A stretch of DNA of 64,000 nucleotides from Paramoeba atlantica (taxonomy: Eukaryota; Protista; Discosea), in assembly GCA_977017575.1 (NCBI GenBank), contig CDRNVI010000087.1, positions 314,571 to 378,570 on the forward strand, written 5' to 3'. The notes below the pieces were generated by a model. The model was not told the DNA's origin and did no database searches. It worked only from the letters and a program-made list of their open reading frames with translations. Positions 1-64,000 of the stretch are shown here, in pieces; the first letter of the stretch is position 1; every line of letters begins with the position of its first letter. The translations under genes were made by a program, and so were the position numbers.

Positions 1-224
1 CCGCCGCTGTGGTGGGAGAACCAGAAATCCGATATGTGTGCGGCGCAGCCCTCAAAAACGAGGATTTCTGCGTCCACGCCATGGATTGCAAAAAGGTTCG
101 TGGCAAGACACAAGCCTCTCGCCACAAGGGGGTTAAGGAAACGTTCCGGAACCTACTGACCCAGTACGGGTTCTCCCCGGACCTAGTCGAACTGAGGTTC
201 GACAACGGTCGAGGCCCTGACATA
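1..224 (+). mobile_element. CRE/SLACS-like non-LTR retrotransposon fragment (C-terminal Cys/His knuckle and start of the restriction-like endonuclease, RLE)
   Basis: Frame of ORF 9..353 reads CGAALKNEDFCVHAMDC..RHKGV..GPDI, the CxxC..H..C / RH / PD pattern preceding the RLE; it is cut at a TA (223-224) where a Tc1-like TIR starts. Confidence 0.6.
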
Positions 225-1493
225 CAGGGGTGTCAACTTCCATCTGGGGGGGGTCTAAATTTTGTAAAAATTGTCCAATTTTGGAAAATAGTAGCGCATT
301 CGAGAGCTCTCGCAGAGTTGTATGTCTTTGCGCTAGTAATTTTAAAAAAATAAACTAAAAACCTACAAAAGCCAAGGACCCAAAAAATGGGAATTGTCAA
401 TTTCTGAAACCTGATAAACAAACGAAATATGTGATTATTTTTATTAATTATTTTTATATCAAAAGGATTTAGTATCCGCAATGGGCGCCTTCCTTTTCTA
501 CAACGATTCTGCAACGTTTCTTAAAGCTTTTCAATGTATTCTCAAACTTAGTTTTGTATTCTGTCTGAAGTTTTTCATAGGAAGCATGAATAGAAGAAAG
601 TAATTGCTGTCGATTTTTAGGCTGAATCTGGTCCTTTATTCCGTCCATTATTGACCAAATGTTTTCGATCGGGTTTAGATCAGGGGATCGTGCTGGCCAT
701 CGTAGCCAAGAATAACCCCTTTCTTGAGCAACGGCACGGGCTTTATTGTGTGCCGGGCAATTGTCCATTACTATGGTAGCCCGGTGTCTCCTCAAATATT
801 GGAACAAGCCCCCCCTTTTTATCATGGCTTCATAAAAATTTTGTCCCTTTACCGTGACTTTATTTCCTAGCGAGTAGATAGACCTTGTACGGCCCTGCTT
901 TTGCGACTTGGGAAAACGACATGGTCTGACCACAGATACTCCACCCGGAGTACACACAACAAACATGCTTTACGCGATCGACGTCAAGACCCCGTTCGTT
1001 TATTTTGACCACGAGTGCAGGGGAGAAAGTTTCCTTGTCTTGTGTTGCGTGGTATAGTAGACAAAGAGTTTTCCCCACTGAGACACATTTCTGGAAACAG
1101 TGCTGACAAATTTCAGTAAAAACAATGTTTTCCATGTCAGTGAAACCACAATCCAGACAAGCCGGCGGCACAGGAGAACTGAACATAGTATCTCGATCGC
1201 ATCTAGAACAGTAGCGCTTTGCTGCTTGCATTATATGTTCCAAAAGCAAAGAAATGTGATGTACAGAATTTTGGATGTATAGAAGTTTGTGATGTATAGA
1301 TTTTTTGACTGAAAAATGGACGTAGTCTTAAGAATGATAGATGCATATTAGTGTAAAAAGACCCATTTCCTGGCAGTACCTGACAGTCGATGGCAGTATC
1401 TGGCAGTACCTGGACGTAATTTTTGACCGCAAAAAAGGCCGTTTACAGACTCCAATGCATCATTGCTCTCGATAGACATGAAATTTTAGGAAA
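225..1493 (-). mobile_element. Degenerate one-ended Tc1-like element (family A)
   Basis: TIR CAGGGGTG.. at 225 after TA. ORF 469..966 has VMDNCPAH..WPARSPDLNPIENIW and resembles the C-half of 7289..8413; the upstream frame has ENIVFTE. No second TIR seen. Confidence 0.85.
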
Positions 1494-1504
1494 GCCCTGA
1501 CATA

Positions 1505-2249
1505 CAGGGGTGCAAATCAGATGCTGGGGGTGTCTAAAATTTGCAAGTTTTGCACAATTTTGGAAAATAATAGCGCATTCGGGAGCTCTCGCAGATATTT
1601 ATGTTTTTGAATAGTCAGCTTCCCAGGGTGTAAGGGGGTGGTCAACTGAGGAGAAGCCCAAAAACGTCAAAATTCAAAAAATGAAAGAAATTTTTTGTAC
1701 CTTTAATAATTAAAACTTCCCCTTTTTTCTACTACTATGTCCAAACGCCGGGGCATACTGTTTAAAGTGTTGATGAGCATGTCATGACCATCTCTTTTAG
1801 TGTAATCAACCAACTTTTCGATAGAAGACAAAAGTTCAGTCCTATTTTCTGGGTTTGTACCATCTTTAATAAAGGTATGCCTTGTCTTTGGCACTGTAGG
1901 AGTTTTTATTCTCGTAATCTTGACGAGAAGCATCCTGTGTGAATATTTCGTATGCCCCGGGGGTTCATATGATCTATCAGACATGCTTTTACTGTTTTTC
2001 TTAGAGCGGAATCGCTTTTGCGGCATAATAGTGAGCAGAAAAACAAAAAAAAAACACGGAAAAAACTGCAAATTTTAAGAGGGTAAAAAACCTTTAAAAA
2101 AATTCTCTTTTTCAAATTTGTTTTCTTTTAACGTGATAATAGCGCCAAAACATAGATCTCTGCGAGAGCTCTCGAATGCGCTATTAATTTCCAAAATTGA
2201 GCAAACATTACAAATTTTAGACCCCCCCAGCATTTGATTTGCACCCCTG
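1505..2249 (-). mobile_element. Internally deleted non-autonomous Tc1-like derivative (family A)
   Basis: TA-flanked ~100-bp TIRs (CAGGGGTGCAAATCA..TGATTTGCACCCCTG). ORF 1703..2071 fuses the family-A N-terminus (MPQKR..HRMLLVK) to its C-terminus (NPENRTEL..INTLNSMPRRL..). Confidence 0.85.
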
Positions 2250-2250
2250 T

Positions 2251-2622
2251 ATGCTTCCAACAGGCCGAAAGCTCGCCCTAGTGGATGTCACCGTGGTTAA
2301 CCCACTGGCCCCGTCCTACGTAGATAAGGAGGCCGCCCATCCATCTCATATACTGAGGATGGCGGAAGGCAACAAGCGCCGCGCCCATGACGAGATGGCG
2401 GCCGCCAGAGGGATGGATTTTTTCCCCCTGGCCTTCACCACCTATGGGGTACCTGGCCCAGAGACCCTCAATTTTCTCAATAGGGTGGCCAGAGCACACA
2501 CATCCGACAGGGCGGGATGTCTCTCTCACCTTCTGATGGCTATGGGAGTAGCCATTCAGAAGGGCAATGCCCAGGTAGTGCAAGCGGCGGTACAGGATTG
2601 GTACCGTCGCGGGGTGCGCTAA
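2251..2622 (+). mobile_element. CRE/SLACS-like retrotransposon RLE C-terminal half
   Basis: LALVDVTVVNPLAPSY..AEGNKRRAH..FFPLAFTTYG..GVAIQKGNAQ, matching the DV.V..P / E..K / F.P.A..T.G / A.Q.GNA pattern of CRE-clade RLE ends. Confidence 0.7.
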
Positions 2623-2741
2623 CTGGGGTTGGATCGGGGGGGGGTGAAAGTTATTCTTTTTGATCGTTGAGAAGTATAAATTATACTTTCCCACGAATTG
2701 TTTTTTCAAATCTTGTGTTTTTCAAAATCGAGAATAACTAT

Positions 2742-2840
2742 TAGGCTCTTCGTTAAACGCGGTGGTTGTTTTCAACTTAGAAGTCACTCATGCTGCGCGC
2801 TTCGCGTTGAAAACTACCACCGCGTTTAACGAAGAGCCTA
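2742..2840. repeat. ~99-bp foldback palindrome (second copy 49693-49785; partial copies ~10516, ~53555)
   Basis: Arms TAGGCTCTTCGTTAAACGCGGTGGTTGTTTTCAAC / GTTGAAAACTACCACCGCGTTTAACGAAGAGCCTA. Confidence 0.85.
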
Positions 2841-3308
2841 AAAAAGAAAATTTGGCTTCGAAAACGGAAGAAACCGGAAGGACTTGAGCCAAAAATAGCC
2901 GGTTTTTAGGTAAAAATAGGGTCATTTTTGCGTATTTTGGCTCTCAGAGCACTAAAACCGACATTTAAGTGTGGGAAATCACTCGTAGGCATGAATTAAA
3001 GCCTACAGAACATAATGGGCAGAGAATGCGACTCCAACCACACCATTCTTCCGACTCAAAAAGACCCCCTTGGGTCCGAAAATTACTTTTTCCCATTTTT
3101 TAGCCAAAAAAGGGTCATTTTGGGAGGCGTACCACGGCTCCAAGAAGGGGTATCTTGTGCAAACAACGGCGCAGAAAGCTAGTATAGGTCCCAAACTATC
3201 ACAATACAATAGGGGAAAGAATTTTGAAAAAATATATTTTTTGCCATCTTTTTCGCCAAGTTGATTTTTTTTTCAAAAAAAAATTCCGAAAAATTCCGAA
3301 CTTGGCGA

Positions 3309-3721
3309 CATAGCTGTAAAATTATTAATAATTTTTCGTTCAATAATAATAATTATTAAAAATTATTAATAATTATTAATAATTATTTATAAGGTCTTAG
3401 TAGGCAGATAGGACATAAAAATACGAACGTCAGAATATTTTAGATTAGTATTCTGGGTAACATATTTCAGCTTCACACTGCACCCCTGAGAGTAACTATT
3501 AGACAGAGACCTACATACTACTTCCAGAATTTTTTAATGTCTCCTACACGGAGTACATGCGACGTGCTTCCACTTTTTTGATCTTGTTTGATCTCACCGA
3601 TGGTCCTAACGCGGACCAAAAACTTAAAGTGCAAAATTATTAATAATTATTAATAATTGGCCCTTTGTTTTAAAAATAATTATTAATAATTATTATTAAA
3701 AAAAATATTAATACAGCTATG
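3309..3721. mobile_element. hAT-like MITE (413 bp)
   Basis: TIR CATAGCTGT..ACAGCTATG; 8-bp TSD CTTGGCGA/CTTGGCGG; an empty site is present in the paralogue near 43686. Confidence 0.75.
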
Positions 3722-3860
3722 CTTGGCGGACCCGTCCTGCGGATACGCGGGGGGGTCACCCCCGGGTAGGGGGGTGGGAAATGTGCGCCGAGACCCCGGC
3801 TACCCCTTCTGCGCTTTTTTTTCGAAAAATAATTTTTTCAAAAAAATTTCGTGCGGTATG

Positions 3861-3977
3861 CCCCCCCCCTAGACCCCCCCCTAGACCCCCCCTAGACCCC
3901 CCCCTAGACCCCCCCCTAGACCCCCCCCTAGACCCCCCCCTAGACCCCCCCCCCTAGACCCCCCCCATGGACCCCCC
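3861..3977 (+). repeat. Tandem array (C7-10 TAGA) x8
   Basis: Read directly; gives G-runs on the minus strand. Confidence 0.95.
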
Positions 3978-4364
3978 ATTTTTTTGAATTTTTTTTTTCA
4001 GTTTTGGACCACCGGAGCCCCCTTTTATTTTTTTTTCCTTTATTATATTACTGTGTTCCTCTTTATATTTTCACTGTTTTTGTTCACTTTTTTTGCAATA
4101 ATCGAGGGTAGAGCGGTAGTTATACAACCACCGCAATAATCGAGTGTAGAGCGGTAGTTATACCCCCCCTGCTCCCCCCCCCCCCCCTGGACCCCCATTT
4201 TTTGAATTTTCTTTTTCAGTTTTGGACCACCGGAGCCCCCTTTTATATTATTTTCTTCTATTATATTACTGTGTTCCTCTTTATATTTTCACTGTTTTTG
4301 TTCACTTTTTTTTCAATAATCGAGTGTGGAGCGGTAGTTATACAATCACCGCAATATGTTATAT

Positions 4365-4560
4365 GAGGGGCTGCGGGTTAGATTTGTGAAACAGCGCGAA
4401 ACACCGCGCAACAGCGGTTTGTTTTTTGGTCTATTAAGCCGGTTGAAGGTCTAAAATTCAATATTCAGGTTCATTTTTGAATTTGATAATGCAGTTTGTA
4501 CGCATATACATGAGGGGCTGCGAATGTCGTAAAGCGCTGTTTCACGGTGTTTCAACACTG
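4365..4560 (+). mobile_element. Two Sola2-like termini (GAGGGGCTGCG..), family E; 4365-4510 is duplicated at 8983-9125
   Basis: The same terminus bounds complete copies at 15892-16053 and 40791-41681 that carry 4-bp TSDs. Confidence 0.55.
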
Positions 4561-4580
4561 TGCGAGGCACAAAGGAAGTA

Positions 4581-6059
4581 CTGTACCCCCCCTACTTAAT
4601 TGTCACCCCTCTACCCCCCCTATTTAATTGTCCTTTTTGACAGAGCCATGGGCACGAGGCGCCGCGAAGCGGCGCCGGTTTTTTTTTCATTTTTTCATTT
4701 TCTAGTGTAATGTGATATGTCTAGTGTAATGTGTATGTCCTACGAGCACCTTATTACATCTTGTTACACAATATTTGACTCATTTTTTACTCTTTTCCAC
4801 TGATGGTTCTCCGAGGTAGGAGCCGATTGCGGGCTGGTATGATGACTAACCCGCCCAGCCAATCCCTTTCATCTCTTCCCCTACCGGAAAATGGTAACCC
4901 TTCCGTTGACTTCCATTCATATTTCTCTCTTCCGGAAAACGCAACGCTCCCGATGATTACCCTTCATCTCTCCCCCTTCTTGGAAATGGTAACCTTCCAT
5001 CTGAGCCCCATTCATCAGACACGGGAACGACCTCGAATGAACAACGTGTTACTGGTCCTCTGGGGCGTTGGGTGACGATACGGCCTCCTGTCCCTCGGGT
5101 AGGGCCTCTAGAAAATCCTCTAGTGGGGCCCATCGTGAACACTATTTTCCCCATTGCTTCTCACACCAATAAACGATGCCATACGCAATTAACAGGTCAA
5201 CAAATAAAATAATGGTGGCCAAGACAAAAAGCGAGAGAGGGGTTTTAACAGTGAGAGGCAACTCTGCATGCAAAAAGTTGACGAGAAACTTTTTGAGCAT
5301 GTAGAAAATCACAAGGTCATTACAAAGGAAATGGTTCTACAGCTGATGGAACAACACGGGGCATTTAATGATAATTTGTCCGAAAAAGGAAAGGAACGAA
5401 TTTACAAGAAATTTAAATCTTTCTTTGGCTGGTCCTGGCGAACTCTTGGTAAGACCAGGTGTTTTACCCCATCAGACATAGAACAACGGATTCGAAATTG
5501 GTCACGGGGCCTTTACGTCCAGAATTCGGTTCGAAATTATGCCTATGTGCTGTTTGGGGATGAAACTTCATTGATCGTAGATAATGAGTCTCACTCTAAA
5601 TCACTGGCTCCCAAGGGGCTGAGCAATATGAAAATTGCGGAGACTAATCCAAACCCGTAGAGATCTTTGTGAGGATTGGACACCTATTGCTCCTCTCAAA
5701 TAACACTTTAACAACGTTACGAAACTAGTCTACATTTTTAATACGATACCTGTAGGTGTTAAAAATACATACATCATGTGCGTCTGTCGAAACGGGGGAA
5801 AACAATACCCCACAAACGATAACGATACTGTTTCTGTAATCACAAGCTTACGTTTGCATGTTAGTGTCTCCGTTAGACCTACGCTTACACAAGAACAAAG
5901 ATAGCAGATAGTAAAGTTTAGATAGTTTAGAAGAGAGCAAAACGTGCGCCGCGAAGCGGCGCAACTTTTTTTCCCCTACTTTCTTCAAATTTTGCACCCC
6001 CCCTATTTAATTGTCCTTTTTCCCGAAAAGCGATGACAATTAAGTAGGGGGGGGTACAG
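4581..6059 (+). mobile_element. Defective pogo-like element with truncated transposase (ORF 5268..5660)
   Basis: TA-flanked TIRs CTGTACCCCCCCTACTTAATTGTCA..TGACAATTAAGTAGGGGGGGGTACAG. The ORF has a Tc5-type HTH region and LFGDETS (first catalytic Asp), then stops. Confidence 0.75.
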
Positions 6060-6255
6060 TAAGGCGTTATTTTCATGTAAGAACGATAATTGAAGTTCTT
6101 ATTTTGTGGACGGGGGTATTATAAACATAATATTGGATAAATACGTACATTTTAAATAATCCTAGCCGTAAATTTCAAGGCAAAAATTATCGCACTATGA
6201 CTGATCTGCCGTCTCCGCTTTCGTAGCTGAGTGTAAGGTCGGGGACATAATAGCG

Positions 6256-6810
6256 GTGGCCTGGTCCTCTGATAAGGTTCCCCGGGGAGAATTGTGGAAA
6301 GGGACAGTGAAAACGATCGGAGACGAGACTACGATGACCGTAGACTACGGAAAATTCGGAGATCTCATTTTCCCCCCTACCAACGCAAGTGTACACGCTG
6401 TTGACAAGCTTCCCGGAGATTCGTACTCCGCTGCGATGGAGAGAGTGGAAGGGCGCGAGACGGGCACATTTGAACCGCTGGAACTGATGACCCATGGGAT
6501 GTTCTTTGATTGCCCACCCGATCCACGTGATCGAAGTTTCGTGGAGCTAGATTTGCATCTACGCCGCTATTTTGGTATCGGTGCGGCGGAACGGAATGCC
6601 CCTCGTTTCCATCAAGACAAACATAGAAAAAATGATCTCCTAGTGGCTTTCCTCGCGCGGTCGCGAAATTCTATGAAAATGGGGATGATGTGGAAGTCGG
6701 ATTCGAATCTCGCTGTTGGGGATAATATCCTGGCAGTTCTCATGGCCTACAAGATACGTGCTCAACGAGGAGATTGCATGGATGCACACACCCGACTTAT
6801 CCTCCAATGA
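6256..6810 (+). CDS. Orphan ORF, 184 aa (GTG start; possibly a retroelement ORF fragment)
   Basis: Open frame only; no family recognised. Confidence 0.3.
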   Translation: MAWSSDKVPRGELWKGTVKTIGDETTMTVDYGKFGDLIFPPTNASVHAVDKLPGDSYSAAMERVEGRETGTFEPLELMTHGMFFDCPPDPRDRSFVELDLHLRRYFGIGAAERNAPRFHQDKHRKNDLLVAFLARSRNSMKMGMMWKSDSNLAVGDNILAVLMAYKIRAQRGDCMDAHTRLILQ

Positions 6811-7040
6811 ACAACACCAGAACAGATATCCCCTTACCTGTGTACTTTTTTTTCCCACCCGCCTCCCCTCAATCAAATGCGGACGTCCCTTTCGTCAGTC
6901 CAATTTGCAAGTTTATATACACACAATGGTTCATGCGATAAAGAGTTGTAAACATCTATAAACAGCTGTATACCAACGTGTTCAATTATTACGAAACAAA
7001 AATATGATTATTACGCGCAAGACTTTACTATTTTGTTATA

Positions 7041-8612
7041 CAGGGGGTGGCACGAAAATATGGGGGGGGGTCAAAAATCGTATAACTTGCCCAATTTTGG
7101 AAAGTAGCACCGCATTCGAGAGCTCTCGCAGAGATACGTGTCACCTGATATTGCGTTTCCCGCGTTTTTAATTTTTTTTATTTTGGACGAAAGAATACGT
7201 TTTCGGAACTTGCAATTTTCTTCAATTTCACCGATTTTTTCGAAATTTTAGGTATTTTCCTTCTATTTTTTTATCTTTCCACCGCGTTATGCCACAGAAA
7301 CGGGCTTATTCAAATAACAAGGGTGTACAGCACCGTGATCGGCATTGTTACAGTCCTCGTGGACAGCTTAAAGTCACCCACCGCATACTTTTAGTAAAGA
7401 AGTATGAAGAAACTGGGTCCTTTTTTGCCGTTGCGAGAGAATTTGACTGTCACGAAGACACTGTGAAACGCTGGGTGAGTCGCTATCAAGAGACTGGTGA
7501 TGTTGAGAGGTCACCCTATCAAGACCGCCAATCCCCGACAATGACCCCCGAGCTCATCACTCGCGCATTACATCTAATCGATGATGCGGTCAAAGTCCAG
7601 ACTTATGGAATTCCCTCTTGGGCAAAACTTGTTTTTCTCCTTCGGGGGGAAGGTTTCACTTTCTCTCGGCGTTCATTGACACGCACCCTCCGAAAAGAAG
7701 GCATCATGTGTCGCACCGTCCGCCGCACACCTTCTCTCACTCCAGAACACAAACGCAAGCGGGTGGAGTTTTGCAAGGAGCTCGAAAAGTGGACTCCCCG
7801 TGAACTTGAGAACATCGTATGGACAGACGAAAAGAAGTTCACTTGCGGGGGGAGCAAGAATGCCACTTACCTTTGTCGCCGTACGGACCCCGTGAAGGAG
7901 CACGCCGGAGAGCGAGAGAAATGGCTGGGGGGTGATGGAATAATGATGTGGATGGGTGTGAGTATAAAACACGGTTTTTTGGTTCACGAGTTTCCTAACC
8001 GTGATAGTAGCAACAACAAAGTTTCAGTAAATGGGCAAGTCTTCAAAGAGGCCATGCTCAAGCGTGGGGAGTTCAATAGTTATTTACGAAGACACCCTGG
8101 TGCTGTTGTTGTAATGGACAATTGCACCATTCACAATACTACTCGTCGTTTTTTTCAGGATAACGACGTTAAGGTGCTACCTTGGCCTGCAAAGTCCCCC
8201 GATTTGACTCCCATAGAAAATATTTGGGGGATAATTGATGTCCACAAAAGCTCATTATGCCCCACAAATCGGTCAGAATTGCGATTGGCGATCGCATCTG
8301 GGATTGAATTGTTGAAAGGAGAACAGAACAAAACATTTTTAAACACTTTGAAGACTGTTCCAACTCGTATTAAGATTACATTACAAAAAAATGGAGGTCA
8401 CTATGGATATTAAATGACACATTTTTCAAAATTTCAAACTTGCAATTGCTGTTTTCAGCCCCTTTGGCATAGGGACCTACCCCCCTGTATACGGGAAACG
8501 CAATATCAGGTGACACGTATCTCTACGAGAGCTCTCGAATGCGGTGCTACTTTCCAAAATTGGACAAGTTATAAAAAATTTGACCCCCCCCATATTTTCG
8601 TGCCACCCCCTG
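7041..8612 (+). mobile_element. Full-length Tc1-like element (family A), 1572 bp
   Basis: ~120-bp TIRs (CAGGGGGTGGCACGAAAATATGG..CCATATTTTCGTGCCACCCCCTG) with TA on both sides. Confidence 0.95.
7289..8413 (+). CDS. Tc1/IS630-superfamily transposase, intact, D-D-32-E
   Basis: HTH (FAVAREFDCHEDTVKRW), WTDEKKF, VMDNCTIH, WPAKSPDLTPIENIW. Confidence 0.93.
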   Translation: MPQKRAYSNNKGVQHRDRHCYSPRGQLKVTHRILLVKKYEETGSFFAVAREFDCHEDTVKRWVSRYQETGDVERSPYQDRQSPTMTPELITRALHLIDDAVKVQTYGIPSWAKLVFLLRGEGFTFSRRSLTRTLRKEGIMCRTVRRTPSLTPEHKRKRVEFCKELEKWTPRELENIVWTDEKKFTCGGSKNATYLCRRTDPVKEHAGEREKWLGGDGIMMWMGVSIKHGFLVHEFPNRDSSNNKVSVNGQVFKEAMLKRGEFNSYLRRHPGAVVVMDNCTIHNTTRRFFQDNDVKVLPWPAKSPDLTPIENIWGIIDVHKSSLCPTNRSELRLAIASGIELLKGEQNKTFLNTLKTVPTRIKITLQKNGGHYGY

Positions 8613-9244
8613 TATGTAGTATCTATAAAATGAATCGAAGTGCCCCAAGACTAATTACTAAAAGAAACCGCGGTTTCGGTGCGGTTTCACACACCCACCC
8701 GCAGCCCCTCGAATGTATAAGGAAGTATTTGAATCGATACCTGCGTGTATTCGCGTTGAATATTAAGCTTGTGTGATAATATTGCACAGAATGTCTGTTT
8801 CTCCTACACGTACGGGCCGTGAACGCGCTATAACTCAGAAAATACTTGATTAACCTGTTGATGTGTTATTCCGTACATCAATAAAAGGTGAAAGAAAGAT
8901 ATATGAACAGGGAAGTGTCAAGAAAATATCGTTTATCGAGGTTATCAATCTCATACATGCTATTCCTAAGCATACAATATGTGAGGGGCTGCGGGTTAGA
9001 TTTGTGAAACAGCGCGAAACACCGCGAAACAGCGGTTTGTTTTTTGGTCTATTAAGCCGGTTGAAGGTCTAAAATTCAATATTCAGGTTCATTTTTTGAA
9101 TTTGATAATGCGGTTTGTACGCATATACATATTGTATGCTTAGGAAAAAAGCGCAGAAGGGGTAGCCGGGGTCTTGGCGCGTATTTTTCACCCCCCGTAC
9201 CCGTAATTTTTTAACATTTTTTGAAGTTGCAGTCGTCACTTTTA

Positions 9245-9399
9245 CCCCCTTTGGCATAGAGACCTACCCCCTGGATACGGGAAACGCATTATCACATGAC
9301 ACGTAACTCTGCGAGAGCTCTCCAATGTGGTGTTATTTTCCAAAATTGGCCACGTGCTACGAATTTGACTCCCCCCCCACATTTTCGTGCCCACCCCTG
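9245..9399 (+). mobile_element. Solo right end of a family-A Tc1-like element
   Basis: Matches 8458-8612 and ends CCCCTG followed by TA. Confidence 0.8.
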
Positions 9400-9429
9400 T
9401 ATATTGATTGAAGTATGATTGAGGAAATT

Positions 9430-9990
9430 TGTAAAGCAACTGATTTAGACTCATGAACAAAAGCATAAATTTTGCAAAATAGTGGCAGACGGTGGCAAAT
9501 GGTGGCAGGCAAAACCATAAACTTCTGCAGTACATCCATTGAACAACGCAATCCATCATGTTCACAAATCTTGTCTGCCAAGATTGCTCTCGGTTGCTGT
9601 GTACCTCGCCAAACTTAACACACTGGGGCGCAACGTTCCTCTGCACTTGTGAGGTGTGGGGGAATGAAATTTTTAGCGTCGCGACACTTGGCTAGTTTCC
9701 AGTGGGTGCGCCCCATGTCGTGACCTTTTACTTCCGTCACAGGGGCGAACCACCATCCAAATTTACGGGTCCGTTTCCCCCGATGATATTTCCTTGTGCC
9801 AATAAAGGTCTCGTCTGCTTGCACCTTTGAAAAATTGTACGTACTCGTTTCTTCTTGGAAAAGAGCCGCATTACCCAAATGGCTTAGTATCTTTTCAACT
9901 GTCTTGCGCCGTATTCCATGATTCCTTTGCGATTTGACCCATACACAAATTGTTATTTATATCCCCTCGCAGAGGTAAGAGATTTCCGGG
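9430..9990 (-). pseudogene. Merlin/IS1016 (ISXO2-like) transposase relic
   Basis: ORF 9615..9878 reads KVQADETFIGTRKYHRGKR..WWF..; the downstream frame has GEVHSNRE. Confidence 0.7.
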
Positions 9991-10693
9991 TGTTAAATGG
10001 GTCCGGGCGCTGATGTATGGTTCGTACTTCGAACATTTAATGACTAAATTTTAATCGATTCGGCTCTCCATTACCTCGAAAGTACAAACCGACACGTGGC
10101 TTTTTCCGGGCACATCCTCCATGTACAAAATTCTATGGCCACAGCAAGCGGGAAGACGCAAAAGGCCGTGGCTCTCCACAGTGTACTGCGTTCTCCCCTT
10201 GCGCGATCTCCCCGAGACTTCGCCAGTATCGGACGCAAGAGAACCCAGGGCAACCTGTGCATACTGGCCTGACCTCAGCATTGTGCCACGTTTCCGGTGC
10301 AGTGTTTAATTCACGTGATGCTTCAGCCTCAAATGCTACCTCGAAACGTAAGGAAATGTGTTCGCTTTCACGGTGTGACGGAGTATTGCTGTTCATTTTT
10401 ACGGAAAGCTAAAAGAGCGCTTAATAACATATAATCTAACTTCTCATCGAAGTAAACCACTGTCCAGCTTACCATACCCCCCGTTGAGAAGGTCGTTCAA
10501 CTTCTACAGAAGTTAAAAACTTCCACCGCGTTTAACGAAGCGACTAAAAATGAAAAATTGGCTAAGAAAGCGGAAGAAAGCGGAAGGATTAGTACCAATA
10601 TAGCCAATGTTTTTAACGAAAAATAGGGTAAAATAATTAATGTGACCAACAAATTGAAGATTCCATAAAAAAATACATATAATTTTTGGTTTC

Positions 10694-11428
10694 ATGTTTC
10701 GGCCCATTCATGCCGCGGATATTCCAGCGCCGCAAATAGCAAGACGTGCAGCAAAGGTGAGTATAACAAATCTTCCACAAGAATTCCAACTTGAGCAAGT
10801 TGTACGCAATGTTGAAAATCCGAATTCATCATGGACAACATCTACTCCGGCCTGTAAGTGGAGTGGTGTCGATTGTAACAATACCGATAGTGTAATGTCC
10901 ATAACGTGGTGGTCGAGGAAATTAAAAGGTTCGTTAAACTACAGTCATCTGCCCGAAACGATGCACATCTTTTACGCTAATGTTAACGAACTCTCCGGTG
11001 AAGTGCCACTTGAAACGTTTCCTCCGAAGCTGCGTACGTTAAGCCTTCGCAACAATCAGTTGAGTGGAACATTGGACCTGACAGCTCTCCCTCCTAATTT
11101 AAAGACTTTGGTTCTTTCTGGTAACCAATTTACAGGAGAAGTTTGCCTGACCAAATTGCCGTCGGAGCTTCGATACCTTTATCTCGGCAGGAATATGCTA
11201 TCCGGAGACCTTTGCTTCAGAACACTGCCTAAAATGGTTATACTCCGGCTTGAAGAAAATGATTTTTCTGGAAAAATTAGTCTTAGTAGCATTCCATGCT
11301 CATTGGAAGAGTTAAATTTATCAAACGACATAAATCTTTGCGGTAAGGTAAAAGAATATCATATTTCCCCATTGCTGCGCTCTGGCCTGAGGATTGAGAA
11401 CACAAAGATCACACGTTCATTAAAATAG
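10694..11428 (+). CDS. Short LRR protein (copy 1)
   Basis: AAKVSITNLPQEF..SW..ACKWSGVDC cap followed by ~23-aa LPxxLxxLxLxxNxxSGxLDL repeats. Confidence 0.88.
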   Translation: MFRPIHAADIPAPQIARRAAKVSITNLPQEFQLEQVVRNVENPNSSWTTSTPACKWSGVDCNNTDSVMSITWWSRKLKGSLNYSHLPETMHIFYANVNELSGEVPLETFPPKLRTLSLRNNQLSGTLDLTALPPNLKTLVLSGNQFTGEVCLTKLPSELRYLYLGRNMLSGDLCFRTLPKMVILRLEENDFSGKISLSSIPCSLEELNLSNDINLCGKVKEYHISPLLRSGLRIENTKITRSLK

Positions 11429-12000
11429 CTTTTCTTTTAATTTGTGGACAAATTCTCAAGTTCTTTTGTTTGCTTTATATTCCTTACAAATCTAATATAT
11501 TATTATTATAAATTTATAACTACTTGTAAAATAATATTACAATAATATTATTTTTGTCTGTTCGCCTCATATCGTGCCAATTGTAGGCGTTTCAGAGAAA
11601 AACCATCACTGTTTCAGTGTAGAAATGCGATAAGATACATTAGAATCGTGCACTACCGTGCGCTGCCATTTTTCATGATGGCCATCTTTTTGGGAGGGCT
11701 GTATCAAATAATGTACGCCTTGTCACTAGGTTTAGTAGTTTACTTCTGGTGTAAAATCAGTGAATTATGCTTTTTATATGCTTTGCCCGTAACACAGAAT
11801 CGTGACGCCCACTGTACCATTCCCCCTGAAAAAGAAAAAAACATTCGTCTCATGCCCTGTCGTCCATGTATCAGCCTCCTAGCCTCACACACACTTTGTC
11901 AGTGAAAAAATTGAAAAATTGATTGAATTCAAGAAAATATATCCTTTTTATCTTTCCAGAACGTTTGAAGTCTTTTTACCTTTCCCATTCGATATTTTCT

Positions 12001-12804
12001 ATGAGGCTTATTGCACTTTCGAGCGATGTTTCGCTACCACGTTCTGACCACCCTGTCACCTCTGTATCAACGGTAAGTCAGACAATACCGAAAAACACAA
12101 ACAAAGTACGTGCGGGGAAAGTCAGCGCAGTAAATTTACCACAAGAATATCATTTAGCGCGTCTTACTGAAAATGCGGAAAATAAACACGCTTCGTGGAG
12201 TACAGACACACCAGCTTGTAAATGGGAAGGGATAAAGTGTAATGAACAGGGCGAGGTAGAGTACCTCTTTTGGGTTAGGTCAGCTTTCTCCGGCATTTTG
12301 CATTTTGATCATCTTCCACGGTCACTGACGGGTTTGCGCATATACAATACTAAATTTAAAGGGGAGGCTGCATTGAGTTCTCTCCCCAAGGGTCTTGTTG
12401 ATGTCTTTGTGACTTGGAATGAGTTTAGTGGTCCGTTGGACTTAACCTCTCTGCCTGCTTTTCTAGTCCGTTTGAGCTTAAATGATAATAAATTTACGGG
12501 AGGGGTTTGCTTAACTAAGCTTCCAGAGACACTCCAAGAGCTTCGTCTGGCAGATAATTCGCTGACAGGAAGCGTAGACGTGACTGCACTTTCACCGGTT
12601 CTACGTAAGATTAGTTTGCAAAATAATGCTTTTTCAGGGCTAGTTGACTTCTCCCGTCTTCCACCTACGTTAGAAATTATTACATTGGGATGGAATAAAG
12701 ACCTCCGGGGCACAGTGAAGAGGTCAGAGATTTCAACGCGACTGAGATATAATTACAATTTCATCTCCAGTTTCTATGGAACGAAAATTGAAATAACGAA
12801 TTGA
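12001..12804 (+). CDS. Short LRR protein (copy 2)
   Basis: Same cap and repeats; first ATG of ORF 11923..12804 is at 12001. Confidence 0.88.
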   Translation: MRLIALSSDVSLPRSDHPVTSVSTVSQTIPKNTNKVRAGKVSAVNLPQEYHLARLTENAENKHASWSTDTPACKWEGIKCNEQGEVEYLFWVRSAFSGILHFDHLPRSLTGLRIYNTKFKGEAALSSLPKGLVDVFVTWNEFSGPLDLTSLPAFLVRLSLNDNKFTGGVCLTKLPETLQELRLADNSLTGSVDVTALSPVLRKISLQNNAFSGLVDFSRLPPTLEIITLGWNKDLRGTVKRSEISTRLRYNYNFISSFYGTKIEITN

Positions 12805-12904
12805 CAGTGAAGCTTTTCTTTGCTTCATACTAAAAGTGAGGAACATTAATTTTGGATCATAATGATGGAAGTGCTTTATTCGTACTTTATGTTGTACAAT
12901 ATTA

Positions 12905-14838
12905 AACCACCGTCCGGGTTATTATACCTAGGAGGTATAATAAGTGTCCCTAGGTATAATAAGTGTCCCTAGGTATAATAACTTTTCTTTGCGAAAAAGG
13001 GTAAAAAAAATTTCGCGCCGCTTCGCGGCGAGTACGTCTTTACATTGCCCACAAACTCGCATGATACATTGGCTAGTTTTCCTCTTGTGCCTGTGAAAAA
13101 TAATCATGAATTGTACTTCGAAAACGTGCTTGAGTGGGGTGAGGCGCGGGGGTAACTTCGTTTTCTGTAGCTTCGGGGGTGAAAGAATATGAAATGCCAC
13201 GAATATGAATGTTTTCGTGGTTGCTATACCCCAACTGGTTAAAATTCTTGACAATATCAATTTCATATAGGGTTTCTTGGTGGGCTTCACCCATCCAACG
13301 CAACATAAGTTCTGCACCTGCCTTTGATGCGATCTTTCTGTGCCCCTGTTGTAACCAGGGTTGATAATGATTTACGGAGTACTCATGACGAAATCTAGCA
13401 GCGTAGCTTACATCAATGGCCTGGAGAAATTGTGTCATGCCACCGGGTATGACCCCCAATAACATAAATTCACCCATTCTATTTTTCGCAAGATCGGTCA
13501 AATGTCCTCTGGCGCTATCAAATATACTCAAGCATACTTCATCATTAGACAAAAGTGGAGCAATTTGACTCTTCATGAAAGGTATCACGTGCTTGGCCAT
13601 CAGAGATCCAGTAACGACACCCGTTGGACTCTCGAGGACTTGCCATCCGAACGGGTTGCTCACAGTCCAAGGTTTTTTCGCAGAACGTCGCAGAAGAACA
13701 GTACAACGTATTGGCAAAGGAGAATACCCAGCTCCTCGTTTGATGACCGCAACTGAGGCGATGAAAGAACAGCAACGCCTATCCCAATTGGGGTCCTCCG
13801 AAACCATGACGTTCGTGGTTCCGCGTTCGGAGAGCGTTGAATTGGAGTTCATGCTTCCGCTAAATGAAAAGGGTATTTCATCAAAGTTGATGATTATGGC
13901 AATGCACCGAGATAGACGAATAGAGTATAGAAACTGATGAAACCCTTGAATACAAGCTACGATCTGTTCGTGTGTTTTGGTGGTTCGTCTTTGAACAGAC
14001 CGCAATACAATACTGTGTCGTTTCTTCCACTTTGAAAACCATTTTCTGGTTACAGATTCGCCTTTCAGTGTTCGAGCTTTGAGCTTTGTAGTGGCAACTG
14101 AAACGCGGAGGTTTTGCGCTCGAAGACTAGAGAACCATCTATAAAGCTCAGATCCAACATCGTCTTCTCCAACGTTTTCCCCTCTTAATCTTTTACGACA
14201 TCCGTCGCCACGGGATGAATTCTCTGTTTGACGTTTCCAGCTTTGTAGTTGCGAGCGACCGGATAAAAAGACTCGACCTCGTGTAGTAAGGTACAACTCT
14301 CGCTGTAGTTTGGAAAACCACTCTGTCTCGCCTTGTAGTGAACCTAGCAAGCGCATGGCAGTTCGCTTGTCCTTCATTGATATGTCCGTACGTCTTTGCT
14401 TCCCTGCTGGTGATTTTCCCGCGACGGAAGCATTTTTGTTTTGACAATTTTTTAACCGTGCATAGGATTCAAGAAGATTGGCCCTTTCGACGCCAGACAA
14501 AATTTCTGAATTTTCCTCCTCCTCTTGAAATATATTAGAGAAATCTACTTCTTCGAGATCAAGGTCATTTTCGTTGTCGGGTGATTCATTCCCTCCATCG
14601 CCGAACTCTTCGTTCGTGGTATCGGATTCATTGGCATCGCTTGTTTCTGTTTCTCGGTTGCCAGAAATATTATGGAGGGTATCCTCGTAGCACATGTATT
14701 AAATGTATGTTCAAATATATACGTATTCGATGTTTGATCAGCGGTAGGGGGGGGAGGTATAATAAGGACCCTAGGGACACTTATTATACCTAGGAGGTAC
14801 AATAGGTGTCCCTAGGTATAATAACCCGGACTGTGGTT
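12905..14838 (-). mobile_element. Full-length pogo-like element, 1934 bp
   Basis: TA-flanked TIRs AACCAC(C/A)GTCCGGGTTATTATACCTAGG with subterminal repeats at both ends. Confidence 0.9.
13073..14695 (-). CDS. pogo-like DDD transposase, 540 aa, D-D-34-D
   Basis: Tc5-type HTH (LYRWFSSLR..KWFSKWKKRH), INFDEIPF, IFDSARGH, IPGGMTQFLQAIDVS. Confidence 0.88.
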   Translation of the reverse strand: MCYEDTLHNISGNRETETSDANESDTTNEEFGDGGNESPDNENDLDLEEVDFSNIFQEEEENSEILSGVERANLLESYARLKNCQNKNASVAGKSPAGKQRRTDISMKDKRTAMRLLGSLQGETEWFSKLQRELYLTTRGRVFLSGRSQLQSWKRQTENSSRGDGCRKRLRGENVGEDDVGSELYRWFSSLRAQNLRVSVATTKLKARTLKGESVTRKWFSKWKKRHSIVLRSVQRRTTKTHEQIVACIQGFHQFLYSIRLSRCIAIIINFDEIPFSFSGSMNSNSTLSERGTTNVMVSEDPNWDRRCCSFIASVAVIKRGAGYSPLPIRCTVLLRRSAKKPWTVSNPFGWQVLESPTGVVTGSLMAKHVIPFMKSQIAPLLSNDEVCLSIFDSARGHLTDLAKNRMGEFMLLGVIPGGMTQFLQAIDVSYAARFRHEYSVNHYQPWLQQGHRKIASKAGAELMLRWMGEAHQETLYEIDIVKNFNQLGYSNHENIHIRGISYSFTPEATENEVTPAPHPTQARFRSTIHDYFSQAQEEN

Positions 14839-15019
14839 TATATGGTCCAGCACAATGGTATTACTGGGGTGTCATAATGCATGTATACTTCAAAATATCT
14901 GTTTACTAATGTTCTTAGGAGCGTTAGTAGCCATGAGTAAGATGGTATTGCCAGGGAAGAGCACAAGGAGGTCCCGACCTTCCCTAATTTTGTTTTGCGC
15001 CAGAGGCAATCCCATTATA

Positions 15020-15570
15020 AACCCCACCCAATGAAAAGTGACCCACCCCTTTTTTTTCGTACAACTATCCGTTTGAGCTGATTTTTGTTGCATTTTGCAG
15101 ATCTCAGCACAAAGACTTTGCGCGTCAAAACACGGAACCAAAAATCTCAAATGTGTGCATCCGATAGACAGATTATCACTTTCTTCACACTTTTCAAGTG
15201 ACCAATTTCTCACCCTTTCAAGTAAACAAATCTTCTCATTGCCTGAGAGATTCATTTTTTTTTATCTGTTTTTGCTGATATTTTTTGCAAACAAGAGATC
15301 TCGTTCCCCTAGCGAAGAGCTGCGACGCCATTTTCATATTGCCCCCCCTCTCCCCCCTGGCCGCGGAACATGAGATTTTTCGAGTAATATTGTCATGATT
15401 GTGTAAGAAAAGATTAAAAAAATATGTTTTTATTTTTTATTCTTGAAGAGGCCTAAAAACAGCGGGAACGTGCAGATCTCAAAATTTTGAACGACAAAGT
15501 GGTGCTGTCACCCCCCTACGCCCACCTGTGCGAAAAAAAGGGTGGGTCACTTATTCGTTGGGGGGGGGTT
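15020..15570 (-). mobile_element. Non-autonomous derivative of family F (the 41692-43032 element)
   Basis: TA-flanked AACCCC..GGGGTT TIRs; both ends are homologous to the ends of 41692-43032 and to 53824-54130. Confidence 0.8.
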
Positions 15571-15891
15571 TAGTTTTGCAATAGATAAATTATGTGCAAT
15601 AGATTGCTATATTTTTGCAATAGATAAATTTAGCGATAGGGAAACAAGGTTACAGTAGTAGTATTGGGAAGGGTGACTCTGGATGAGAGCTCCTGGAAGC
15701 GCCTAGAAGCGCCAAGGACCTTTGTCCTAAATTTTCGTTTTACGCTTCGTTAATCTTTTATGCTTCAGTTACAGGATGCGGCAATCATGTTATTGGACAT
15801 TTTTAGCCTACAGAACTATCATGTGTTTTTCCAATTCTGGACCACCGGAGCCCCCAAGGGGGGCGACTTATTCGTGTCGAGGGGTTTAAAT

Positions 15892-16053
15892 GAGCGGCTG
15901 CGGGTGAGGCCCAAGACGAGATCACGTGAGATCATGCGAGATCACGTGAGATAACGCGAGTTCTCTCGAGAGCGGATTTGGCTCGGGAGGGTGGTTGGAC
16001 GACCTGAAAACGAGATCATGCGAGATCACGCGAGATCGTACCCGCAGCCCCTC
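15892..16053. mobile_element. Sola2-like MITE (family E), 162 bp
   Basis: GAGCGGCTGCGGGT..ACCCGCAGCCCCTC, 4-bp TSD AAAT, internal 10-bp GAGATCACG(C/T) repeats. Confidence 0.7.
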
Positions 16054-16982
16054 AAATAATACGCAATGTCTCAATATACAATGTCCACTCTTCTGGAAAA
16101 TGCCCCCACCGAAGAACTTAGCGATATCTCGCTAAAGAAACGGGATTACTTGCACGAATCAGAGATGAATTTGAGTTCAGCCCCGGGCTATCCTGACGAG
16201 CGCTCCATCACTGTGGAACATCTTCGGTCAGAAATGAAGAAAAAGCATTTAGCTGATTTAACTGACGCTTTCTTTGGTGACGCAAAAACAGCCTATCACC
16301 CACCTGGGTCAAAAATATTTAGAAAAAACACGAGAAAATAGCATAATTTTACTAAGCACAGCTCTGAAAGGCAATAATGAAAGCCTTTATGATGCTTAAG
16401 CGTCATACTTATCGACGCCAAGTCTTAAATTGTATAAATACAGTTCCTAAACGCTTGCGCATTGTGCAGGCCGCTCAAGGAGACCATTGTGGGTATTAAT
16501 ATATAGGAATTTATACACATTTTTACCCCCCCCCCCCTTTTTTTTTTAATTTGCCAACTTTGACCATGCCCACCCAGGACCCAGAGGCAAACAAACGGCG
16601 GGAAACGCTCTGGTTTTTCGAGATCTGTTGAATGCCGAAGGAATTAGGTCAAAAGCTCTTACGGTGCGCTCTGGAGCCTGGGGGGAAACCAGTACCTGGA
16701 CTGTATATGTATTTTGAAATACTATAGTCTATAGTATTTCAAAATATATACTGGTATACTGGTATAGACCAGTATACCATTATAAAGTTTTACAGTGTAA
16801 GTTATTTTACCCCTTATGAAAAGGAAAAAAAGTCGGGCCGGGGGGGAGACTTATGACAAGGGTTCTATTATCGTTAAGATTAAAATTTACAAAAAAATCT
16901 ACGTACCTGTATTTAAAAATAAACATAGCATTGGATTCATCTCCCTCTTTTTCCTTCCTTCCTTATCCTCTCTCCCCTTTCC

Positions 16983-17939
16983 ATGACCTCCACAACGTCT
17001 CCCTCCGAGCCTACAAAGCAGACCCCCAAACCCTCCCGTCTCACCCAGCTCCTCTCCGACCTTCTCCTCGGCGGTCTCGTCGGGACAATCTCCAAAACCC
17101 TCATGGCCCCTATCGAGCGTATCAAACTTCTTCTCCAAACTATGGAGAGTCACCCCGACATCCTTAACGGGTCCCAGAAACCCTATAAGGGGATTGTCGA
17201 CTGCGCGACTCGGGTCTACACCGAGCAAGGCCCCAAAGCCTTCTGGCGGGGTAATCTCGTCAACTGCCTACGCTACGCCCCTCAACAAGGCAGCGCGCTG
17301 GCGTTTAACGATTGGATCAATTCCCATTTGTTTCCCCATTACAATTCCAAAACAGATTTTTGGAAAAGTTTTGCCGTGAAGCTCACCGCCGGGGGCCTGG
17401 CCGGGGGGGTCGCGAACACGATCTGCTACCCCTTCGACTTTGCCCGTACCCGGCTGGCGAGTGATGTCAAAGCGGGGAGGCCGCAGTTTGGGGGGATTGC
17501 GGATTGCCTGAGCCAAACGGTGAGGGCTCAGGGGCTGCGGGGGCTCTACACGGGCTGGGGGGTGACGGTCGCGGGGGCGTTCGTGTACCGCGCCGGCCAG
17601 CTGGGCTGCTTCAAGCAGATCCAGGAGAGTAACCCGTGGGCCGGGGACAAGGGGACGAGGGGGGCGGTGAGCGCGTTCGCGGCGGTCACGGTGGCCCGGA
17701 CCGTGGTGATGCCGCTGAACTACCCGTTTGACACCATCCGGCGTCGTATGATGCTGGAGAGTGAGAAACCGAAGGGGATGAGGCGGTATGGGGGGGCGTG
17801 GGGGTGTGCGCGGGAGGTGGTGAGGAGGGAGGGGGTGCGGGGGATGTACAAGGGGATGGTCCCGGAGCTGTTTCGAGGGGTCGGGGGGTCGCTGGTGGTG
17901 GTGGCGTATGACCGGATTAAGGTGATTTTTGAGATGTAG
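16983..17939 (+). CDS. Mitochondrial carrier family ADP/ATP translocase (divergent)
   Basis: Three Px[DE]xx[KR] motifs (APIERIK, YPFDFAR, YPFDTIR) and the AAC-type RRRMM(L) signature; intronless. Confidence 0.92.
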   Translation: MTSTTSPSEPTKQTPKPSRLTQLLSDLLLGGLVGTISKTLMAPIERIKLLLQTMESHPDILNGSQKPYKGIVDCATRVYTEQGPKAFWRGNLVNCLRYAPQQGSALAFNDWINSHLFPHYNSKTDFWKSFAVKLTAGGLAGGVANTICYPFDFARTRLASDVKAGRPQFGGIADCLSQTVRAQGLRGLYTGWGVTVAGAFVYRAGQLGCFKQIQESNPWAGDKGTRGAVSAFAAVTVARTVVMPLNYPFDTIRRRMMLESEKPKGMRRYGGAWGCAREVVRREGVRGMYKGMVPELFRGVGGSLVVVAYDRIKVIFEM

Positions 17940-18498
17940 GGGCGGGGTTTTTATGGCGTGGTAGGTTTTTTTTGAGGGATTTTATAGGTTCGTTTAGGTT
18001 TTTCATGGAAGATTATGGTGTGGTGAGAGGAGAAAATGATTTTGAATGGACATGGAACAGGTTCGTAGCAGTCAAAAAGATACATTTCAAGTGATGGATT
18101 CTAGTTTTGGTAGTTGCGAAAGTATTATGAAATTGATTTGTTTCACTGACCCAACGCGTTGATATTTTTATTTCCGTATGTGACATGATTTACGTGTGGT
18201 TTGGGCTTTTTCGTGTAGCTTTCCCCGTTGAGCCAATTTTAAAGTGATTTTTTATGTGCTTACTTTTAGCTTCGCGTTCCACGTGTTTTTTGACAGAAAT
18301 TTATAGCACTGTTCTATAAAAAATTATGCGTTGATTCATTGACATATGATTTGTGAAAGTATTTGCCGAACCCATGGCGGATATTCCCTTACGTTTACGT
18401 TTAATTCCGAGGATATTAAACTATTACGAATATTAGCTTGCTTTCAAAAGGTTACGGAGTATCGCATACTTCTCTCTTGCAAATAAAAGCTTTTACAC

Positions 18499-19173
18499 AT
18501 GACGTCTCATGTAATGGGTCTTTTGCACTGTGCTGACCAGGATTTGAAGGAAAACGGTACAAAAAAGAGTGCACTCTATCCCGGGTCTAAGATACGCGGC
18601 ACCGATCTTCCCATCGAGTATGATTTAGCGCGGCTTGTCAGAGGCATAGAAAACCCTCGTAAATCCTGGACGACAGAGTGTCCTGGATGTCTGTGGGAAG
18701 GAGTTAAGTGTGACAAGAATGGAACTGTGACAGATATCAGGTGGACGTATAACACTCTTTGCGGCTCATTAGACCTCGGATATCTTCCTTCTCAGTTAAA
18801 AGCATTTCGCGCTTACCGCAACAAGCTTTCCGGAGATTTTCCGTTTTCCGTTTTGCCTGAAACGTTAGAGACGCTATTAATACAGGAGAACAACTTTCAT
18901 GGAACCTTCAATTCTTACGATTTGCCTCCGTTGTTGGAAGTTTTGAACATTGAGAAAAACCGATTTTCAGGATACGTTGACTTCTTTGCCTTTCCAGCCT
19001 CGTTGAGGTTTGCGTATATAAGTGGTAATGAAATGTTGCAAGGAAAATTGGATGTCATAGATTTGCCGAAAGACATATTTTATGACGTTAACGGAACTCA
19101 AGTCATTGTTAGCAATGGCCCGTTAAGTCGATGTGATATAGAAAACTTGATGAACCTTGGGTGGGGTTATTAA
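18499..19173 (+). CDS. Short LRR protein (copy 3)
   Basis: LPIEYDL..SW..CLWEGVKC cap followed by LRRs. Confidence 0.88.
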   Translation: MTSHVMGLLHCADQDLKENGTKKSALYPGSKIRGTDLPIEYDLARLVRGIENPRKSWTTECPGCLWEGVKCDKNGTVTDIRWTYNTLCGSLDLGYLPSQLKAFRAYRNKLSGDFPFSVLPETLETLLIQENNFHGTFNSYDLPPLLEVLNIEKNRFSGYVDFFAFPASLRFAYISGNEMLQGKLDVIDLPKDIFYDVNGTQVIVSNGPLSRCDIENLMNLGWGY

Positions 19174-19269
19174 TATTGCTACTATTGTAAACGATTGTTG
19201 ATGATCTTACACAACATTTCCCGGCAGATACAAGCCTCCGTTCAAGAGATCTATGTCATAAACTTCAAT

Positions 19270-19616
19270 GCCATAAACTTCGAGAACCATAATAATTTTC
19301 TGATTATCATTATAATTATCATTGTTAATGGTCTTTAAAAACATCTTAGAACTTTATTTATTTACCTTTTTGTCATTTATTCTTTATCTTTGTTTAAAAA
19401 TAGATTGCTTTTGGCGAAAAAGTCGCTTTCGTCTCAAGAAAATTGCCATAAACTTCAAGAATGATAATAATTTTCTGAGTCTCAATATCATTATCATTGT
19501 TAATGGTCTTTAAAAACATCTTAGAACCTTATTTATTTACTTTTGTTATTTATTCTTTATCTTTGCTTAAAAATAGATTGCTTTTGGCGAAAAAGTCGCT
19601 TTGGCCTCAAGAAAAT
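19270..19616 (+). repeat. Tandem duplication, ~175-bp unit x2
   Basis: GCCATAAACTTC..CTCAAGAAAA unit starts at 19270 and 19445. Confidence 0.9.
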
Positions 19617-19966
19617 TTTAGAAAATATTGCCTACGTGAAAACAGGCTGACAATTTAGAGTTTTAGATAATTTAGAGTTTTCACCATGCACAATAATATT
19701 TTTTTAGATGATTATTATTAGCGATAGAGGGAGAAGTAGCGTATTTATGCTGTAGCCTTCAAAGTGACCGAATTTAGTTGCTAGTTTTTTTTACTAACTA
19801 TTTTACAAAGTCAAAGTCTTTTACAGGAGTACCTTTGAGCAGCTATTTTCTGTTCGCACACTCGCCAAACGCGAATCAGACTATAATTTCCCAACTCTAC
19901 TATAAGCTGTATAGAACTCAATGATCTTTCAAATAAGGCTAACTATCTTTCACAGATTCCTTGGGA

Positions 19967-20688
19967 ATGATTAGCAGATCTCGGCCCGCTAAAGTAAGTC
20001 ATGCTGTTCTTCCACAAGACTACAAATTAGAGAAAGTCTTAGAAAACGTCGAATGTTAGCATTCGTCCTGGAGCCTGTCGCAGCACTAGTGTACTTGGCA
20101 TGGTGTCAAATATGATGCACACCATCATATATGCAAAATGGATTAGTCTTTTGATTGGGACGAACTGAATCTGCATGGGAAATTAGATTTTTCTTACTTT
20201 CCCTGTAGTCTACAATTGCTTGACTTAAATTTCAATAACGTACAACAAAAATTACCTTTGCATGCATTGATCCCTAAGCTACACACCTAGATCTTAGAAA
20301 ACAACCACGTTTTCGCCCCCGTAGAATTGGAATCGCTTCCCAGAACACTGAAAATAGTAAATCTCACCCGAAATCAGTTTTCCTGGAGGTATGCCTTACT
20401 GCACTTCCGCTCCACGTTGAAGAGCTTAGGATTTACCAAAATGAACTCACGGGGACGCCGGACCTTACTGCTCTCCCGTCTGGGAGGTTAAGACTGGATT
20501 TCACATCGAACCGATTTTCAGGGAATAATGAATTCTCACATCTTGAATTGTTTTCAGACACACTTGAATTGTTTTCGTTAGGTAGGAACTTGTCACTGGA
20601 AGGTGAAGTGATGCGAGAGTGTCTTCTGAAACCGTTGCAAGACGACAAGGCTATGTTTTACAGTACGAATATTAAGGTAATGGATTGA
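19967..20688 (+). pseudogene. LRR pseudogene (copy 4)
   Basis: MISRSRPAKVSHAVLPQDYKL..*HSSW..*CTWHGV, then LRR-coding segments with stops and frameshifts. Confidence 0.8.
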
Positions 20689-20867
20689 TCTGTGGGGATG
20701 TTTTGTACTTTATCTACATGTACAGAATACACCAATGTTCGATGCCTAATTCTGGGAATAGCGATTCGGAGGGACTAAAAAGCTGTTTCTTTGTTAAAGT
20801 AAAGTGAAGAAGTAAGTCTTACTGTATTTTGAGTAATAAATTAACATTTCTCTCATTGTCTCTCGAC

Positions 20868-21443
20868 ATGAATTGTACTTTGAAGACGCGGCCTGCAAAA
20901 GTAAGCGGTGTTGCTCTTCCCCAGGAGTACGATCTGGTGCGTCTCGTCCTAGATGTGAAGACACACCATTCCACGTGGAGCATTGACACAGACGCATGTG
21001 AGTGGTGTGGAATCACATGCGATATGCAAAAAAAAGTAGCACAAATCAACTGGGTAGCGCGTCGTCTGCGTGGTGCATTAAACTGGAAGTACATCCCCCA
21101 TACAGTGCACTATATACACTTTGGTAGTAACGTGTTGTCCGGCAATGTTGATTTTTATCATCTTCCATCCACACTTCGAACGCTGAATTTGTACCAAAAT
21201 CATTTTACGGGAACCCCAAACTTTGTGCATTTACCTGAAATCACAACTATTGATTTAAGCAATAATTGTTTTAGGGGGTACATGGATCTTGATTTACTTC
21301 CGGAGTCCGTTACTTATTTTTACGTCCTGGGGAATAAAGGACTCAGTGGTACATTGAATGTGAAACGCTACCGTAGTTTGTGTTATGACGTTACGAGTAC
21401 GCAAATTACGACAAGCAATGATATTTTGTTTCGGTATTATTAA
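20868..21443 (+). CDS. Short LRR protein (copy 5)
   Basis: RPAKVSGVALPQEYDL..TW..ACEWCGITC followed by LRRs; ATG at 20868 in ORF 20829..21443. Confidence 0.88.
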   Translation: MNCTLKTRPAKVSGVALPQEYDLVRLVLDVKTHHSTWSIDTDACEWCGITCDMQKKVAQINWVARRLRGALNWKYIPHTVHYIHFGSNVLSGNVDFYHLPSTLRTLNLYQNHFTGTPNFVHLPEITTIDLSNNCFRGYMDLDLLPESVTYFYVLGNKGLSGTLNVKRYRSLCYDVTSTQITTSNDILFRYY

Positions 21444-21758
21444 ATTGCAATAAAATCAAAAATGCATAAAGAAGGTATTTCCCGTGAGGGCACTTCCGGT
21501 GAGTAGTCATCTAATATCAGTATTAGTCATCTAATAACGAAATGTCCATGTTTTTACTAATCAGTAATTGATGACTGCTTGATTTGGATCTTGATCAGTA
21601 GATAAGTTGTAATCATGAATTTATGAAACGATGGAAACTTAAACTACTAAATTTAATTACTACTCAACTCATCCGTTATTAATTTTTCTGAATTTAAATG
21701 AAAAAAATGACTTCTGGAAGAACTGTATAAAGCTATCTTGAACTGTTTTCCTTCCAAC

Positions 21759-22475
21759 ATGTTTTCCACCTTTTCCGCCGCAGATGCAAGCAACGAGTCG
21801 TACACAACGAAACGTGCAGCAAAAGTGAGCAAGACGAATCTTCCGCAAGAATACGAACTTGCACAACTGGTGCGTAATATTGAGAAGCCACACTCTTCGT
21901 GGAATACATCGACATCTGCCTGTAAGTGGCGCGGTGTATATTGTAACGGAGAAGAAGATGTCCCGATGTTTGGCTTCGTCATGAAAGCAACAACAGGTAA
22001 TATAACGAGTATAAAGTGGTCTATGAGGCAACTAACCGGTTTCTTAAATTTTGATTATCTACCGAAAACATTGAACGAATTTAAACTTGAATTCAACAAA
22101 CTTTCTGGGGAAGTGCTGCTTCGCACTTTTCCTTCAAAATTGAGTTATCTAAACATGCATCGAAATCAATTTAGTGGAACATTGGACTTAACAGCTCTGC
22201 CTCCGAATTTGAACACTTTGATCCTTTCTAGTAACCAATTTACAGGTGAAATTTGCTTGAATAATTTGCCCTCAGGTTTAAAACGCCTTTCTCTTCGCGA
22301 GAATAAATTATCCGGAAAGCTTTTAATCAGCGCAAACATTCCATTATCATTAGAATCTCTTGATTTGTCATTCAATGTAAAGCTGTCAGGCGAGGTGAAA
22401 AAAGAGCTCCTTCCAGAAAAATTACGCTACGGAATTGGGATTACTAGAACCATGGTCACGCTTTTATCAGATTAG
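21759..22475 (+). CDS. Short LRR protein (copy 6)
   Basis: RAAKVSKTNLPQEYEL..SW..ACKWRGVYC followed by LRRs. Confidence 0.88.
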   Translation: MFSTFSAADASNESYTTKRAAKVSKTNLPQEYELAQLVRNIEKPHSSWNTSTSACKWRGVYCNGEEDVPMFGFVMKATTGNITSIKWSMRQLTGFLNFDYLPKTLNEFKLEFNKLSGEVLLRTFPSKLSYLNMHRNQFSGTLDLTALPPNLNTLILSSNQFTGEICLNNLPSGLKRLSLRENKLSGKLLISANIPLSLESLDLSFNVKLSGEVKKELLPEKLRYGIGITRTMVTLLSD

Positions 22476-22959
22476 CGCCCCATTTCTAAAAATTCCTTTT
22501 GTTAAAGTTGGAAACGCAAGTTTGGTTATAAAGCGATGCTCAGCGACATCTTATCCCCCACAGTACATGTCGCGAAATTACTTTGAGTTTGTAAATCAAT
22601 GAGATATTGAGACAATAACACACTGAGCTCCGGAGCAGACTCCGATATTAGTTTTATGTACATTTTCATTGATTCAGACCCCCCCGTTTATGCGCGCTTT
22701 TTACTAAAAACCTTGTGCGCTTAAGCGGAGGGGAGATCATTTATATTTATATACAATATGAATCTTTATATTTGTTTATGAAAATTAATGAGAGGGAGAG
22801 AGTGAGTGAGCGGAAAGCCCTATTATATTTCACTTTAACTGATAGTACGAACCAATTTGTTTTTTTTAAACTTACCCAGAGTATTTAAAGAAAGCGTAGT
22901 ACAAGTGTAAGATTTGAGTAAGAAACTTTATTAGACAAGAATTTATTCACCTTTACATA

Positions 22960-23556
22960 GTGCTCAAATTTATTGTTATTAAATTTCCAACACTAACAGA
23001 CAAACTTTACAAGCTTTCTCACGTACCTTTGCTTACTAGGCACCTTTGCTTTCCACAGACACTTTCTCCCACGAATCGTACGGAGCCCAAAAGTAAGACT
23101 TGCATTTTAATTTTTTGCTTACTTCATCATGGTGCCAGAACTCTGTTCCGTTGTCGTATGTTATTGTTCGAACTTTGTCATTCTTTAACCAATCTACAAT
23201 TTGTTTGCTTACCCCCTTCGCGTGCTTAGATTCCAACTTGCGAAGAACAAGGAAGCGACTCTTACGCTTGCACAGGGTAAGAATACCCTGTGGATGTATA
23301 TCCGGTCCTCCGCCCTCGACCAAGTCTGCTTCCCAATCACCGTAGCGCCGACGCTTATTGATTACTTCTGGTCGATTTTCAAGTGGCATTCGGTTGGGAT
23401 ATCCGAAGGATATTATAAAATAATACTTCTTTAAATAATTGATGGTGCACTGGAAAAGAGAATGCAGTTTTTAAGAAAAAGTGGTGCACTGGAAATGACA
23501 AGAAAATTGTTTTAAAAAAAATATTAAAAGTGGTGCGTTGGTGTTGACAATCCGCC
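22960..23556 (-). mobile_element. IS30-family transposase fragment (catalytic core, ORF 23036..23389) with a putative terminus at 23528-23556
   Basis: ENRPEVINKRRRYGDWEADLV..ILTLCKRKSRF..TITYDNGTEF..YFWAPYDSWEK, the IS30 GxWExD / RKSR / TxDNGxEF / PYxSWE motif series. Confidence 0.85.
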
Positions 23557-23569
23557 AAGACGTCACTTC

Positions 23570-24054
23570 GATACCCGGAGTGGTCGTTGCCGGTGTTTCA
23601 AAGTAGAGACAGCGGCTGGGGTTTTCCCATTTTTGAGTATGTCATCAGTACCACCGTGCTGAGTGGCTTCATCAATAATCAAAAGTGTGGGGGGCAGTGG
23701 GCTTCTTCATAGTTTCACGTTCTGAGGTAATTATCTCCTTAAATTGAGTCAGAAAAGTTGCCCATATCGAGGCGTCTTGAAAAAGAGATCCTTTTCGGGC
23801 ACATTGTAGGTCGCTTCCAATACACGGTTGGTTTCCTGAAATATGAATTGCAACATTTTGGCTTCTCCAGCTGCAGATGAAAGAACGTTGCCAGTCCTGC
23901 TTTTCACGACAAACTGATATTGTGCGGTACTCACCTGGATCAATGCGTTCCCGAGTCCAAGTGGCATTCACTTGTCCTAATCCCAGACAAATAAAGAATT
24001 CGTCTGTGTTAAACACACACTCTTATTATTATCTAATTAAGTAGTGGGGTACAG
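23570..24054 (-). pseudogene. pogo-like DDE fragment related to 29384..31036
   Basis: FNTDEFFICL..WTRERI..YRTISV and LLIIDEATQH; a GGGGTACAG-TA terminus at 24054 is of the 4581-6059 type. Confidence 0.7.
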
Positions 24055-24153
24055 TACGAAAACACAAAGAAATCTAAAACTCACAGTGTGTAATACTGTC
24101 ACCAACCATTGGTTTTGATCTTTCATACTCTTTCTTGGTTTTGATATTGCATA

Positions 24154-25637
24154 CTCCCCCTCTCATTAATCTTTATAAATTATATATGTAACAAAAAATG
24201 AGTCATATTTTTTTTTGCTGTTATAATTATAATTATAAATTAATGAAAGAAAATGGAGCTAGAGGAGACCTTCGATGAATCTTCATCGAAGGTGTTCTCG
24301 ACATTTTTTAAAATTTGCTCGAACGAATTCTTCCATTTCTTGAAGCGTATAAAATTAATTTCATTTAAGATTTAGTAAGTTTTTTTTCTTTGAATTCTGA
24401 CTTTCCGCTTTCTCTCACATTTTTTACAACGACAAACCAGCAAGATCGCTTTAATGGAAACCCGGATGCTACGCTTAAAAGTTTTACTCTTTTGGAGGCC
24501 GCCACCTACCGAGAGCATAGGCGTGGCCCACTTGGGGACGTCCAAGATCCCCGCCTCCTCAATCCTGCGCTCTGGCGTGATGTACCCTTACGTCCTGTTT
24601 GTACCCATTGTCCAGCGTTCAAATACGTGAAGCATTGGTCGGTGTTAGCACCATCAGTGGGTACCCGCACATTTATAATGCATATTAAGCTGCACATTGC
24701 TAATGCATATAACATAAATTATTTATAATGCATATAGCACATTTGTAATGCATATAGCACATTTATAATGCATATAGCACATTTATAATGCATATCGCAA
24801 TAGTGAATTTCTTGGGCACCTCAACTTATTTTTTTTTGCAGCATTCACCAGTTTATGTCGCAGACGGGTAAACAAGGTCTGGGTTTATTGGCCCGGCCGG
24901 CCCTTCCGTGCGTTCGGCCTCTCATATTCCCCAAAACAACTACCACCTTCCCCCCATTTATCAGGGGTCGCTCACGCGACCCCCGCTAAATAGGGGGGAA
25001 GGTGGTAGTTGTGGGGTATGGAGGCCTCTCGCAACTCCGGGGCCTCACCGGGAGCAAAGGTGAAACCCCTTTGCATCCCTGGCTAAATGAATTTTTCGGT
25101 TAGTTCGCCTGTTGGAAATTTTTTGTGCAATATGCATTATGAATGTGCTATATGCATTATAAATGTGCTGATGGGGTGAGATGGTAATTCCAGGGAAGAC
25201 TACGAGGAGGTTCTGACCTTACTTCTCGGTATCGAGTTTGCATCCGACTTTTAGAGAAAGTTGCTTCTTTACAAAAACGATATTATCATGATACTTTTCA
25301 TGGCTTATTTGAAACATCCTTGGTACTCCAAGCATGTTGCGCTGAGAACGCCCATACATGCACGAAAACGATATATTTATCGTAATTTTCCTACCGTTAT
25401 TGTCCACCACAGAAATCAACCACTTTCTCTTCTCTGAAAGAAACCGCTGTGAAGGACGACCATCTACGCCCATGAAGTAATTCATTTTCAGTAGAACAAA
25501 AGAGTGATTTTTGTTTGCTTCGAAATTAAATTTAAAAAGAATAGTTGAATTTGTTTGATTTATAAAAATTAATGAGAGCGCGTAAAACGAATTTTTATGA
25601 CTCGAAATCCATTTATAAAAATTAATGAGAGGGGGAG
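24154..25637 (-). mobile_element. TA-flanked TIR element (family D) carrying a decayed orphan ORF and a nested MITE
   Basis: TIRs CTCCCCCTCTCATTAAT(C/T)TTTATAAAT; related termini at ~22790, 25563, 36379, 48039/49341, 50451 and 55640. Confidence 0.75.
24655..25177. mobile_element. MITE-like insert with 20-bp subterminal repeats and a central 77-nt hairpin
   Basis: ATTTATAATGCATATAGCAC repeats on the left, inverted on the right; hairpin at 24936-25012; splits the family-D orphan ORF. Confidence 0.6.
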
Positions 25638-26019
25638 TACATAAAGGGGGGGCTCGTCTATTGTTGGCAACTTTTTTTGGCCAACAATGGCCGATTGCCA
25701 ACAATAGATGATACAATATCCCCCTTAATCAACAATAGATGGAACGGCAATAAAATCATCTATTGTTGGCAATCAAAACAACTTAGACTACTTTTATGAC
25801 TCACTCGAAAAAACTCGAAAAAGTCGAAAAAAACGGTCACAAGCGGATACATGTGAGTTACATGTAACTCACGAGCGAATACATGTACTGTAGATACATG
25901 TACTGTAGATCACTTAGTACCAACTTCGAGTGTGATTTTTTTCTATTACACTTAATTTAAAGCGATTTTATCTTTCGGGCTTTCGAGCACAAAGGTACAC
26001 TTTTTTCCCCGGTCACACC

Positions 26020-26397
26020 GGGGACAAATTTACAGGCAATCCGGATCTTACCAGACTGCCGAAGCTCTCGGATGCCGTATGGATGGAAAGAAACGAATTG
26101 TCTGGTGATATATGCCTTACACAATTGCCCGTCGATCTGGTACATCTTGACGTTAGTGATAATTTCTTAACAGGAAAATTAGATTTGGGAGCACTCCCGC
26201 GCACTCTTGAATCCTTGTACTTGTCTGGAAACGAATTCGAAGGAATGGTGGACCTATCGCTCCTTCCAGAGAATCTAGATGCCCTTGCATTAGATAACAA
26301 TGCGCTTCTGGAAGGTACAGTAGTTGCGAGTGAGCTCCATCCGCGGTTAAAGAAACGCATTGATGTATCGAATACCAAGCTCGTGATATTAAGATAA
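26020..26397 (+). pseudogene. 5'-truncated LRR gene (copy 7), close paralogue of 52773..53498
   Basis: NELSGDICLTQLPVDLVHLDVSDNFLTGKLD is identical to the 53k copy; the cap is absent. Confidence 0.8.
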
Positions 26398-26876
26398 TGA
26401 TTTAGGAAGCACTACTTCCCAGGTCAAAAATGAAAATCCAGAAAATTAAAATTTAAATTTTCATTCTCATTTTTGATTTTCAGTTTCCTTTTTTTGATCA
26501 TGGTAGAGAAAGTACATGTATGAAGCAATGAGAAAATAGATGCATGAAGCATGGCGTTAAGATTACTTTGAAGCTGTTTGTTTCTGAAAATGTTTTGTAA
26601 TAAATAATATTCGCTGCAGTCATTGGATTTGCTGCTTATCGTTCTATAAATGTTCTTGAAATTCATAGGTTGAACTTAAAACGTACTTAACTTACTGAAT
26701 AGAAGTAATCACCTAACTCACTCAATATAATTTATATATCTCAATATAATTTATGAGTATATTTGTCATCTTTTCACGAAAAGTAATGTCAGATAACTAA
26801 GGGGGTCCAGTATAACTGTTTTGATGAATTAGCGTTCGATCATTTTCTTTTGTTATTTATTCAATTTACGTTTTCA

Positions 26877-27713
26877 ATGATGTTTACTGCAGTATTCTTG
26901 CGTGACACGTTGGAACCGCTCTCGAAGCGTCGCAAGACGAATCATACTTCTGATTCTGCTTTAGTTCAAGAAATACCAAAGTCCGTGCACGGAGTACGTC
27001 TAGAAAAAGTAAGCATGAAGAATCTTCCACAAGAATATGAACTTGCAGAACTTGTACACAATCTTGAATATCGGCATCCCTCGTGGAATGTATCTCTCCC
27101 TGCTTGTAAGTGGTATGGCGTGTGTTGTAACGAAGCGAATGAGGTAACGTCTATTAGTTGGTCTATGATAAATGTACCATTATCACTCTCTATTATACGT
27201 GTAAAGCTAACAGGTTCGTTGAATTTTGGTTATTTACCCAAAACGCTATACACCCTTTACGTGTGCGAGAACAAGCTTTCAGGAAAAGTGCCTCTTAACA
27301 CTTTCCCGTCCCATTTGCGTACGTTGAGTCTACGTGAGAATCAGTTGAGCGGAACATTGGACTTGACATCTCTCCCTCCTAAATTGGAAACTCTAACGCT
27401 TTCTCGTAACCGATTTACTGGTGAAATATGCTTAAAGAAATTGCCGTTAACATTGACAAGTGTTTGTCTCGATGGGAACCAGTTATTCGGAGAGCTTTGT
27501 TTCAGCGAACTTTCTAAATTATCATTTGTCCGACTTGACGGCAACAATTTTTCTGGGGAGCTTAATGTGAGACGCCTTCCCCATACACTAGAACATATTG
27601 ATCTGTCACACAACGTAAACCTATCCGGAAAGATAAAAGAGAGTCTTCTTCCCAAAATTCTGCGCGATGAGTTTGTGATAGAGAACACCAACATTACACT
27701 GTTAACAACATAG
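26877..27713 (+). CDS. Short LRR protein (copy 8)
   Basis: KVSMKNLPQEYEL..SW..ACKWYGVCC followed by LRRs. Confidence 0.88.
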   Translation: MMFTAVFLRDTLEPLSKRRKTNHTSDSALVQEIPKSVHGVRLEKVSMKNLPQEYELAELVHNLEYRHPSWNVSLPACKWYGVCCNEANEVTSISWSMINVPLSLSIIRVKLTGSLNFGYLPKTLYTLYVCENKLSGKVPLNTFPSHLRTLSLRENQLSGTLDLTSLPPKLETLTLSRNRFTGEICLKKLPLTLTSVCLDGNQLFGELCFSELSKLSFVRLDGNNFSGELNVRRLPHTLEHIDLSHNVNLSGKIKESLLPKILRDEFVIENTNITLLTT

Positions 27714-29130
27714 TGTAGTCTTTTTAAAGACCGACACCAATATAAAAACTAGACTACCTCCTATCTTCTGATAATCTGTCACCCCTAGTGGCAAGATGAA
27801 AGGAGAATGTACGGGTAGGAGAATGTGTGGGTACGAAGAGGACACCCTCACCTAGGGGGTTCTGTTACCAAAAACTAGAAAAAGCAAAAGTTACAAAAAC
27901 GACATCATTATCGCCTGTGAAGATTCCATTCTGCCGAGGACCGTTCACTTTCAAACTGAAAAAGTACAAGCATCGTTTCAAGACCTTTTTGGCAAAAGGT
28001 GAAGAAAAAAGGTGACAGACAACTAGGGGCATCATAAGCAAAAAAAAGTGGGTATCTGACGCTGTTAGAGTCCCTGGTGTTATTACGGGATGGGCATTTA
28101 AGAGACAATATGGGGTTGCGGTCATACCATTTGAAATGGGGCAAAATAACTACAAGTATAAATAACTACAGGTGTTTAGTAGAATTGAGCAAAATTAAAC
28201 ACTAATTAAAACTTAAAGTATGGGACTTAAAGTAGGGGAGCGGAATATGAATGAAAAATACGTGAAAAACTGATAAAAATTGAAAAAAAGAAGGGGAAAA
28301 ATGATTGAAGAGGAATAATATTTACAAGGGAAAAATAAAGTCAACTGAATGCACGCACAAGAGCCCAAGTACACGAAAACAAGTACGAATCAATAAAATT
28401 GTATTTATGGTTACCAACATGTCTAGTAGCTCTTACATCTTTTCATTGGAGATTCTTTCTGCTCGTAGACAAGGTTCCCAGCCCTCAAGAAGTTGTTTAC
28501 GAGTACTGATGCTTCCGCTTACCGCAAAACAGTTGACAATACAACTTGTTTACGACGTGAAACCCACAATCGTTATCCCCCGGTACTCAATATTACAGTA
28601 AAAGAAAAATAGGCACCGCTTCGCGGCGCCAATCTTTACGAAGATTTGAAATTAAACTCTAAATAGGGGGGGCAAAGTACTAAATAGTAAATAAGGGGAG
28701 GGGGTGGTGTATCTGAGCATTAGAGCACCACGCACTGAGAAGATGCTTTTAACATCTTTGAAGTGTAGACTAATGCACAGATCATGCAGTTGAATCAAAT
28801 AAGTGCACCCACCTGGAACGCCGTGCATATCTCAATTCGTCGGTAAATCACTGATGAGCTGTAAAATCATCGACTACGATAGCGGTAGGTAATCAGGAGT
28901 CCTTAAAAATTCCCATCTACCGTTGTAGAATTTGACAGAATGTGTTTCAGAAAAAATGTCCTTTTTGACCCATCCTAATAACGACGATACAAAGACTATA
29001 ACTGCATTCGATAATCCAGTGGAAGCACAACTTGACGATTGGACACAATTGACTTGACAATTGGAGCACAACTTGACATTCGAAGACAATCGCGGGTGGT
29101 AGTGGCACGTATTTGGAATAAACATAAATA

Positions 29131-31119
29131 CACCCCCGCCAAAAAGTATTGTAATTTATTAGTATCGACCACGAATATTTGGTCGATACTAATAAATACA
29201 ATACTTTTTGTCGATTTCCACGAGTTGCTACTGGCTTCCAAAAAGTTGGACTTTATCATATGGGATCCTTGTAAACGTATAGTGAAGCACAAAAACAGGT
29301 CGAATGGAAATTAGCACCATAGAAATAGCACAAATTAGCACAATGAAAATAGCACCATGGAATTAGTAATTTAATTATTTTGACTACTCAACGCTAAAGT
29401 AGTGAGAGAGAGGAACCATATTCCGAGCCTGTTCAAATCTTGCCTTAGCCTTCCGCGACATTCCAAGTGTCTCTTTACGGCGGGCTTCTGATTTTTCGAT
29501 GGCTTCCCTGCGTGGCTCAATTTCCTGCGCAGAAAGCTTCCGCGGCCTTCCGCGTTTCTTTTCGACTGAGGTTCCTTCATTGAGGTTTGGGGAATTGTTT
29601 TCTTCTTCGCTTTCAGATACGGTAACAACAATTTCGCTTGCATCAGAGGACTCTAGCAGAGATTTGAAGGAACCCAATCGCGTCGTGCGAGTACAAATTT
29701 CTCCAAAGAGGACACGAGGAATTTCCGTCACATCCCAAGATGCAGTTACTTGACGCGCACGGAGTTCATTCATTGCCTGGATAATAAAAAGTACCTTGTT
29801 TTCACGACAAACACGCTTCGACACGGCGGTCGCCTTTTTTACAGCAGTATCAATAGAATTACGGGCGAACAGACGAGACACATAGTCATTGTACAGAGCC
29901 TTTGCTCTTTGCTTTAGTCCGGAAATGACAAATTGGTCTGCAGGTTGGTAAACGTGCGTCATTTTTGGAGGGATAAAGAGAACACCACAATTTTTTTCAG
30001 TGAGCCATTCCGTTGTTTTTGAGTGCTGGGAAGCTTCATCAATGATTAAAAGAGCCTTGGCATTGTATTGATTAGACGACTCTCGGTCATCCTGCAAAAT
30101 ACCTATGAATTTGTCCATAAATTCTTTCCACGTTTCCTGGCTTTGAAAGTGCGTCTCCTTACGAGAATATTGGAGCACTCGAGGGTCGTCTCCTACGTTA
30201 ACAAATTTCTTTTGAGTGCCCTTGTGGATGAATTGCATGAGCTTTACATCACCGGAAGCATTAGTTAGAACAGTGCAAGTGAACCCCTCACGATCAGAAC
30301 GTACCGCAACAGTTCGGTTTTCTCCTTTTTGAATTCTTTCCCAAGTCCATTTCTGAGAACTACCGTTGTCCGAAAGAGAGAGACAGACAAAAAATTCATC
30401 AGCATTGTATGTAAACGGTTTAGAAACTTGCCCTTTGTACTTTTCTAGGTCAGAAAAAAAACCAACCGATGAGTCCACTACCTGCTTTGGGGTGACCGTT
30501 CGATCAGTAGTAGCATGAAGAATACGTATTCCATTCTGCTGCATCCATTCCTTAGCCCACGAGACAGAAAATTTCAGCCTTCCACCGTCGATTGTAGTAG
30601 AGCCTGGGGTGCTCTTTTCTTTGATGCCACGCGCGGCGCCCGCCACTAAAGATGCACGTACGGCAGTTCCAGTTTCTCGAAGCTTTAGAAAAGCACTGAG
30701 TAAAAGTTCATTTTCAGATGGAGAAAGCATAGGGACACGACCTCGATTTCCAACTTTATTTAATGAGTCCAAGCCTTTGTAGAAACTTATTGTTGAGGCA
30801 GAAACGTTGCGCTTGAATTTTTTCTCGAACGTAACCTTCACGTTGTCGCGGTTGAAGTTTCCACGGGTCTGCGCGAACAACCATTCGCGGTGATCATCAC
30901 TCAGCTGCCCTCGAGATGAAGTTGCGTCTTGGATAAGCTCTGAAACGACGCTCTCCACGATCAAGTGGCCGCGTATATCAGAACTCATTATGTAAATTTC
31001 TGGAAAATTCGAGAAAAAAACTAAAATTCTGGTCAAAACTCAAAAAAATGGTCGATACTAATAAATACAATACTTTTTGTGTCGGCCATTTTTGTGGACA
31101 ATACTTTTTGGCGGGGGTG
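29131..31119 (-). mobile_element. Full-length pogo-like element, 1989 bp
   Basis: TA-flanked TIRs CACCCCCGCCAAAAAGTATTGT..ACAATACTTTTTGGCGGGGGTG. Confidence 0.9.
29384..31036 (-). CDS. pogo-like DDD transposase, D-D-33-D, with a C-terminal AT-hook-like RGRP
   Basis: Tc5 HTH (FSVSWAKEWM), YNADEFF, LIIDEASQH, IPPKMTHVYQPADQ, KKRGRPRK; the true start may be the internal MSSDIRG. Confidence 0.88.
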   Translation of the reverse strand: MTRILVFFSNFPEIYIMSSDIRGHLIVESVVSELIQDATSSRGQLSDDHREWLFAQTRGNFNRDNVKVTFEKKFKRNVSASTISFYKGLDSLNKVGNRGRVPMLSPSENELLLSAFLKLRETGTAVRASLVAGAARGIKEKSTPGSTTIDGGRLKFSVSWAKEWMQQNGIRILHATTDRTVTPKQVVDSSVGFFSDLEKYKGQVSKPFTYNADEFFVCLSLSDNGSSQKWTWERIQKGENRTVAVRSDREGFTCTVLTNASGDVKLMQFIHKGTQKKFVNVGDDPRVLQYSRKETHFQSQETWKEFMDKFIGILQDDRESSNQYNAKALLIIDEASQHSKTTEWLTEKNCGVLFIPPKMTHVYQPADQFVISGLKQRAKALYNDYVSRLFARNSIDTAVKKATAVSKRVCRENKVLFIIQAMNELRARQVTASWDVTEIPRVLFGEICTRTTRLGSFKSLLESSDASEIVVTVSESEEENNSPNLNEGTSVEKKRGRPRKLSAQEIEPRREAIEKSEARRKETLGMSRKAKARFEQARNMVPLSHYFSVE

Positions 31120-31516
31120 TAATCCTATAAGTAATCCTGCCAAGAGAATAGTTACGGTTTCTTGCCCGTTGTTTTCAGCAATTTTCGTAGTTTTCGTTCC
31201 AAATTGCGCAAGCGTACTAACACGTATTTCGCCATCCACAAGTACTGCAGTTTCATCTCCAAAGAAGACATAAGAGTATTTGCGAATGCTATGTTGTGCA
31301 AAGAGCTGACGGAACCATCCATGTATGCGCAGAGAAGTACGCGCAGAAGTATAGGCAGAAGTATATGCAGAGAAGTGTCTGTTGGCGCAACGTAATGCGT
31401 CCCGCCAAATTCACTCTGCCAAGCCCATTGGAGCACATATCCGAAGTGTTGGAAGACACGTTCACGTCTCCGTTCCGTCACTTCTTTTCAAGAAAAACAG
31501 TGTGTGTTCATTATAT

Positions 31517-33847
31517 CATACCCTGGACGGTAATAGGAGGTAATTACCTCCTATTACCTCCTATTACCACATATTTTAGTCTACAGAGTGACTTCTAAAA
31601 AGTCTTACGTTATCCTATCTAATTGTGTTCTAAGTGATACAGGGGGCTTTTTTCGCTACTAATACAGAGTTTCTGCTTTCTTGTGGCGCAAAATACGATG
31701 TTATTGTGCCTCTGGGACCTACGTAAGGGCGTTCGTACCTTTTATCCAACTTCTTACTATTCCCCATACTTTTTCCCACGCTCGTATACTTTTAATCAAA
31801 GTCATAACTGTTAGTTACTTTAGACTGTTCATTAATCAAGTTACTATCCTGATATGACCACAGAAGAGGCAGATAATACTCCAAGGTCTCGGAAGCGAGC
31901 AGCGCGTCGTATTAGCAACGAACAGCGCGATGCTGTTAATCGGCGGGTGGCTGATGGACCAAGCCAATTAAGCTTGACCACACTGAGACAGGTCACTGAT
32001 ATTTCAAACAATACGAAGAAAGTTCAGTCTGGGAACGTGAGGACCCGCTTAAATTTGGAGATTTATCCTGTTATTTTTATTATGTCTTGTGTGATTTCAA
32101 GAATACTAACAGTACTTCTTCGAAATTGTGCTTTAAGGAAATGGATCATCGTCAGGGATCTGCATCCTTTTTGTTGCCGTTCCCTAGAGAAACTTTCTTC
32201 GCTTTCTTTGCAGCCCGTGGGATCGCTGCTTTTGACGTTGCGTGGAACTGACTCTCTCCACGAAAAGCATCTTGAATTAGTCGAAAAGGGTCCGCTAGTT
32301 CTGGAAGCACTTGAGCACGCCAAACGTATGAACAAAATTCCAGCCCCTAAATTGGGAGGGGCTACAAGATGGTGCATTGGACATTTTGAAAGCTTGAAGT
32401 ACATCGAAGAAAATTTACCAACGATCGTACGTTTTGTTGCCGATGAAGTCAACTCGGGATGTGCATCTGAATCAGTCAAGAAATGTGCCGAAATTATAAG
32501 GGATCATGATACTCAAGAGCTCATGAACCAAGCGCATGAAATATTAACACATTTTGAATATTGTTCATAATTCACTAAAACAATTGTCTGACATGCCAGA
32601 TGAACCAATGGCCTTAATTCCCTACCCCATAATACAGGGATTAATAGCAGAAGGAGAGAATACGGATGGCAATACAACGCTATTGGAATCACTGAAGAAG
32701 CACAAACAACGACTTGAAAACAAAGCCTACATGTATTATTGGAAAGGTGTAATGAGTTTTTCTCCGAAACATATATTGTCAAGTCGACGTATCCGCGTGG
32801 AAGAACGGCCAATTATCACTGTCGAAGTTGCTAACGACCTTTTTCAAAGCGGTCAACCTCTTTTTCACATTACAGAGGAAGAGTGGAGTTCGTATATACA
32901 CATGTATGTTGCAAAATTTTTCACTGGAAACCTTTGTTGCATACCTCGGTGTAGAAGTGGTGGGAAGACGTTGGCACCGTCCAGTTTCCTTCAATTTTTT
33001 GTGCCGCTCAGCACTATTTGTGGGTCCCACCCATAGTCACCGCGTGCGATTCTCTTCTTTCCATAATGGGATGGAAATACAACCCACGTCAGGCTTCTCT
33101 GGACAGCGATGTAATCGCCACGCAGATGTTTATTCGCGGTAATTTAAATAAATTGGATTATGTTGGTCCCAGCAGGGTCGAAACAGTACCAGATTTAGAT
33201 GGTTCGCCTAGTGATACAGATACGAGCGAATCAGAGCTGAGCATATGAATTAAAATATCCCTGATAGTTATCCCTTTTTTGTTTGTTCGATTCATAGTTT
33301 ATTTATATTTGAAATTCGATTTTTCAGACGAGCATGATGGCGTGTCATGTTATGATCGTGATAATAATTTGTCGAAGCGTACACATTATATTTAGCAAAG
33401 TTGTATTCAATACATTCAATAACCACATAATAAATACATACATAATAATACATACATACATAATAAATACATAAATAATAAATACATGTAGGTTTACCTA
33501 GTTTTTTTTCCGTCAGTCTATAATTTTCTTATTGTTTTTCTTTTGTAAACTCATACATGTAAATTTTTAAATTAGTACTTGCTATTTGTCACTGCATCGC
33601 ATTCCATACAATACCTGTAGGTGTTGCTTGTTACAAGACTTGTCAAAGTACAGCATAAGGGGGCATTATGGAGAAAAGAGGCAAGCGATCTCTAAAGCTA
33701 AAGATACCGTTTCTGTAAACATATGGTTTTTTCCTGAATGTAAATTTCAGCCCACGTTCTGTCATGGTAATTGGGTAATAGAAAAGTGGTAATTACCACC
33801 TATTACCACGCATGTGGTAATTACCACCTATTACCGTCCAGGGTATG
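31517..33847 (+). mobile_element. Degenerate hAT-like element
   Basis: TIRs CATACCCTGGACGGTAATAGG..CCTATTACCGTCCAGGGTATG; flanking TTATATCA duplication; ORF pieces with GGATRW and a dimerisation-like end (RQASLDSDVIATQMFIRGN). Confidence 0.7.
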
Positions 33848-35564
33848 TTATATCAAAGACACAATTTTACGAAATATGAAACATACCGTTCTGCAACGCC
33901 AGCAAATCCCTATGAACTAACGCCATAACACCCTGGCGCTCTGCGTTAAAACCACCTTCTCTTTTCCCTGACGCACCACCTCGATTTAAAAGTTTTGTTC
34001 AACATTATAATTACGATTCTTTACTATGTTATTTGAATTATTTGACGAATTTGAAATATTGATACATTGTAGTAAATTTTTCAAACTACTCTAACTCTAA
34101 GAAGCCTCCCAAATACACTAGAAGACCTTAATTTGTCCAAGAATTTCAAGCTATGCGGAGTGGTGGAAAGCCATGTTCTTTCTCAAAAACTGCGTTTGGG
34201 ACTCCTGATTGAGGATACCGATATACATAGACATGTAACGTTCGCAAACGTGTAGCGTTGCTATGTTATTTTCCTTAGTAATAAGTGCAAGTAAAAATAT
34301 GTATTGAGCAATGTGGAGTAAACCGGCGGAGGGACACATTATTGCTACCATGGTAGCAGCGCTACCGTACGAATGCTGAAACGGTGAAAAACACATTCCA
34401 AATAGCCCAATACGTTGCTATGAACAAAAGAAAAACATTATAGAGCTACATTGAATAGTTTAAAATATAGAGAGTGGGAATCGATTTGAAAACGACCTCT
34501 GTCTGAAACAATGGTTTGGGAGCGACCCTCCTGGCCCGCAATGCACGATTGTTTTAGGCATTTGCTTTCAACTTTGAGGCAATTCCATGTTGGCTTGGAT
34601 AACTGCAACAAGACAACAGCAACACAACAATGCTTGGGAAAATTTTATTGATTGTGGAGAACTCCGATCAGTTTGCGGTCTTCCGAAGTCATACGTTTCT
34701 TTTTCTTCTAAGAAACGTATTAACCTACCTAGAAATTCTAGGTGTTTGAAACATGGTGAAAGAAGGGCAGAAGTATTTTATTATCCACGTAAATATTTTA
34801 CATGATGCGTCATCAGGCTAAAATATGCATTACATTATAATACCTTTTGCATGTATACAAGGGTCCGAGGTTTATGCGTTTTAAGGGTGCATGTTCCCTC
34901 CGGTATAAGAGACAATAAGTGAAGCACCATATCTGGCGGGACATTGGTGATTTTAATCGGCAGAGCGCTATAAATATGGTTCTCCAAATAGGTGAGGACC
35001 TATTTCTCTGTTCCTAAGAGATCGGAAGACAACCTTTGTGGCCGTGGGCTCAGGTATTATCTGTAAACTATACTGGGAAAAATTCAAAGCTAACTTGCAC
35101 TTCAAAACGTATTCTCACACACTTCATGCGAAATTCTAGTTTCTGTTCTTTATTTCCTTACAGTAAACGCTGGATGCGCGCTTTTCTTCGATGCGATTGT
35201 TAAAAAATCAATAGTCCCATACAGAGAGTAATATTTTGTTATGTCTTCTTTGGTCACCGACGAAGGAAGGTGGTTCAATGGTGATTCAATGGTGATTGAG
35301 CGTTTATCAGGCTCCTTACGCGTAGAGTTGAGCTAACAACTCTTAGCTAACACGTTCAGCTAACGCGTGACAGCTAACATGTTGAGCTAACCCCAGTCGT
35401 ATCGTTTGCGTTTCGCATCCATTTCCTTGTCCGCAATGCTGTTTACTTGATTTAATTGACTCTCCGAGGTCATAGTACGTACAGTATGTATGCAAAAAAG
35501 TTTGCAAACGTTTTTTTTCTAACAGTTTTTTTTAGACCAAAAGAAATCACATAGAGGTAATGTA

Positions 35565-36323
35565 CTATAAACGAATACCAATACCTATCTGAAGCTGTGA
35601 GTCAAGTTCTTCAGGCATAGTCAGAGCATCCTCATGCTCTGACTGATCTGCATCTTCCACCACATAGGAAAATATATCACGTCGACGAGTCTGGGCTTCG
35701 AAAGAATTTGTTAAATCTTTAAGAGTTTCGGTCGTGATTCCGCATTTAGCCCGTGCAGATGTGGTTGCGTTTTTGGAAAGCGGATCATCCATATCCTTGT
35801 ATGCCTTCTCGACACATTCTAATAGTTGCCCTTTCGCAATTTTAGCGCCCAAGGCCTTAGAAGTGCCTATGCGTTCTCTTTTTTGGCGTTGCTGTCTGCA
35901 ATACTGCAGTATTAACATCGTGCGATGCTTCACGATCTTTGGTTTCAGTCGATTAAAAAACCCAACATCACAAGGTTGATAAAGCGAAGTGCACCCCGCT
36001 GGAACATAAACCAATCGCAACCAAAAATACTTCCCCCCTGAGCAACACTGAGAAATTATCTGTTCGTTGGTCGTGCGAGAAACATGTACACTGCAGCAAT
36101 CTAAGAGAAGAATTAAGGGTTTCCCGCTAATTTTCAGCTCTTCAGTGACTTTAATGTAGTAAGGCTGAACAACACGATCAATATATTCCAAAAGAGCATT
36201 GGTTGAAACGTAGTGGTTTTCTGTCTGGTACTGAACCCCTTGAGTACAAGTTTGCACCTTGGCCCCGTGGTGTGACTCTTTTCTATTCCATATAATAAAT
36301 GGAACAAGAAGATTACCGTCCAA
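35565..36323 (-). pseudogene. pogo-like transposase C-terminal half (5' part lost), D-43-D spacing
   Basis: PFIIW.., LLLDCCSVH, VPAGCTSLYQPCDVGFF. Confidence 0.8.
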
Positions 36324-36435
36324 TGAAATTGACGCAACTAAAGTTGCACTCCGTCTGTCCCCCTTCGACCAATTACACCCCCGCTAATTAATTTTTATAA
36401 ATATAAATTATAAAACTTTTGCATTTATATTTATA

Positions 36436-36754
36436 CTGTGACCCCCCCCTTTATACTTCGCTGGTCAGACCCCCCCTTTATACTTTGTACTTCGTTTTTT
36501 GTGCGCCCCCCCGAAGGGGGGACGATTTTTTTTTAATTTTTTGTAGTTTTTTTAAAAGTTTAAAAAAAAACAAGAACATTCTAAGCCTTCCCTTCTAGAA
36601 ATGGAAGGTGATATAAAAGGAAAGACAGGAAAACTGGATGAGCTGCGCCGCGAAGCGGCGCGCTATTTTTTTTGCAGCGGGGACAAAATTTCAGACCCCC
36701 CTTTATACTTCGTTACTGCTCAAAATGGGCGAAGTATAAAGGGGGGGGTCACAG
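36436..36754. mobile_element. MITE, 319 bp
   Basis: TA-flanked TIRs CTGTGACCCCCCCCTTTATACTTCG..CGAAGTATAAAGGGGGGGGTCACAG. Confidence 0.85.
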
Positions 36755-37394
36755 TATTTATAATTTATACAAATTATTTTGCGAAGGTACCGGTTAATTG
36801 AAACTGTTTTGATTGAAACCGGTTTAATTGAAACTGATAACTGTTTTTTTAACGACAGGGTCGACCCCTCTTCGCTGGAGTCCGATTCTTCTTCGTTACC
36901 TAACTCTGCGCTATCAAGACTCAAAATTTGAAATTGTTCTGTGGGTTTATGCCATTGAATGGCCCCATTGGCATCGCAAAACCACATAAGTCGACCGTTG
37001 TGCTTATCCCAGAAGACAGGAACTCCTTCAGCCCCCTTAGCAAACAATGCAGTGGCATATACGCTGTACTGCAATGAGCAAAACGATTCTCTTTGTTCGA
37101 TAAAGCATTGGCCATGTATCATTGTATCCCCTCTATCATACTTTCTCCTGCATTAAACATGACAGTCCGTGTTGAACGGAGATAATCTTCCCATAAATTG
37201 CTAAATAAAGTTTGTATTTTCTCACCATCTGCTTTCAACGTAGAAATCAACCGTTTGCGCTTTTCTATAAAAAACTTCTTCGAAAGACATCCATCCACGT
37301 TCACAAAATAATCCATAGGTATAAATAGAGTAAAGGAAAAAATTCTTTGATTTTGAAAAAATATATTAAGAAATAGAGTTCGATTCATTTCTGA

Positions 37395-37532
37395 TACGGG
37401 GAGATGGCAAACGAGAGAGGGATGGTCCTCTACCCGCTAGAGATTATGGCCACTGGCGTCGCCATCCAACGCGGCAACGCTCAGATGCTGAGAGCGGCCT
37501 CAGGGGAGCAGGACGGTGGGCGGCGTGGGTAA
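37395..37532 (+). mobile_element. Second CRE-like retrotransposon 3' fragment (internally deleted)
   Basis: EMANERGMVLYPL|EIMATGVAIQRGNAQ aligns to EMAAARGMDFFPL..MAMGVAIQKGNAQ of 2251-2622. Confidence 0.65.
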
Positions 37533-37683
37533 AGGGGGCTTTGTGGTGCCTTTCTTTTCTTATGTATTATCACACGACCTAAGATTTCTTGGTTAAACTG
37601 AACCAAATTCCGCACTTTTTCTTTTTTTCTAAAATTTTTTCATACTTCATCAACTTTGAGCCTTTCAACTTGCTTACAGCTTC

Positions 37684-38480
37684 TTACAAATGGACGCAAA
37701 TACAATACTCCATATTTTGCAATAATTGGAGCAATATATCGCCCCCATTTCGCTTCAAGCTTCTTGTACAAATCTCTGTGAATGCTTGGATTCTGTCCCC
37801 CCTGTTTCCAGATTTGTGACCTAGAACGTTGCCTTCACGCTTTAAACGCTTGTTAACCATGGAATTAGCGCATTCTACAGTGTTCGTGCGAACTCCTTGA
37901 GCTGTAACCCACTGTCGTTTGTGTTCACGTTCTCCCACTTGTATTTACCTCGAAAGGAAAAGTTATGTCGAGCTCCATCTGTCCATATTTTGGTACGACT
38001 TCCTGAAGCCAATTCCGTGATATTCGGGATGAGGGTATCGGCCGTACGATTCTCCGCAGGTTCCATGAGGATCTCAGTCAATTTATTATCTCTAGTCGTA
38101 ACCGCTATTGTCTGCACTGTTTGGCTCTCGGCTTGGCGAACCCGCCTTGCGGTATGACATCCGCCCCTCTTTCGGACAGAAAAAAAAGTCTCGTCGCATT
38201 GCATAGAGTTTACTCGCGCACGCAGTCTAATTCGTCGACGCACATGAGCTGTAGCCATAATGGAGTCCAACCATTAGCGCAATTTAATAACGGTTCGCTC
38301 GCTCAGCTCTGTCTCCTCTACTGATGATGCGTAGCGGCCACCCCGGGCGTACAACACAATGTAAATCAGGGTCTGCTTCGCGCTTCGTTGGCTTCTACCC
38401 GGCAACAAGGGCCCCATAGAGCTGTACCTTCTTCTGCAGTGCTTTGTGCACAACCACGTGCTTCCCACTAGGTCCAAGTT
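37684..38480 (-). pseudogene. Merlin/IS1016-like transposase, frameshifted
   Basis: WLCTKHCRRRYS.., MQCDETFF, NRTADTLIPNI, KIWTDG, GVRTNTVECAN across three frames. Confidence 0.8.
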
Positions 38481-38764
38481 TCTTATGATTTTTAGTACTT
38501 CAATAACTTTTCCTTTCTTTTGAAGTCAGTGTTTTTAATACATGATTTCTATCCTCCCACCACGGAGCAATCTGCAGCTTTCAAGTCATCACGTGAAGAG
38601 TCTGAAAAATGAATACGATTGATGGCCTGACGAAACAAACGGATGTACTTGTACTTTTAGAAATTCTACTAGCCTTCCGGTAAACTTCTTGGACTTGCCG
38701 TCCTGAATCGCCAATCAAGCAATGGAATTCGCCTTCGAGAGTATCCCGTGTGACGTTGCTCTCT

Positions 38765-39688
38765 TTGCCCCACTGGCCAGGATACCTGTCCAGTAAGGTC
38801 AGCGACCCATTATCTCAGCGCACGAAACGCGCCAATGCTTGCCTGGCACCGTGACTGCATGCAGAAAAAAAATGAAGTCACTGACACCAGGTTCATCCCA
38901 TTTGGCAATAGTAAATTAGCCATGGGGCCGCACCTACAAGCGAGTGATCTTCCCGGCAGCACCGAAGTGCGTCGAGAAGGCTGGTTTGTAGTCGCGGAAA
39001 TTAAATACAGATGAAAATGATCTTCTCTTTAAAAGGTATATTATGTTATGCGTACCTTATTTTTGGCGATATATGCATGTATTACATCCGACAAAACAGT
39101 CTATTATTCTTATGCAACTTATTCAAAAGTTTTTATTAATTCAAAAAACATACTAATGCTATGTTTTTTTTCTGTGTGCTGTGGGTAATCTAAAGTCAAT
39201 GGCAGCCGAACAAATATCATAAATTCCACGGACCAAAATATCCGTAAAGCAAAAGAGTCCAAAGGACCTCACTACACACCACGTAGTGGAAAGCGTCACT
39301 CAGACGCTGAGCCGCAAAGGCTTCGAATCATAAAATCCAGAAGAACAACAGAGTGTAAAACCTCCCACTACGCAACACGTAGTGAAAACGCGTCACTCAG
39401 ACGCTGAGCCATAAAGGTCTCGGATCATAAAATCCGGGAAACAACGAAGTCCGAAAGACCTCACTACGCAACAAGTAGTGGAAATCGTCACTGAGACGCT
39501 GAGCCCCAAAAGCGTCGGTTCATGACACACAGCCGAGTCACAAAAAGCTTCACTACGTCAAAGGTAGTGTAAAAAGTTAGTTTTTTTTCTGCATGCAGTC
39601 ACGGTGCCAGGCAAGCATTGGCGCGTTTCGTGCGCTGAGATAATGGGTCGTTGACCTTACTGGACAGGTATTCTGGCCAGTGGGGCAA
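38765..39688. repeat. 108-bp inverted repeat (38765-38872 / 39581-39688)
   Basis: Arms differ at about 2 positions by eye; no TSD seen. Confidence 0.9.
39266..39575 (+). repeat. ~96-bp tandem repeat, ~3.3 units, two hairpins per unit
   Basis: CACTAC at 39270, 39366, 39462, 39551, each followed by GTAGTG; GCGTC..GACGC in the first units. Confidence 0.85.
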
Positions 39689-40790
39689 CGACCTCATTAT
39701 CACGCCTTCCTAAGCACCGAGGAACCGGTTCCCAAGCACAGTGCCAGGCATGCAAGTGCCGTAGCGTACCTTTTCTCCTTTTTTCCTTTTGTTTTCCGAC
39801 GAAACAGCTTGGTTCCTTCATGTACATTTTGTCATTGTACGTGTACATGGATTGACTGCCTTATTCAGTTGAAAAAGGGCTAGACTCACTACTCTGGTCT
39901 CTGTCAAGCACATACCTCCATCGATGCACCCTTCAAACGCCCTACTGGCGGATCAGTGATACTCGAACTGTTCTCAAACCCTACGGTCAATAGGGGATCG
40001 AAGGGCCGATTGACCTGAACGGTCATCGTACAGTTCCAAGATTGTATGCCAGACGATGCACGAGATACAAGTTGCAACCCTACAGCTTGACCGGCTGTAG
40101 GGGATCAGTGATACTAGAAGCCAAAACGCATGAAAGCTGCTCATCCAAGTATCACTGAAAATTAATAGTATAGTAATAATCCCAACCCCCAAATTACAAG
40201 TACGATACGACAATAAATATTGTAAATACAATTTGCAACAATAATTAATGAAATGAAAATCAAGTGGATTATTAGTTAAAGCACCCCTCTTCCCTCTGGT
40301 TCTCCCTCACATGTACTAAATTAAATTAAATTAAAAGCATATAATAACAAAAAGCAAAGAAAAAGGCATATCCTTTCTCCCTCACACGTACCTCTACTTC
40401 CTTCTCCCTCACATTTCGTCGCTCATGTACATGAGGACGACGCCGTCTTAGGACCGGTTCCTAGCGTGTTTAGGAAGGCGTGATAATGTACGCTCTTTAG
40501 CCGTATAAGCAAAAAGTGGTACTTAAAAAGCTCAAATTTGCGGCCTTCTTCGGGAAAAAATGAATCTAAACGAAACAAATTTCTCTTTCTTACGGACTGA
40601 CACAATATTCGGCAGGTGGCCGACCGGAAGGTGTCCGATTGTGTGCATACAATTTCAAGTAAAAACTAGAAAGACGTACGAATCCTATTTCAAGTAAAAA
40701 CTAGAAAGATGTACGAATCCTAGTACTGTAGTTGATCTAAAGATAGTCGACGTAATTCTGTCAGTTACATATAAAAGTTACAATATAATT

Positions 40791-41681
40791 GAGGGGCTGC
40801 GGGTGACGTTAACCGCGGTCTCGCACGGTCTCGGCGCGGTCTCGCGCGGTCTCATATTTGTAAAAGGGTATAATGATATTTTAGAGATTGTCAAATAGTT
40901 TTCGTTTATAGTATACGTCTAAGCAATTTCAATCGCAATTTCGTCTACGCAATTTCAATTGGAATAAATAGAGCGATGTTGAACACAGACCAAGACTGAT
41001 ATTAAAAGATCAATAAAACTAAACCAATTTAGTTCTTTCGCTTCCGCGGTTTCCTAGGTTCGTAGGGCACATAATTTATGTGTTCCTTGAGCAAGTACCC
41101 GATGCGTGTTTCCACCCATTTATGATGGATAAGTACATCCACACCCATCTTCGTCCGAAAAATCGAACGGAATTGCAAGCTGCTATTCCTAAGGCGAAGG
41201 ACTACTTGTTGGCAGAGTGTCACGAGGCGTATGTGAACACGTTACAGAGTCTTCCCACACGCCTCGCTACTCTACGTGAGCGTGGAGGTGGGAATACTGG
41301 ATATTAAGACTTAGTTTCTACCGCGAAAGGCCAAAAATTGCTATTTTGCGCTCTTTTTTCAATTTGCAAAGTCTCAAAAATTTCAGTTTTTCGACCCATG
41401 GGAAAGGCTTGCTTTCATCAGTTTTTGTATTCTAAATAGCGTAGACACGATATTCAGAACGAGATCTCTCGTTTGCAACAAAAATTAGCTCAAACGGCCT
41501 CACGAGGCTAAAATGCGAAGCTAGTCAGTTTTCGTGGCCCCCCCTGTATATGAAGTGAAAGTTCTTTTTTATTCAAATTATGCTCTACTCTCCATCCAAA
41601 AACTAGCATTTTTTTGTCTCTCCAAGCCAAAAGCAAACCGCGGTCTCGCGCGGTCTCGTGTGCCACGACCCGCAGACCCTC
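40791..41681 (+). mobile_element. Sola2-like element (family E) containing the 3' end of a family-A Tc1 element
   Basis: GAGGGGCTGCGGGT..ACCCGCAGACCCTC with AATT TSD; internal ORF 41080..41307 (PKNRTEL..NTLQSLPTRL..GGNTGY) and CCCCCTG-TA at 41546. Confidence 0.7.
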
Positions 41682-41691
41682 AATTATAATA

Positions 41692-43032
41692 AACCCCGCG
41701 TCACCAATAAGTGACCCCCCCCCTTATTTTTAGCACAGGGGGTCGTGGGGGGGTTATCATACCACGTTGTCGTTCAAAATTTTGAGATCTGTACGTTCCC
41801 GCTGTTTTTAGCTCATTTTAAAAATTTAAAATTCAGTAAAAAAAAAATTTAATTTTTTCAACCTTTTTTCAAAAATGCCAAAATCACCATATCGACTCCC
41901 AAGAGGGGGGCTGACTTCTAGTGGAAAGGTTCTTTTAAAGATGAGGCACGGACAAGGAGTATCAATAAAAGAGATAGCCCGTGATTTCAACGTTTCTAGA
42001 AGGATAGTTAAAAAATATTTGAACGAAAAAAAAACTACCCCAGTATACACTTTGAGTCCTGAGCGAAAAAAAATAATGAAAACTCGTAAAACGAAAATTG
42101 AGAAGATAATAACCCCTCTTGACCCCGCTGGAGTACCGAGACTCAATTCATCAAGGCGCATAGCAGCCCAATTGAAGAAAAAGAATATACAAATTTCAAA
42201 AAGAACTGTACAGAGAGACTTATCATCCCTGGATTACAGTTATGCCGCTCGACCGCTATGCCAAGGGCTTACCGAACGACAAAAAGTAAAAAGAGTTCAA
42301 TTTGCGTTGAATTACAATATAGATACTTCCCGTGTCATCTTTACAGACGAAAAAATATTTGATACGAATGATGGCAGAATAAAAATGTGGGTAAGGCGCG
42401 GTCAAAAAGCAGCCCCGCGTCAAAAAGTACGTTGGGCACCAAGATGCCAAGTTTGGGGTGCTGTAGGGGTGGGGTGGAGGTACTCGGTAATTCTACAAAA
42501 TGACACATCTATTACAAGTGAGACGTACATAGAAACATTAAAAGAGGTAGATTTCCCCCCTAATCGTATTTTTCAGCAAGATGGGGCAACGGCACACACT
42601 GCTCGTGCCTCAAAGGAGTACATTGAAAGCGCAATGAGTGAACTTCTGAAAAATTGGCCCCCCAACTCACCAGATCTTTCCCCAATAGAAAACGTCTGGT
42701 CTATGGTCCAAGGGGCGGTGGACGAACAGACCCTATCGGATAAGCCTTCACTCATCCGATGTGTACGCAAAGCGCGGTCTCGCTTGTCTCAAAATGTGAT
42801 CGACAAAACGGTCTTAAGCTTTGACTCACGCCTTAAGGAGTGTATAAGATTGAAAGGCGAAAAAGTGAAAAAATGGTAATTCCTCAATAAAATATACGTA
42901 TTCGCTTCTTTTAGTTTCATTCCTTCTCGCGCAAAGTCTTTGTGTTGAGATCTGCAAAATGCAACAAAAATCAGCTCAAACGGACACTTGTACGAAAAAA
43001 AAGTGGGGGGTCACTTTTCATGACGCGGGGTT
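41692..43032 (+). mobile_element. Full-length Tc1/IS630-like element (family F), 1341 bp
   Basis: TA-flanked short TIRs AACCCCGCGTCA..TGACGCGGGGTT. Confidence 0.88.
41875..42879 (+). CDS. Tc1/IS630-superfamily transposase, intact, D-D-35-E
   Basis: HTH (IKEIARDFNVSRRIV), IFTDEKIF, FQQDGATAH, WPPNSPDLSPIENVW. Confidence 0.93.
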   Translation: MPKSPYRLPRGGLTSSGKVLLKMRHGQGVSIKEIARDFNVSRRIVKKYLNEKKTTPVYTLSPERKKIMKTRKTKIEKIITPLDPAGVPRLNSSRRIAAQLKKKNIQISKRTVQRDLSSLDYSYAARPLCQGLTERQKVKRVQFALNYNIDTSRVIFTDEKIFDTNDGRIKMWVRRGQKAAPRQKVRWAPRCQVWGAVGVGWRYSVILQNDTSITSETYIETLKEVDFPPNRIFQQDGATAHTARASKEYIESAMSELLKNWPPNSPDLSPIENVWSMVQGAVDEQTLSDKPSLIRCVRKARSRLSQNVIDKTVLSFDSRLKECIRLKGEKVKKW

Positions 43033-43454
43033 TATAATTATAATTATAATTAAGCAGGTTCGACAATCACGACAGGTTCGACTACATGTGTTTGGGCAAG
43101 CGCGCGTTTGCTCCCGATATGTTGCTCATGTAACTTTCTAATGTCTTTGAAGGCAATATATGCTTCTTTGTGAGACGAATTGCCCACCGCCTATTTCCAG
43201 TCTCCATGCCTTTACATCTCCAATGCCTTACATTGTACATATTCCATTAGGACAGAGTGGGATTGTTCGGTGGACTTTTTTATCTGCTTGAAACCGTAGG
43301 GTTCGTTTGCCTTCTGACACCTCATACACAATCAAAACATGTTTTCCGAGTGGCAAAGAAACCACCACTCCATAAGCATATCGCCATCCTTGATTTTCGG
43401 CATCACAGGAGCCTAGTAACTTGAAGTAGAAGGCAAAAACAAAATCGAAACTTA

Positions 43455-43930
43455 GAGGGTTGAAACCTGTTAAGTTTTGCCGAGTTTTGCCAGGACACCG
43501 ATTTTTTGGGGCGTCATTTTGGGAGGCATGTCACGGCTTCAAGAAGGGATATCTTGTGAAAACAACGGTCTAGAAAGCTAGGATAGGACCCAAACTCTCA
43601 AAATGCAATAGGTGTAACTATTTTGAAGAACGATTTTTTAAGCTGTATTTTTCGCCAAGTTGAGTTTTTTTCAGAAAAAACCGAACTTGGTGGCCCCGGC
43701 CTGTTGATACCAGGGGGAGTCGTCCCCGAGTACAGGGGTGGAAAATGTGCGCCAATGCCTCGGCTACCCCTTCTGGGGGTTTATTTCGAAAAACGCGTTG
43801 TTCAAAATTTTCATATTTTGTGGTGCCAAAATGTTTTGCAGCGCACGATGGATGAAGTATGTTCTTCACTAATTCTGACAAGCAATATGCGGGTTTTGCC
43901 AGGTTTTTCCTTTCATAGGTTTCAACCCTC
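43455..43930. mobile_element. Sola3-like MITE, 476 bp, with family-C interior
   Basis: GAGGGTTGAAACCT..AGGTTTCAACCCTC; flanks CTTA / TTAA. Confidence 0.6.
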
Positions 43931-44048
43931 TTAATTTGATTTTAAAGAAGTTTAGAAGAACTTGTGAGGCCCCGTTGTGTGCTCGGACGTCGACTTTTCT
44001 TAATCACAAAACAACTTGCCTTTGTACTACACCTCCTACTGAATATTG

Positions 44049-44765
44049 ATGATTGTTGTATCACTCTCTCTGGTTTTCTTTGTACGTACGCGTGATCCTC
44101 ACGAAAGGCCCCAAAATCGACGTAACGAGGAATGTGTATTACAAACTTCTACAGATGATAAAGCCGATTGTCGTCCAATAGTTTACTCACGTCCAGCAAA
44201 ACAACGTGGAGCTGAGATACCTTTGGAGTACAACTTAGCGCGGCTGATACAAGAGGTTCGTAACCCTCATCCCACGTGGAACACTTCATGGCCTGGATGT
44301 GAGTGGAATGGTGTGTTTTGTGATGCATCCAAAGATAAAATTACACTCAGTTGGTCCTATCGAGATCTGCGGGGTTGCGTCCAGCTGAAATATTTACCTT
44401 CCAAGTTATTACGTTTCTACGTTCGTGCAAACTTCTTATTTGGAGGATTTCAGTTCGTCCACTTTCCGATTTGTTGTGGATATATCACACTTTATGGAAA
44501 CAGCTTCAGTGGTACGCCTGGCTTTCACTTGATGCCTCCACACATGGAATACCTTGACATGAGCTATAACGAACTAGCTGGTAGTGTTGATTTTTCAAAT
44601 CTCCCTTCTACTTTATCACACATGTACTTACGAGGCAATGCCGAGCTCAGTGGAAAGCTAGACGTTTCAGGACCATTGAAGAATTTGTTATATGATATTG
44701 AAGGCACAAGGATATCCGTAAAAAGCGGTGAACTCTGCCGCTTGAAATCAAGTTTCGTACACTAA
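44049..44765 (+). CDS. Short LRR protein (copy 9)
   Basis: RPAKQRGAEIPLEYNL..TW..GCEWNGVFC followed by LRRs; hydrophobic first 12 aa. Confidence 0.87.
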   Translation: MIVVSLSLVFFVRTRDPHERPQNRRNEECVLQTSTDDKADCRPIVYSRPAKQRGAEIPLEYNLARLIQEVRNPHPTWNTSWPGCEWNGVFCDASKDKITLSWSYRDLRGCVQLKYLPSKLLRFYVRANFLFGGFQFVHFPICCGYITLYGNSFSGTPGFHLMPPHMEYLDMSYNELAGSVDFSNLPSTLSHMYLRGNAELSGKLDVSGPLKNLLYDIEGTRISVKSGELCRLKSSFVH

Positions 44766-44782
44766 AAATTCTAACATTATAG

Positions 44783-47470
44783 TTGCGGTGGTTGTATAAC
44801 TACCGCTCTACCCTCGATTATTGAAAAAAAAGTGAACAAAAACAGTGAAAATATAAAGAGGAACACAGTAAAAAATATAATAGAAGAAAAAAATATAAAA
44901 GGGGGCTCCGGTGGTCCAAAATTGAAAAAAAAATTGAAAAAAATGACGGGTCCATGGGGGGGTCTATGGGGCGCATACCGCACGAATTTTTGTAAAAAAA
45001 CTATTTTTCGAAAAAAACCCTCAGAAGGGGTAGCCGGGGTGTTGGCGCGCATTTTCTACCCCCCTACCCGGGGGTGACCCCCCCGCGTACCGTCACCCCC
45101 CCCTCACTTGTCCCGACGAAAAGGCCAAAAAAGCGGAAAAGGCGGATAAGTCGCGTGGTAGGACAAGTCACGTAGCATCAAGAGGAATTGTATGACACAT
45201 TTTTGTATACATCCGTATAAATGAAAAAACCCTTTTTCGAACTTATTAGGTCGGCTTCAGTGCCATCAGCGAGATGGCAGTGCCAGGGAAGACCACGAGG
45301 AGGTCCCGACCTTACTTCCCCATTTCGGTTTTGTGCCCAACTTTCAGAGGAAGTTGGGTTTTTTACAGAAACGGTAACTATCGTTTGAGCAGCTTTCCGA
45401 ATATACCGTGAACGATAGAGATAAGATGAGCCCACGTACCAATAGATTAAATACATTGTATATGAATACAAATGTTGTTTACAAGGGAAAAACAATATAA
45501 ACAGAAAATACACTTTAGATTTATTCTGCTTTATTATAATACAGCTATCATTTTTAATAAAACAGTTTCTGATCTTTAATGAAGCATACAACGTAGTAAT
45601 TAGCATGCGTTCCGGTCCCTTAAAGCTGCGTGCTGCACGCCATATAGTTTTTGTGCTGCACTTGCGTGCTGCACTTGTCCATATAGTTTTTCTTAAAAGT
45701 TTTGTTAACGCTTGTGTCCATAAGTTGTACTAATGGGGTACATCCGCCAGGAATAAACAAAATATCGATATGCATTTCCTTCAAGTATAGAAGAAGTTCC
45801 TTAGTGCGATGTGCCGCGTAAAGATCTAGGACAAACAAAGTCTTGTAAGGTGGGTACTTTGATCGGTCGCAAAACTCAAATTTGGCCCACTGTAAAAATG
45901 TTACGCCAGTCGTCCAACCAGATTTCGACGTAGTGCTGGTACATTTATATTTCACGCTGGCTCGCTTGGTTTCTTGTGCAATGGGTCCAACTTCTGATTG
46001 CGTGCTCCAAATCAGGTGAGGTGGGTTCATCAGGTGCGACCAGGTGTCATCACAATTTTTCGAAGAACGACACCACATCCAACAAGTTGTGATGTTACGC
46101 TCTTTTCCAGTTGTACATATCTTGACGCGCTTGGTTCCACGAAATTCATATGTTAGGCTCCCAGGCAACAGGTGTTTCGTCTCCATGAACAATTACTTTG
46201 TAACCGCTGCAGTCTGTATTCATGAGAGAAAGCATATCTTTCCATTTTCGCACTTTTTCTTCTGCATCCACAGGAAGTAACTGGGTGCAACCGTTCACCC
46301 GGCGAACAGAAATGTTTGCCCACTTACAAAAGCGCAACCAGAATGCCTGTTGGCCTCGGTCAGTAAGGTTCCGGAAGTGATCAGAAACTTCGTTGAACTA
46401 TTTGACCATCATGCTCTTGGTCACTGAAACTAACGACTCCCTCAACACCTGCACAGTTTCCAATCCACCCTGATACACCTCACGATTTCGGAGTGGAGGG
46501 TGATATTGGAATTTGTTTCCATACCCGAGATGCACAAGTTGCTGCCATTCTTTTTTCTTTGAATAAATTTTGCTTACAGTGCTACCGTCGACCTTGTATT
46601 TTTGTGCCACTTTCGCTTGACTTTTTCCGTTGTCAAGCGCAGCACAAATATTGCGCTTTTGCTGGATGGTGATGTCAATGCGTATTTTTCGCTCAGATGC
46701 ACTCTGTGATACGGAAACCTGCTGAGCATTTATGACACTTCCAGACGTGTCTCCCACATGGGGTATTACCGCTGTGTTTTCAGCTTTCGAAGTGATGGGT
46801 ACTAGTACTTGACTAGCGTTGAATGGTTCATAGTTTCGCTTCTTTCTAGACATCTTGATTCAAATAGTTTTTAAAGAGATAATATCTGTAGACTGAATGT
46901 CGTACTTTGTAGAGATAGTCGTAACTGCTTTCTATTAAATACAACTGTAATAGTATGATATACTATTACTGTAATAGTATGTAATAGTAATAAAATTTAA
47001 TATGTTAGATACAACTGTATCTGCAACTAAAAAATACGAAAAATATAATTTTCAAAAATGACCAAGGGCAGGGGACTACCACGTGACATATCCGCCCTCA
47101 AATTCTCAAAAGCGGATATGTCACGTGGTAGGACAAGTGAGGGGGGGGTGACGGTATGCGGAGGACGCGTCCTCCAAGTTCGGATTCTTTTGGAAAAAAA
47201 GAATTGAAAAGAAATTCAACTTGGCGAAAAAAATATTTTTCCAAAATCGTTCCCCCTATTGTATTTTGACAGTTTGAGACCCATAGTAGCTTTCTCCGCA
47301 GTTGTTTTCGCCAGATATCCCTTCTTCGAGCCGTGGTATGCACCTCAAAATGACCCAATTCTGACTAAAAAAGGTGAAAAAATATTTTTCGGACCCCAAG
47401 GTTCCTTTTTCTGTCGAAAGATTGGTGTGGGTTCCAACGATAGTGCGCACTGTCCGTGTTGTGAGACATT
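44783..47470 (-). repeat. Repeat family C, inverted copy, split by the 45090-47154 pogo element
   Basis: Rejoining the flanks at the TA restores CCCCGCG-TA-TGCGGAGGACG, matching the reverse complement of 3722-3765. Confidence 0.75.
45090..47154 (-). mobile_element. pogo/Tigger-like element, 2065 bp, with frameshifted D-D-35-D transposase
   Basis: TA-flanked TIRs CCGTCACCCCCCCCTCACTTGTCC; ORF pieces 46398..46853 (psq-type HTH), 46146..46337 (HGDETP) and 45620..46192 (VLDLYAAH..IPGGCTPLVQLMDTS). Confidence 0.88.
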
Positions 47471-47829
47471 GACTATTTTTTCATCTATAGTCATGCATAG
47501 TCATACTCGGAAAGTTGAGAGGGGGAGAAGCGCTTTGAAAAGCTGGCCTCTAATGGAAGGGCCCTGCTACCACGCCGGCTGCTTTGCAGCATTAAAATAG
47601 TTGCATCTGTAGCATTTCGTTATGATGCTTCCCACTGAATGCAGACTTCTCTCCCCGTGTGTAAATCGGAGTGCCATCAACAATCGCTGTCACTCGAGAA
47701 AACTGGATGAATTTATGACTTTGATTTCGGATAAAAATGGAATGTTGGAATAGAAATATCATTTAGGGGTAAAGTTCCCCGAAAGTTTATCATAAAATTG
47801 TGAACATGTGATAGTAATCGGCGCATATA

Positions 47830-48020
47830 CAGGGGGGTAAATCAGATGCTGCGGGGGGTCTAAAAATTGCAAAACGCTTCCAATTTTGGAAAATGATAGC
47901 GCATTCGAGAGCTCTCGCAGAGTTCTATGTTTTAGAAAAGGCAGTTTCCCGGGGTATAGGGGGGTGTTCAACTGACAAGAGGCCCAAAAACGTCAAAATA
48001 CAAAAATTGTGAGAAAGGTT
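47830..48020 (-). mobile_element. Solo family-A Tc1-like end
   Basis: TA-CAGGGGGGTAAATCAGATGCTG.., homologous to 1505-1700. Confidence 0.8.
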
Positions 48021-48038
48021 TTAGACGACTAATAATTA

Positions 48039-49341
48039 CTCCCCCTTTCATAATTCTTTATACCGTGGAAACATTAATTAAGAATTACACTAATTAAAGG
48101 AAAATGGTTTTCAAAAAAAATAATTCCCTTAATTAGTGTTCCCTTATTTTATTTTCCCTTAATTGCTTTGCGGGAATCAAGTTGAAAATAGCCCAAGATC
48201 ACGAGATAAGTAGAGGGGGGACCACCCATTATCACACTTTTTTCGGTGTGATAATAAGCGAATTGTGTGATAACAAGTGAAATTTCGAAAAAGTGTGTTA
48301 ATTAGTGGATACTTCACGTATTACAACGTTTTGGTTGCACATTTCGAATTTTTGACCTAAGCTCTGAAATATTGGTATGTGGGCTCAGCGGGGGTTGGGG
48401 GCGCCTGGGCCATGGGCGGAAAGAATAATTATTAATTATTAATTGCCTGAAAATGCCAAAAATCGATGAAAAATAATTATTCCCTTAATTAGTGTTCCCT
48501 TAATTGGCGTTCCCTTATTTAATGTGTCTCTTAATTAATGTTTCCACGGTAAATATAAACTATAAGTGTTTCGGCCATTTATATTTATATTATATAAAGC
48601 TTTAAAAGTGTTTGGTACCGAGATGGATTTACTTATAAAAATATTTATATAAATTATGATCATTAGTTCTACTAGTTCTTATGCGCTTTCATGGGGTGTT
48701 TGCATGAATAGGTGACCGAATTTTATATGTAAAATCACACGCATTTGACCACATTGATGAATTTGATAAAAAAAGAGGACCGAACCATAGAACCGAAAAA
48801 GAAATTTCTTAAACTATTAGACTTCTTAATGTCTAAAAAAAAAGTTCATATGCATTTGATACGCGAATCAGAAGTTTTTTATCCTGCTCTTTTAGCGTTT
48901 TTCAGGCGTTTCAAAGTTTTATATAAATTTATATAAAACCATGAAACATTTCGGGCTCGAACTTAAACCCTGTTCCGGGTTATTGTGCCCCCCCTGCACA
49001 ATAACTGGCTCTAGGCACAATAACTAAATATTGGAAAAAAATAAAAAAAAGGGTAAAAAAATTTGGCGCCGCTTCGCGGCGCCTTTTATATGGACAAACA
49101 CGTTCATGCGCAGAATGAGTTCTATTTAACGAGTGCGCTGTTGAACAAACAACGTTAATTTCGAGAAAGTGGGAATAAAAAACCTGCAAAAAAATGCGGC
49201 GCCGCTTCGCGGCCCCATATTTTGGAGAGGGGGGGCACAATAATAGTGGTCGTTTCCACTTATTGGGCCCCCCCTGCACAATAGGTAGCTCTAGGCACAA
49301 TAACCCGGAACAGGGTTTATAAAGAATTATGAAAGGGGGAG
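48039..49341. mobile_element. Family-D-like element with two nested MITEs (48063-48549 and 48966-49317)
   Basis: Perfect 22-bp outer TIR CTCCCCCTTTCATAATTCTTTA; inner TIRs CCGTGGAAACATTAATTAAGA and AACCCTGTTCCGGGTTATTGTGCC; all TA-flanked. Confidence 0.85.
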
Positions 49342-49692
49342 TACAACTTTCTCCTTACCCCCCTGCATAATATCACAAACAACAACAGAATAATATTTAT
49401 GTATCTCGAATTATGCATAGATGACTTATTTTTGACTCCTGAGGACTCCTGAGGACTCCTGAGGACTCCTGAGGATATAGAGCCGTCTGTATCTTACCCA
49501 TTGCGGAAAAATGATTTTATTTATCTGTTTTTTCCCGTTTCCGCGACTAGGACTCATGTCCGAAGTGAAGACTAAACATTTCGAAGATAATCTGGATAAA
49601 AGCGCTGTATTAAAATACGAAAGGGCATGACTAACCGAAATTATAAATTTCGGCGAAATAACATAGGTCATTTACCACCGCAATTACTTTTT

Positions 49693-50449
49693 TAGGCTCT
49701 TCGTTAAACACGGTGGTTGTTTTCAAAGTCACTCATGTTGCGCTCTTCGCGTTGAAAACTACCACCGCGTTTAACGAAGAGCCTAAAAAAGAAAAATCGC
49801 GAAAAGGTCATGCATAATCTATTTTTTTGGGGGAAAAACCTCGATTTTTAGGCAAAAAATTCGAAAATTTAACCCAAATTTAGGCCGTTTTTGATGCCTT
49901 ACCAGTAGGGATAGGAGGCGAATATGACGAAACAAATGTCGTAGAATGGTAGCTGGGGTTCCAAACTCCTAAAACACGTTTTAGGGTTCTTGAAAAATAA
50001 TATTTTTACTTTTTTTGGGTCAATTTGTTTTTGGTCACCCCAAAAATTTCGGAATTTTTGACCTTGTCAGACCCCTCCTGCGCGTACCAGGGGGGGTACC
50101 CCCATGGGCGGGGGTCAAAAAATATCGCCGCGGCATACTCTACCACTTCCCTGCGCTCGATTTTGAAAAGCAAAAAATTCGAAAAAATATTTCGCGACGT
50201 ATGCCCCCCCCCCTGGACCCCCCCTGGACCCCCCCCTGGACCCCCCCTGGACCCCCCCCTGGACCCCCCCTGGACCCCCCCCTGGACCCTCCATTTTTTT
50301 CATTTTTTTTTTCAGTTTTGGACCACCGGAGCCCACTCTTATATTTTTTTCTTCTATTATATTTGTGTGTTTCTCTTTATATTTTCACTGTTTTTGTTCA
50401 TTTTTTTTCAATAATCGGGGGTAGAGCGGTAGTTATATAACCACCGCAC
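49693..50449 (+). repeat. Repeat family C, copy 3: palindrome, (C7-9 TGGA) x7 array at 50204-50290, 3' stem-loop
   Basis: Same order of modules as 2742-4355. Confidence 0.75.
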
Positions 50450-50550
50450 TAAAAATTAATGAGAGGGAGAGAACACCTTCGAATTTCAATGCATCAAAAG
50501 TAAAATGTCCATGAAATTTCTAGATAAAGAAATTAAACGTTTTTTCTCTG

Positions 50551-51284
50551 ATGTTGCACACGGTTTCTGTTGCGGATATTGAAGACCCACGCATGACGCG
50601 ACGTGCAGCTAAAGTGAGCACAACTAATCTTCCACAAGAATATAGTCTTAAGCGACTTATACATGAAATTAAAATACGCATCCCTCGTGGAGTACATCAA
50701 CCCCGGCTTGTGAGTGGGATGGCGTCTCCTGTAACAAAGATGATGAGATATTGGCCATAAATTGGATCACGAAAAAACTGACAGGTTCGTTCACGTTTGA
50801 TTACCTTCCCAAAACATTATACAACTTTTATGTCTATAATAACCAACTTTCTGGGGAAGTACCACTGGGTACTCTTCCCTCCACTTTGCGCACTTTCAGT
50901 CTTTGGAATAATAAATTTAGCGGGCCATTGGACTTGACCGCTCTCCCGCTGAATTTGAAGACTTTGATGCTTTCAGGTAACCAATTTACAGGAGAAGTTT
51001 GTTTAATTAAATTACCCTTAGGGTTAACCAGTCTCTGTCTTGACAGGAATCAATTATCAGGTGAACTTTGTTTCAGTGCACTCCCAAATCTGAATATTCT
51101 GCGTCTTCACGATAATAAATTTTCCGGAAACGTTAATTTAAAAAGCCTTCCGGGTACGTTAGAGGACCTCGATTTGTCATCGAACGCTAAGTTGTGCGGC
51201 GAGATAGAGGAACACCATCTTCCTAAAAACTTGCGCCTCGGATTCATGATTTTCGGCACTAATATTACACTATTAACGGTGTAG
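50551..51284 (+). pseudogene. LRR gene (copy 10) with a 1-bp frameshift in an A-run near 50670 (may be a sequencing error)
   Basis: Frames 50551.. (RRAAKVSTTNLPQEY) and 50751..51284 join if one A is added to ATTAAAATACG. Confidence 0.82.
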
Positions 51285-51626
51285 TGTTGCGTGAAGTTGT
51301 ACATACCTAGTTGTAATGTAGTTGTACTAAAGAAGTTGTATTCAAATGCTGAGTTATTCTTTCAAAAGAACGGGTGATAATTGCTGTCCCCACCCGTTTT
51401 TGCGCACCTCGTTTTTTGTTGTTGAAAAGTGCGCCTACATAAAAACAACTACACCTTAGCTCAGTGTGCGCTTAAAAGGGGTCTTCCCGGGTGTGCTTAA
51501 ACGGGAGCCGGTAGTGTACGAACCTTATAATTCAATGCATTGTGCATTCTCTCTGTTGAGATCCATTAGTTTGTTTTTATACGCTATGTTCGATTTTTAT
51601 TACGGCTACATTCGATTTACAAAGTC

Positions 51627-52187
51627 ATGAATATTCCTAAGAGCACAACACGTGTAGGTAAGGTCAGGGGCATGTTTCTCCCTCCGGAATACGAACTCAC
51701 AAAGTTTATTAGTGATGTTCAACATCTGCATGAGTCATGGAATACGACTACACCAGCATGTGAGTGGATTGGTGTGACGTGTAGTGAGCAGGGTGAAGTT
51801 AGCCGCATTGCTTGGAGTGGTCGAGGGCTGTCCGGTACATTGCACTGGGGTTCGATACCACGTTCTGTAACATACCTCGAACTGAGCGGCAACCAATTGA
51901 GCGGGTGCGTAAGTTTCGCGTTGCTTCCTCCTGTACTTGAAAGAATGTGGCTCCAAGGCAACAGGTTTACAGGTGAGCTTCACCTTGAGGACCTGCCGCC
52001 TACCATGCTAATTTTGAACATCTCTCGAAATCAGTTCACTGGCTTTGTTGATCTTTCTTTTCTGAAGGATTCAAAAATTACTGGATTCGATATAACGGGG
52101 AATACAAATCTCCAAGGATCAATTCCGGAAGGCATTCAACCTAAAACTGTTTGGTGGGGCATTCCGGCTGATTGGATTCAGAAGTAA
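51627..52187 (+). CDS. Short LRR protein (copy 11)
   Basis: RVGKVRGMFLPPEYEL..SW..ACEWIGVTC followed by LRRs. Confidence 0.88.
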   Translation: MNIPKSTTRVGKVRGMFLPPEYELTKFISDVQHLHESWNTTTPACEWIGVTCSEQGEVSRIAWSGRGLSGTLHWGSIPRSVTYLELSGNQLSGCVSFALLPPVLERMWLQGNRFTGELHLEDLPPTMLILNISRNQFTGFVDLSFLKDSKITGFDITGNTNLQGSIPEGIQPKTVWWGIPADWIQK

Positions 52188-52772
52188 GATACAAAAAATA
52201 TATTGCCCAAACTTTGATTGTCACAGCTTCATAAACCTCAACAACTTTATGAGCTTGTATCAGTAATCCCCCATTCTTTACATAGGACAATTTACATAAA
52301 CCCCTGAGCAAAATAAGGCACTCCCTCCAAAATCTCAATGCTTCGCTCGTTTGAGCTAATTTTTGTAGCATGTTATAGATCTCAACACAAAGAGTTTGCG
52401 CGTTAAGAAACGGAACAAGAAATCCCAAATGCGTACATTTGAAAGTCTGATTACAGGGAAGAAATTATGTTGTGTCAAAAAAGAATCGTGTTAATTTCTG
52501 GGATTAACACGACCTTTGTTGACACAACATATGTTGCCATAGGGGTTGGGGGTATGCTATCGGCCCTGGGTCGATACCATACCCCCCCGGTATGGTACAG
52601 GTCACAGGTATGCTAAACCGGAACCCCGTTAATTTTGTAGGCCAAGTTTTACGAAATTTAGATTCCCCAGCATTAGCTGATCCCCCCTGCATATGAGCTG
52701 ATTCCCCCTGCATAACTTTAATACCCATTAAAGCAAATTAATACCTTGAATATTTTATCTAATTTATGTGCA

Positions 52773-53498
52773 ATGGATTCCCAAGCGCCATCCACGCGCC
52801 CGTCGAAGGTTGGTGCATTGAATTTACCACAAGAAATGGATCTTGAGCGGCTCATTAGTGGTTTGCACACTCGTCATGAGAGCTGGAATTCTAACATTTC
52901 TGCTTGCAAATGGAAAGGCATCAAGTGTAATTCAGAGGAGAAAGTTACTGAAATAAGGTGGAGCCGTCAAAAGTTGAGTGGATCCATGAAGTTTGCATGT
53001 ATTTTAATGTCCGTTGAGACGTTCGATATTGAATACAACAGCATATCAGGGGAAAACGTCCTAAGTGAACTTTTCCCATTAGTAAAGTTAAGGCATTTCT
53101 TTCTGGGAGGAAACAAATTTACAGGCAATCCGGATCTGACAAGACTCCCGAAGCTTTCTACCGGCGCATGGATGGAAACAAACGAATTGTCTGGTGATAT
53201 ATGCCTTACACAGTTGCCCGTCGATCTGGTACATCTTGATGTTAGTGATAATTTCTTGACTGGAAAATTAGATTTCGGGGCACTCCCGGACACTCTGGAA
53301 GCTTTATACTTGTCTGGAAACGAATTCGAAGGAATGATAGATTTATTAGTCCTTCCGGAGAAGCTAGATACCCTTACTTTAGATAAAAATCCGCTTCTGG
53401 AAGGTACAATAGTCGCAAGCAAGCTCCACCCGCGATTAAAAAAAAGTATTCAATTATTGAGATGTTCTTCGAATACCAAACTTGTAGTCGTAGATTAA
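52773..53498 (+). CDS. Short LRR protein (copy 12)
   Basis: RPSKVGALNLPQEMDL..SW..ACKWKGIKC followed by LRRs. Confidence 0.88.
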   Translation: MDSQAPSTRPSKVGALNLPQEMDLERLISGLHTRHESWNSNISACKWKGIKCNSEEKVTEIRWSRQKLSGSMKFACILMSVETFDIEYNSISGENVLSELFPLVKLRHFFLGGNKFTGNPDLTRLPKLSTGAWMETNELSGDICLTQLPVDLVHLDVSDNFLTGKLDFGALPDTLEALYLSGNEFEGMIDLLVLPEKLDTLTLDKNPLLEGTIVASKLHPRLKKSIQLLRCSSNTKLVVVD

Positions 53499-53823
53499 TA
53501 AACTAACTAATTTATACTACTAGATTAATATTTAAAAAAAATCGATTCGATAAGCGCGGTGGTTGCTTTCGGAATAGAAGTCACGCATGCTGTACGCTTC
53601 GCCTCACAGCCTTTTTCTCCTCACTTTTCTCCAAAATTCGCAAAGCCCGCTACTTAGAAGGGGGCAACGCATCTGTGGTGATTGACAGAATATGGAAGAA
53701 TTCGAAAGTGAAAGGCAAAACAATTTCGGCGACGCTTCGCGGCACCTACGTTTTTCCCATTTGTGTGATGCACTGGTGGTGGTGCCTAAGCTGCGAAATG
53801 ACTCATTTGGTATAATGAATATA

Positions 53824-54130
53824 AACCCCCCTTCATCAATAAGGCACCCCACCTTATTTTTGGCACAGCGCGACGTGGATAGGTTATAGCACCATCTTGT
53901 CGTGTAAAATTTTGAGATCTGCACGTTCCCGATGTTTTTAGAACTCTTCACGAATAAAAAATAAAACCACACTTTTTCAATATTTTTTTTACAGAGTCAT
54001 GCTAATATTAGCAGAAAAATTACATGTTCAGCGGCCAGGGGGGAAGGGGGGCAATATGAAAATGGCGTCACAGCTCTTCGCTAGGGGAACGAGATCTTTC
54101 GTTTGCAACAAAAATGAGCAAAAACAGATA
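53824..54130 (+). mobile_element. Partial family-F non-autonomous element
   Basis: TA-AACCCCCC.. left end homologous to 41692-41820 and to the reverse complement of 15290-15570. Confidence 0.7.
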
Positions 54131-55893
54131 ACAAACATTGAATTTTTCACGTGGTGGAATATTTGACTTTGATTGATTTTTTCTTGAAACGGTGAAAATT
54201 CAACTTTTTTAAGCAATTCCCTTTATTTTCCTCTTGAAGGGGTCTAAGGGGGTTAGGATATCACTTTCTCGTTCAAAATCATGGGATCTACACTTTCCCG
54301 CCATTTTTAGATCATTTTAAAAAACGAAAAAAAATCTGCTTTATTTTTGTGCATCATCATACCACACCAACTTTAAAAAACAAACACTCTGCGGCCAAGG
54401 GGCACAAGTGGGCCAATATTAAAAAATATTAAAAAATAGCGGCGAAGCTCGTTGCTAGGGGAACGAGACCTCTCGTTTTCAATAAAAATAAGCAAAAAAA
54501 TATTAAAAAATGAATTTCTCATGAGAGGAGAAGTTTTGATGCGCGGTAATTTCGCGAGCTTTCACATCACGCAAACGAGAAAAGGGGACGAACCGAGCTT
54601 AATGAACCCCGGCTCACGAAATCTGACCCCCCACTTTGTTGCATTTTGCACATCTCATCAAGAGAATTTTGTGCCCAGGAACTGGATAAAACAAAGAACA
54701 ATGAGCATGTTTAAAAAAAGAAAAGCAAAGATCCTCGCCCGCCCTCGTGGCAATGCATTTTACAGTTTAGATTTTTTTTGCCGTAGTATGAGAAAACATG
54801 GCGCCGCTTCTTTTTTTCACACCCTTTCCATCACCCCCCTCCTTTATTATGGACAAAAGCGGAAAAAATGTCCATAATAAAGCGGAAGCCACAGTAATAT
54901 TACGTGAGGCGCTGCGGGTGTGCATCACCCACAGTCTATTACTGGGGGGGTATACGGTAATTTTTTTCATGCTTTCGGGAAAAAATTTATGCATTTGGGA
55001 AAAATCGTGCTTAGAGAACGCAAAAATGACACTAGATACGTATCCAATATCCAATATGATAACCCTTCTTTTTTACCACAAATTGAAGTCATTTGCGATA
55101 GTTTTTAAATGGATTTCTTAATTTGTCAACATGTTCTACTGTTAAAGGATGTCTGAAACATAGCGTCTTATATTTCGTGTCTATTCCTTCTAGCTAAAGC
55201 ACACAAGGATTATAGTTCCTAGTACCGTGCTATGAGCAAGGTTCGACTTTCCGGTGGATTACGCTGATTCGGGAGAAGAGGAAGTCAGCTATCTCTTGGC
55301 TAAAGGAAAAAACTAAAAACTGAAAGGAGAAAACTGAAAACTCTTAAGGAAAAAACTGAAAATAATGATTTTTTTAGGGTGGGCAAAACAAAATCGGGGG
55401 TTTCGACAAAAATTTTAAGGTTTTCGAACGCGTTTCGAACGAAGCGACTAAAAATGAAGAATTTGCGAAGGTCCAGAATAATCCAACTTTTGGTACAAAT
55501 GTCTTCCTCCCATTTTTACAGACTTTTTTGTTTTCAAGCTACATTGAACCGAAAAAATATTCCTGAATCTATTGACGTGATGAATGTTGATGTTTTGTCC
55601 CTTAAACGCCCTAGCTACATATCCGCACGGAAAATATACTCCCCCTGTCATTAATAATGATAATCTTAAAAAAATTATCATTCTATGTGGTGAAAACTCT
55701 TAAAAAATTATCAACTTATTTTCATACAGAATTTTCATACAAAATGTTTTGTGTCTTACAAAGTACGTTTTTTGAACTAAAAAATGATCAACCTATTTTC
55801 ATGTTTTGGGCCACATTTTCGTATTTATTTTTCCATGACTTCTCGATCATTGAAAAAGAAGCGCCCATTAGATGAATCGGGCTCCATTGAGTA

Positions 55894-56631
55894 AGAATTG
55901 GAAACAAGCTTTATTTTGGTGAAGATGAGAGTTTAGTGGCTGAAGTAATCGATAATACTACCTCTAGAGGAAGAACTTTGCGTTTTCTTTATGATGGCTC
56001 ATATACCGATTTCAGGAGAAAACTGAGGCAGTTGGGGGAAACTCCACTACCAAAATATATAAAGCGTGATGTGGAGCCACAAGACGAAGAGCGCTACCAG
56101 ACTATTTATGCCAAATACGAAGGAGCGGTGGCCGCGCCAACCGCTGGATTGCATTTTTCCAAGCATTTGCTAAAAAGATTGGAAATAAAGGGAATAGACT
56201 TTGCCGAAGTTACACTTCATGTAGGTTTGGGAACTTTTAACCCGGTAGAAGTGGAAGATTTGTCTAAACACAAAATGGATAGCGAGGAATTGGTTATTGA
56301 TGAGCGGGCTACCGAAGTTGTAAATACGGCAAAAGACAACAAAAAACGAGTGTGTGCTGTAGGTACCACAGTAATGCGCGGATTGGAAAGTGCGGTTTCA
56401 TCAGAGCACTCATTGAATACCTTTGAAGGGTGGACCAACAAATTTGTTTTTCCACCATATGATTTCAGTATAGCCAATTGCATGATCACCAATTTCCACC
56501 TGCCAAAATCTACACTATTGATGATGGTTTCGGCATTCATTGGTCATGATTTGATGAAAAAAGCATACAAACAGGCTATTTTGGAGCAATATCGCTTCTA
56601 CTCCTACGGGGACGCTATGTTGATTATCTAA
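55894..56631 (+). CDS. queA: S-adenosylmethionine:tRNA ribosyltransferase-isomerase, 5'-truncated at the junction
   Basis: [57 protein letters not shown]; roughly the first 100 residues are missing. Confidence 0.95.
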
Positions 56632-56721
56632 AATTACAGTTCCTAAATCATAGGGAATCAGAAAAATACAATCCCGTTTAGCGTTTGACTTTACGGGATT
56701 TTTCTTGACTATCTTTAAGCG

Positions 56722-57762
56722 GTGGAAATCAAAAAAAAGGACATAAGGGCATTGACTAAAGAGCAGCTGCGGAATTTCTTTGTGGACCAGGGCGACAAAG
56801 CATTTAGAGGTAATCAGGTGTATGAATGGCTGTGGCAAAAATCAGCCCATTCCTTTGAAGCCATGACCAACATTTCTAAGGAAACCCGACAAATGTTGGA
56901 GGACAATTTTGTGATTAACCATATAAAGGTGGACCAGATGCAACGAAGTGCGGATGGGACTATCAAAAATGCTGTGCAGCTTCATGACGGACTGGTGGTA
57001 GAATCTGTGCTCATTCCCACCGAAACTCGAACCACGGCATGTGTGTCCAGTCAGGTTGGTTGCAGCTTGGATTGCAGGTTTTGTGCCACTGCACGCTTAA
57101 AACGCATGCGCAACCTAAATCCGGATGAAATCTATGATCAGGTTGTTGCCATTGACAACGAAAGCAGATTGTATTTTAATAAGCCTTTGAGCAATATTGT
57201 ATTTATGGGAATGGGAGAACCCCTTATGAACTATAACAATGTGTTGAAAGCCATTGAAAAAATAACCTCCCCAGAAGGGCTTGGAATGTCACCAAAACGA
57301 ATTGTGGTGTCTACCTCCGGAGTGCCTAAAATGATAAAAAAAATGGCGGATGAAGAGGTGAGGTTTGGTTTGGCCGTTTCCTTGCATTCCGCAATTGATG
57401 AGGTTAGGACCTCCATTATGCCCTTTAATGCTACTTTTCCGTTGAAGGACTTAAGGGAAGCGCTACAATATTGGTACAACAAGACCAAAAACCGAATTAC
57501 ATACGAATACGTTGTCTGGGAGGGAATCAATGATACACTAGAGGCGGCTAACGCTTTGGTTAAATTCTGCAAGTTTGCCCCTTCCAAGGTGAACATCATC
57601 GAATATAATCCCATAGACGACGGGGAATTTCAGCAAGCACCAGCAGAGGCAGTTGAAATGTACAAAAGGACTTTAGAGCGAAATGGAATTACCGTAACTG
57701 TCAGACGTTCTAGAGGTAAAGATATTGATGCGGCCTGTGGTCAATTGGCCAATAAACAGTGA
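56722..57762 (+). CDS. rlmN: 23S rRNA/tRNA m2A radical-SAM methyltransferase
   Basis: CVSSQVGCSLDCRFC, FMGMGEP, RGKDIDAACGQL. Confidence 0.96.
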   Translation: MEIKKKDIRALTKEQLRNFFVDQGDKAFRGNQVYEWLWQKSAHSFEAMTNISKETRQMLEDNFVINHIKVDQMQRSADGTIKNAVQLHDGLVVESVLIPTETRTTACVSSQVGCSLDCRFCATARLKRMRNLNPDEIYDQVVAIDNESRLYFNKPLSNIVFMGMGEPLMNYNNVLKAIEKITSPEGLGMSPKRIVVSTSGVPKMIKKMADEEVRFGLAVSLHSAIDEVRTSIMPFNATFPLKDLREALQYWYNKTKNRITYEYVVWEGINDTLEAANALVKFCKFAPSKVNIIEYNPIDDGEFQQAPAEAVEMYKRTLERNGITVTVRRSRGKDIDAACGQLANKQ

Positions 57763-57917
57763 ACAATTATCAATAATCAATTGTAAGTAGCCATCCGATT
57801 GTTGTAATTTATCGAAGCTTTCTACCTGCCAACTTAAAACTTGATGCTTCCCATGACCAACTCTGGCATTTTGCCTACTTTTAGGCTTCCAAAACTAGAA
57901 TAACAAAAGGCATAGTA

Positions 57918-58895
57918 TTGAAGGTAGTTTCACAGATTAGGGAACCCATTGAGCAGGAAATGCAACTTTTTGAGGAAAAATTCCTCAAGTCCATGTCTTC
58001 CAAAGTGGCCTTGTTCAACAGAATTACCTATTACATTGTAAATCGAAAGGGGAAGCAAATGCGCCCCATGTTCGTATTTCTCACTGCCAAATTGATCAAC
58101 AATGGCAGCGTAAATGACAGAACCTACTGCGGAGCCTCCATCATAGAACTGATTCACACGGCAAGTTTGGTCCATGATGATGTCGTGGACGACAGCCATA
58201 AAAGGAGAGGCTTTTTTTCTATAAATGCGCTCTGGAAAAATAAAATAGCTGTATTGGTTGGGGATTTTCTTTTTTCTAAAGGGGTATTGGTGGCTTTGGA
58301 GAACAAAGACTATGATCTTTTGCACATTATTTCCAACGCGGTCAAGGATATGAGCGAAGGAGAACTGCTCCAAATTGAAAAAGCACGCCTTTTAGATATC
58401 ACCGAAGAGGTGTACTATGATATCATTCGTCAAAAAACGGCTACTTTGATTGCAGCTTGTTGCAGTATGGGGGCCTGCTCAGTAAAACCGGATTCTGAGG
58501 ATGTGGAAACCTTTAGAAAATTTGGGGAACTGTGCGGCATGGCTTTTCAGATTAAGGACGACCTTTTTGACTATGGAGCTGAGAAAATTGGCAAGCCAAC
58601 CGGAATAGATATCAAAGAACAAAAAATGACGTTGCCACTTATTTATGTCCTCAATCAAAGTGACAAAGAAAAAAGACGCTGGCTCATCAATTCCATTAAA
58701 AATCACAACAAGGATAAAAAAAGGGTCAAGGAAGTTATCACTTATGTTAAGGAAATGGGGGGATTGGAATATGCTGTCACCAAAATGTTGGCTTTTAAGG
58801 ATGAGGCACTGTCCTTGTTGAACAATTACCCTGATTCTGCATATAAAAGCGCCCTTACCTTGATGGTCAACTATGTGGTAGACCGTAAAAAGTAG
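57918..58895 (+). CDS. ispB: Polyprenyl (octaprenyl-like) diphosphate synthase
   Basis: GKQMRP, HTASLVHDDVVD, FQIKDDLFD; chain length not determinable from sequence. Confidence 0.85.
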   Translation: MKVVSQIREPIEQEMQLFEEKFLKSMSSKVALFNRITYYIVNRKGKQMRPMFVFLTAKLINNGSVNDRTYCGASIIELIHTASLVHDDVVDDSHKRRGFFSINALWKNKIAVLVGDFLFSKGVLVALENKDYDLLHIISNAVKDMSEGELLQIEKARLLDITEEVYYDIIRQKTATLIAACCSMGACSVKPDSEDVETFRKFGELCGMAFQIKDDLFDYGAEKIGKPTGIDIKEQKMTLPLIYVLNQSDKEKRRWLINSIKNHNKDKKRVKEVITYVKEMGGLEYAVTKMLAFKDEALSLLNNYPDSAYKSALTLMVNYVVDRKK

Positions 58896-59081
58896 TCTTT
58901 CTAGGGGCTAGATGTTTAGTATTTGGATTATGGAATTTGAGATTTGCCCAATCAATCTATCTTAAAATGTACTCCTTAACATAACTTCAGTTTGACCATT
59001 GGGTATTAATTTTCCTTTTCGGGGCAACCTTTTTAAGAACTACTGCGTCTATCTTTATAACATACAAATTGAGAACCACTG

Positions 59082-59654
59082 TTGAAGATTGTGTCCCTAT
59101 ATACCAACGAGAAACTTTTGATTAAAAAGGCCATTGCAGGTGATCCGCATTGCCAAAAACATCTGTATGAAAAGTTTGCACCAAAAATGTTAGGTGTTTG
59201 CCGACAGTATATCAGGGATCTACAATTTGCGGAGGATGTTATGATCAATGGGTTTGTAAAGGTTTTTAAGAATTTGGGTTCTTTTGAACATCGTGGAAGT
59301 TTTGAAGGATGGATTAGAAAAATTATGGTAAGGGAGAGTATCTCGTATTTGCGAAAAAAACAGTTTGTGGTGTACGATGATGAGGCATTACAGTCCCAAC
59401 CAAAGAATTCCGCGGAAGAATCATCAATCTTGGACGTGGAATATGTACAGCAATTGATCGATGAACTCCCAGAAGGGTATAAAATGGTGTTTTTGTTATA
59501 TGCCATAGAAGGTTATAAACACCAAGAAATAGCAAAAATGCTGAAAATTTCGGAGGGCACTTCCAAGTCGCAATTGTTCAAAGCCAGGAAAATTTTACAG
59601 GAAAATTTGAATTTAAAAGGAATTTCACCTCAAGCTGGGTCGCGAGGCAAATAG
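59082..59654 (+). CDS. ECF sigma-70 factor
   Basis: Region 2 (AEDVMINGFVKVF..FEGWIRKI) and region 4 (YKHQEIAKMLKISEGTSKSQLFKAR). Confidence 0.93.
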   Translation: MKIVSLYTNEKLLIKKAIAGDPHCQKHLYEKFAPKMLGVCRQYIRDLQFAEDVMINGFVKVFKNLGSFEHRGSFEGWIRKIMVRESISYLRKKQFVVYDDEALQSQPKNSAEESSILDVEYVQQLIDELPEGYKMVFLLYAIEGYKHQEIAKMLKISEGTSKSQLFKARKILQENLNLKGISPQAGSRGK

Positions 59655-59662
59655 TAGGAATC

Positions 59663-60388
59663 ATGGAGAAATTGGAAAAACATATAAAGGATAAACTTGA
59701 GGAACGAAAAATTGCACCTTCGCCCAAGGCTTGGAAAAGCATTGCTGGCCAAATAGGGACCTCTACAACCTCAAGAAAAGAAGGGAAATATTGGTATGCC
59801 ATAGCAGCAGGGTTTATAGGACTTCTGTTAGCTTCCATATTCTTTTTTGCATCCGATAAGTCGGAGGTGACCATTCAAGTTGTTGATGGCAATGATCCCA
59901 AGTTGGAAAAAGAGTCTTCCACTCCTTTTGCGATTGATTCCACTCCAAATGGGTCCAAAACATCCACTGTTGTTGGTATTAAAAAAGAAGATTTAATCTT
60001 TGATAATCAAATAAAAGAAAATACTGGTCATACTTCTGCATCCTTAAAAAAGAAGGAGTTAGTTGCCAAACAATCCATTCAAGATAGTTTTGCCCAGGAG
60101 TCTGATCCATTAATTGCGCAAAAAGTCAATGAAGTGTTTGCCAAGGTTACGCTTTTAGAACACGTTAATTCGGAGGTTAGTGATGCAGAAGTGGATTCGC
60201 TGCTACGTGCAGCCCAACGTGAGGTGCTTTCAGAACAATTATTTACCGCGGAGGGAACCGTAGATGCCATGGCCTTGTTGACGGAAGTTGAAGATGAACT
60301 GGATGCAACATTCCGAGATCAAATTTTTGAAGCACTCAAGGAAGGCTATGTTAAACTTCGTACCGCTGTGGCAGACCGTAACAATTAG
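59663..60388 (+). CDS. Single-pass membrane protein, putative anti-sigma-like
   Basis: Directly follows the sigma gene; short N-terminal domain ending W..I, then the TM YWYAIAAGFIGLLLASIFFF. Confidence 0.75.
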   Translation: MEKLEKHIKDKLEERKIAPSPKAWKSIAGQIGTSTTSRKEGKYWYAIAAGFIGLLLASIFFFASDKSEVTIQVVDGNDPKLEKESSTPFAIDSTPNGSKTSTVVGIKKEDLIFDNQIKENTGHTSASLKKKELVAKQSIQDSFAQESDPLIAQKVNEVFAKVTLLEHVNSEVSDAEVDSLLRAAQREVLSEQLFTAEGTVDAMALLTEVEDELDATFRDQIFEALKEGYVKLRTAVADRNN

Positions 60389-60478
60389 AATTTATTCATC
60401 AATCAAAAATACCTTGTTGGTTTCCCGCTCCCAGTTCTGCTGGGAGGGGAGATTAGGAGGGGTAAATCAAAAACAATC

Positions 60479-61546
60479 ATGAGAACAATTACTTTGTATT
60501 TAGCGGCTTTTTTATTGCTGTTTATGGCCCAAGAAACTGTTGGACAGGAACGATATCAGCAGAAGATTGAAAAGCTAATAGAAAAAAAGGAAAAAATCAC
60601 CCAACAAGAAAAAGAAGCCTTAAAACAGGAGGTGAAGGATATCAATAAAAGATTGGGAAATGGAGATTTAAGTTTGGAAGAAGCTAAACTGCTCAAAGCA
60701 GAAGTGGCTAAAAAAAGGGCTTTGAATATAGAGAATCGAGCAGCCATAATTGATAATCAAATAGCACTTCTGGAGCGCAACAAGGGTGGGGCCTTGGCCA
60801 TTACCGACGAAAATACTATTGAGGATGAAGATGGTTTTTCTATTCGAATAGATGGGGAGACTATTTTTTTCTCCAATTCGAGAAACAGGAAGAAAGATAT
60901 ACCCTATGATCGGAGGACCTATTCTGACCCGGTTTTTGCCATTGGTCTAAACAACGCACTAATAGATGGCCAATCTTTGGATGAATCACCATATAAAATA
61001 GGAGGAAGCCGTTTTTTTGAAATGGGGTGGCAGTGGCGCACTCGAGTTTTTAAAAATTCGAATTGGATGCGATTCAATTATGGCTTTTCCTTCCAGTTTA
61101 ATGGATTAAAGCCGGATGACAACCAAATTTTTGTTCAAAATGGTGATCAAACGGTTTTGGAGGAGTTCGAATTTGAGTTGGACAAGTCCAAACTTCGAAT
61201 GGATAACTTGGTTTTCCCCGTACATTTTGAATTTGGTCCTTCCCGCTTTAGAGAAACTGAAAAGAGTATACGTTATTCTCTTCATAAACAGTTTAGAATA
61301 GGAATTGGGGGCTATGGTGGCTTTAACCTAGGGACTCGTCAGAAGCTAAAATACTCCAGGGATGGAGAAAATATTAAGGACAAGTTTAAAAGGGATTACA
61401 ATACCAGCGATTTGATTTACGGGTTGAGTGGCTATGTAGGGGTAGATGAGGTATTGCTCTATATTAAGTATGACCTAAACCCCATATTTAAGGACGCTAC
61501 GGTTGAACAACATAATATTTCTTTGGGCCTAAGGTTTGATTTATAA
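60479..61546 (+). CDS. Signal-peptide protein with N-terminal coiled coil and putative outer-membrane beta-barrel
   Basis: Signal peptide, charged helical N-half, amphipathic strands ending ISLGLRFDL. Confidence 0.8.
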   Translation: MRTITLYLAAFLLLFMAQETVGQERYQQKIEKLIEKKEKITQQEKEALKQEVKDINKRLGNGDLSLEEAKLLKAEVAKKRALNIENRAAIIDNQIALLERNKGGALAITDENTIEDEDGFSIRIDGETIFFSNSRNRKKDIPYDRRTYSDPVFAIGLNNALIDGQSLDESPYKIGGSRFFEMGWQWRTRVFKNSNWMRFNYGFSFQFNGLKPDDNQIFVQNGDQTVLEEFEFELDKSKLRMDNLVFPVHFEFGPSRFRETEKSIRYSLHKQFRIGIGGYGGFNLGTRQKLKYSRDGENIKDKFKRDYNTSDLIYGLSGYVGVDEVLLYIKYDLNPIFKDATVEQHNISLGLRFDL

Positions 61547-61560
61547 CCAACTGACAATTA

Positions 61561-61597
61561 GAGCTCGGTCGAGAACTTTCGGGTTCTGGCCGTGCTC
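61561..61597. terminator. Possible bidirectional terminator hairpin
   Basis: Imperfect stem GAGCTCGGTCGAGAAC / GTTCTGGCCGTGCTC between convergent genes. Confidence 0.4.
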
Positions 61598-61606
61598 ATT
61601 TTGCCA

Positions 61607-61843
61607 TTAAACTGCACTTTCCATTTCCTTGGTGAACTCCTCTTGGTAAAACCCTCTTTTACAATAGGAGCATTCGGCAAAGCGTGAAGTACCTATTTTA
61701 AACAAAGGAATCCAAAATAAATGGAAATAGTTGGCTTGGGAAACAGAGGTCAGGGTTCCATTTTGACCGCAATGTGGACAGCTTACCCCAATTAGTTTTT
61801 TGCTTTCTTTTTTGCCCAGTCTGGTTCCGAAAAAGAGAATCAT
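61607..61843 (-). CDS. Zinc-ribbon protein
   Basis: CPHC..HLFWIPLF..CSYC. Confidence 0.85.
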   Translation of the reverse strand: MILFFGTRLGKKESKKLIGVSCPHCGQNGTLTSVSQANYFHLFWIPLFKIGTSRFAECSYCKRGFYQEEFTKEMESAV

Positions 61844-61899
61844 ACTTTTTTATGAAAATACGATTTTCGGCAGTAAGACAAACTTTTTTGGCTTAAGGT

Positions 61900-62271
61900 T
61901 TAATAGAATCCCGCTTTAGGACTAGGTCCATATCGGTTATTTGTAGGATCACTATTTTTAGTCAACAGGATGAAAAGCCAGATGAGTCCAATTACTGGAA
62001 TGAGAATTACCAAAAACATCCAACCACTTTTTCCAACATCATGTAAACGTCTAACCGTTGCAGCCAAGGTCGGGGTGAAAAAACCAATAACAAACAAGAT
62101 ATATAAAGGTCCGAAAATCAAGTGTTCAAAGGCTAATTCAAAAACATTGTCCAAAGCCAGTAGGAACAAGCTGAAGAACAGACAAAAAAGCGTGAACATC
62201 CAGTATTCGGCCCTTCTGCCTCTTCCTTTAAAATTTGTATAATTGCGTAATACTTGTAAAAACCATTCCAT
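61900..62271 (-). CDS. DUF805 family membrane protein
   Basis: NFKGRGRRAEYWMF..TVRRLHDVGKSGW..NRYGP. Confidence 0.92.
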   Translation of the reverse strand: MEWFLQVLRNYTNFKGRGRRAEYWMFTLFCLFFSLFLLALDNVFELAFEHLIFGPLYILFVIGFFTPTLAATVRRLHDVGKSGWMFLVILIPVIGLIWLFILLTKNSDPTNNRYGPSPKAGFY

Positions 62272-62320
62272 GGGGTTACATTTTTTTTGTTACATAAATG
62301 ATGATTTATGAGGTTGATGT

Positions 62321-62471
62321 TTATTGACTATGCCAGTTTTCAATGCCAGTTACAATGTCTAATGTCATGGCAATACCTGCAAGGATTATGTTGAATAGCA
62401 AGAACATCCAGTATTCTTTTCTTCTTGCCCTACCTTTAAAATCTGCGTACTGCTTTTAAATACCATTTCAT
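62321..62471 (-). pseudogene. Truncated, frameshifted second DUF805 gene
   Basis: MKWYLK, frameshift, then QYADFKGRARRKEYWMF..stop. Confidence 0.8.
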
Positions 62472-62688
62472 ATTAGTGTTTCTGGTTGGTTTTCCTACTC
62501 GTGTGGCTTTTCGGTTCCGCCCTGTTTATTCATGGTTTCCTATCTCCATGAATTTTAAACTAAAGTAGAATTATGTTAAAACAATTTTAGGGTTGAATTG
62601 ACGGATGCCCATTTTGATCTGATGAATAGCCGATTTCAGCAAAAATTTTGTTTTTTAGCTACCTTTAAAGACTGATAATATTTAAGGA

Positions 62689-64000
62689 TTGATTTCAAAG
62701 ACCACCATAGATCAAGTTTATGAGACCGCCCGTTTGGAAGAGGTGATTGGCGATTTTGTACAATTGAAGAAATCTGGCTCCAATTTTAAAGGCCTGAGCC
62801 CTTTTACGGATGAGCGTACCCCTAGTTTTATGGTTTCTCCAGTGAAACAAATATGGAAGGACTTTAGTAGTGGAAAGGGAGGGAATGTGGTTGCTTTTTT
62901 AATGGAGCATGAGCATTTTACCTATCCTGAAGCCATTAAGTACCTGGCCAAAAAATACAATATAGAGTTAGAGGAGACCGAACAGACCAATGAGGAAAAA
63001 GAACAGGCCAACGAACGAGAAAGCATGTATTTGGTCTCTGAATTTGCACAAAAGAACTTTGCGGAGACACTGTGGTCAACCGAACCAGGCAAAGCAATTG
63101 CCCATTCCTATTTTAAGGAAAGGGGATTTACGGACGGGACGATAAAAAAGTTTGGTCTTGGTTATAGTTTGGATGAATGGGAGGCGTTTACCAAGTCTGC
63201 GATAGATCAGGGATACCAATTGGAGTTTTTGGAGAAAACAGGTTTGACCATTGTTAAAGAGCAAACTGGAGGTGAAGACAGGAGATTTGACCGATTTAAG
63301 GGCAGGGTCATGTTTCCTATCCATTCTATGAGTGGGCGTGTGCTAGGCTTCGGAGGGCGTATCCTCACGAGTGATAAAAAAGCGGCCAAATACCTAAATT
63401 CCCCTGAAAGCGAGATTTACCACAAAAGCAAGGTATTGTATGGTATCTATTATGCCAAACAGGCCATTGCCAAAGAAGACAATTGTTATTTGGTGGAAGG
63501 GTATACCGATGTTATCCAATTCTATCAAAAAGGTGTGGAAAATGTGGTTTCGTCCAGTGGTACTGCCTTGACACCAGAACAGATTAGGTTGATCAATAGG
63601 CTTACTAAAAATATTACTGTACTCTTTGATGGCGATGCAGCTGGATTACGAGCCTCGTTACGAGGAATAGATCTGATTCTGGAACAGGGTATGAACGTAA
63701 AAGTGTGCTCTTTCCCTGAAGGGGAAGATCCGGATAGTTTTGCCAAAACCAATACCTATGAGGACTTAGTGTTGTACCTCGAAGAAAACGCCAAGGATTT
63801 TATTCAGTTTAAGACTTCACTGTTAGCGGAAGAGGCTGCCAACGACCCCATAAAAAGAGCAGACACCGTTAGGGACATTGTTAATAGTATCAGCAAGATA
63901 CCAGACCAGATAAAACGAGAGATTTATATTCAAGAATGTGCAAAAATAATGCACATTTCCGAGGAAGTGTTATATAACACGCTTGCCCAAATCAACAAAA
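62689..64000 (+). CDS. dnaG: DNA primase (runs off the window end; absent from the ORF track)
   Basis: TTG start; ISKTTIDQVYETARLEEVIGDFV..GLSPFTDERTPSF..KYLNSPES..VEGYTDVI..FDGDAAG..DPD. Confidence 0.96.
   Translation, partial: MISKTTIDQVYETARLEEVIGDFVQLKKSGSNFKGLSPFTDERTPSFMVSPVKQIWKDFSSGKGGNVVAFLMEHEHFTYPEAIKYLAKKYNIELEETEQTNEEKEQANERESMYLVSEFAQKNFAETLWSTEPGKAIAHSYFKERGFTDGTIKKFGLGYSLDEWEAFTKSAIDQGYQLEFLEKTGLTIVKEQTGGEDRRFDRFKGRVMFPIHSMSGRVLGFGGRILTSDKKAAKYLNSPESEIYHKSKVLYGIYYAKQAIAKEDNCYLVEGYTDVIQFYQKGVENVVSSSGTALTPEQIRLINRLTKNITVLFDGDAAGLRASLRGIDLILEQGMNVKVCSFPEGEDPDSFAKTNTYEDLVLYLEENAKDFIQFKTSLLAEEAANDPIKRADTVRDIVNSISKIPDQIKREIYIQECAKIMHISEEVLYNTLAQINK

What the first reader, a model, noticed from the sequence alone, without database searches (positions are those of the whole stretch)
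10694..53498. Twelve short, soluble LRR genes, all on one strand, interleaved with a transposon nest
Seen: 9 intact, 1 single-frameshift and 2 pseudogene copies in 43 kb, all + strand and intronless, while neighbouring TEs lie in both orientations. Each has a plant-receptor-like W..C.W.GV.C cap and about 4-7 repeats of ~23 aa with a conserved scaffold and highly variable exposed positions. There is no TM, kinase or NB domain and mostly no signal peptide. Known: LRR-only repertoires under birth-and-death evolution act in recognition (plant RLPs/PGIPs, lamprey VLR). Inference: a diversified recognition or host-symbiont interface repertoire in a protist; the uniform strand suggests polycistronic (kinetoplastid-like) transcription or tandem duplication without inversion. 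This is the best candidate in the window for an undescribed system.
Basis: partly seen in the sequence, partly recalled or inferred. Interest (0 to 1): 0.75.

Follow-up and report, generated by a model that had tools for sequence, protein, structure and literature searches.

The report
One-strand array of small LRR genes
The window holds 13 same-strand copies of a small leucine-rich-repeat protein family that has grown to hundreds of genes in a Perkinsela-like kinetoplastid; the shared strand reflects how this genome arranges all its genes, and what the proteins bind is unknown.

Summary
The window has 13 LRR loci, all on the + strand: 9 intact, 1 with a single frameshift and 3 decayed or truncated. 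They are interleaved with pogo and Tc1 transposons lying in both orientations.

Each protein has a plant-type LRRNT_2 cap, 4-7 repeats of 23 residues and a C-terminal cap. None has a TM segment, kinase or NB domain, and only one has a signal-peptide-like N-terminus.

The N-cap profile finds 1865 candidate loci in the 45.7-Mb assembly.

The host is a kinetoplastid-type protist. It has a spliced-leader sequence, intronless tandem HSP90 arrays, and an HSP90 80% identical to Perkinsela and 99% identical to a transcript from a Paramoeba atlantica culture. Unrelated kinase genes show the same strand runs, hundreds of kb long. The uniform strand is therefore a genome-wide property, typical of polycistronic gene clusters, reinforced by head-to-tail duplication.

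Named relatives exist: "leucine-rich repeat protein" in Perkinsela sp. CCAP 1560/4, and transcripts from Paramoeba cultures. I found no paper on the family.

Selection is purifying overall (omega 0.42). Concave-face positions evolve near neutrality (0.72, CI 0.44-1.19), so positive selection is not shown.

Other agents of this scan noted one-strand LRR arrays elsewhere in this genome.

The parts
10694..11428 (+). Intact LRR gene, 244 aa (long form)
   Evidence: ORF. Pfam LRR_4/LRR_8/LRR_1. 93% identical at DNA level to its C157 counterpart.
12001..12804 (+). Intact LRR gene, 267 aa
   Evidence: ORF from the first ATG. LRRNT_2 over its cut-off. 100% identical to the public ENA protein P0187. 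No counterpart on C157.
16983..17939 (+). Mitochondrial carrier gene, co-directional with the LRR genes, intronless
   Evidence: Pfam Mito_carr, E 1.9e-62. A 40-nt polypyrimidine tract lies just upstream.
18499..19173 (+). Intact LRR gene, 224 aa (short form)
   Evidence: ORF. Family alignment. 98.4% identical to the C157 copy.
19943..20685 (+). Decayed LRR pseudogene (in-frame stops and a frameshift)
   Evidence: tblastn hits in two frames. Three-frame translation.
20868..21443 (+). Intact LRR gene, 191 aa (short form)
   Evidence: ORF. Pfam LRR_4 and LRRNT_2. No counterpart on C157.
21759..22475 (+). Intact LRR gene, 238 aa
   Evidence: ORF. LRRNT_2 over its cut-off. No close counterpart on C157.
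25966..26391 (+). LRR gene allele with its 5' end deleted (the last ~140 codons only)
   Evidence: Translation. The C157 copy is intact. The upstream flank sits about 0.35 kb before the gene on C157, so C87 carries a deletion of about 0.7 kb.
26877..27713 (+). Intact LRR gene, 278 aa; the copy used for the structure model
   Evidence: AF2 pLDDT 87, LRR solenoid, disordered residues 1-45. Foldseek top hits are plant LRR ectodomains. phmmer against PEPR1 gives 1.3e-29.
34079..34231 (+). Fragment of an LRR gene's C-terminal cap (about 50 codons)
   Evidence: tblastn. Translation. Identical on C157.
44049..44765 (+). Intact LRR gene, 238 aa; the only window copy with a signal-peptide-like N-terminus
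   Evidence: ORF. Hydropathy 2.88 over 9 residues in the N-terminus. No counterpart on C157.
50533..51284 (+). LRR gene with a single frameshift after the cap helix
   Evidence: Two frames. 99.2% identical to an intact C157 copy; the alignment lengths differ by one base.
51627..52187 (+). Intact LRR gene, 186 aa (short form)
   Evidence: ORF. LRRNT_2 over its cut-off. 100% identical on C157.
52773..53498 (+). Intact LRR gene, 241 aa
   Evidence: ORF. LRRNT_2 over its cut-off. 98.9% identical to the C157 copy. An MMETSP transcript (P0330) matches this subfamily at 64%.
13073..14695 (-). pogo/Tc5-type DNA transposase ORF (transposon, antisense to the gene array)
   Evidence: Pfam HTH_Tnp_Tc5 + DDE_1.
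29384..31036 (-). pogo-type DDE_1 transposase ORF
   Evidence: Pfam DDE_1, E 1.8e-10.
35565..36323 (-). pogo-type DDE_1 transposase fragment
   Evidence: Pfam DDE_1.
41875..42879 (+). Tc1/mariner transposase ORF
   Evidence: Pfam DDE_3 + HTH_Tnp_Tc3_2.
45620..46853 (-). Broken pogo-type transposase (CENP-B_N and DDE_1 pieces)
   Evidence: Pfam.
55936..64000 (+). Bacterial tail of the contig (queA 3' part, radical-SAM gene, polyprenyl synthase, dnaG); not part of the LRR array
   Evidence: Pfam. ORFs. Homology to the sister contig C157 ends at 55890, and C157 continues with more LRR genes.

Best explanation
This is a segment of a very large, lineage-specific multigene family in a Perkinsela-like (prokinetoplastid) kinetoplastid.

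Each gene encodes a soluble protein of about 190-280 aa with four parts:
- a short variable N-terminus;
- a complete plant-type LRRNT_2 cap (helix LPxEYxLxxLV, then SW...PACxWxGVxC);
- four to seven 23-residue plant-specific-type LRRs that form a curved solenoid;
- a C-terminal cap.

Shown:
- The genes sit head to tail inside long directional gene clusters, the kinetoplastid form of polycistronic organisation. Unrelated housekeeping genes share the same strand.
- The family grows by tandem and block duplication.
- It shrinks by frameshifts, deletions and decay. Transposons of either orientation accumulate between the genes.
- Gene content differs between the two haplotype contigs.

Inferred:
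- The strand uniformity arises because only sense-oriented duplicates are expressed in a one-directional transcription unit, and because unequal crossing-over makes direct repeats.
- The proteins act as binding modules. The conserved scaffold presents a fast-evolving concave surface to as yet unknown ligands, most likely inside the cell or after non-classical release.
For: Anatomy:
- Pfam LRRNT_2 plus LRR families.
- Family alignment and 23-residue unit entropy profile.
- AF2 model with pLDDT 87. Its best structural matches are plant LRR ectodomains SRF6, PEPR1, ERL1, PGIP and SERK2 at E about 1e-8. phmmer against PDB gives PEPR1 at 1.3e-29.
- No TM segment; a signal-peptide-like N-terminus in 1 of 9 window copies.

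Genome context:
- SL-like sequence CAGTTTCTGTACTTTGTTG at 11 places, against 0 for the control pattern.
- Intronless HSP90 in 2587-bp tandem arrays.
- HSP90 80% identical to Perkinsela and 99% to EukProt EP00008 Paramoeba atlantica.
- 29 of 29 LRR loci on + in 124 kb of C87, and 18 of 18 co-oriented on C157.
- In the lists, every multi-hit contig but two (C54, C44) has its LRR hits on a single strand.
- Pkinase hits show the same contig-scale runs. In 7 of 7 cases where a kinase lies within 10 kb of an LRR hit, the strand is the same.
- All long minus-strand ORFs that could be classified in the 124 kb are transposon-derived.

Turnover:
- Four 2922-bp units differ by 0-2 nt.
- Deep branches separate neighbouring genes.
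- Pseudogenes and deletion alleles.
- 4 of 13 loci are absent from the sister contig.

Functionality:
- Pooled omega is 0.42 (0.34-0.51); scaffold 0.29, concave positions 0.72.
- Homologues are retained in the reduced 9.5-Mb Perkinsela genome (genome size from PMC5601477).
- Family members occur as MMETSP transcripts (P0330, P0342, P0348, P0364, P0373).
Against: - No RNA data for this genome were available. Polycistronic transcription, trans-splicing of these genes and expression of the window copies are inferred, not shown.
- Upstream polypyrimidine-AG signals are clear for some copies (12001) and weak for others (10694).
- The conserved Cys pair of the cap is typical of extracellular, disulfide-bonded LRR domains. 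That fits poorly with a cytosolic location.
- A short hydrophobic N-terminus followed by (A/C)(A/D)D is conserved between this genome, Perkinsela and the MMETSP transcripts. It might be an unrecognised targeting signal.
- Omega was estimated by pairwise counting on 8 pairs, not by site models.
- No ligand is known.
Confidence: 0.68

Rival explanations
1. The proteins are secreted or surface-exposed, like Leishmania PSA/GP46 or plant PGIPs. On this view they form a variable coat, adhesin set or host-directed effector set, exported by a short or non-canonical N-terminal signal that my heuristic does not recognise.
For: - The cap keeps the two cysteines that form a disulfide in extracellular plant LRR domains.
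- The closest structures are all extracellular ectodomains.
- Bodo saltans 'GP46-like surface antigen', which carries a clear signal peptide, is a distant relative at E 1.8e-29.
- A short hydrophobic N-terminus plus an acidic motif is conserved across species.
- Copy 44049 and C157 copy H83094 have signal-peptide-like N-termini.
Against: - Eight of 9 window copies begin with 0-8 hydrophobic residues, too few for a classical signal peptide. There is no C-terminal hydrophobic or GPI-type tail.
- The hydrophobic-looking in-frame codons upstream of the ATGs are T-rich, stop-free DNA (a strict pyrimidine tract only upstream of some copies), not coding sequence with an ATG.
- GP46-like proteins score no better against the family profile than plant receptors do.
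Confidence: 0.15
2. The array is mostly non-functional. On this view LRR copies were multiplied passively with the transposon-rich DNA around them and are now decaying, so the repertoire has no collective function.
For: - 4 of 13 window loci are broken.
- Transposons fill the spacers.
- Gene content differs between haplotype contigs.
- Very recent pairs have omega near or above 1 on a handful of changes.
- Other agents report retrotransposons that insert into LRR codons in this genome (s1-403548, s1-396119; not verified here).
Against: - Pooled omega is 0.42, with the confidence interval excluding 1, and scaffold positions are at 0.29.
- Old paralogues with dS about 1 still have intact ORFs and omega 0.24-0.39.
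- The family is retained in the streamlined Perkinsela genome and is transcribed in MMETSP data.
Confidence: 0.07
3. The uniform strand is only a by-product of head-to-tail tandem duplication of one founder gene and says nothing about transcription.
For: - Perfect direct repeats of 2922 bp.
- Duplicated two-gene blocks on C87: W-29986/W-18389 and W-3835/W-2871.
Against: - Neighbouring genes belong to deeply diverged lineages with branch lengths above 1, so the array is old. Yet no inversion has occurred in 29 loci.
- The unrelated mitochondrial carrier, and kinases elsewhere, share the strand of the adjacent LRR genes. Strand runs span hundreds of kb.
Confidence: 0.08
4. The fragments and pseudogenes are donor cassettes for somatic assembly or gene conversion into expressed genes, as in VLR-like or VSG-like systems, giving variegated expression.
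For: - Partial copies occur (25966-26391, 34079-34231).
- The family sits in a kinetoplastid, a group known for gene-conversion-driven antigenic variation (general knowledge).
Against: - The partial copies have simple explanations. One is a deletion allele whose other haplotype is intact. Another is a decayed full-length gene.
- Most copies are complete genes with their own start codon.
- No incomplete 'germline' gene flanked by cassettes was seen.
Confidence: 0.02

Closest known systems
Perkinsela sp. CCAP 1560/4 'leucine-rich repeat protein' / XU18_2095 (P0338, P0340, P0354, P0356) and Paramoeba-culture transcripts (P0348, P0364, P0373, P0342, P0330)
   Same: - Same length (249-289 aa) and same order of parts: a short hydrophobic N-terminus with an acidic motif, a cap helix (LxQQxLMELxI against LPQEYxLxxLV), C.W.GV.C, then 23-residue LRRs with an LP..L start and (S/T)Gx(L/I)DL.
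- Profile E-values of 4e-69 to 7e-48.
- These are true family members.
   Different: - Only 26-38% identical to window copy 26877 (the query).
- Only five 90%-identity clusters (P0338, P0340, P0354, P0356, P0358) turned up from the 9.5-Mb Perkinsela genome. Here the N-cap profile gives 1865 first-look candidates in 45.7 Mb.
- The public annotation is generic, and I found no publication on the family.
Plant LRRNT_2-capped, plant-specific-type LRR proteins (PGIP 1OGQ; SERK, SRF6 and PEPR1 ectodomains; receptor-like proteins)
   Same: - The N-cap matches Pfam LRRNT_2.
- The repeat consensus LxxLxLxxNx(L/F)(S/T)G is shared.
- The model has the second strand per repeat typical of plant LRRs.
- Best sequence and fold matches in the PDB.
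   Different: - The repeat is 23 residues, not 24, with (L/V)(D/C)(L/F) where plants have IP.
- No signal peptide, TM segment or kinase.
- Only 4-7 repeats.
- Intronless genes in a kinetoplastid directional cluster.
- About 20-28% identity.
Leishmania promastigote surface antigen PSA/GP46 and Bodo saltans GP46-like / bodonin-related LRR proteins (PMC4728078)
   Same: - A kinetoplastid multigene family built of plant-type LRRs, thought to bind other proteins.
- B. saltans GP46-like scores E 1.8e-29 against the family profile.
   Different: - PSA/GP46-type proteins have a signal peptide, longer LRR arrays and, by general knowledge, a Thr/Ser-rich region, a Cys-rich region and a GPI anchor or TM segment. 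The B. saltans sequence (567 aa) shows the signal peptide and long array.
- The present family has none of these.
- It is no closer to GP46-like proteins than to plant receptors.
Short plant-like LRR genes listed as 'Bodo-specific' in the first B. saltans survey (PMC2621209, Table 2: adjacent 948-bp and 483-bp genes, best hits to plant receptor kinases)
   Same: Small LRR-only genes lying next to each other in a kinetoplastid, with plant receptor kinases as best database hits.
   Different: I did not have those sequences, so homology to this family was not tested. No expansion was reported there.

Membership tests
Pfam LRRNT_2-capped plant-specific-type LRR proteins | N-terminal cap matching PF08263 with the W...C.W.GV.C motif and two cysteines | tested here: met
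   PF08263 is over its cut-off in 5 of 10 copies and just under in 3 of the other 5; the remaining two had no LRRNT_2 hit. W30, C37, W39 and C44 of the cap are invariant in 19 sequences.
Pfam LRRNT_2-capped plant-specific-type LRR proteins | Tandem LxxLxLxxNxLSGxIP-type repeats of 24 residues | tested here: inconclusive
   The core LxxLxLxxNx(L/F)(S/T)G is present in 92 distinct units. However, the period is 23 and IP is replaced by (L/V)(D/C)(L/F).
Pfam LRRNT_2-capped plant-specific-type LRR proteins | Extracellular location (signal peptide) | tested here: not met
   Only 1 of 9 window copies has a signal-peptide-like N-terminus by hydropathy. No dedicated predictor was available.
Polygalacturonase-inhibiting proteins (PGIP) | Secreted protein of about 10 LRRs with Cys-rich flanks on both sides | tested here: not met
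   4-7 repeats, no signal peptide, and a C-cap without a Cys cluster. The fold similarity to 1OGQ is only TM 0.62/0.56.
Leishmania PSA/GP46 | Signal peptide, LRR array, Thr/Ser-rich and Cys-rich regions, GPI anchor | tested here: not met
   None of the non-LRR parts is present. Only a distant profile match to the B. saltans GP46-like protein.
Perkinsela-type small LRR protein family (unnamed) | Protein of about 190-290 aa: short hydrophobic N-terminus with an acidic motif, cap helix, C.W.GV.C, 23-residue LP..L-type repeats | tested here: met
   Profile E-values of 4e-69 to 7e-48 against Perkinsela proteins. The sequences show the same order of parts.
Kinetoplastid polycistronic (directional) gene cluster | Long runs of unrelated genes on one strand with rare strand switches | tested here: met
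   LRR, mitochondrial carrier and kinase genes are co-oriented. Runs span hundreds of kb, with switches seen on C54, C44, C2, C12, C29, C39 and C40.
Kinetoplastid polycistronic (directional) gene cluster | Spliced-leader trans-splicing of each mRNA | not testable with these tools
   A kinetoplastid-type SL sequence exists in the genome, but no RNA data were available. The upstream polypyrimidine-AG signals are variable.
Kinetoplastid polycistronic (directional) gene cluster | Intron-poor genes and tandem arrays of housekeeping genes | tested here: met
   HSP90 lies in 2587-bp arrays with uninterrupted ORFs. Kinase hits on kinetoplastid contigs have no internal stops.
Lamprey VLR-like somatically assembled LRR receptors | An incomplete germline gene flanked by partial LRR cassettes used for assembly | tested here: not met
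   Copies are complete genes. The partial ones are a deletion allele, a decayed gene and a stray C-cap fragment.

The most novel reading that the evidence does not exclude
The small LRR proteins may form a diversified recognition repertoire of a eukaryotic endosymbiont (a Perkinsela-like organism living inside Paramoeba). On this reading they are delivered by the conserved short N-terminal motif to the symbiont surface or into the host cytoplasm, or they meet the host cytoplasm that the symbiont ingests. Their gene content varies between haplotypes, and elsewhere in this genome the family is reported to be a target of site-specific retrotransposons. That would make it an LRR-based interface or immunity-like system in a eukaryote-in-eukaryote symbiosis.
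Probability: 0.15. Interest if true: 0.8.

Novelty: new member of a known kind. Interest (0 to 1): 0.42.

Why it matters
Large LRR-only families are known from several protists, and homologues of this one are already in public annotation, so the kind is familiar.

What is new is the scale. The N-cap profile finds up to about 1,800 candidate loci in a 45.7-Mb two-haplotype assembly. Only five hit clusters turned up from the reduced Perkinsela genome.

The design is also unusual. An extracellular-type, Cys-capped plant LRR module is found without a signal peptide.

If the organism is indeed a Paramoeba endosymbiont, the family is an obvious candidate for host-symbiont contact. It would also be a tractable case of birth-and-death evolution inside polycistronic units, where regulation cannot act through individual promoters.

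For annotation, the result explains the strand uniformity and flags a chimeric contig end.

Tried and rejected
- Retrotransposon insertion at 25966: I asked whether the 5'-truncated copy marks an insertion at an LRR codon, as other agents reported elsewhere in this genome. The hairpin-ended flank is single-copy, and it lies about 0.35 kb upstream of the intact gene on C157. It is therefore a plain deletion of about 0.7 kb.
- Hidden signal peptides: I considered that the hydrophobic in-frame codons upstream of the ATGs might be signal peptides. They have no ATG and are T-rich, stop-free DNA (a strict pyrimidine tract only upstream of some copies), so they are better read as 5' flanks.
- Bodo saltans as host: rejected on G+C (about 40% here against 50.9%), and the LRR family's named relatives are Perkinsela proteins.
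- Perkinsela sp. CCAP 1560/4 itself as host: rejected. That genome is 9.5 Mb with 47% G+C, and its HSP90 is only 80% identical.
- Non-coding RNAs: Rfam and tRNA scans of the window found nothing inside the LRR region.
- Literature: searches for MMETSP0151, Perkinsela plus LRR and Paramoeba plus LRR found no description of the family.
I therefore could not enlarge the sample for selection tests or map other arrays.

Full report
**1. What is in the window**

A tblastn search with the ten long LRR ORFs finds 13 homologous loci between 10694 and 53498. All are on the + strand and there are none elsewhere in the window.

Nine are intact ORFs when read from the first ATG: 10694, 12001, 18499, 20868, 21759, 26877, 44049, 51627 and 52773.

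The four broken loci are as follows:
- 50533-51284 has one frameshift just after the cap helix.
- 19943-20685 is a decayed copy with several stops and a frameshift.
- 25966-26391 is the last ~140 codons of a gene.
- 34079-34231 is a 50-codon C-terminal scrap.

Between the genes lie pogo/Tc5 transposase ORFs on the - strand and Tc1/mariner ORFs on the + strand. A mitochondrial carrier gene lies on + at 16983-17939.

**2. Anatomy of the proteins**

Pfam finds LRRNT_2 together with LRR_1, LRR_4 and LRR_8, and no other domain.

Alignment of 27 copies from this contig and its sister contig shows four parts:
- a variable N-terminus of 0-50 residues;
- a conserved module, RxxKVxxxxLPxEYxLxxLVxxxENPxxSWxTxTPACxWxGVxCN, which is a full plant-type cap of helix, loop and two cysteines;
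- four to seven repeats;
- a C-terminal cap ending in ..T.I....

Ninety-two distinct repeat units give a 23-residue consensus, LPxxLxxLxLxxNx(L/F)(S/T)Gx(L/V)(D/C)(L/F)xx. Entropy is below 2.1 bits at all but one scaffold position (2.4 bits at +6) and 3.2-3.8 bits at the x positions.

An AlphaFold model of the 278-aa copy has pLDDT 87. Residues 1-45 are disordered. The rest is a regular solenoid with two short strands per repeat.

Its best PDB matches are plant LRR ectodomains: SRF6, PEPR1, ERL1, PGIP and SERK2. By sequence, PEPR1 scores 1.3e-29.

No 19-residue window reaches a TM-like hydropathy. The two C157 exceptions lie in upstream extensions, not in the family's conserved regions. Only 44049 has a signal-peptide-like start.

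The hydrophobic-looking codons just upstream of several ATGs contain no ATG. They are T-rich, stop-free DNA; a strict pyrimidine tract is seen only upstream of some copies.

**3. The organism**

- The assembly is 45.7 Mb in 248 contigs, and the window is the last 64 kb of contig C87.
- A kinetoplastid-type spliced-leader core (CAGTTTCTGTACTTTGTTG) occurs 11 times, against 0 for the control pattern.
- Cytosolic HSP90 is intronless and sits in 2587-bp tandem arrays. Only one cytosolic type is present.
- This HSP90 is 80% identical to Perkinsela sp. CCAP 1560/4, 76% to Trypanosoma, and 99% to a transcript filed under Paramoeba atlantica (EukProt EP00008, MMETSP0151).
- Most genes occur on two contigs with equal scores, so two haplotypes are assembled apart.
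- A canonical actin, and kinase hits interrupted by stops, occur only on single high-numbered contigs. That suggests some DNA of a second eukaryote in the assembly.

My reading is a Perkinsela-like kinetoplastid, plausibly the endosymbiont of a Paramoeba. It is not the published 9.5-Mb, 47% G+C Perkinsela genome. The exact identity is unresolved.

**4. Why one strand**

The array is far larger than 43 kb. In the 124 kb of C87 ending with the window there are 29 LRR loci, all on +. On C157 there are 18, all co-oriented.

Genome-wide, the full-length query gives 182 matches out of 2440 first-look candidates. The 56-column N-cap profile gives 1865 candidates. All 150 that were scored have E of 2.5e-22 or better.

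In those lists every contig with several hits has them on a single strand, except C54 and C44.

Protein-kinase genes, which are unrelated to the LRR family, show the same pattern:
- C40 is all + over 450 kb, C39 is all -, and C21 is all +.
- Switches occur at a scale of hundreds of kb on C2, C12, C29 and C44.
- In the seven places where a kinase lies within 10 kb of an LRR gene, the strands agree.

In the 124-kb stretch the only long minus-strand ORFs I could classify are transposases or reverse transcriptases.

The uniform strand is thus the normal architecture of this genome, directional gene clusters as in other kinetoplastids. Transposons ignore that architecture. Head-to-tail duplication adds to it: four consecutive 2922-bp units differ by 0-2 nt. 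Transcription itself was not observed.

**5. Turnover**

C157, read in reverse, is collinear with the window in four blocks at 96-99.6% identity. Comparing the two:
- Nine of the 13 window loci have counterparts there at 93-100% identity.
- Four have none (12001, 20868, 21759, 44049).
- The frameshifted 50533 copy is intact on C157.
- The fragment at 25966 is a deletion allele of about 0.7 kb; the gene is intact on C157.

A tree shows deep lineages, with branches above 1 substitution per site, interleaved along the array. Recent duplicates sit at the tips. This is birth-and-death evolution with presence/absence variation.

**6. Selection**

Nei-Gojobori counts were pooled over eight independent close pairs (pooled dS 0.15).

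| Site class | Omega | 95% CI |
|---|---|---|
| Whole genes | 0.42 | 0.34-0.51 |
| Scaffold positions | 0.29 | 0.18-0.50 |
| Outside the repeats | 0.36 | 0.27-0.48 |
| Five concave-face positions | 0.72 | 0.44-1.19 |
| Concave-face positions against the common dS | 0.98 | 0.68-1.35 |

Older pairs (dS about 1) have omega 0.24-0.39 and still have intact ORFs.

The genes are therefore under constraint. Their exposed face changes at about the neutral rate. Positive selection is neither shown nor excluded.

**7. Relatives**

An exhaustive profile search with the N-cap finds 304 clusters (at 50% identity) at E of 1e-10 or better. Nearly all are proteins of 140-320 aa (median 238), and most come from unnamed ENA assemblies. 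One of them is 100% identical to the 12001 copy.

A profile of the whole protein finds these named relatives:
- 'leucine-rich repeat protein' and XU18_2095 of Perkinsela sp. CCAP 1560/4 (E 4e-69 to 7e-48);
- 'Leucine-rich repeat protein' of Paramoeba aestuarina, and other MMETSP transcripts.

A further MMETSP transcript, P0330, came from a cluster look-up.

These relatives share the whole design, including a short hydrophobic N-terminus followed by (A/C)(A/D)D.

More distant matches are plant receptor-like proteins (1e-33 and weaker) and the Bodo saltans GP46-like surface antigen (2e-29).

The family is therefore real, transcribed in related cultures, and already carries a generic annotation. 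I found no paper that treats it. An early B. saltans survey lists adjacent small plant-like LRR genes in a table; whether they are homologous was not tested.

**8. Function**

Shown: a soluble LRR solenoid with a conserved scaffold and a variable concave face; many intact genes under purifying selection; transcripts from relatives.

Inferred: the proteins are binding modules.

Their location is the main open point. The absence of a classical signal peptide argues for a cytosolic location. The conserved Cys pair and the conserved N-terminal motif argue that some form of export cannot be dismissed.

**9. Limits**

- There were no RNA data and no signal-peptide predictor.

**10. Other agents**

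Other agents of this scan reported one-strand LRR arrays, and retrotransposons inserted at LRR codons, elsewhere in this genome. I used these reports as leads only. The one candidate I could test in this window was a simple deletion.

Noticed in passing
window 55890-64000: The contig ends in about 8 kb of bacterial genes: the 3' part of queA from 55936, a radical-SAM gene, polyprenyl synthase, dnaG and a DUF805 RNA motif. Homology to sister contig C157 stops at 55890, while C157 continues with seven more LRR genes. This is most likely an assembly chimera.
   Followed up: yes
C87:262383-274802 (L005-L007; window coordinates -52188 to -39769): Five LRR genes lie in a tandem array with a period of 2922 bp. 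The first four units differ by only 0-2 nt, so the amplification is very recent or the units are being homogenised.
   Followed up: partly
N-termini of family members (window 10694, 21759, 26877; L005:7812; P0338, P0340, P0364): A short motif is conserved between this genome, Perkinsela sp. and Paramoeba-culture transcripts, although overall identity is only about 30%. It is M, then 5-10 hydrophobic residues, then (A/S/C)(A/C/D)D, ahead of the cap. It is too short for a classical signal peptide and its role is unknown.
   Followed up: partly
G000 contigs C163, C151, C156, C148, C164, C178, C190: Canonical actin, and kinase hits interrupted by stops, occur only on these single unpaired contigs. 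The kinetoplastid contigs have only divergent actin-like genes. This suggests that DNA of a second, intron-bearing eukaryote (the host amoeba?) is in the assembly, and that the kinetoplastid may lack conventional actin.
   Followed up: partly
window 16940-16982: A run of more than 40 nt of pure pyrimidine runs right up to the ATG of the mitochondrial carrier gene, with no AG in between. The trans-splice acceptor rule of this organism is not obvious from the sequence.
   Followed up: no
L007:3619-8205 (window coordinates -36381 to -31795): An intact 1528-aa ORF with a reverse-transcriptase domain (non-LTR retrotransposon type) lies on the + strand inside the LRR array.
   Followed up: no
L001:1478-1530: An SL-like sequence preceded by an A-run and followed by a pyrimidine tract and AG lies just upstream of an ORF. 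It looks like one of the SL-headed retroposed elements that other agents described.
   Followed up: no
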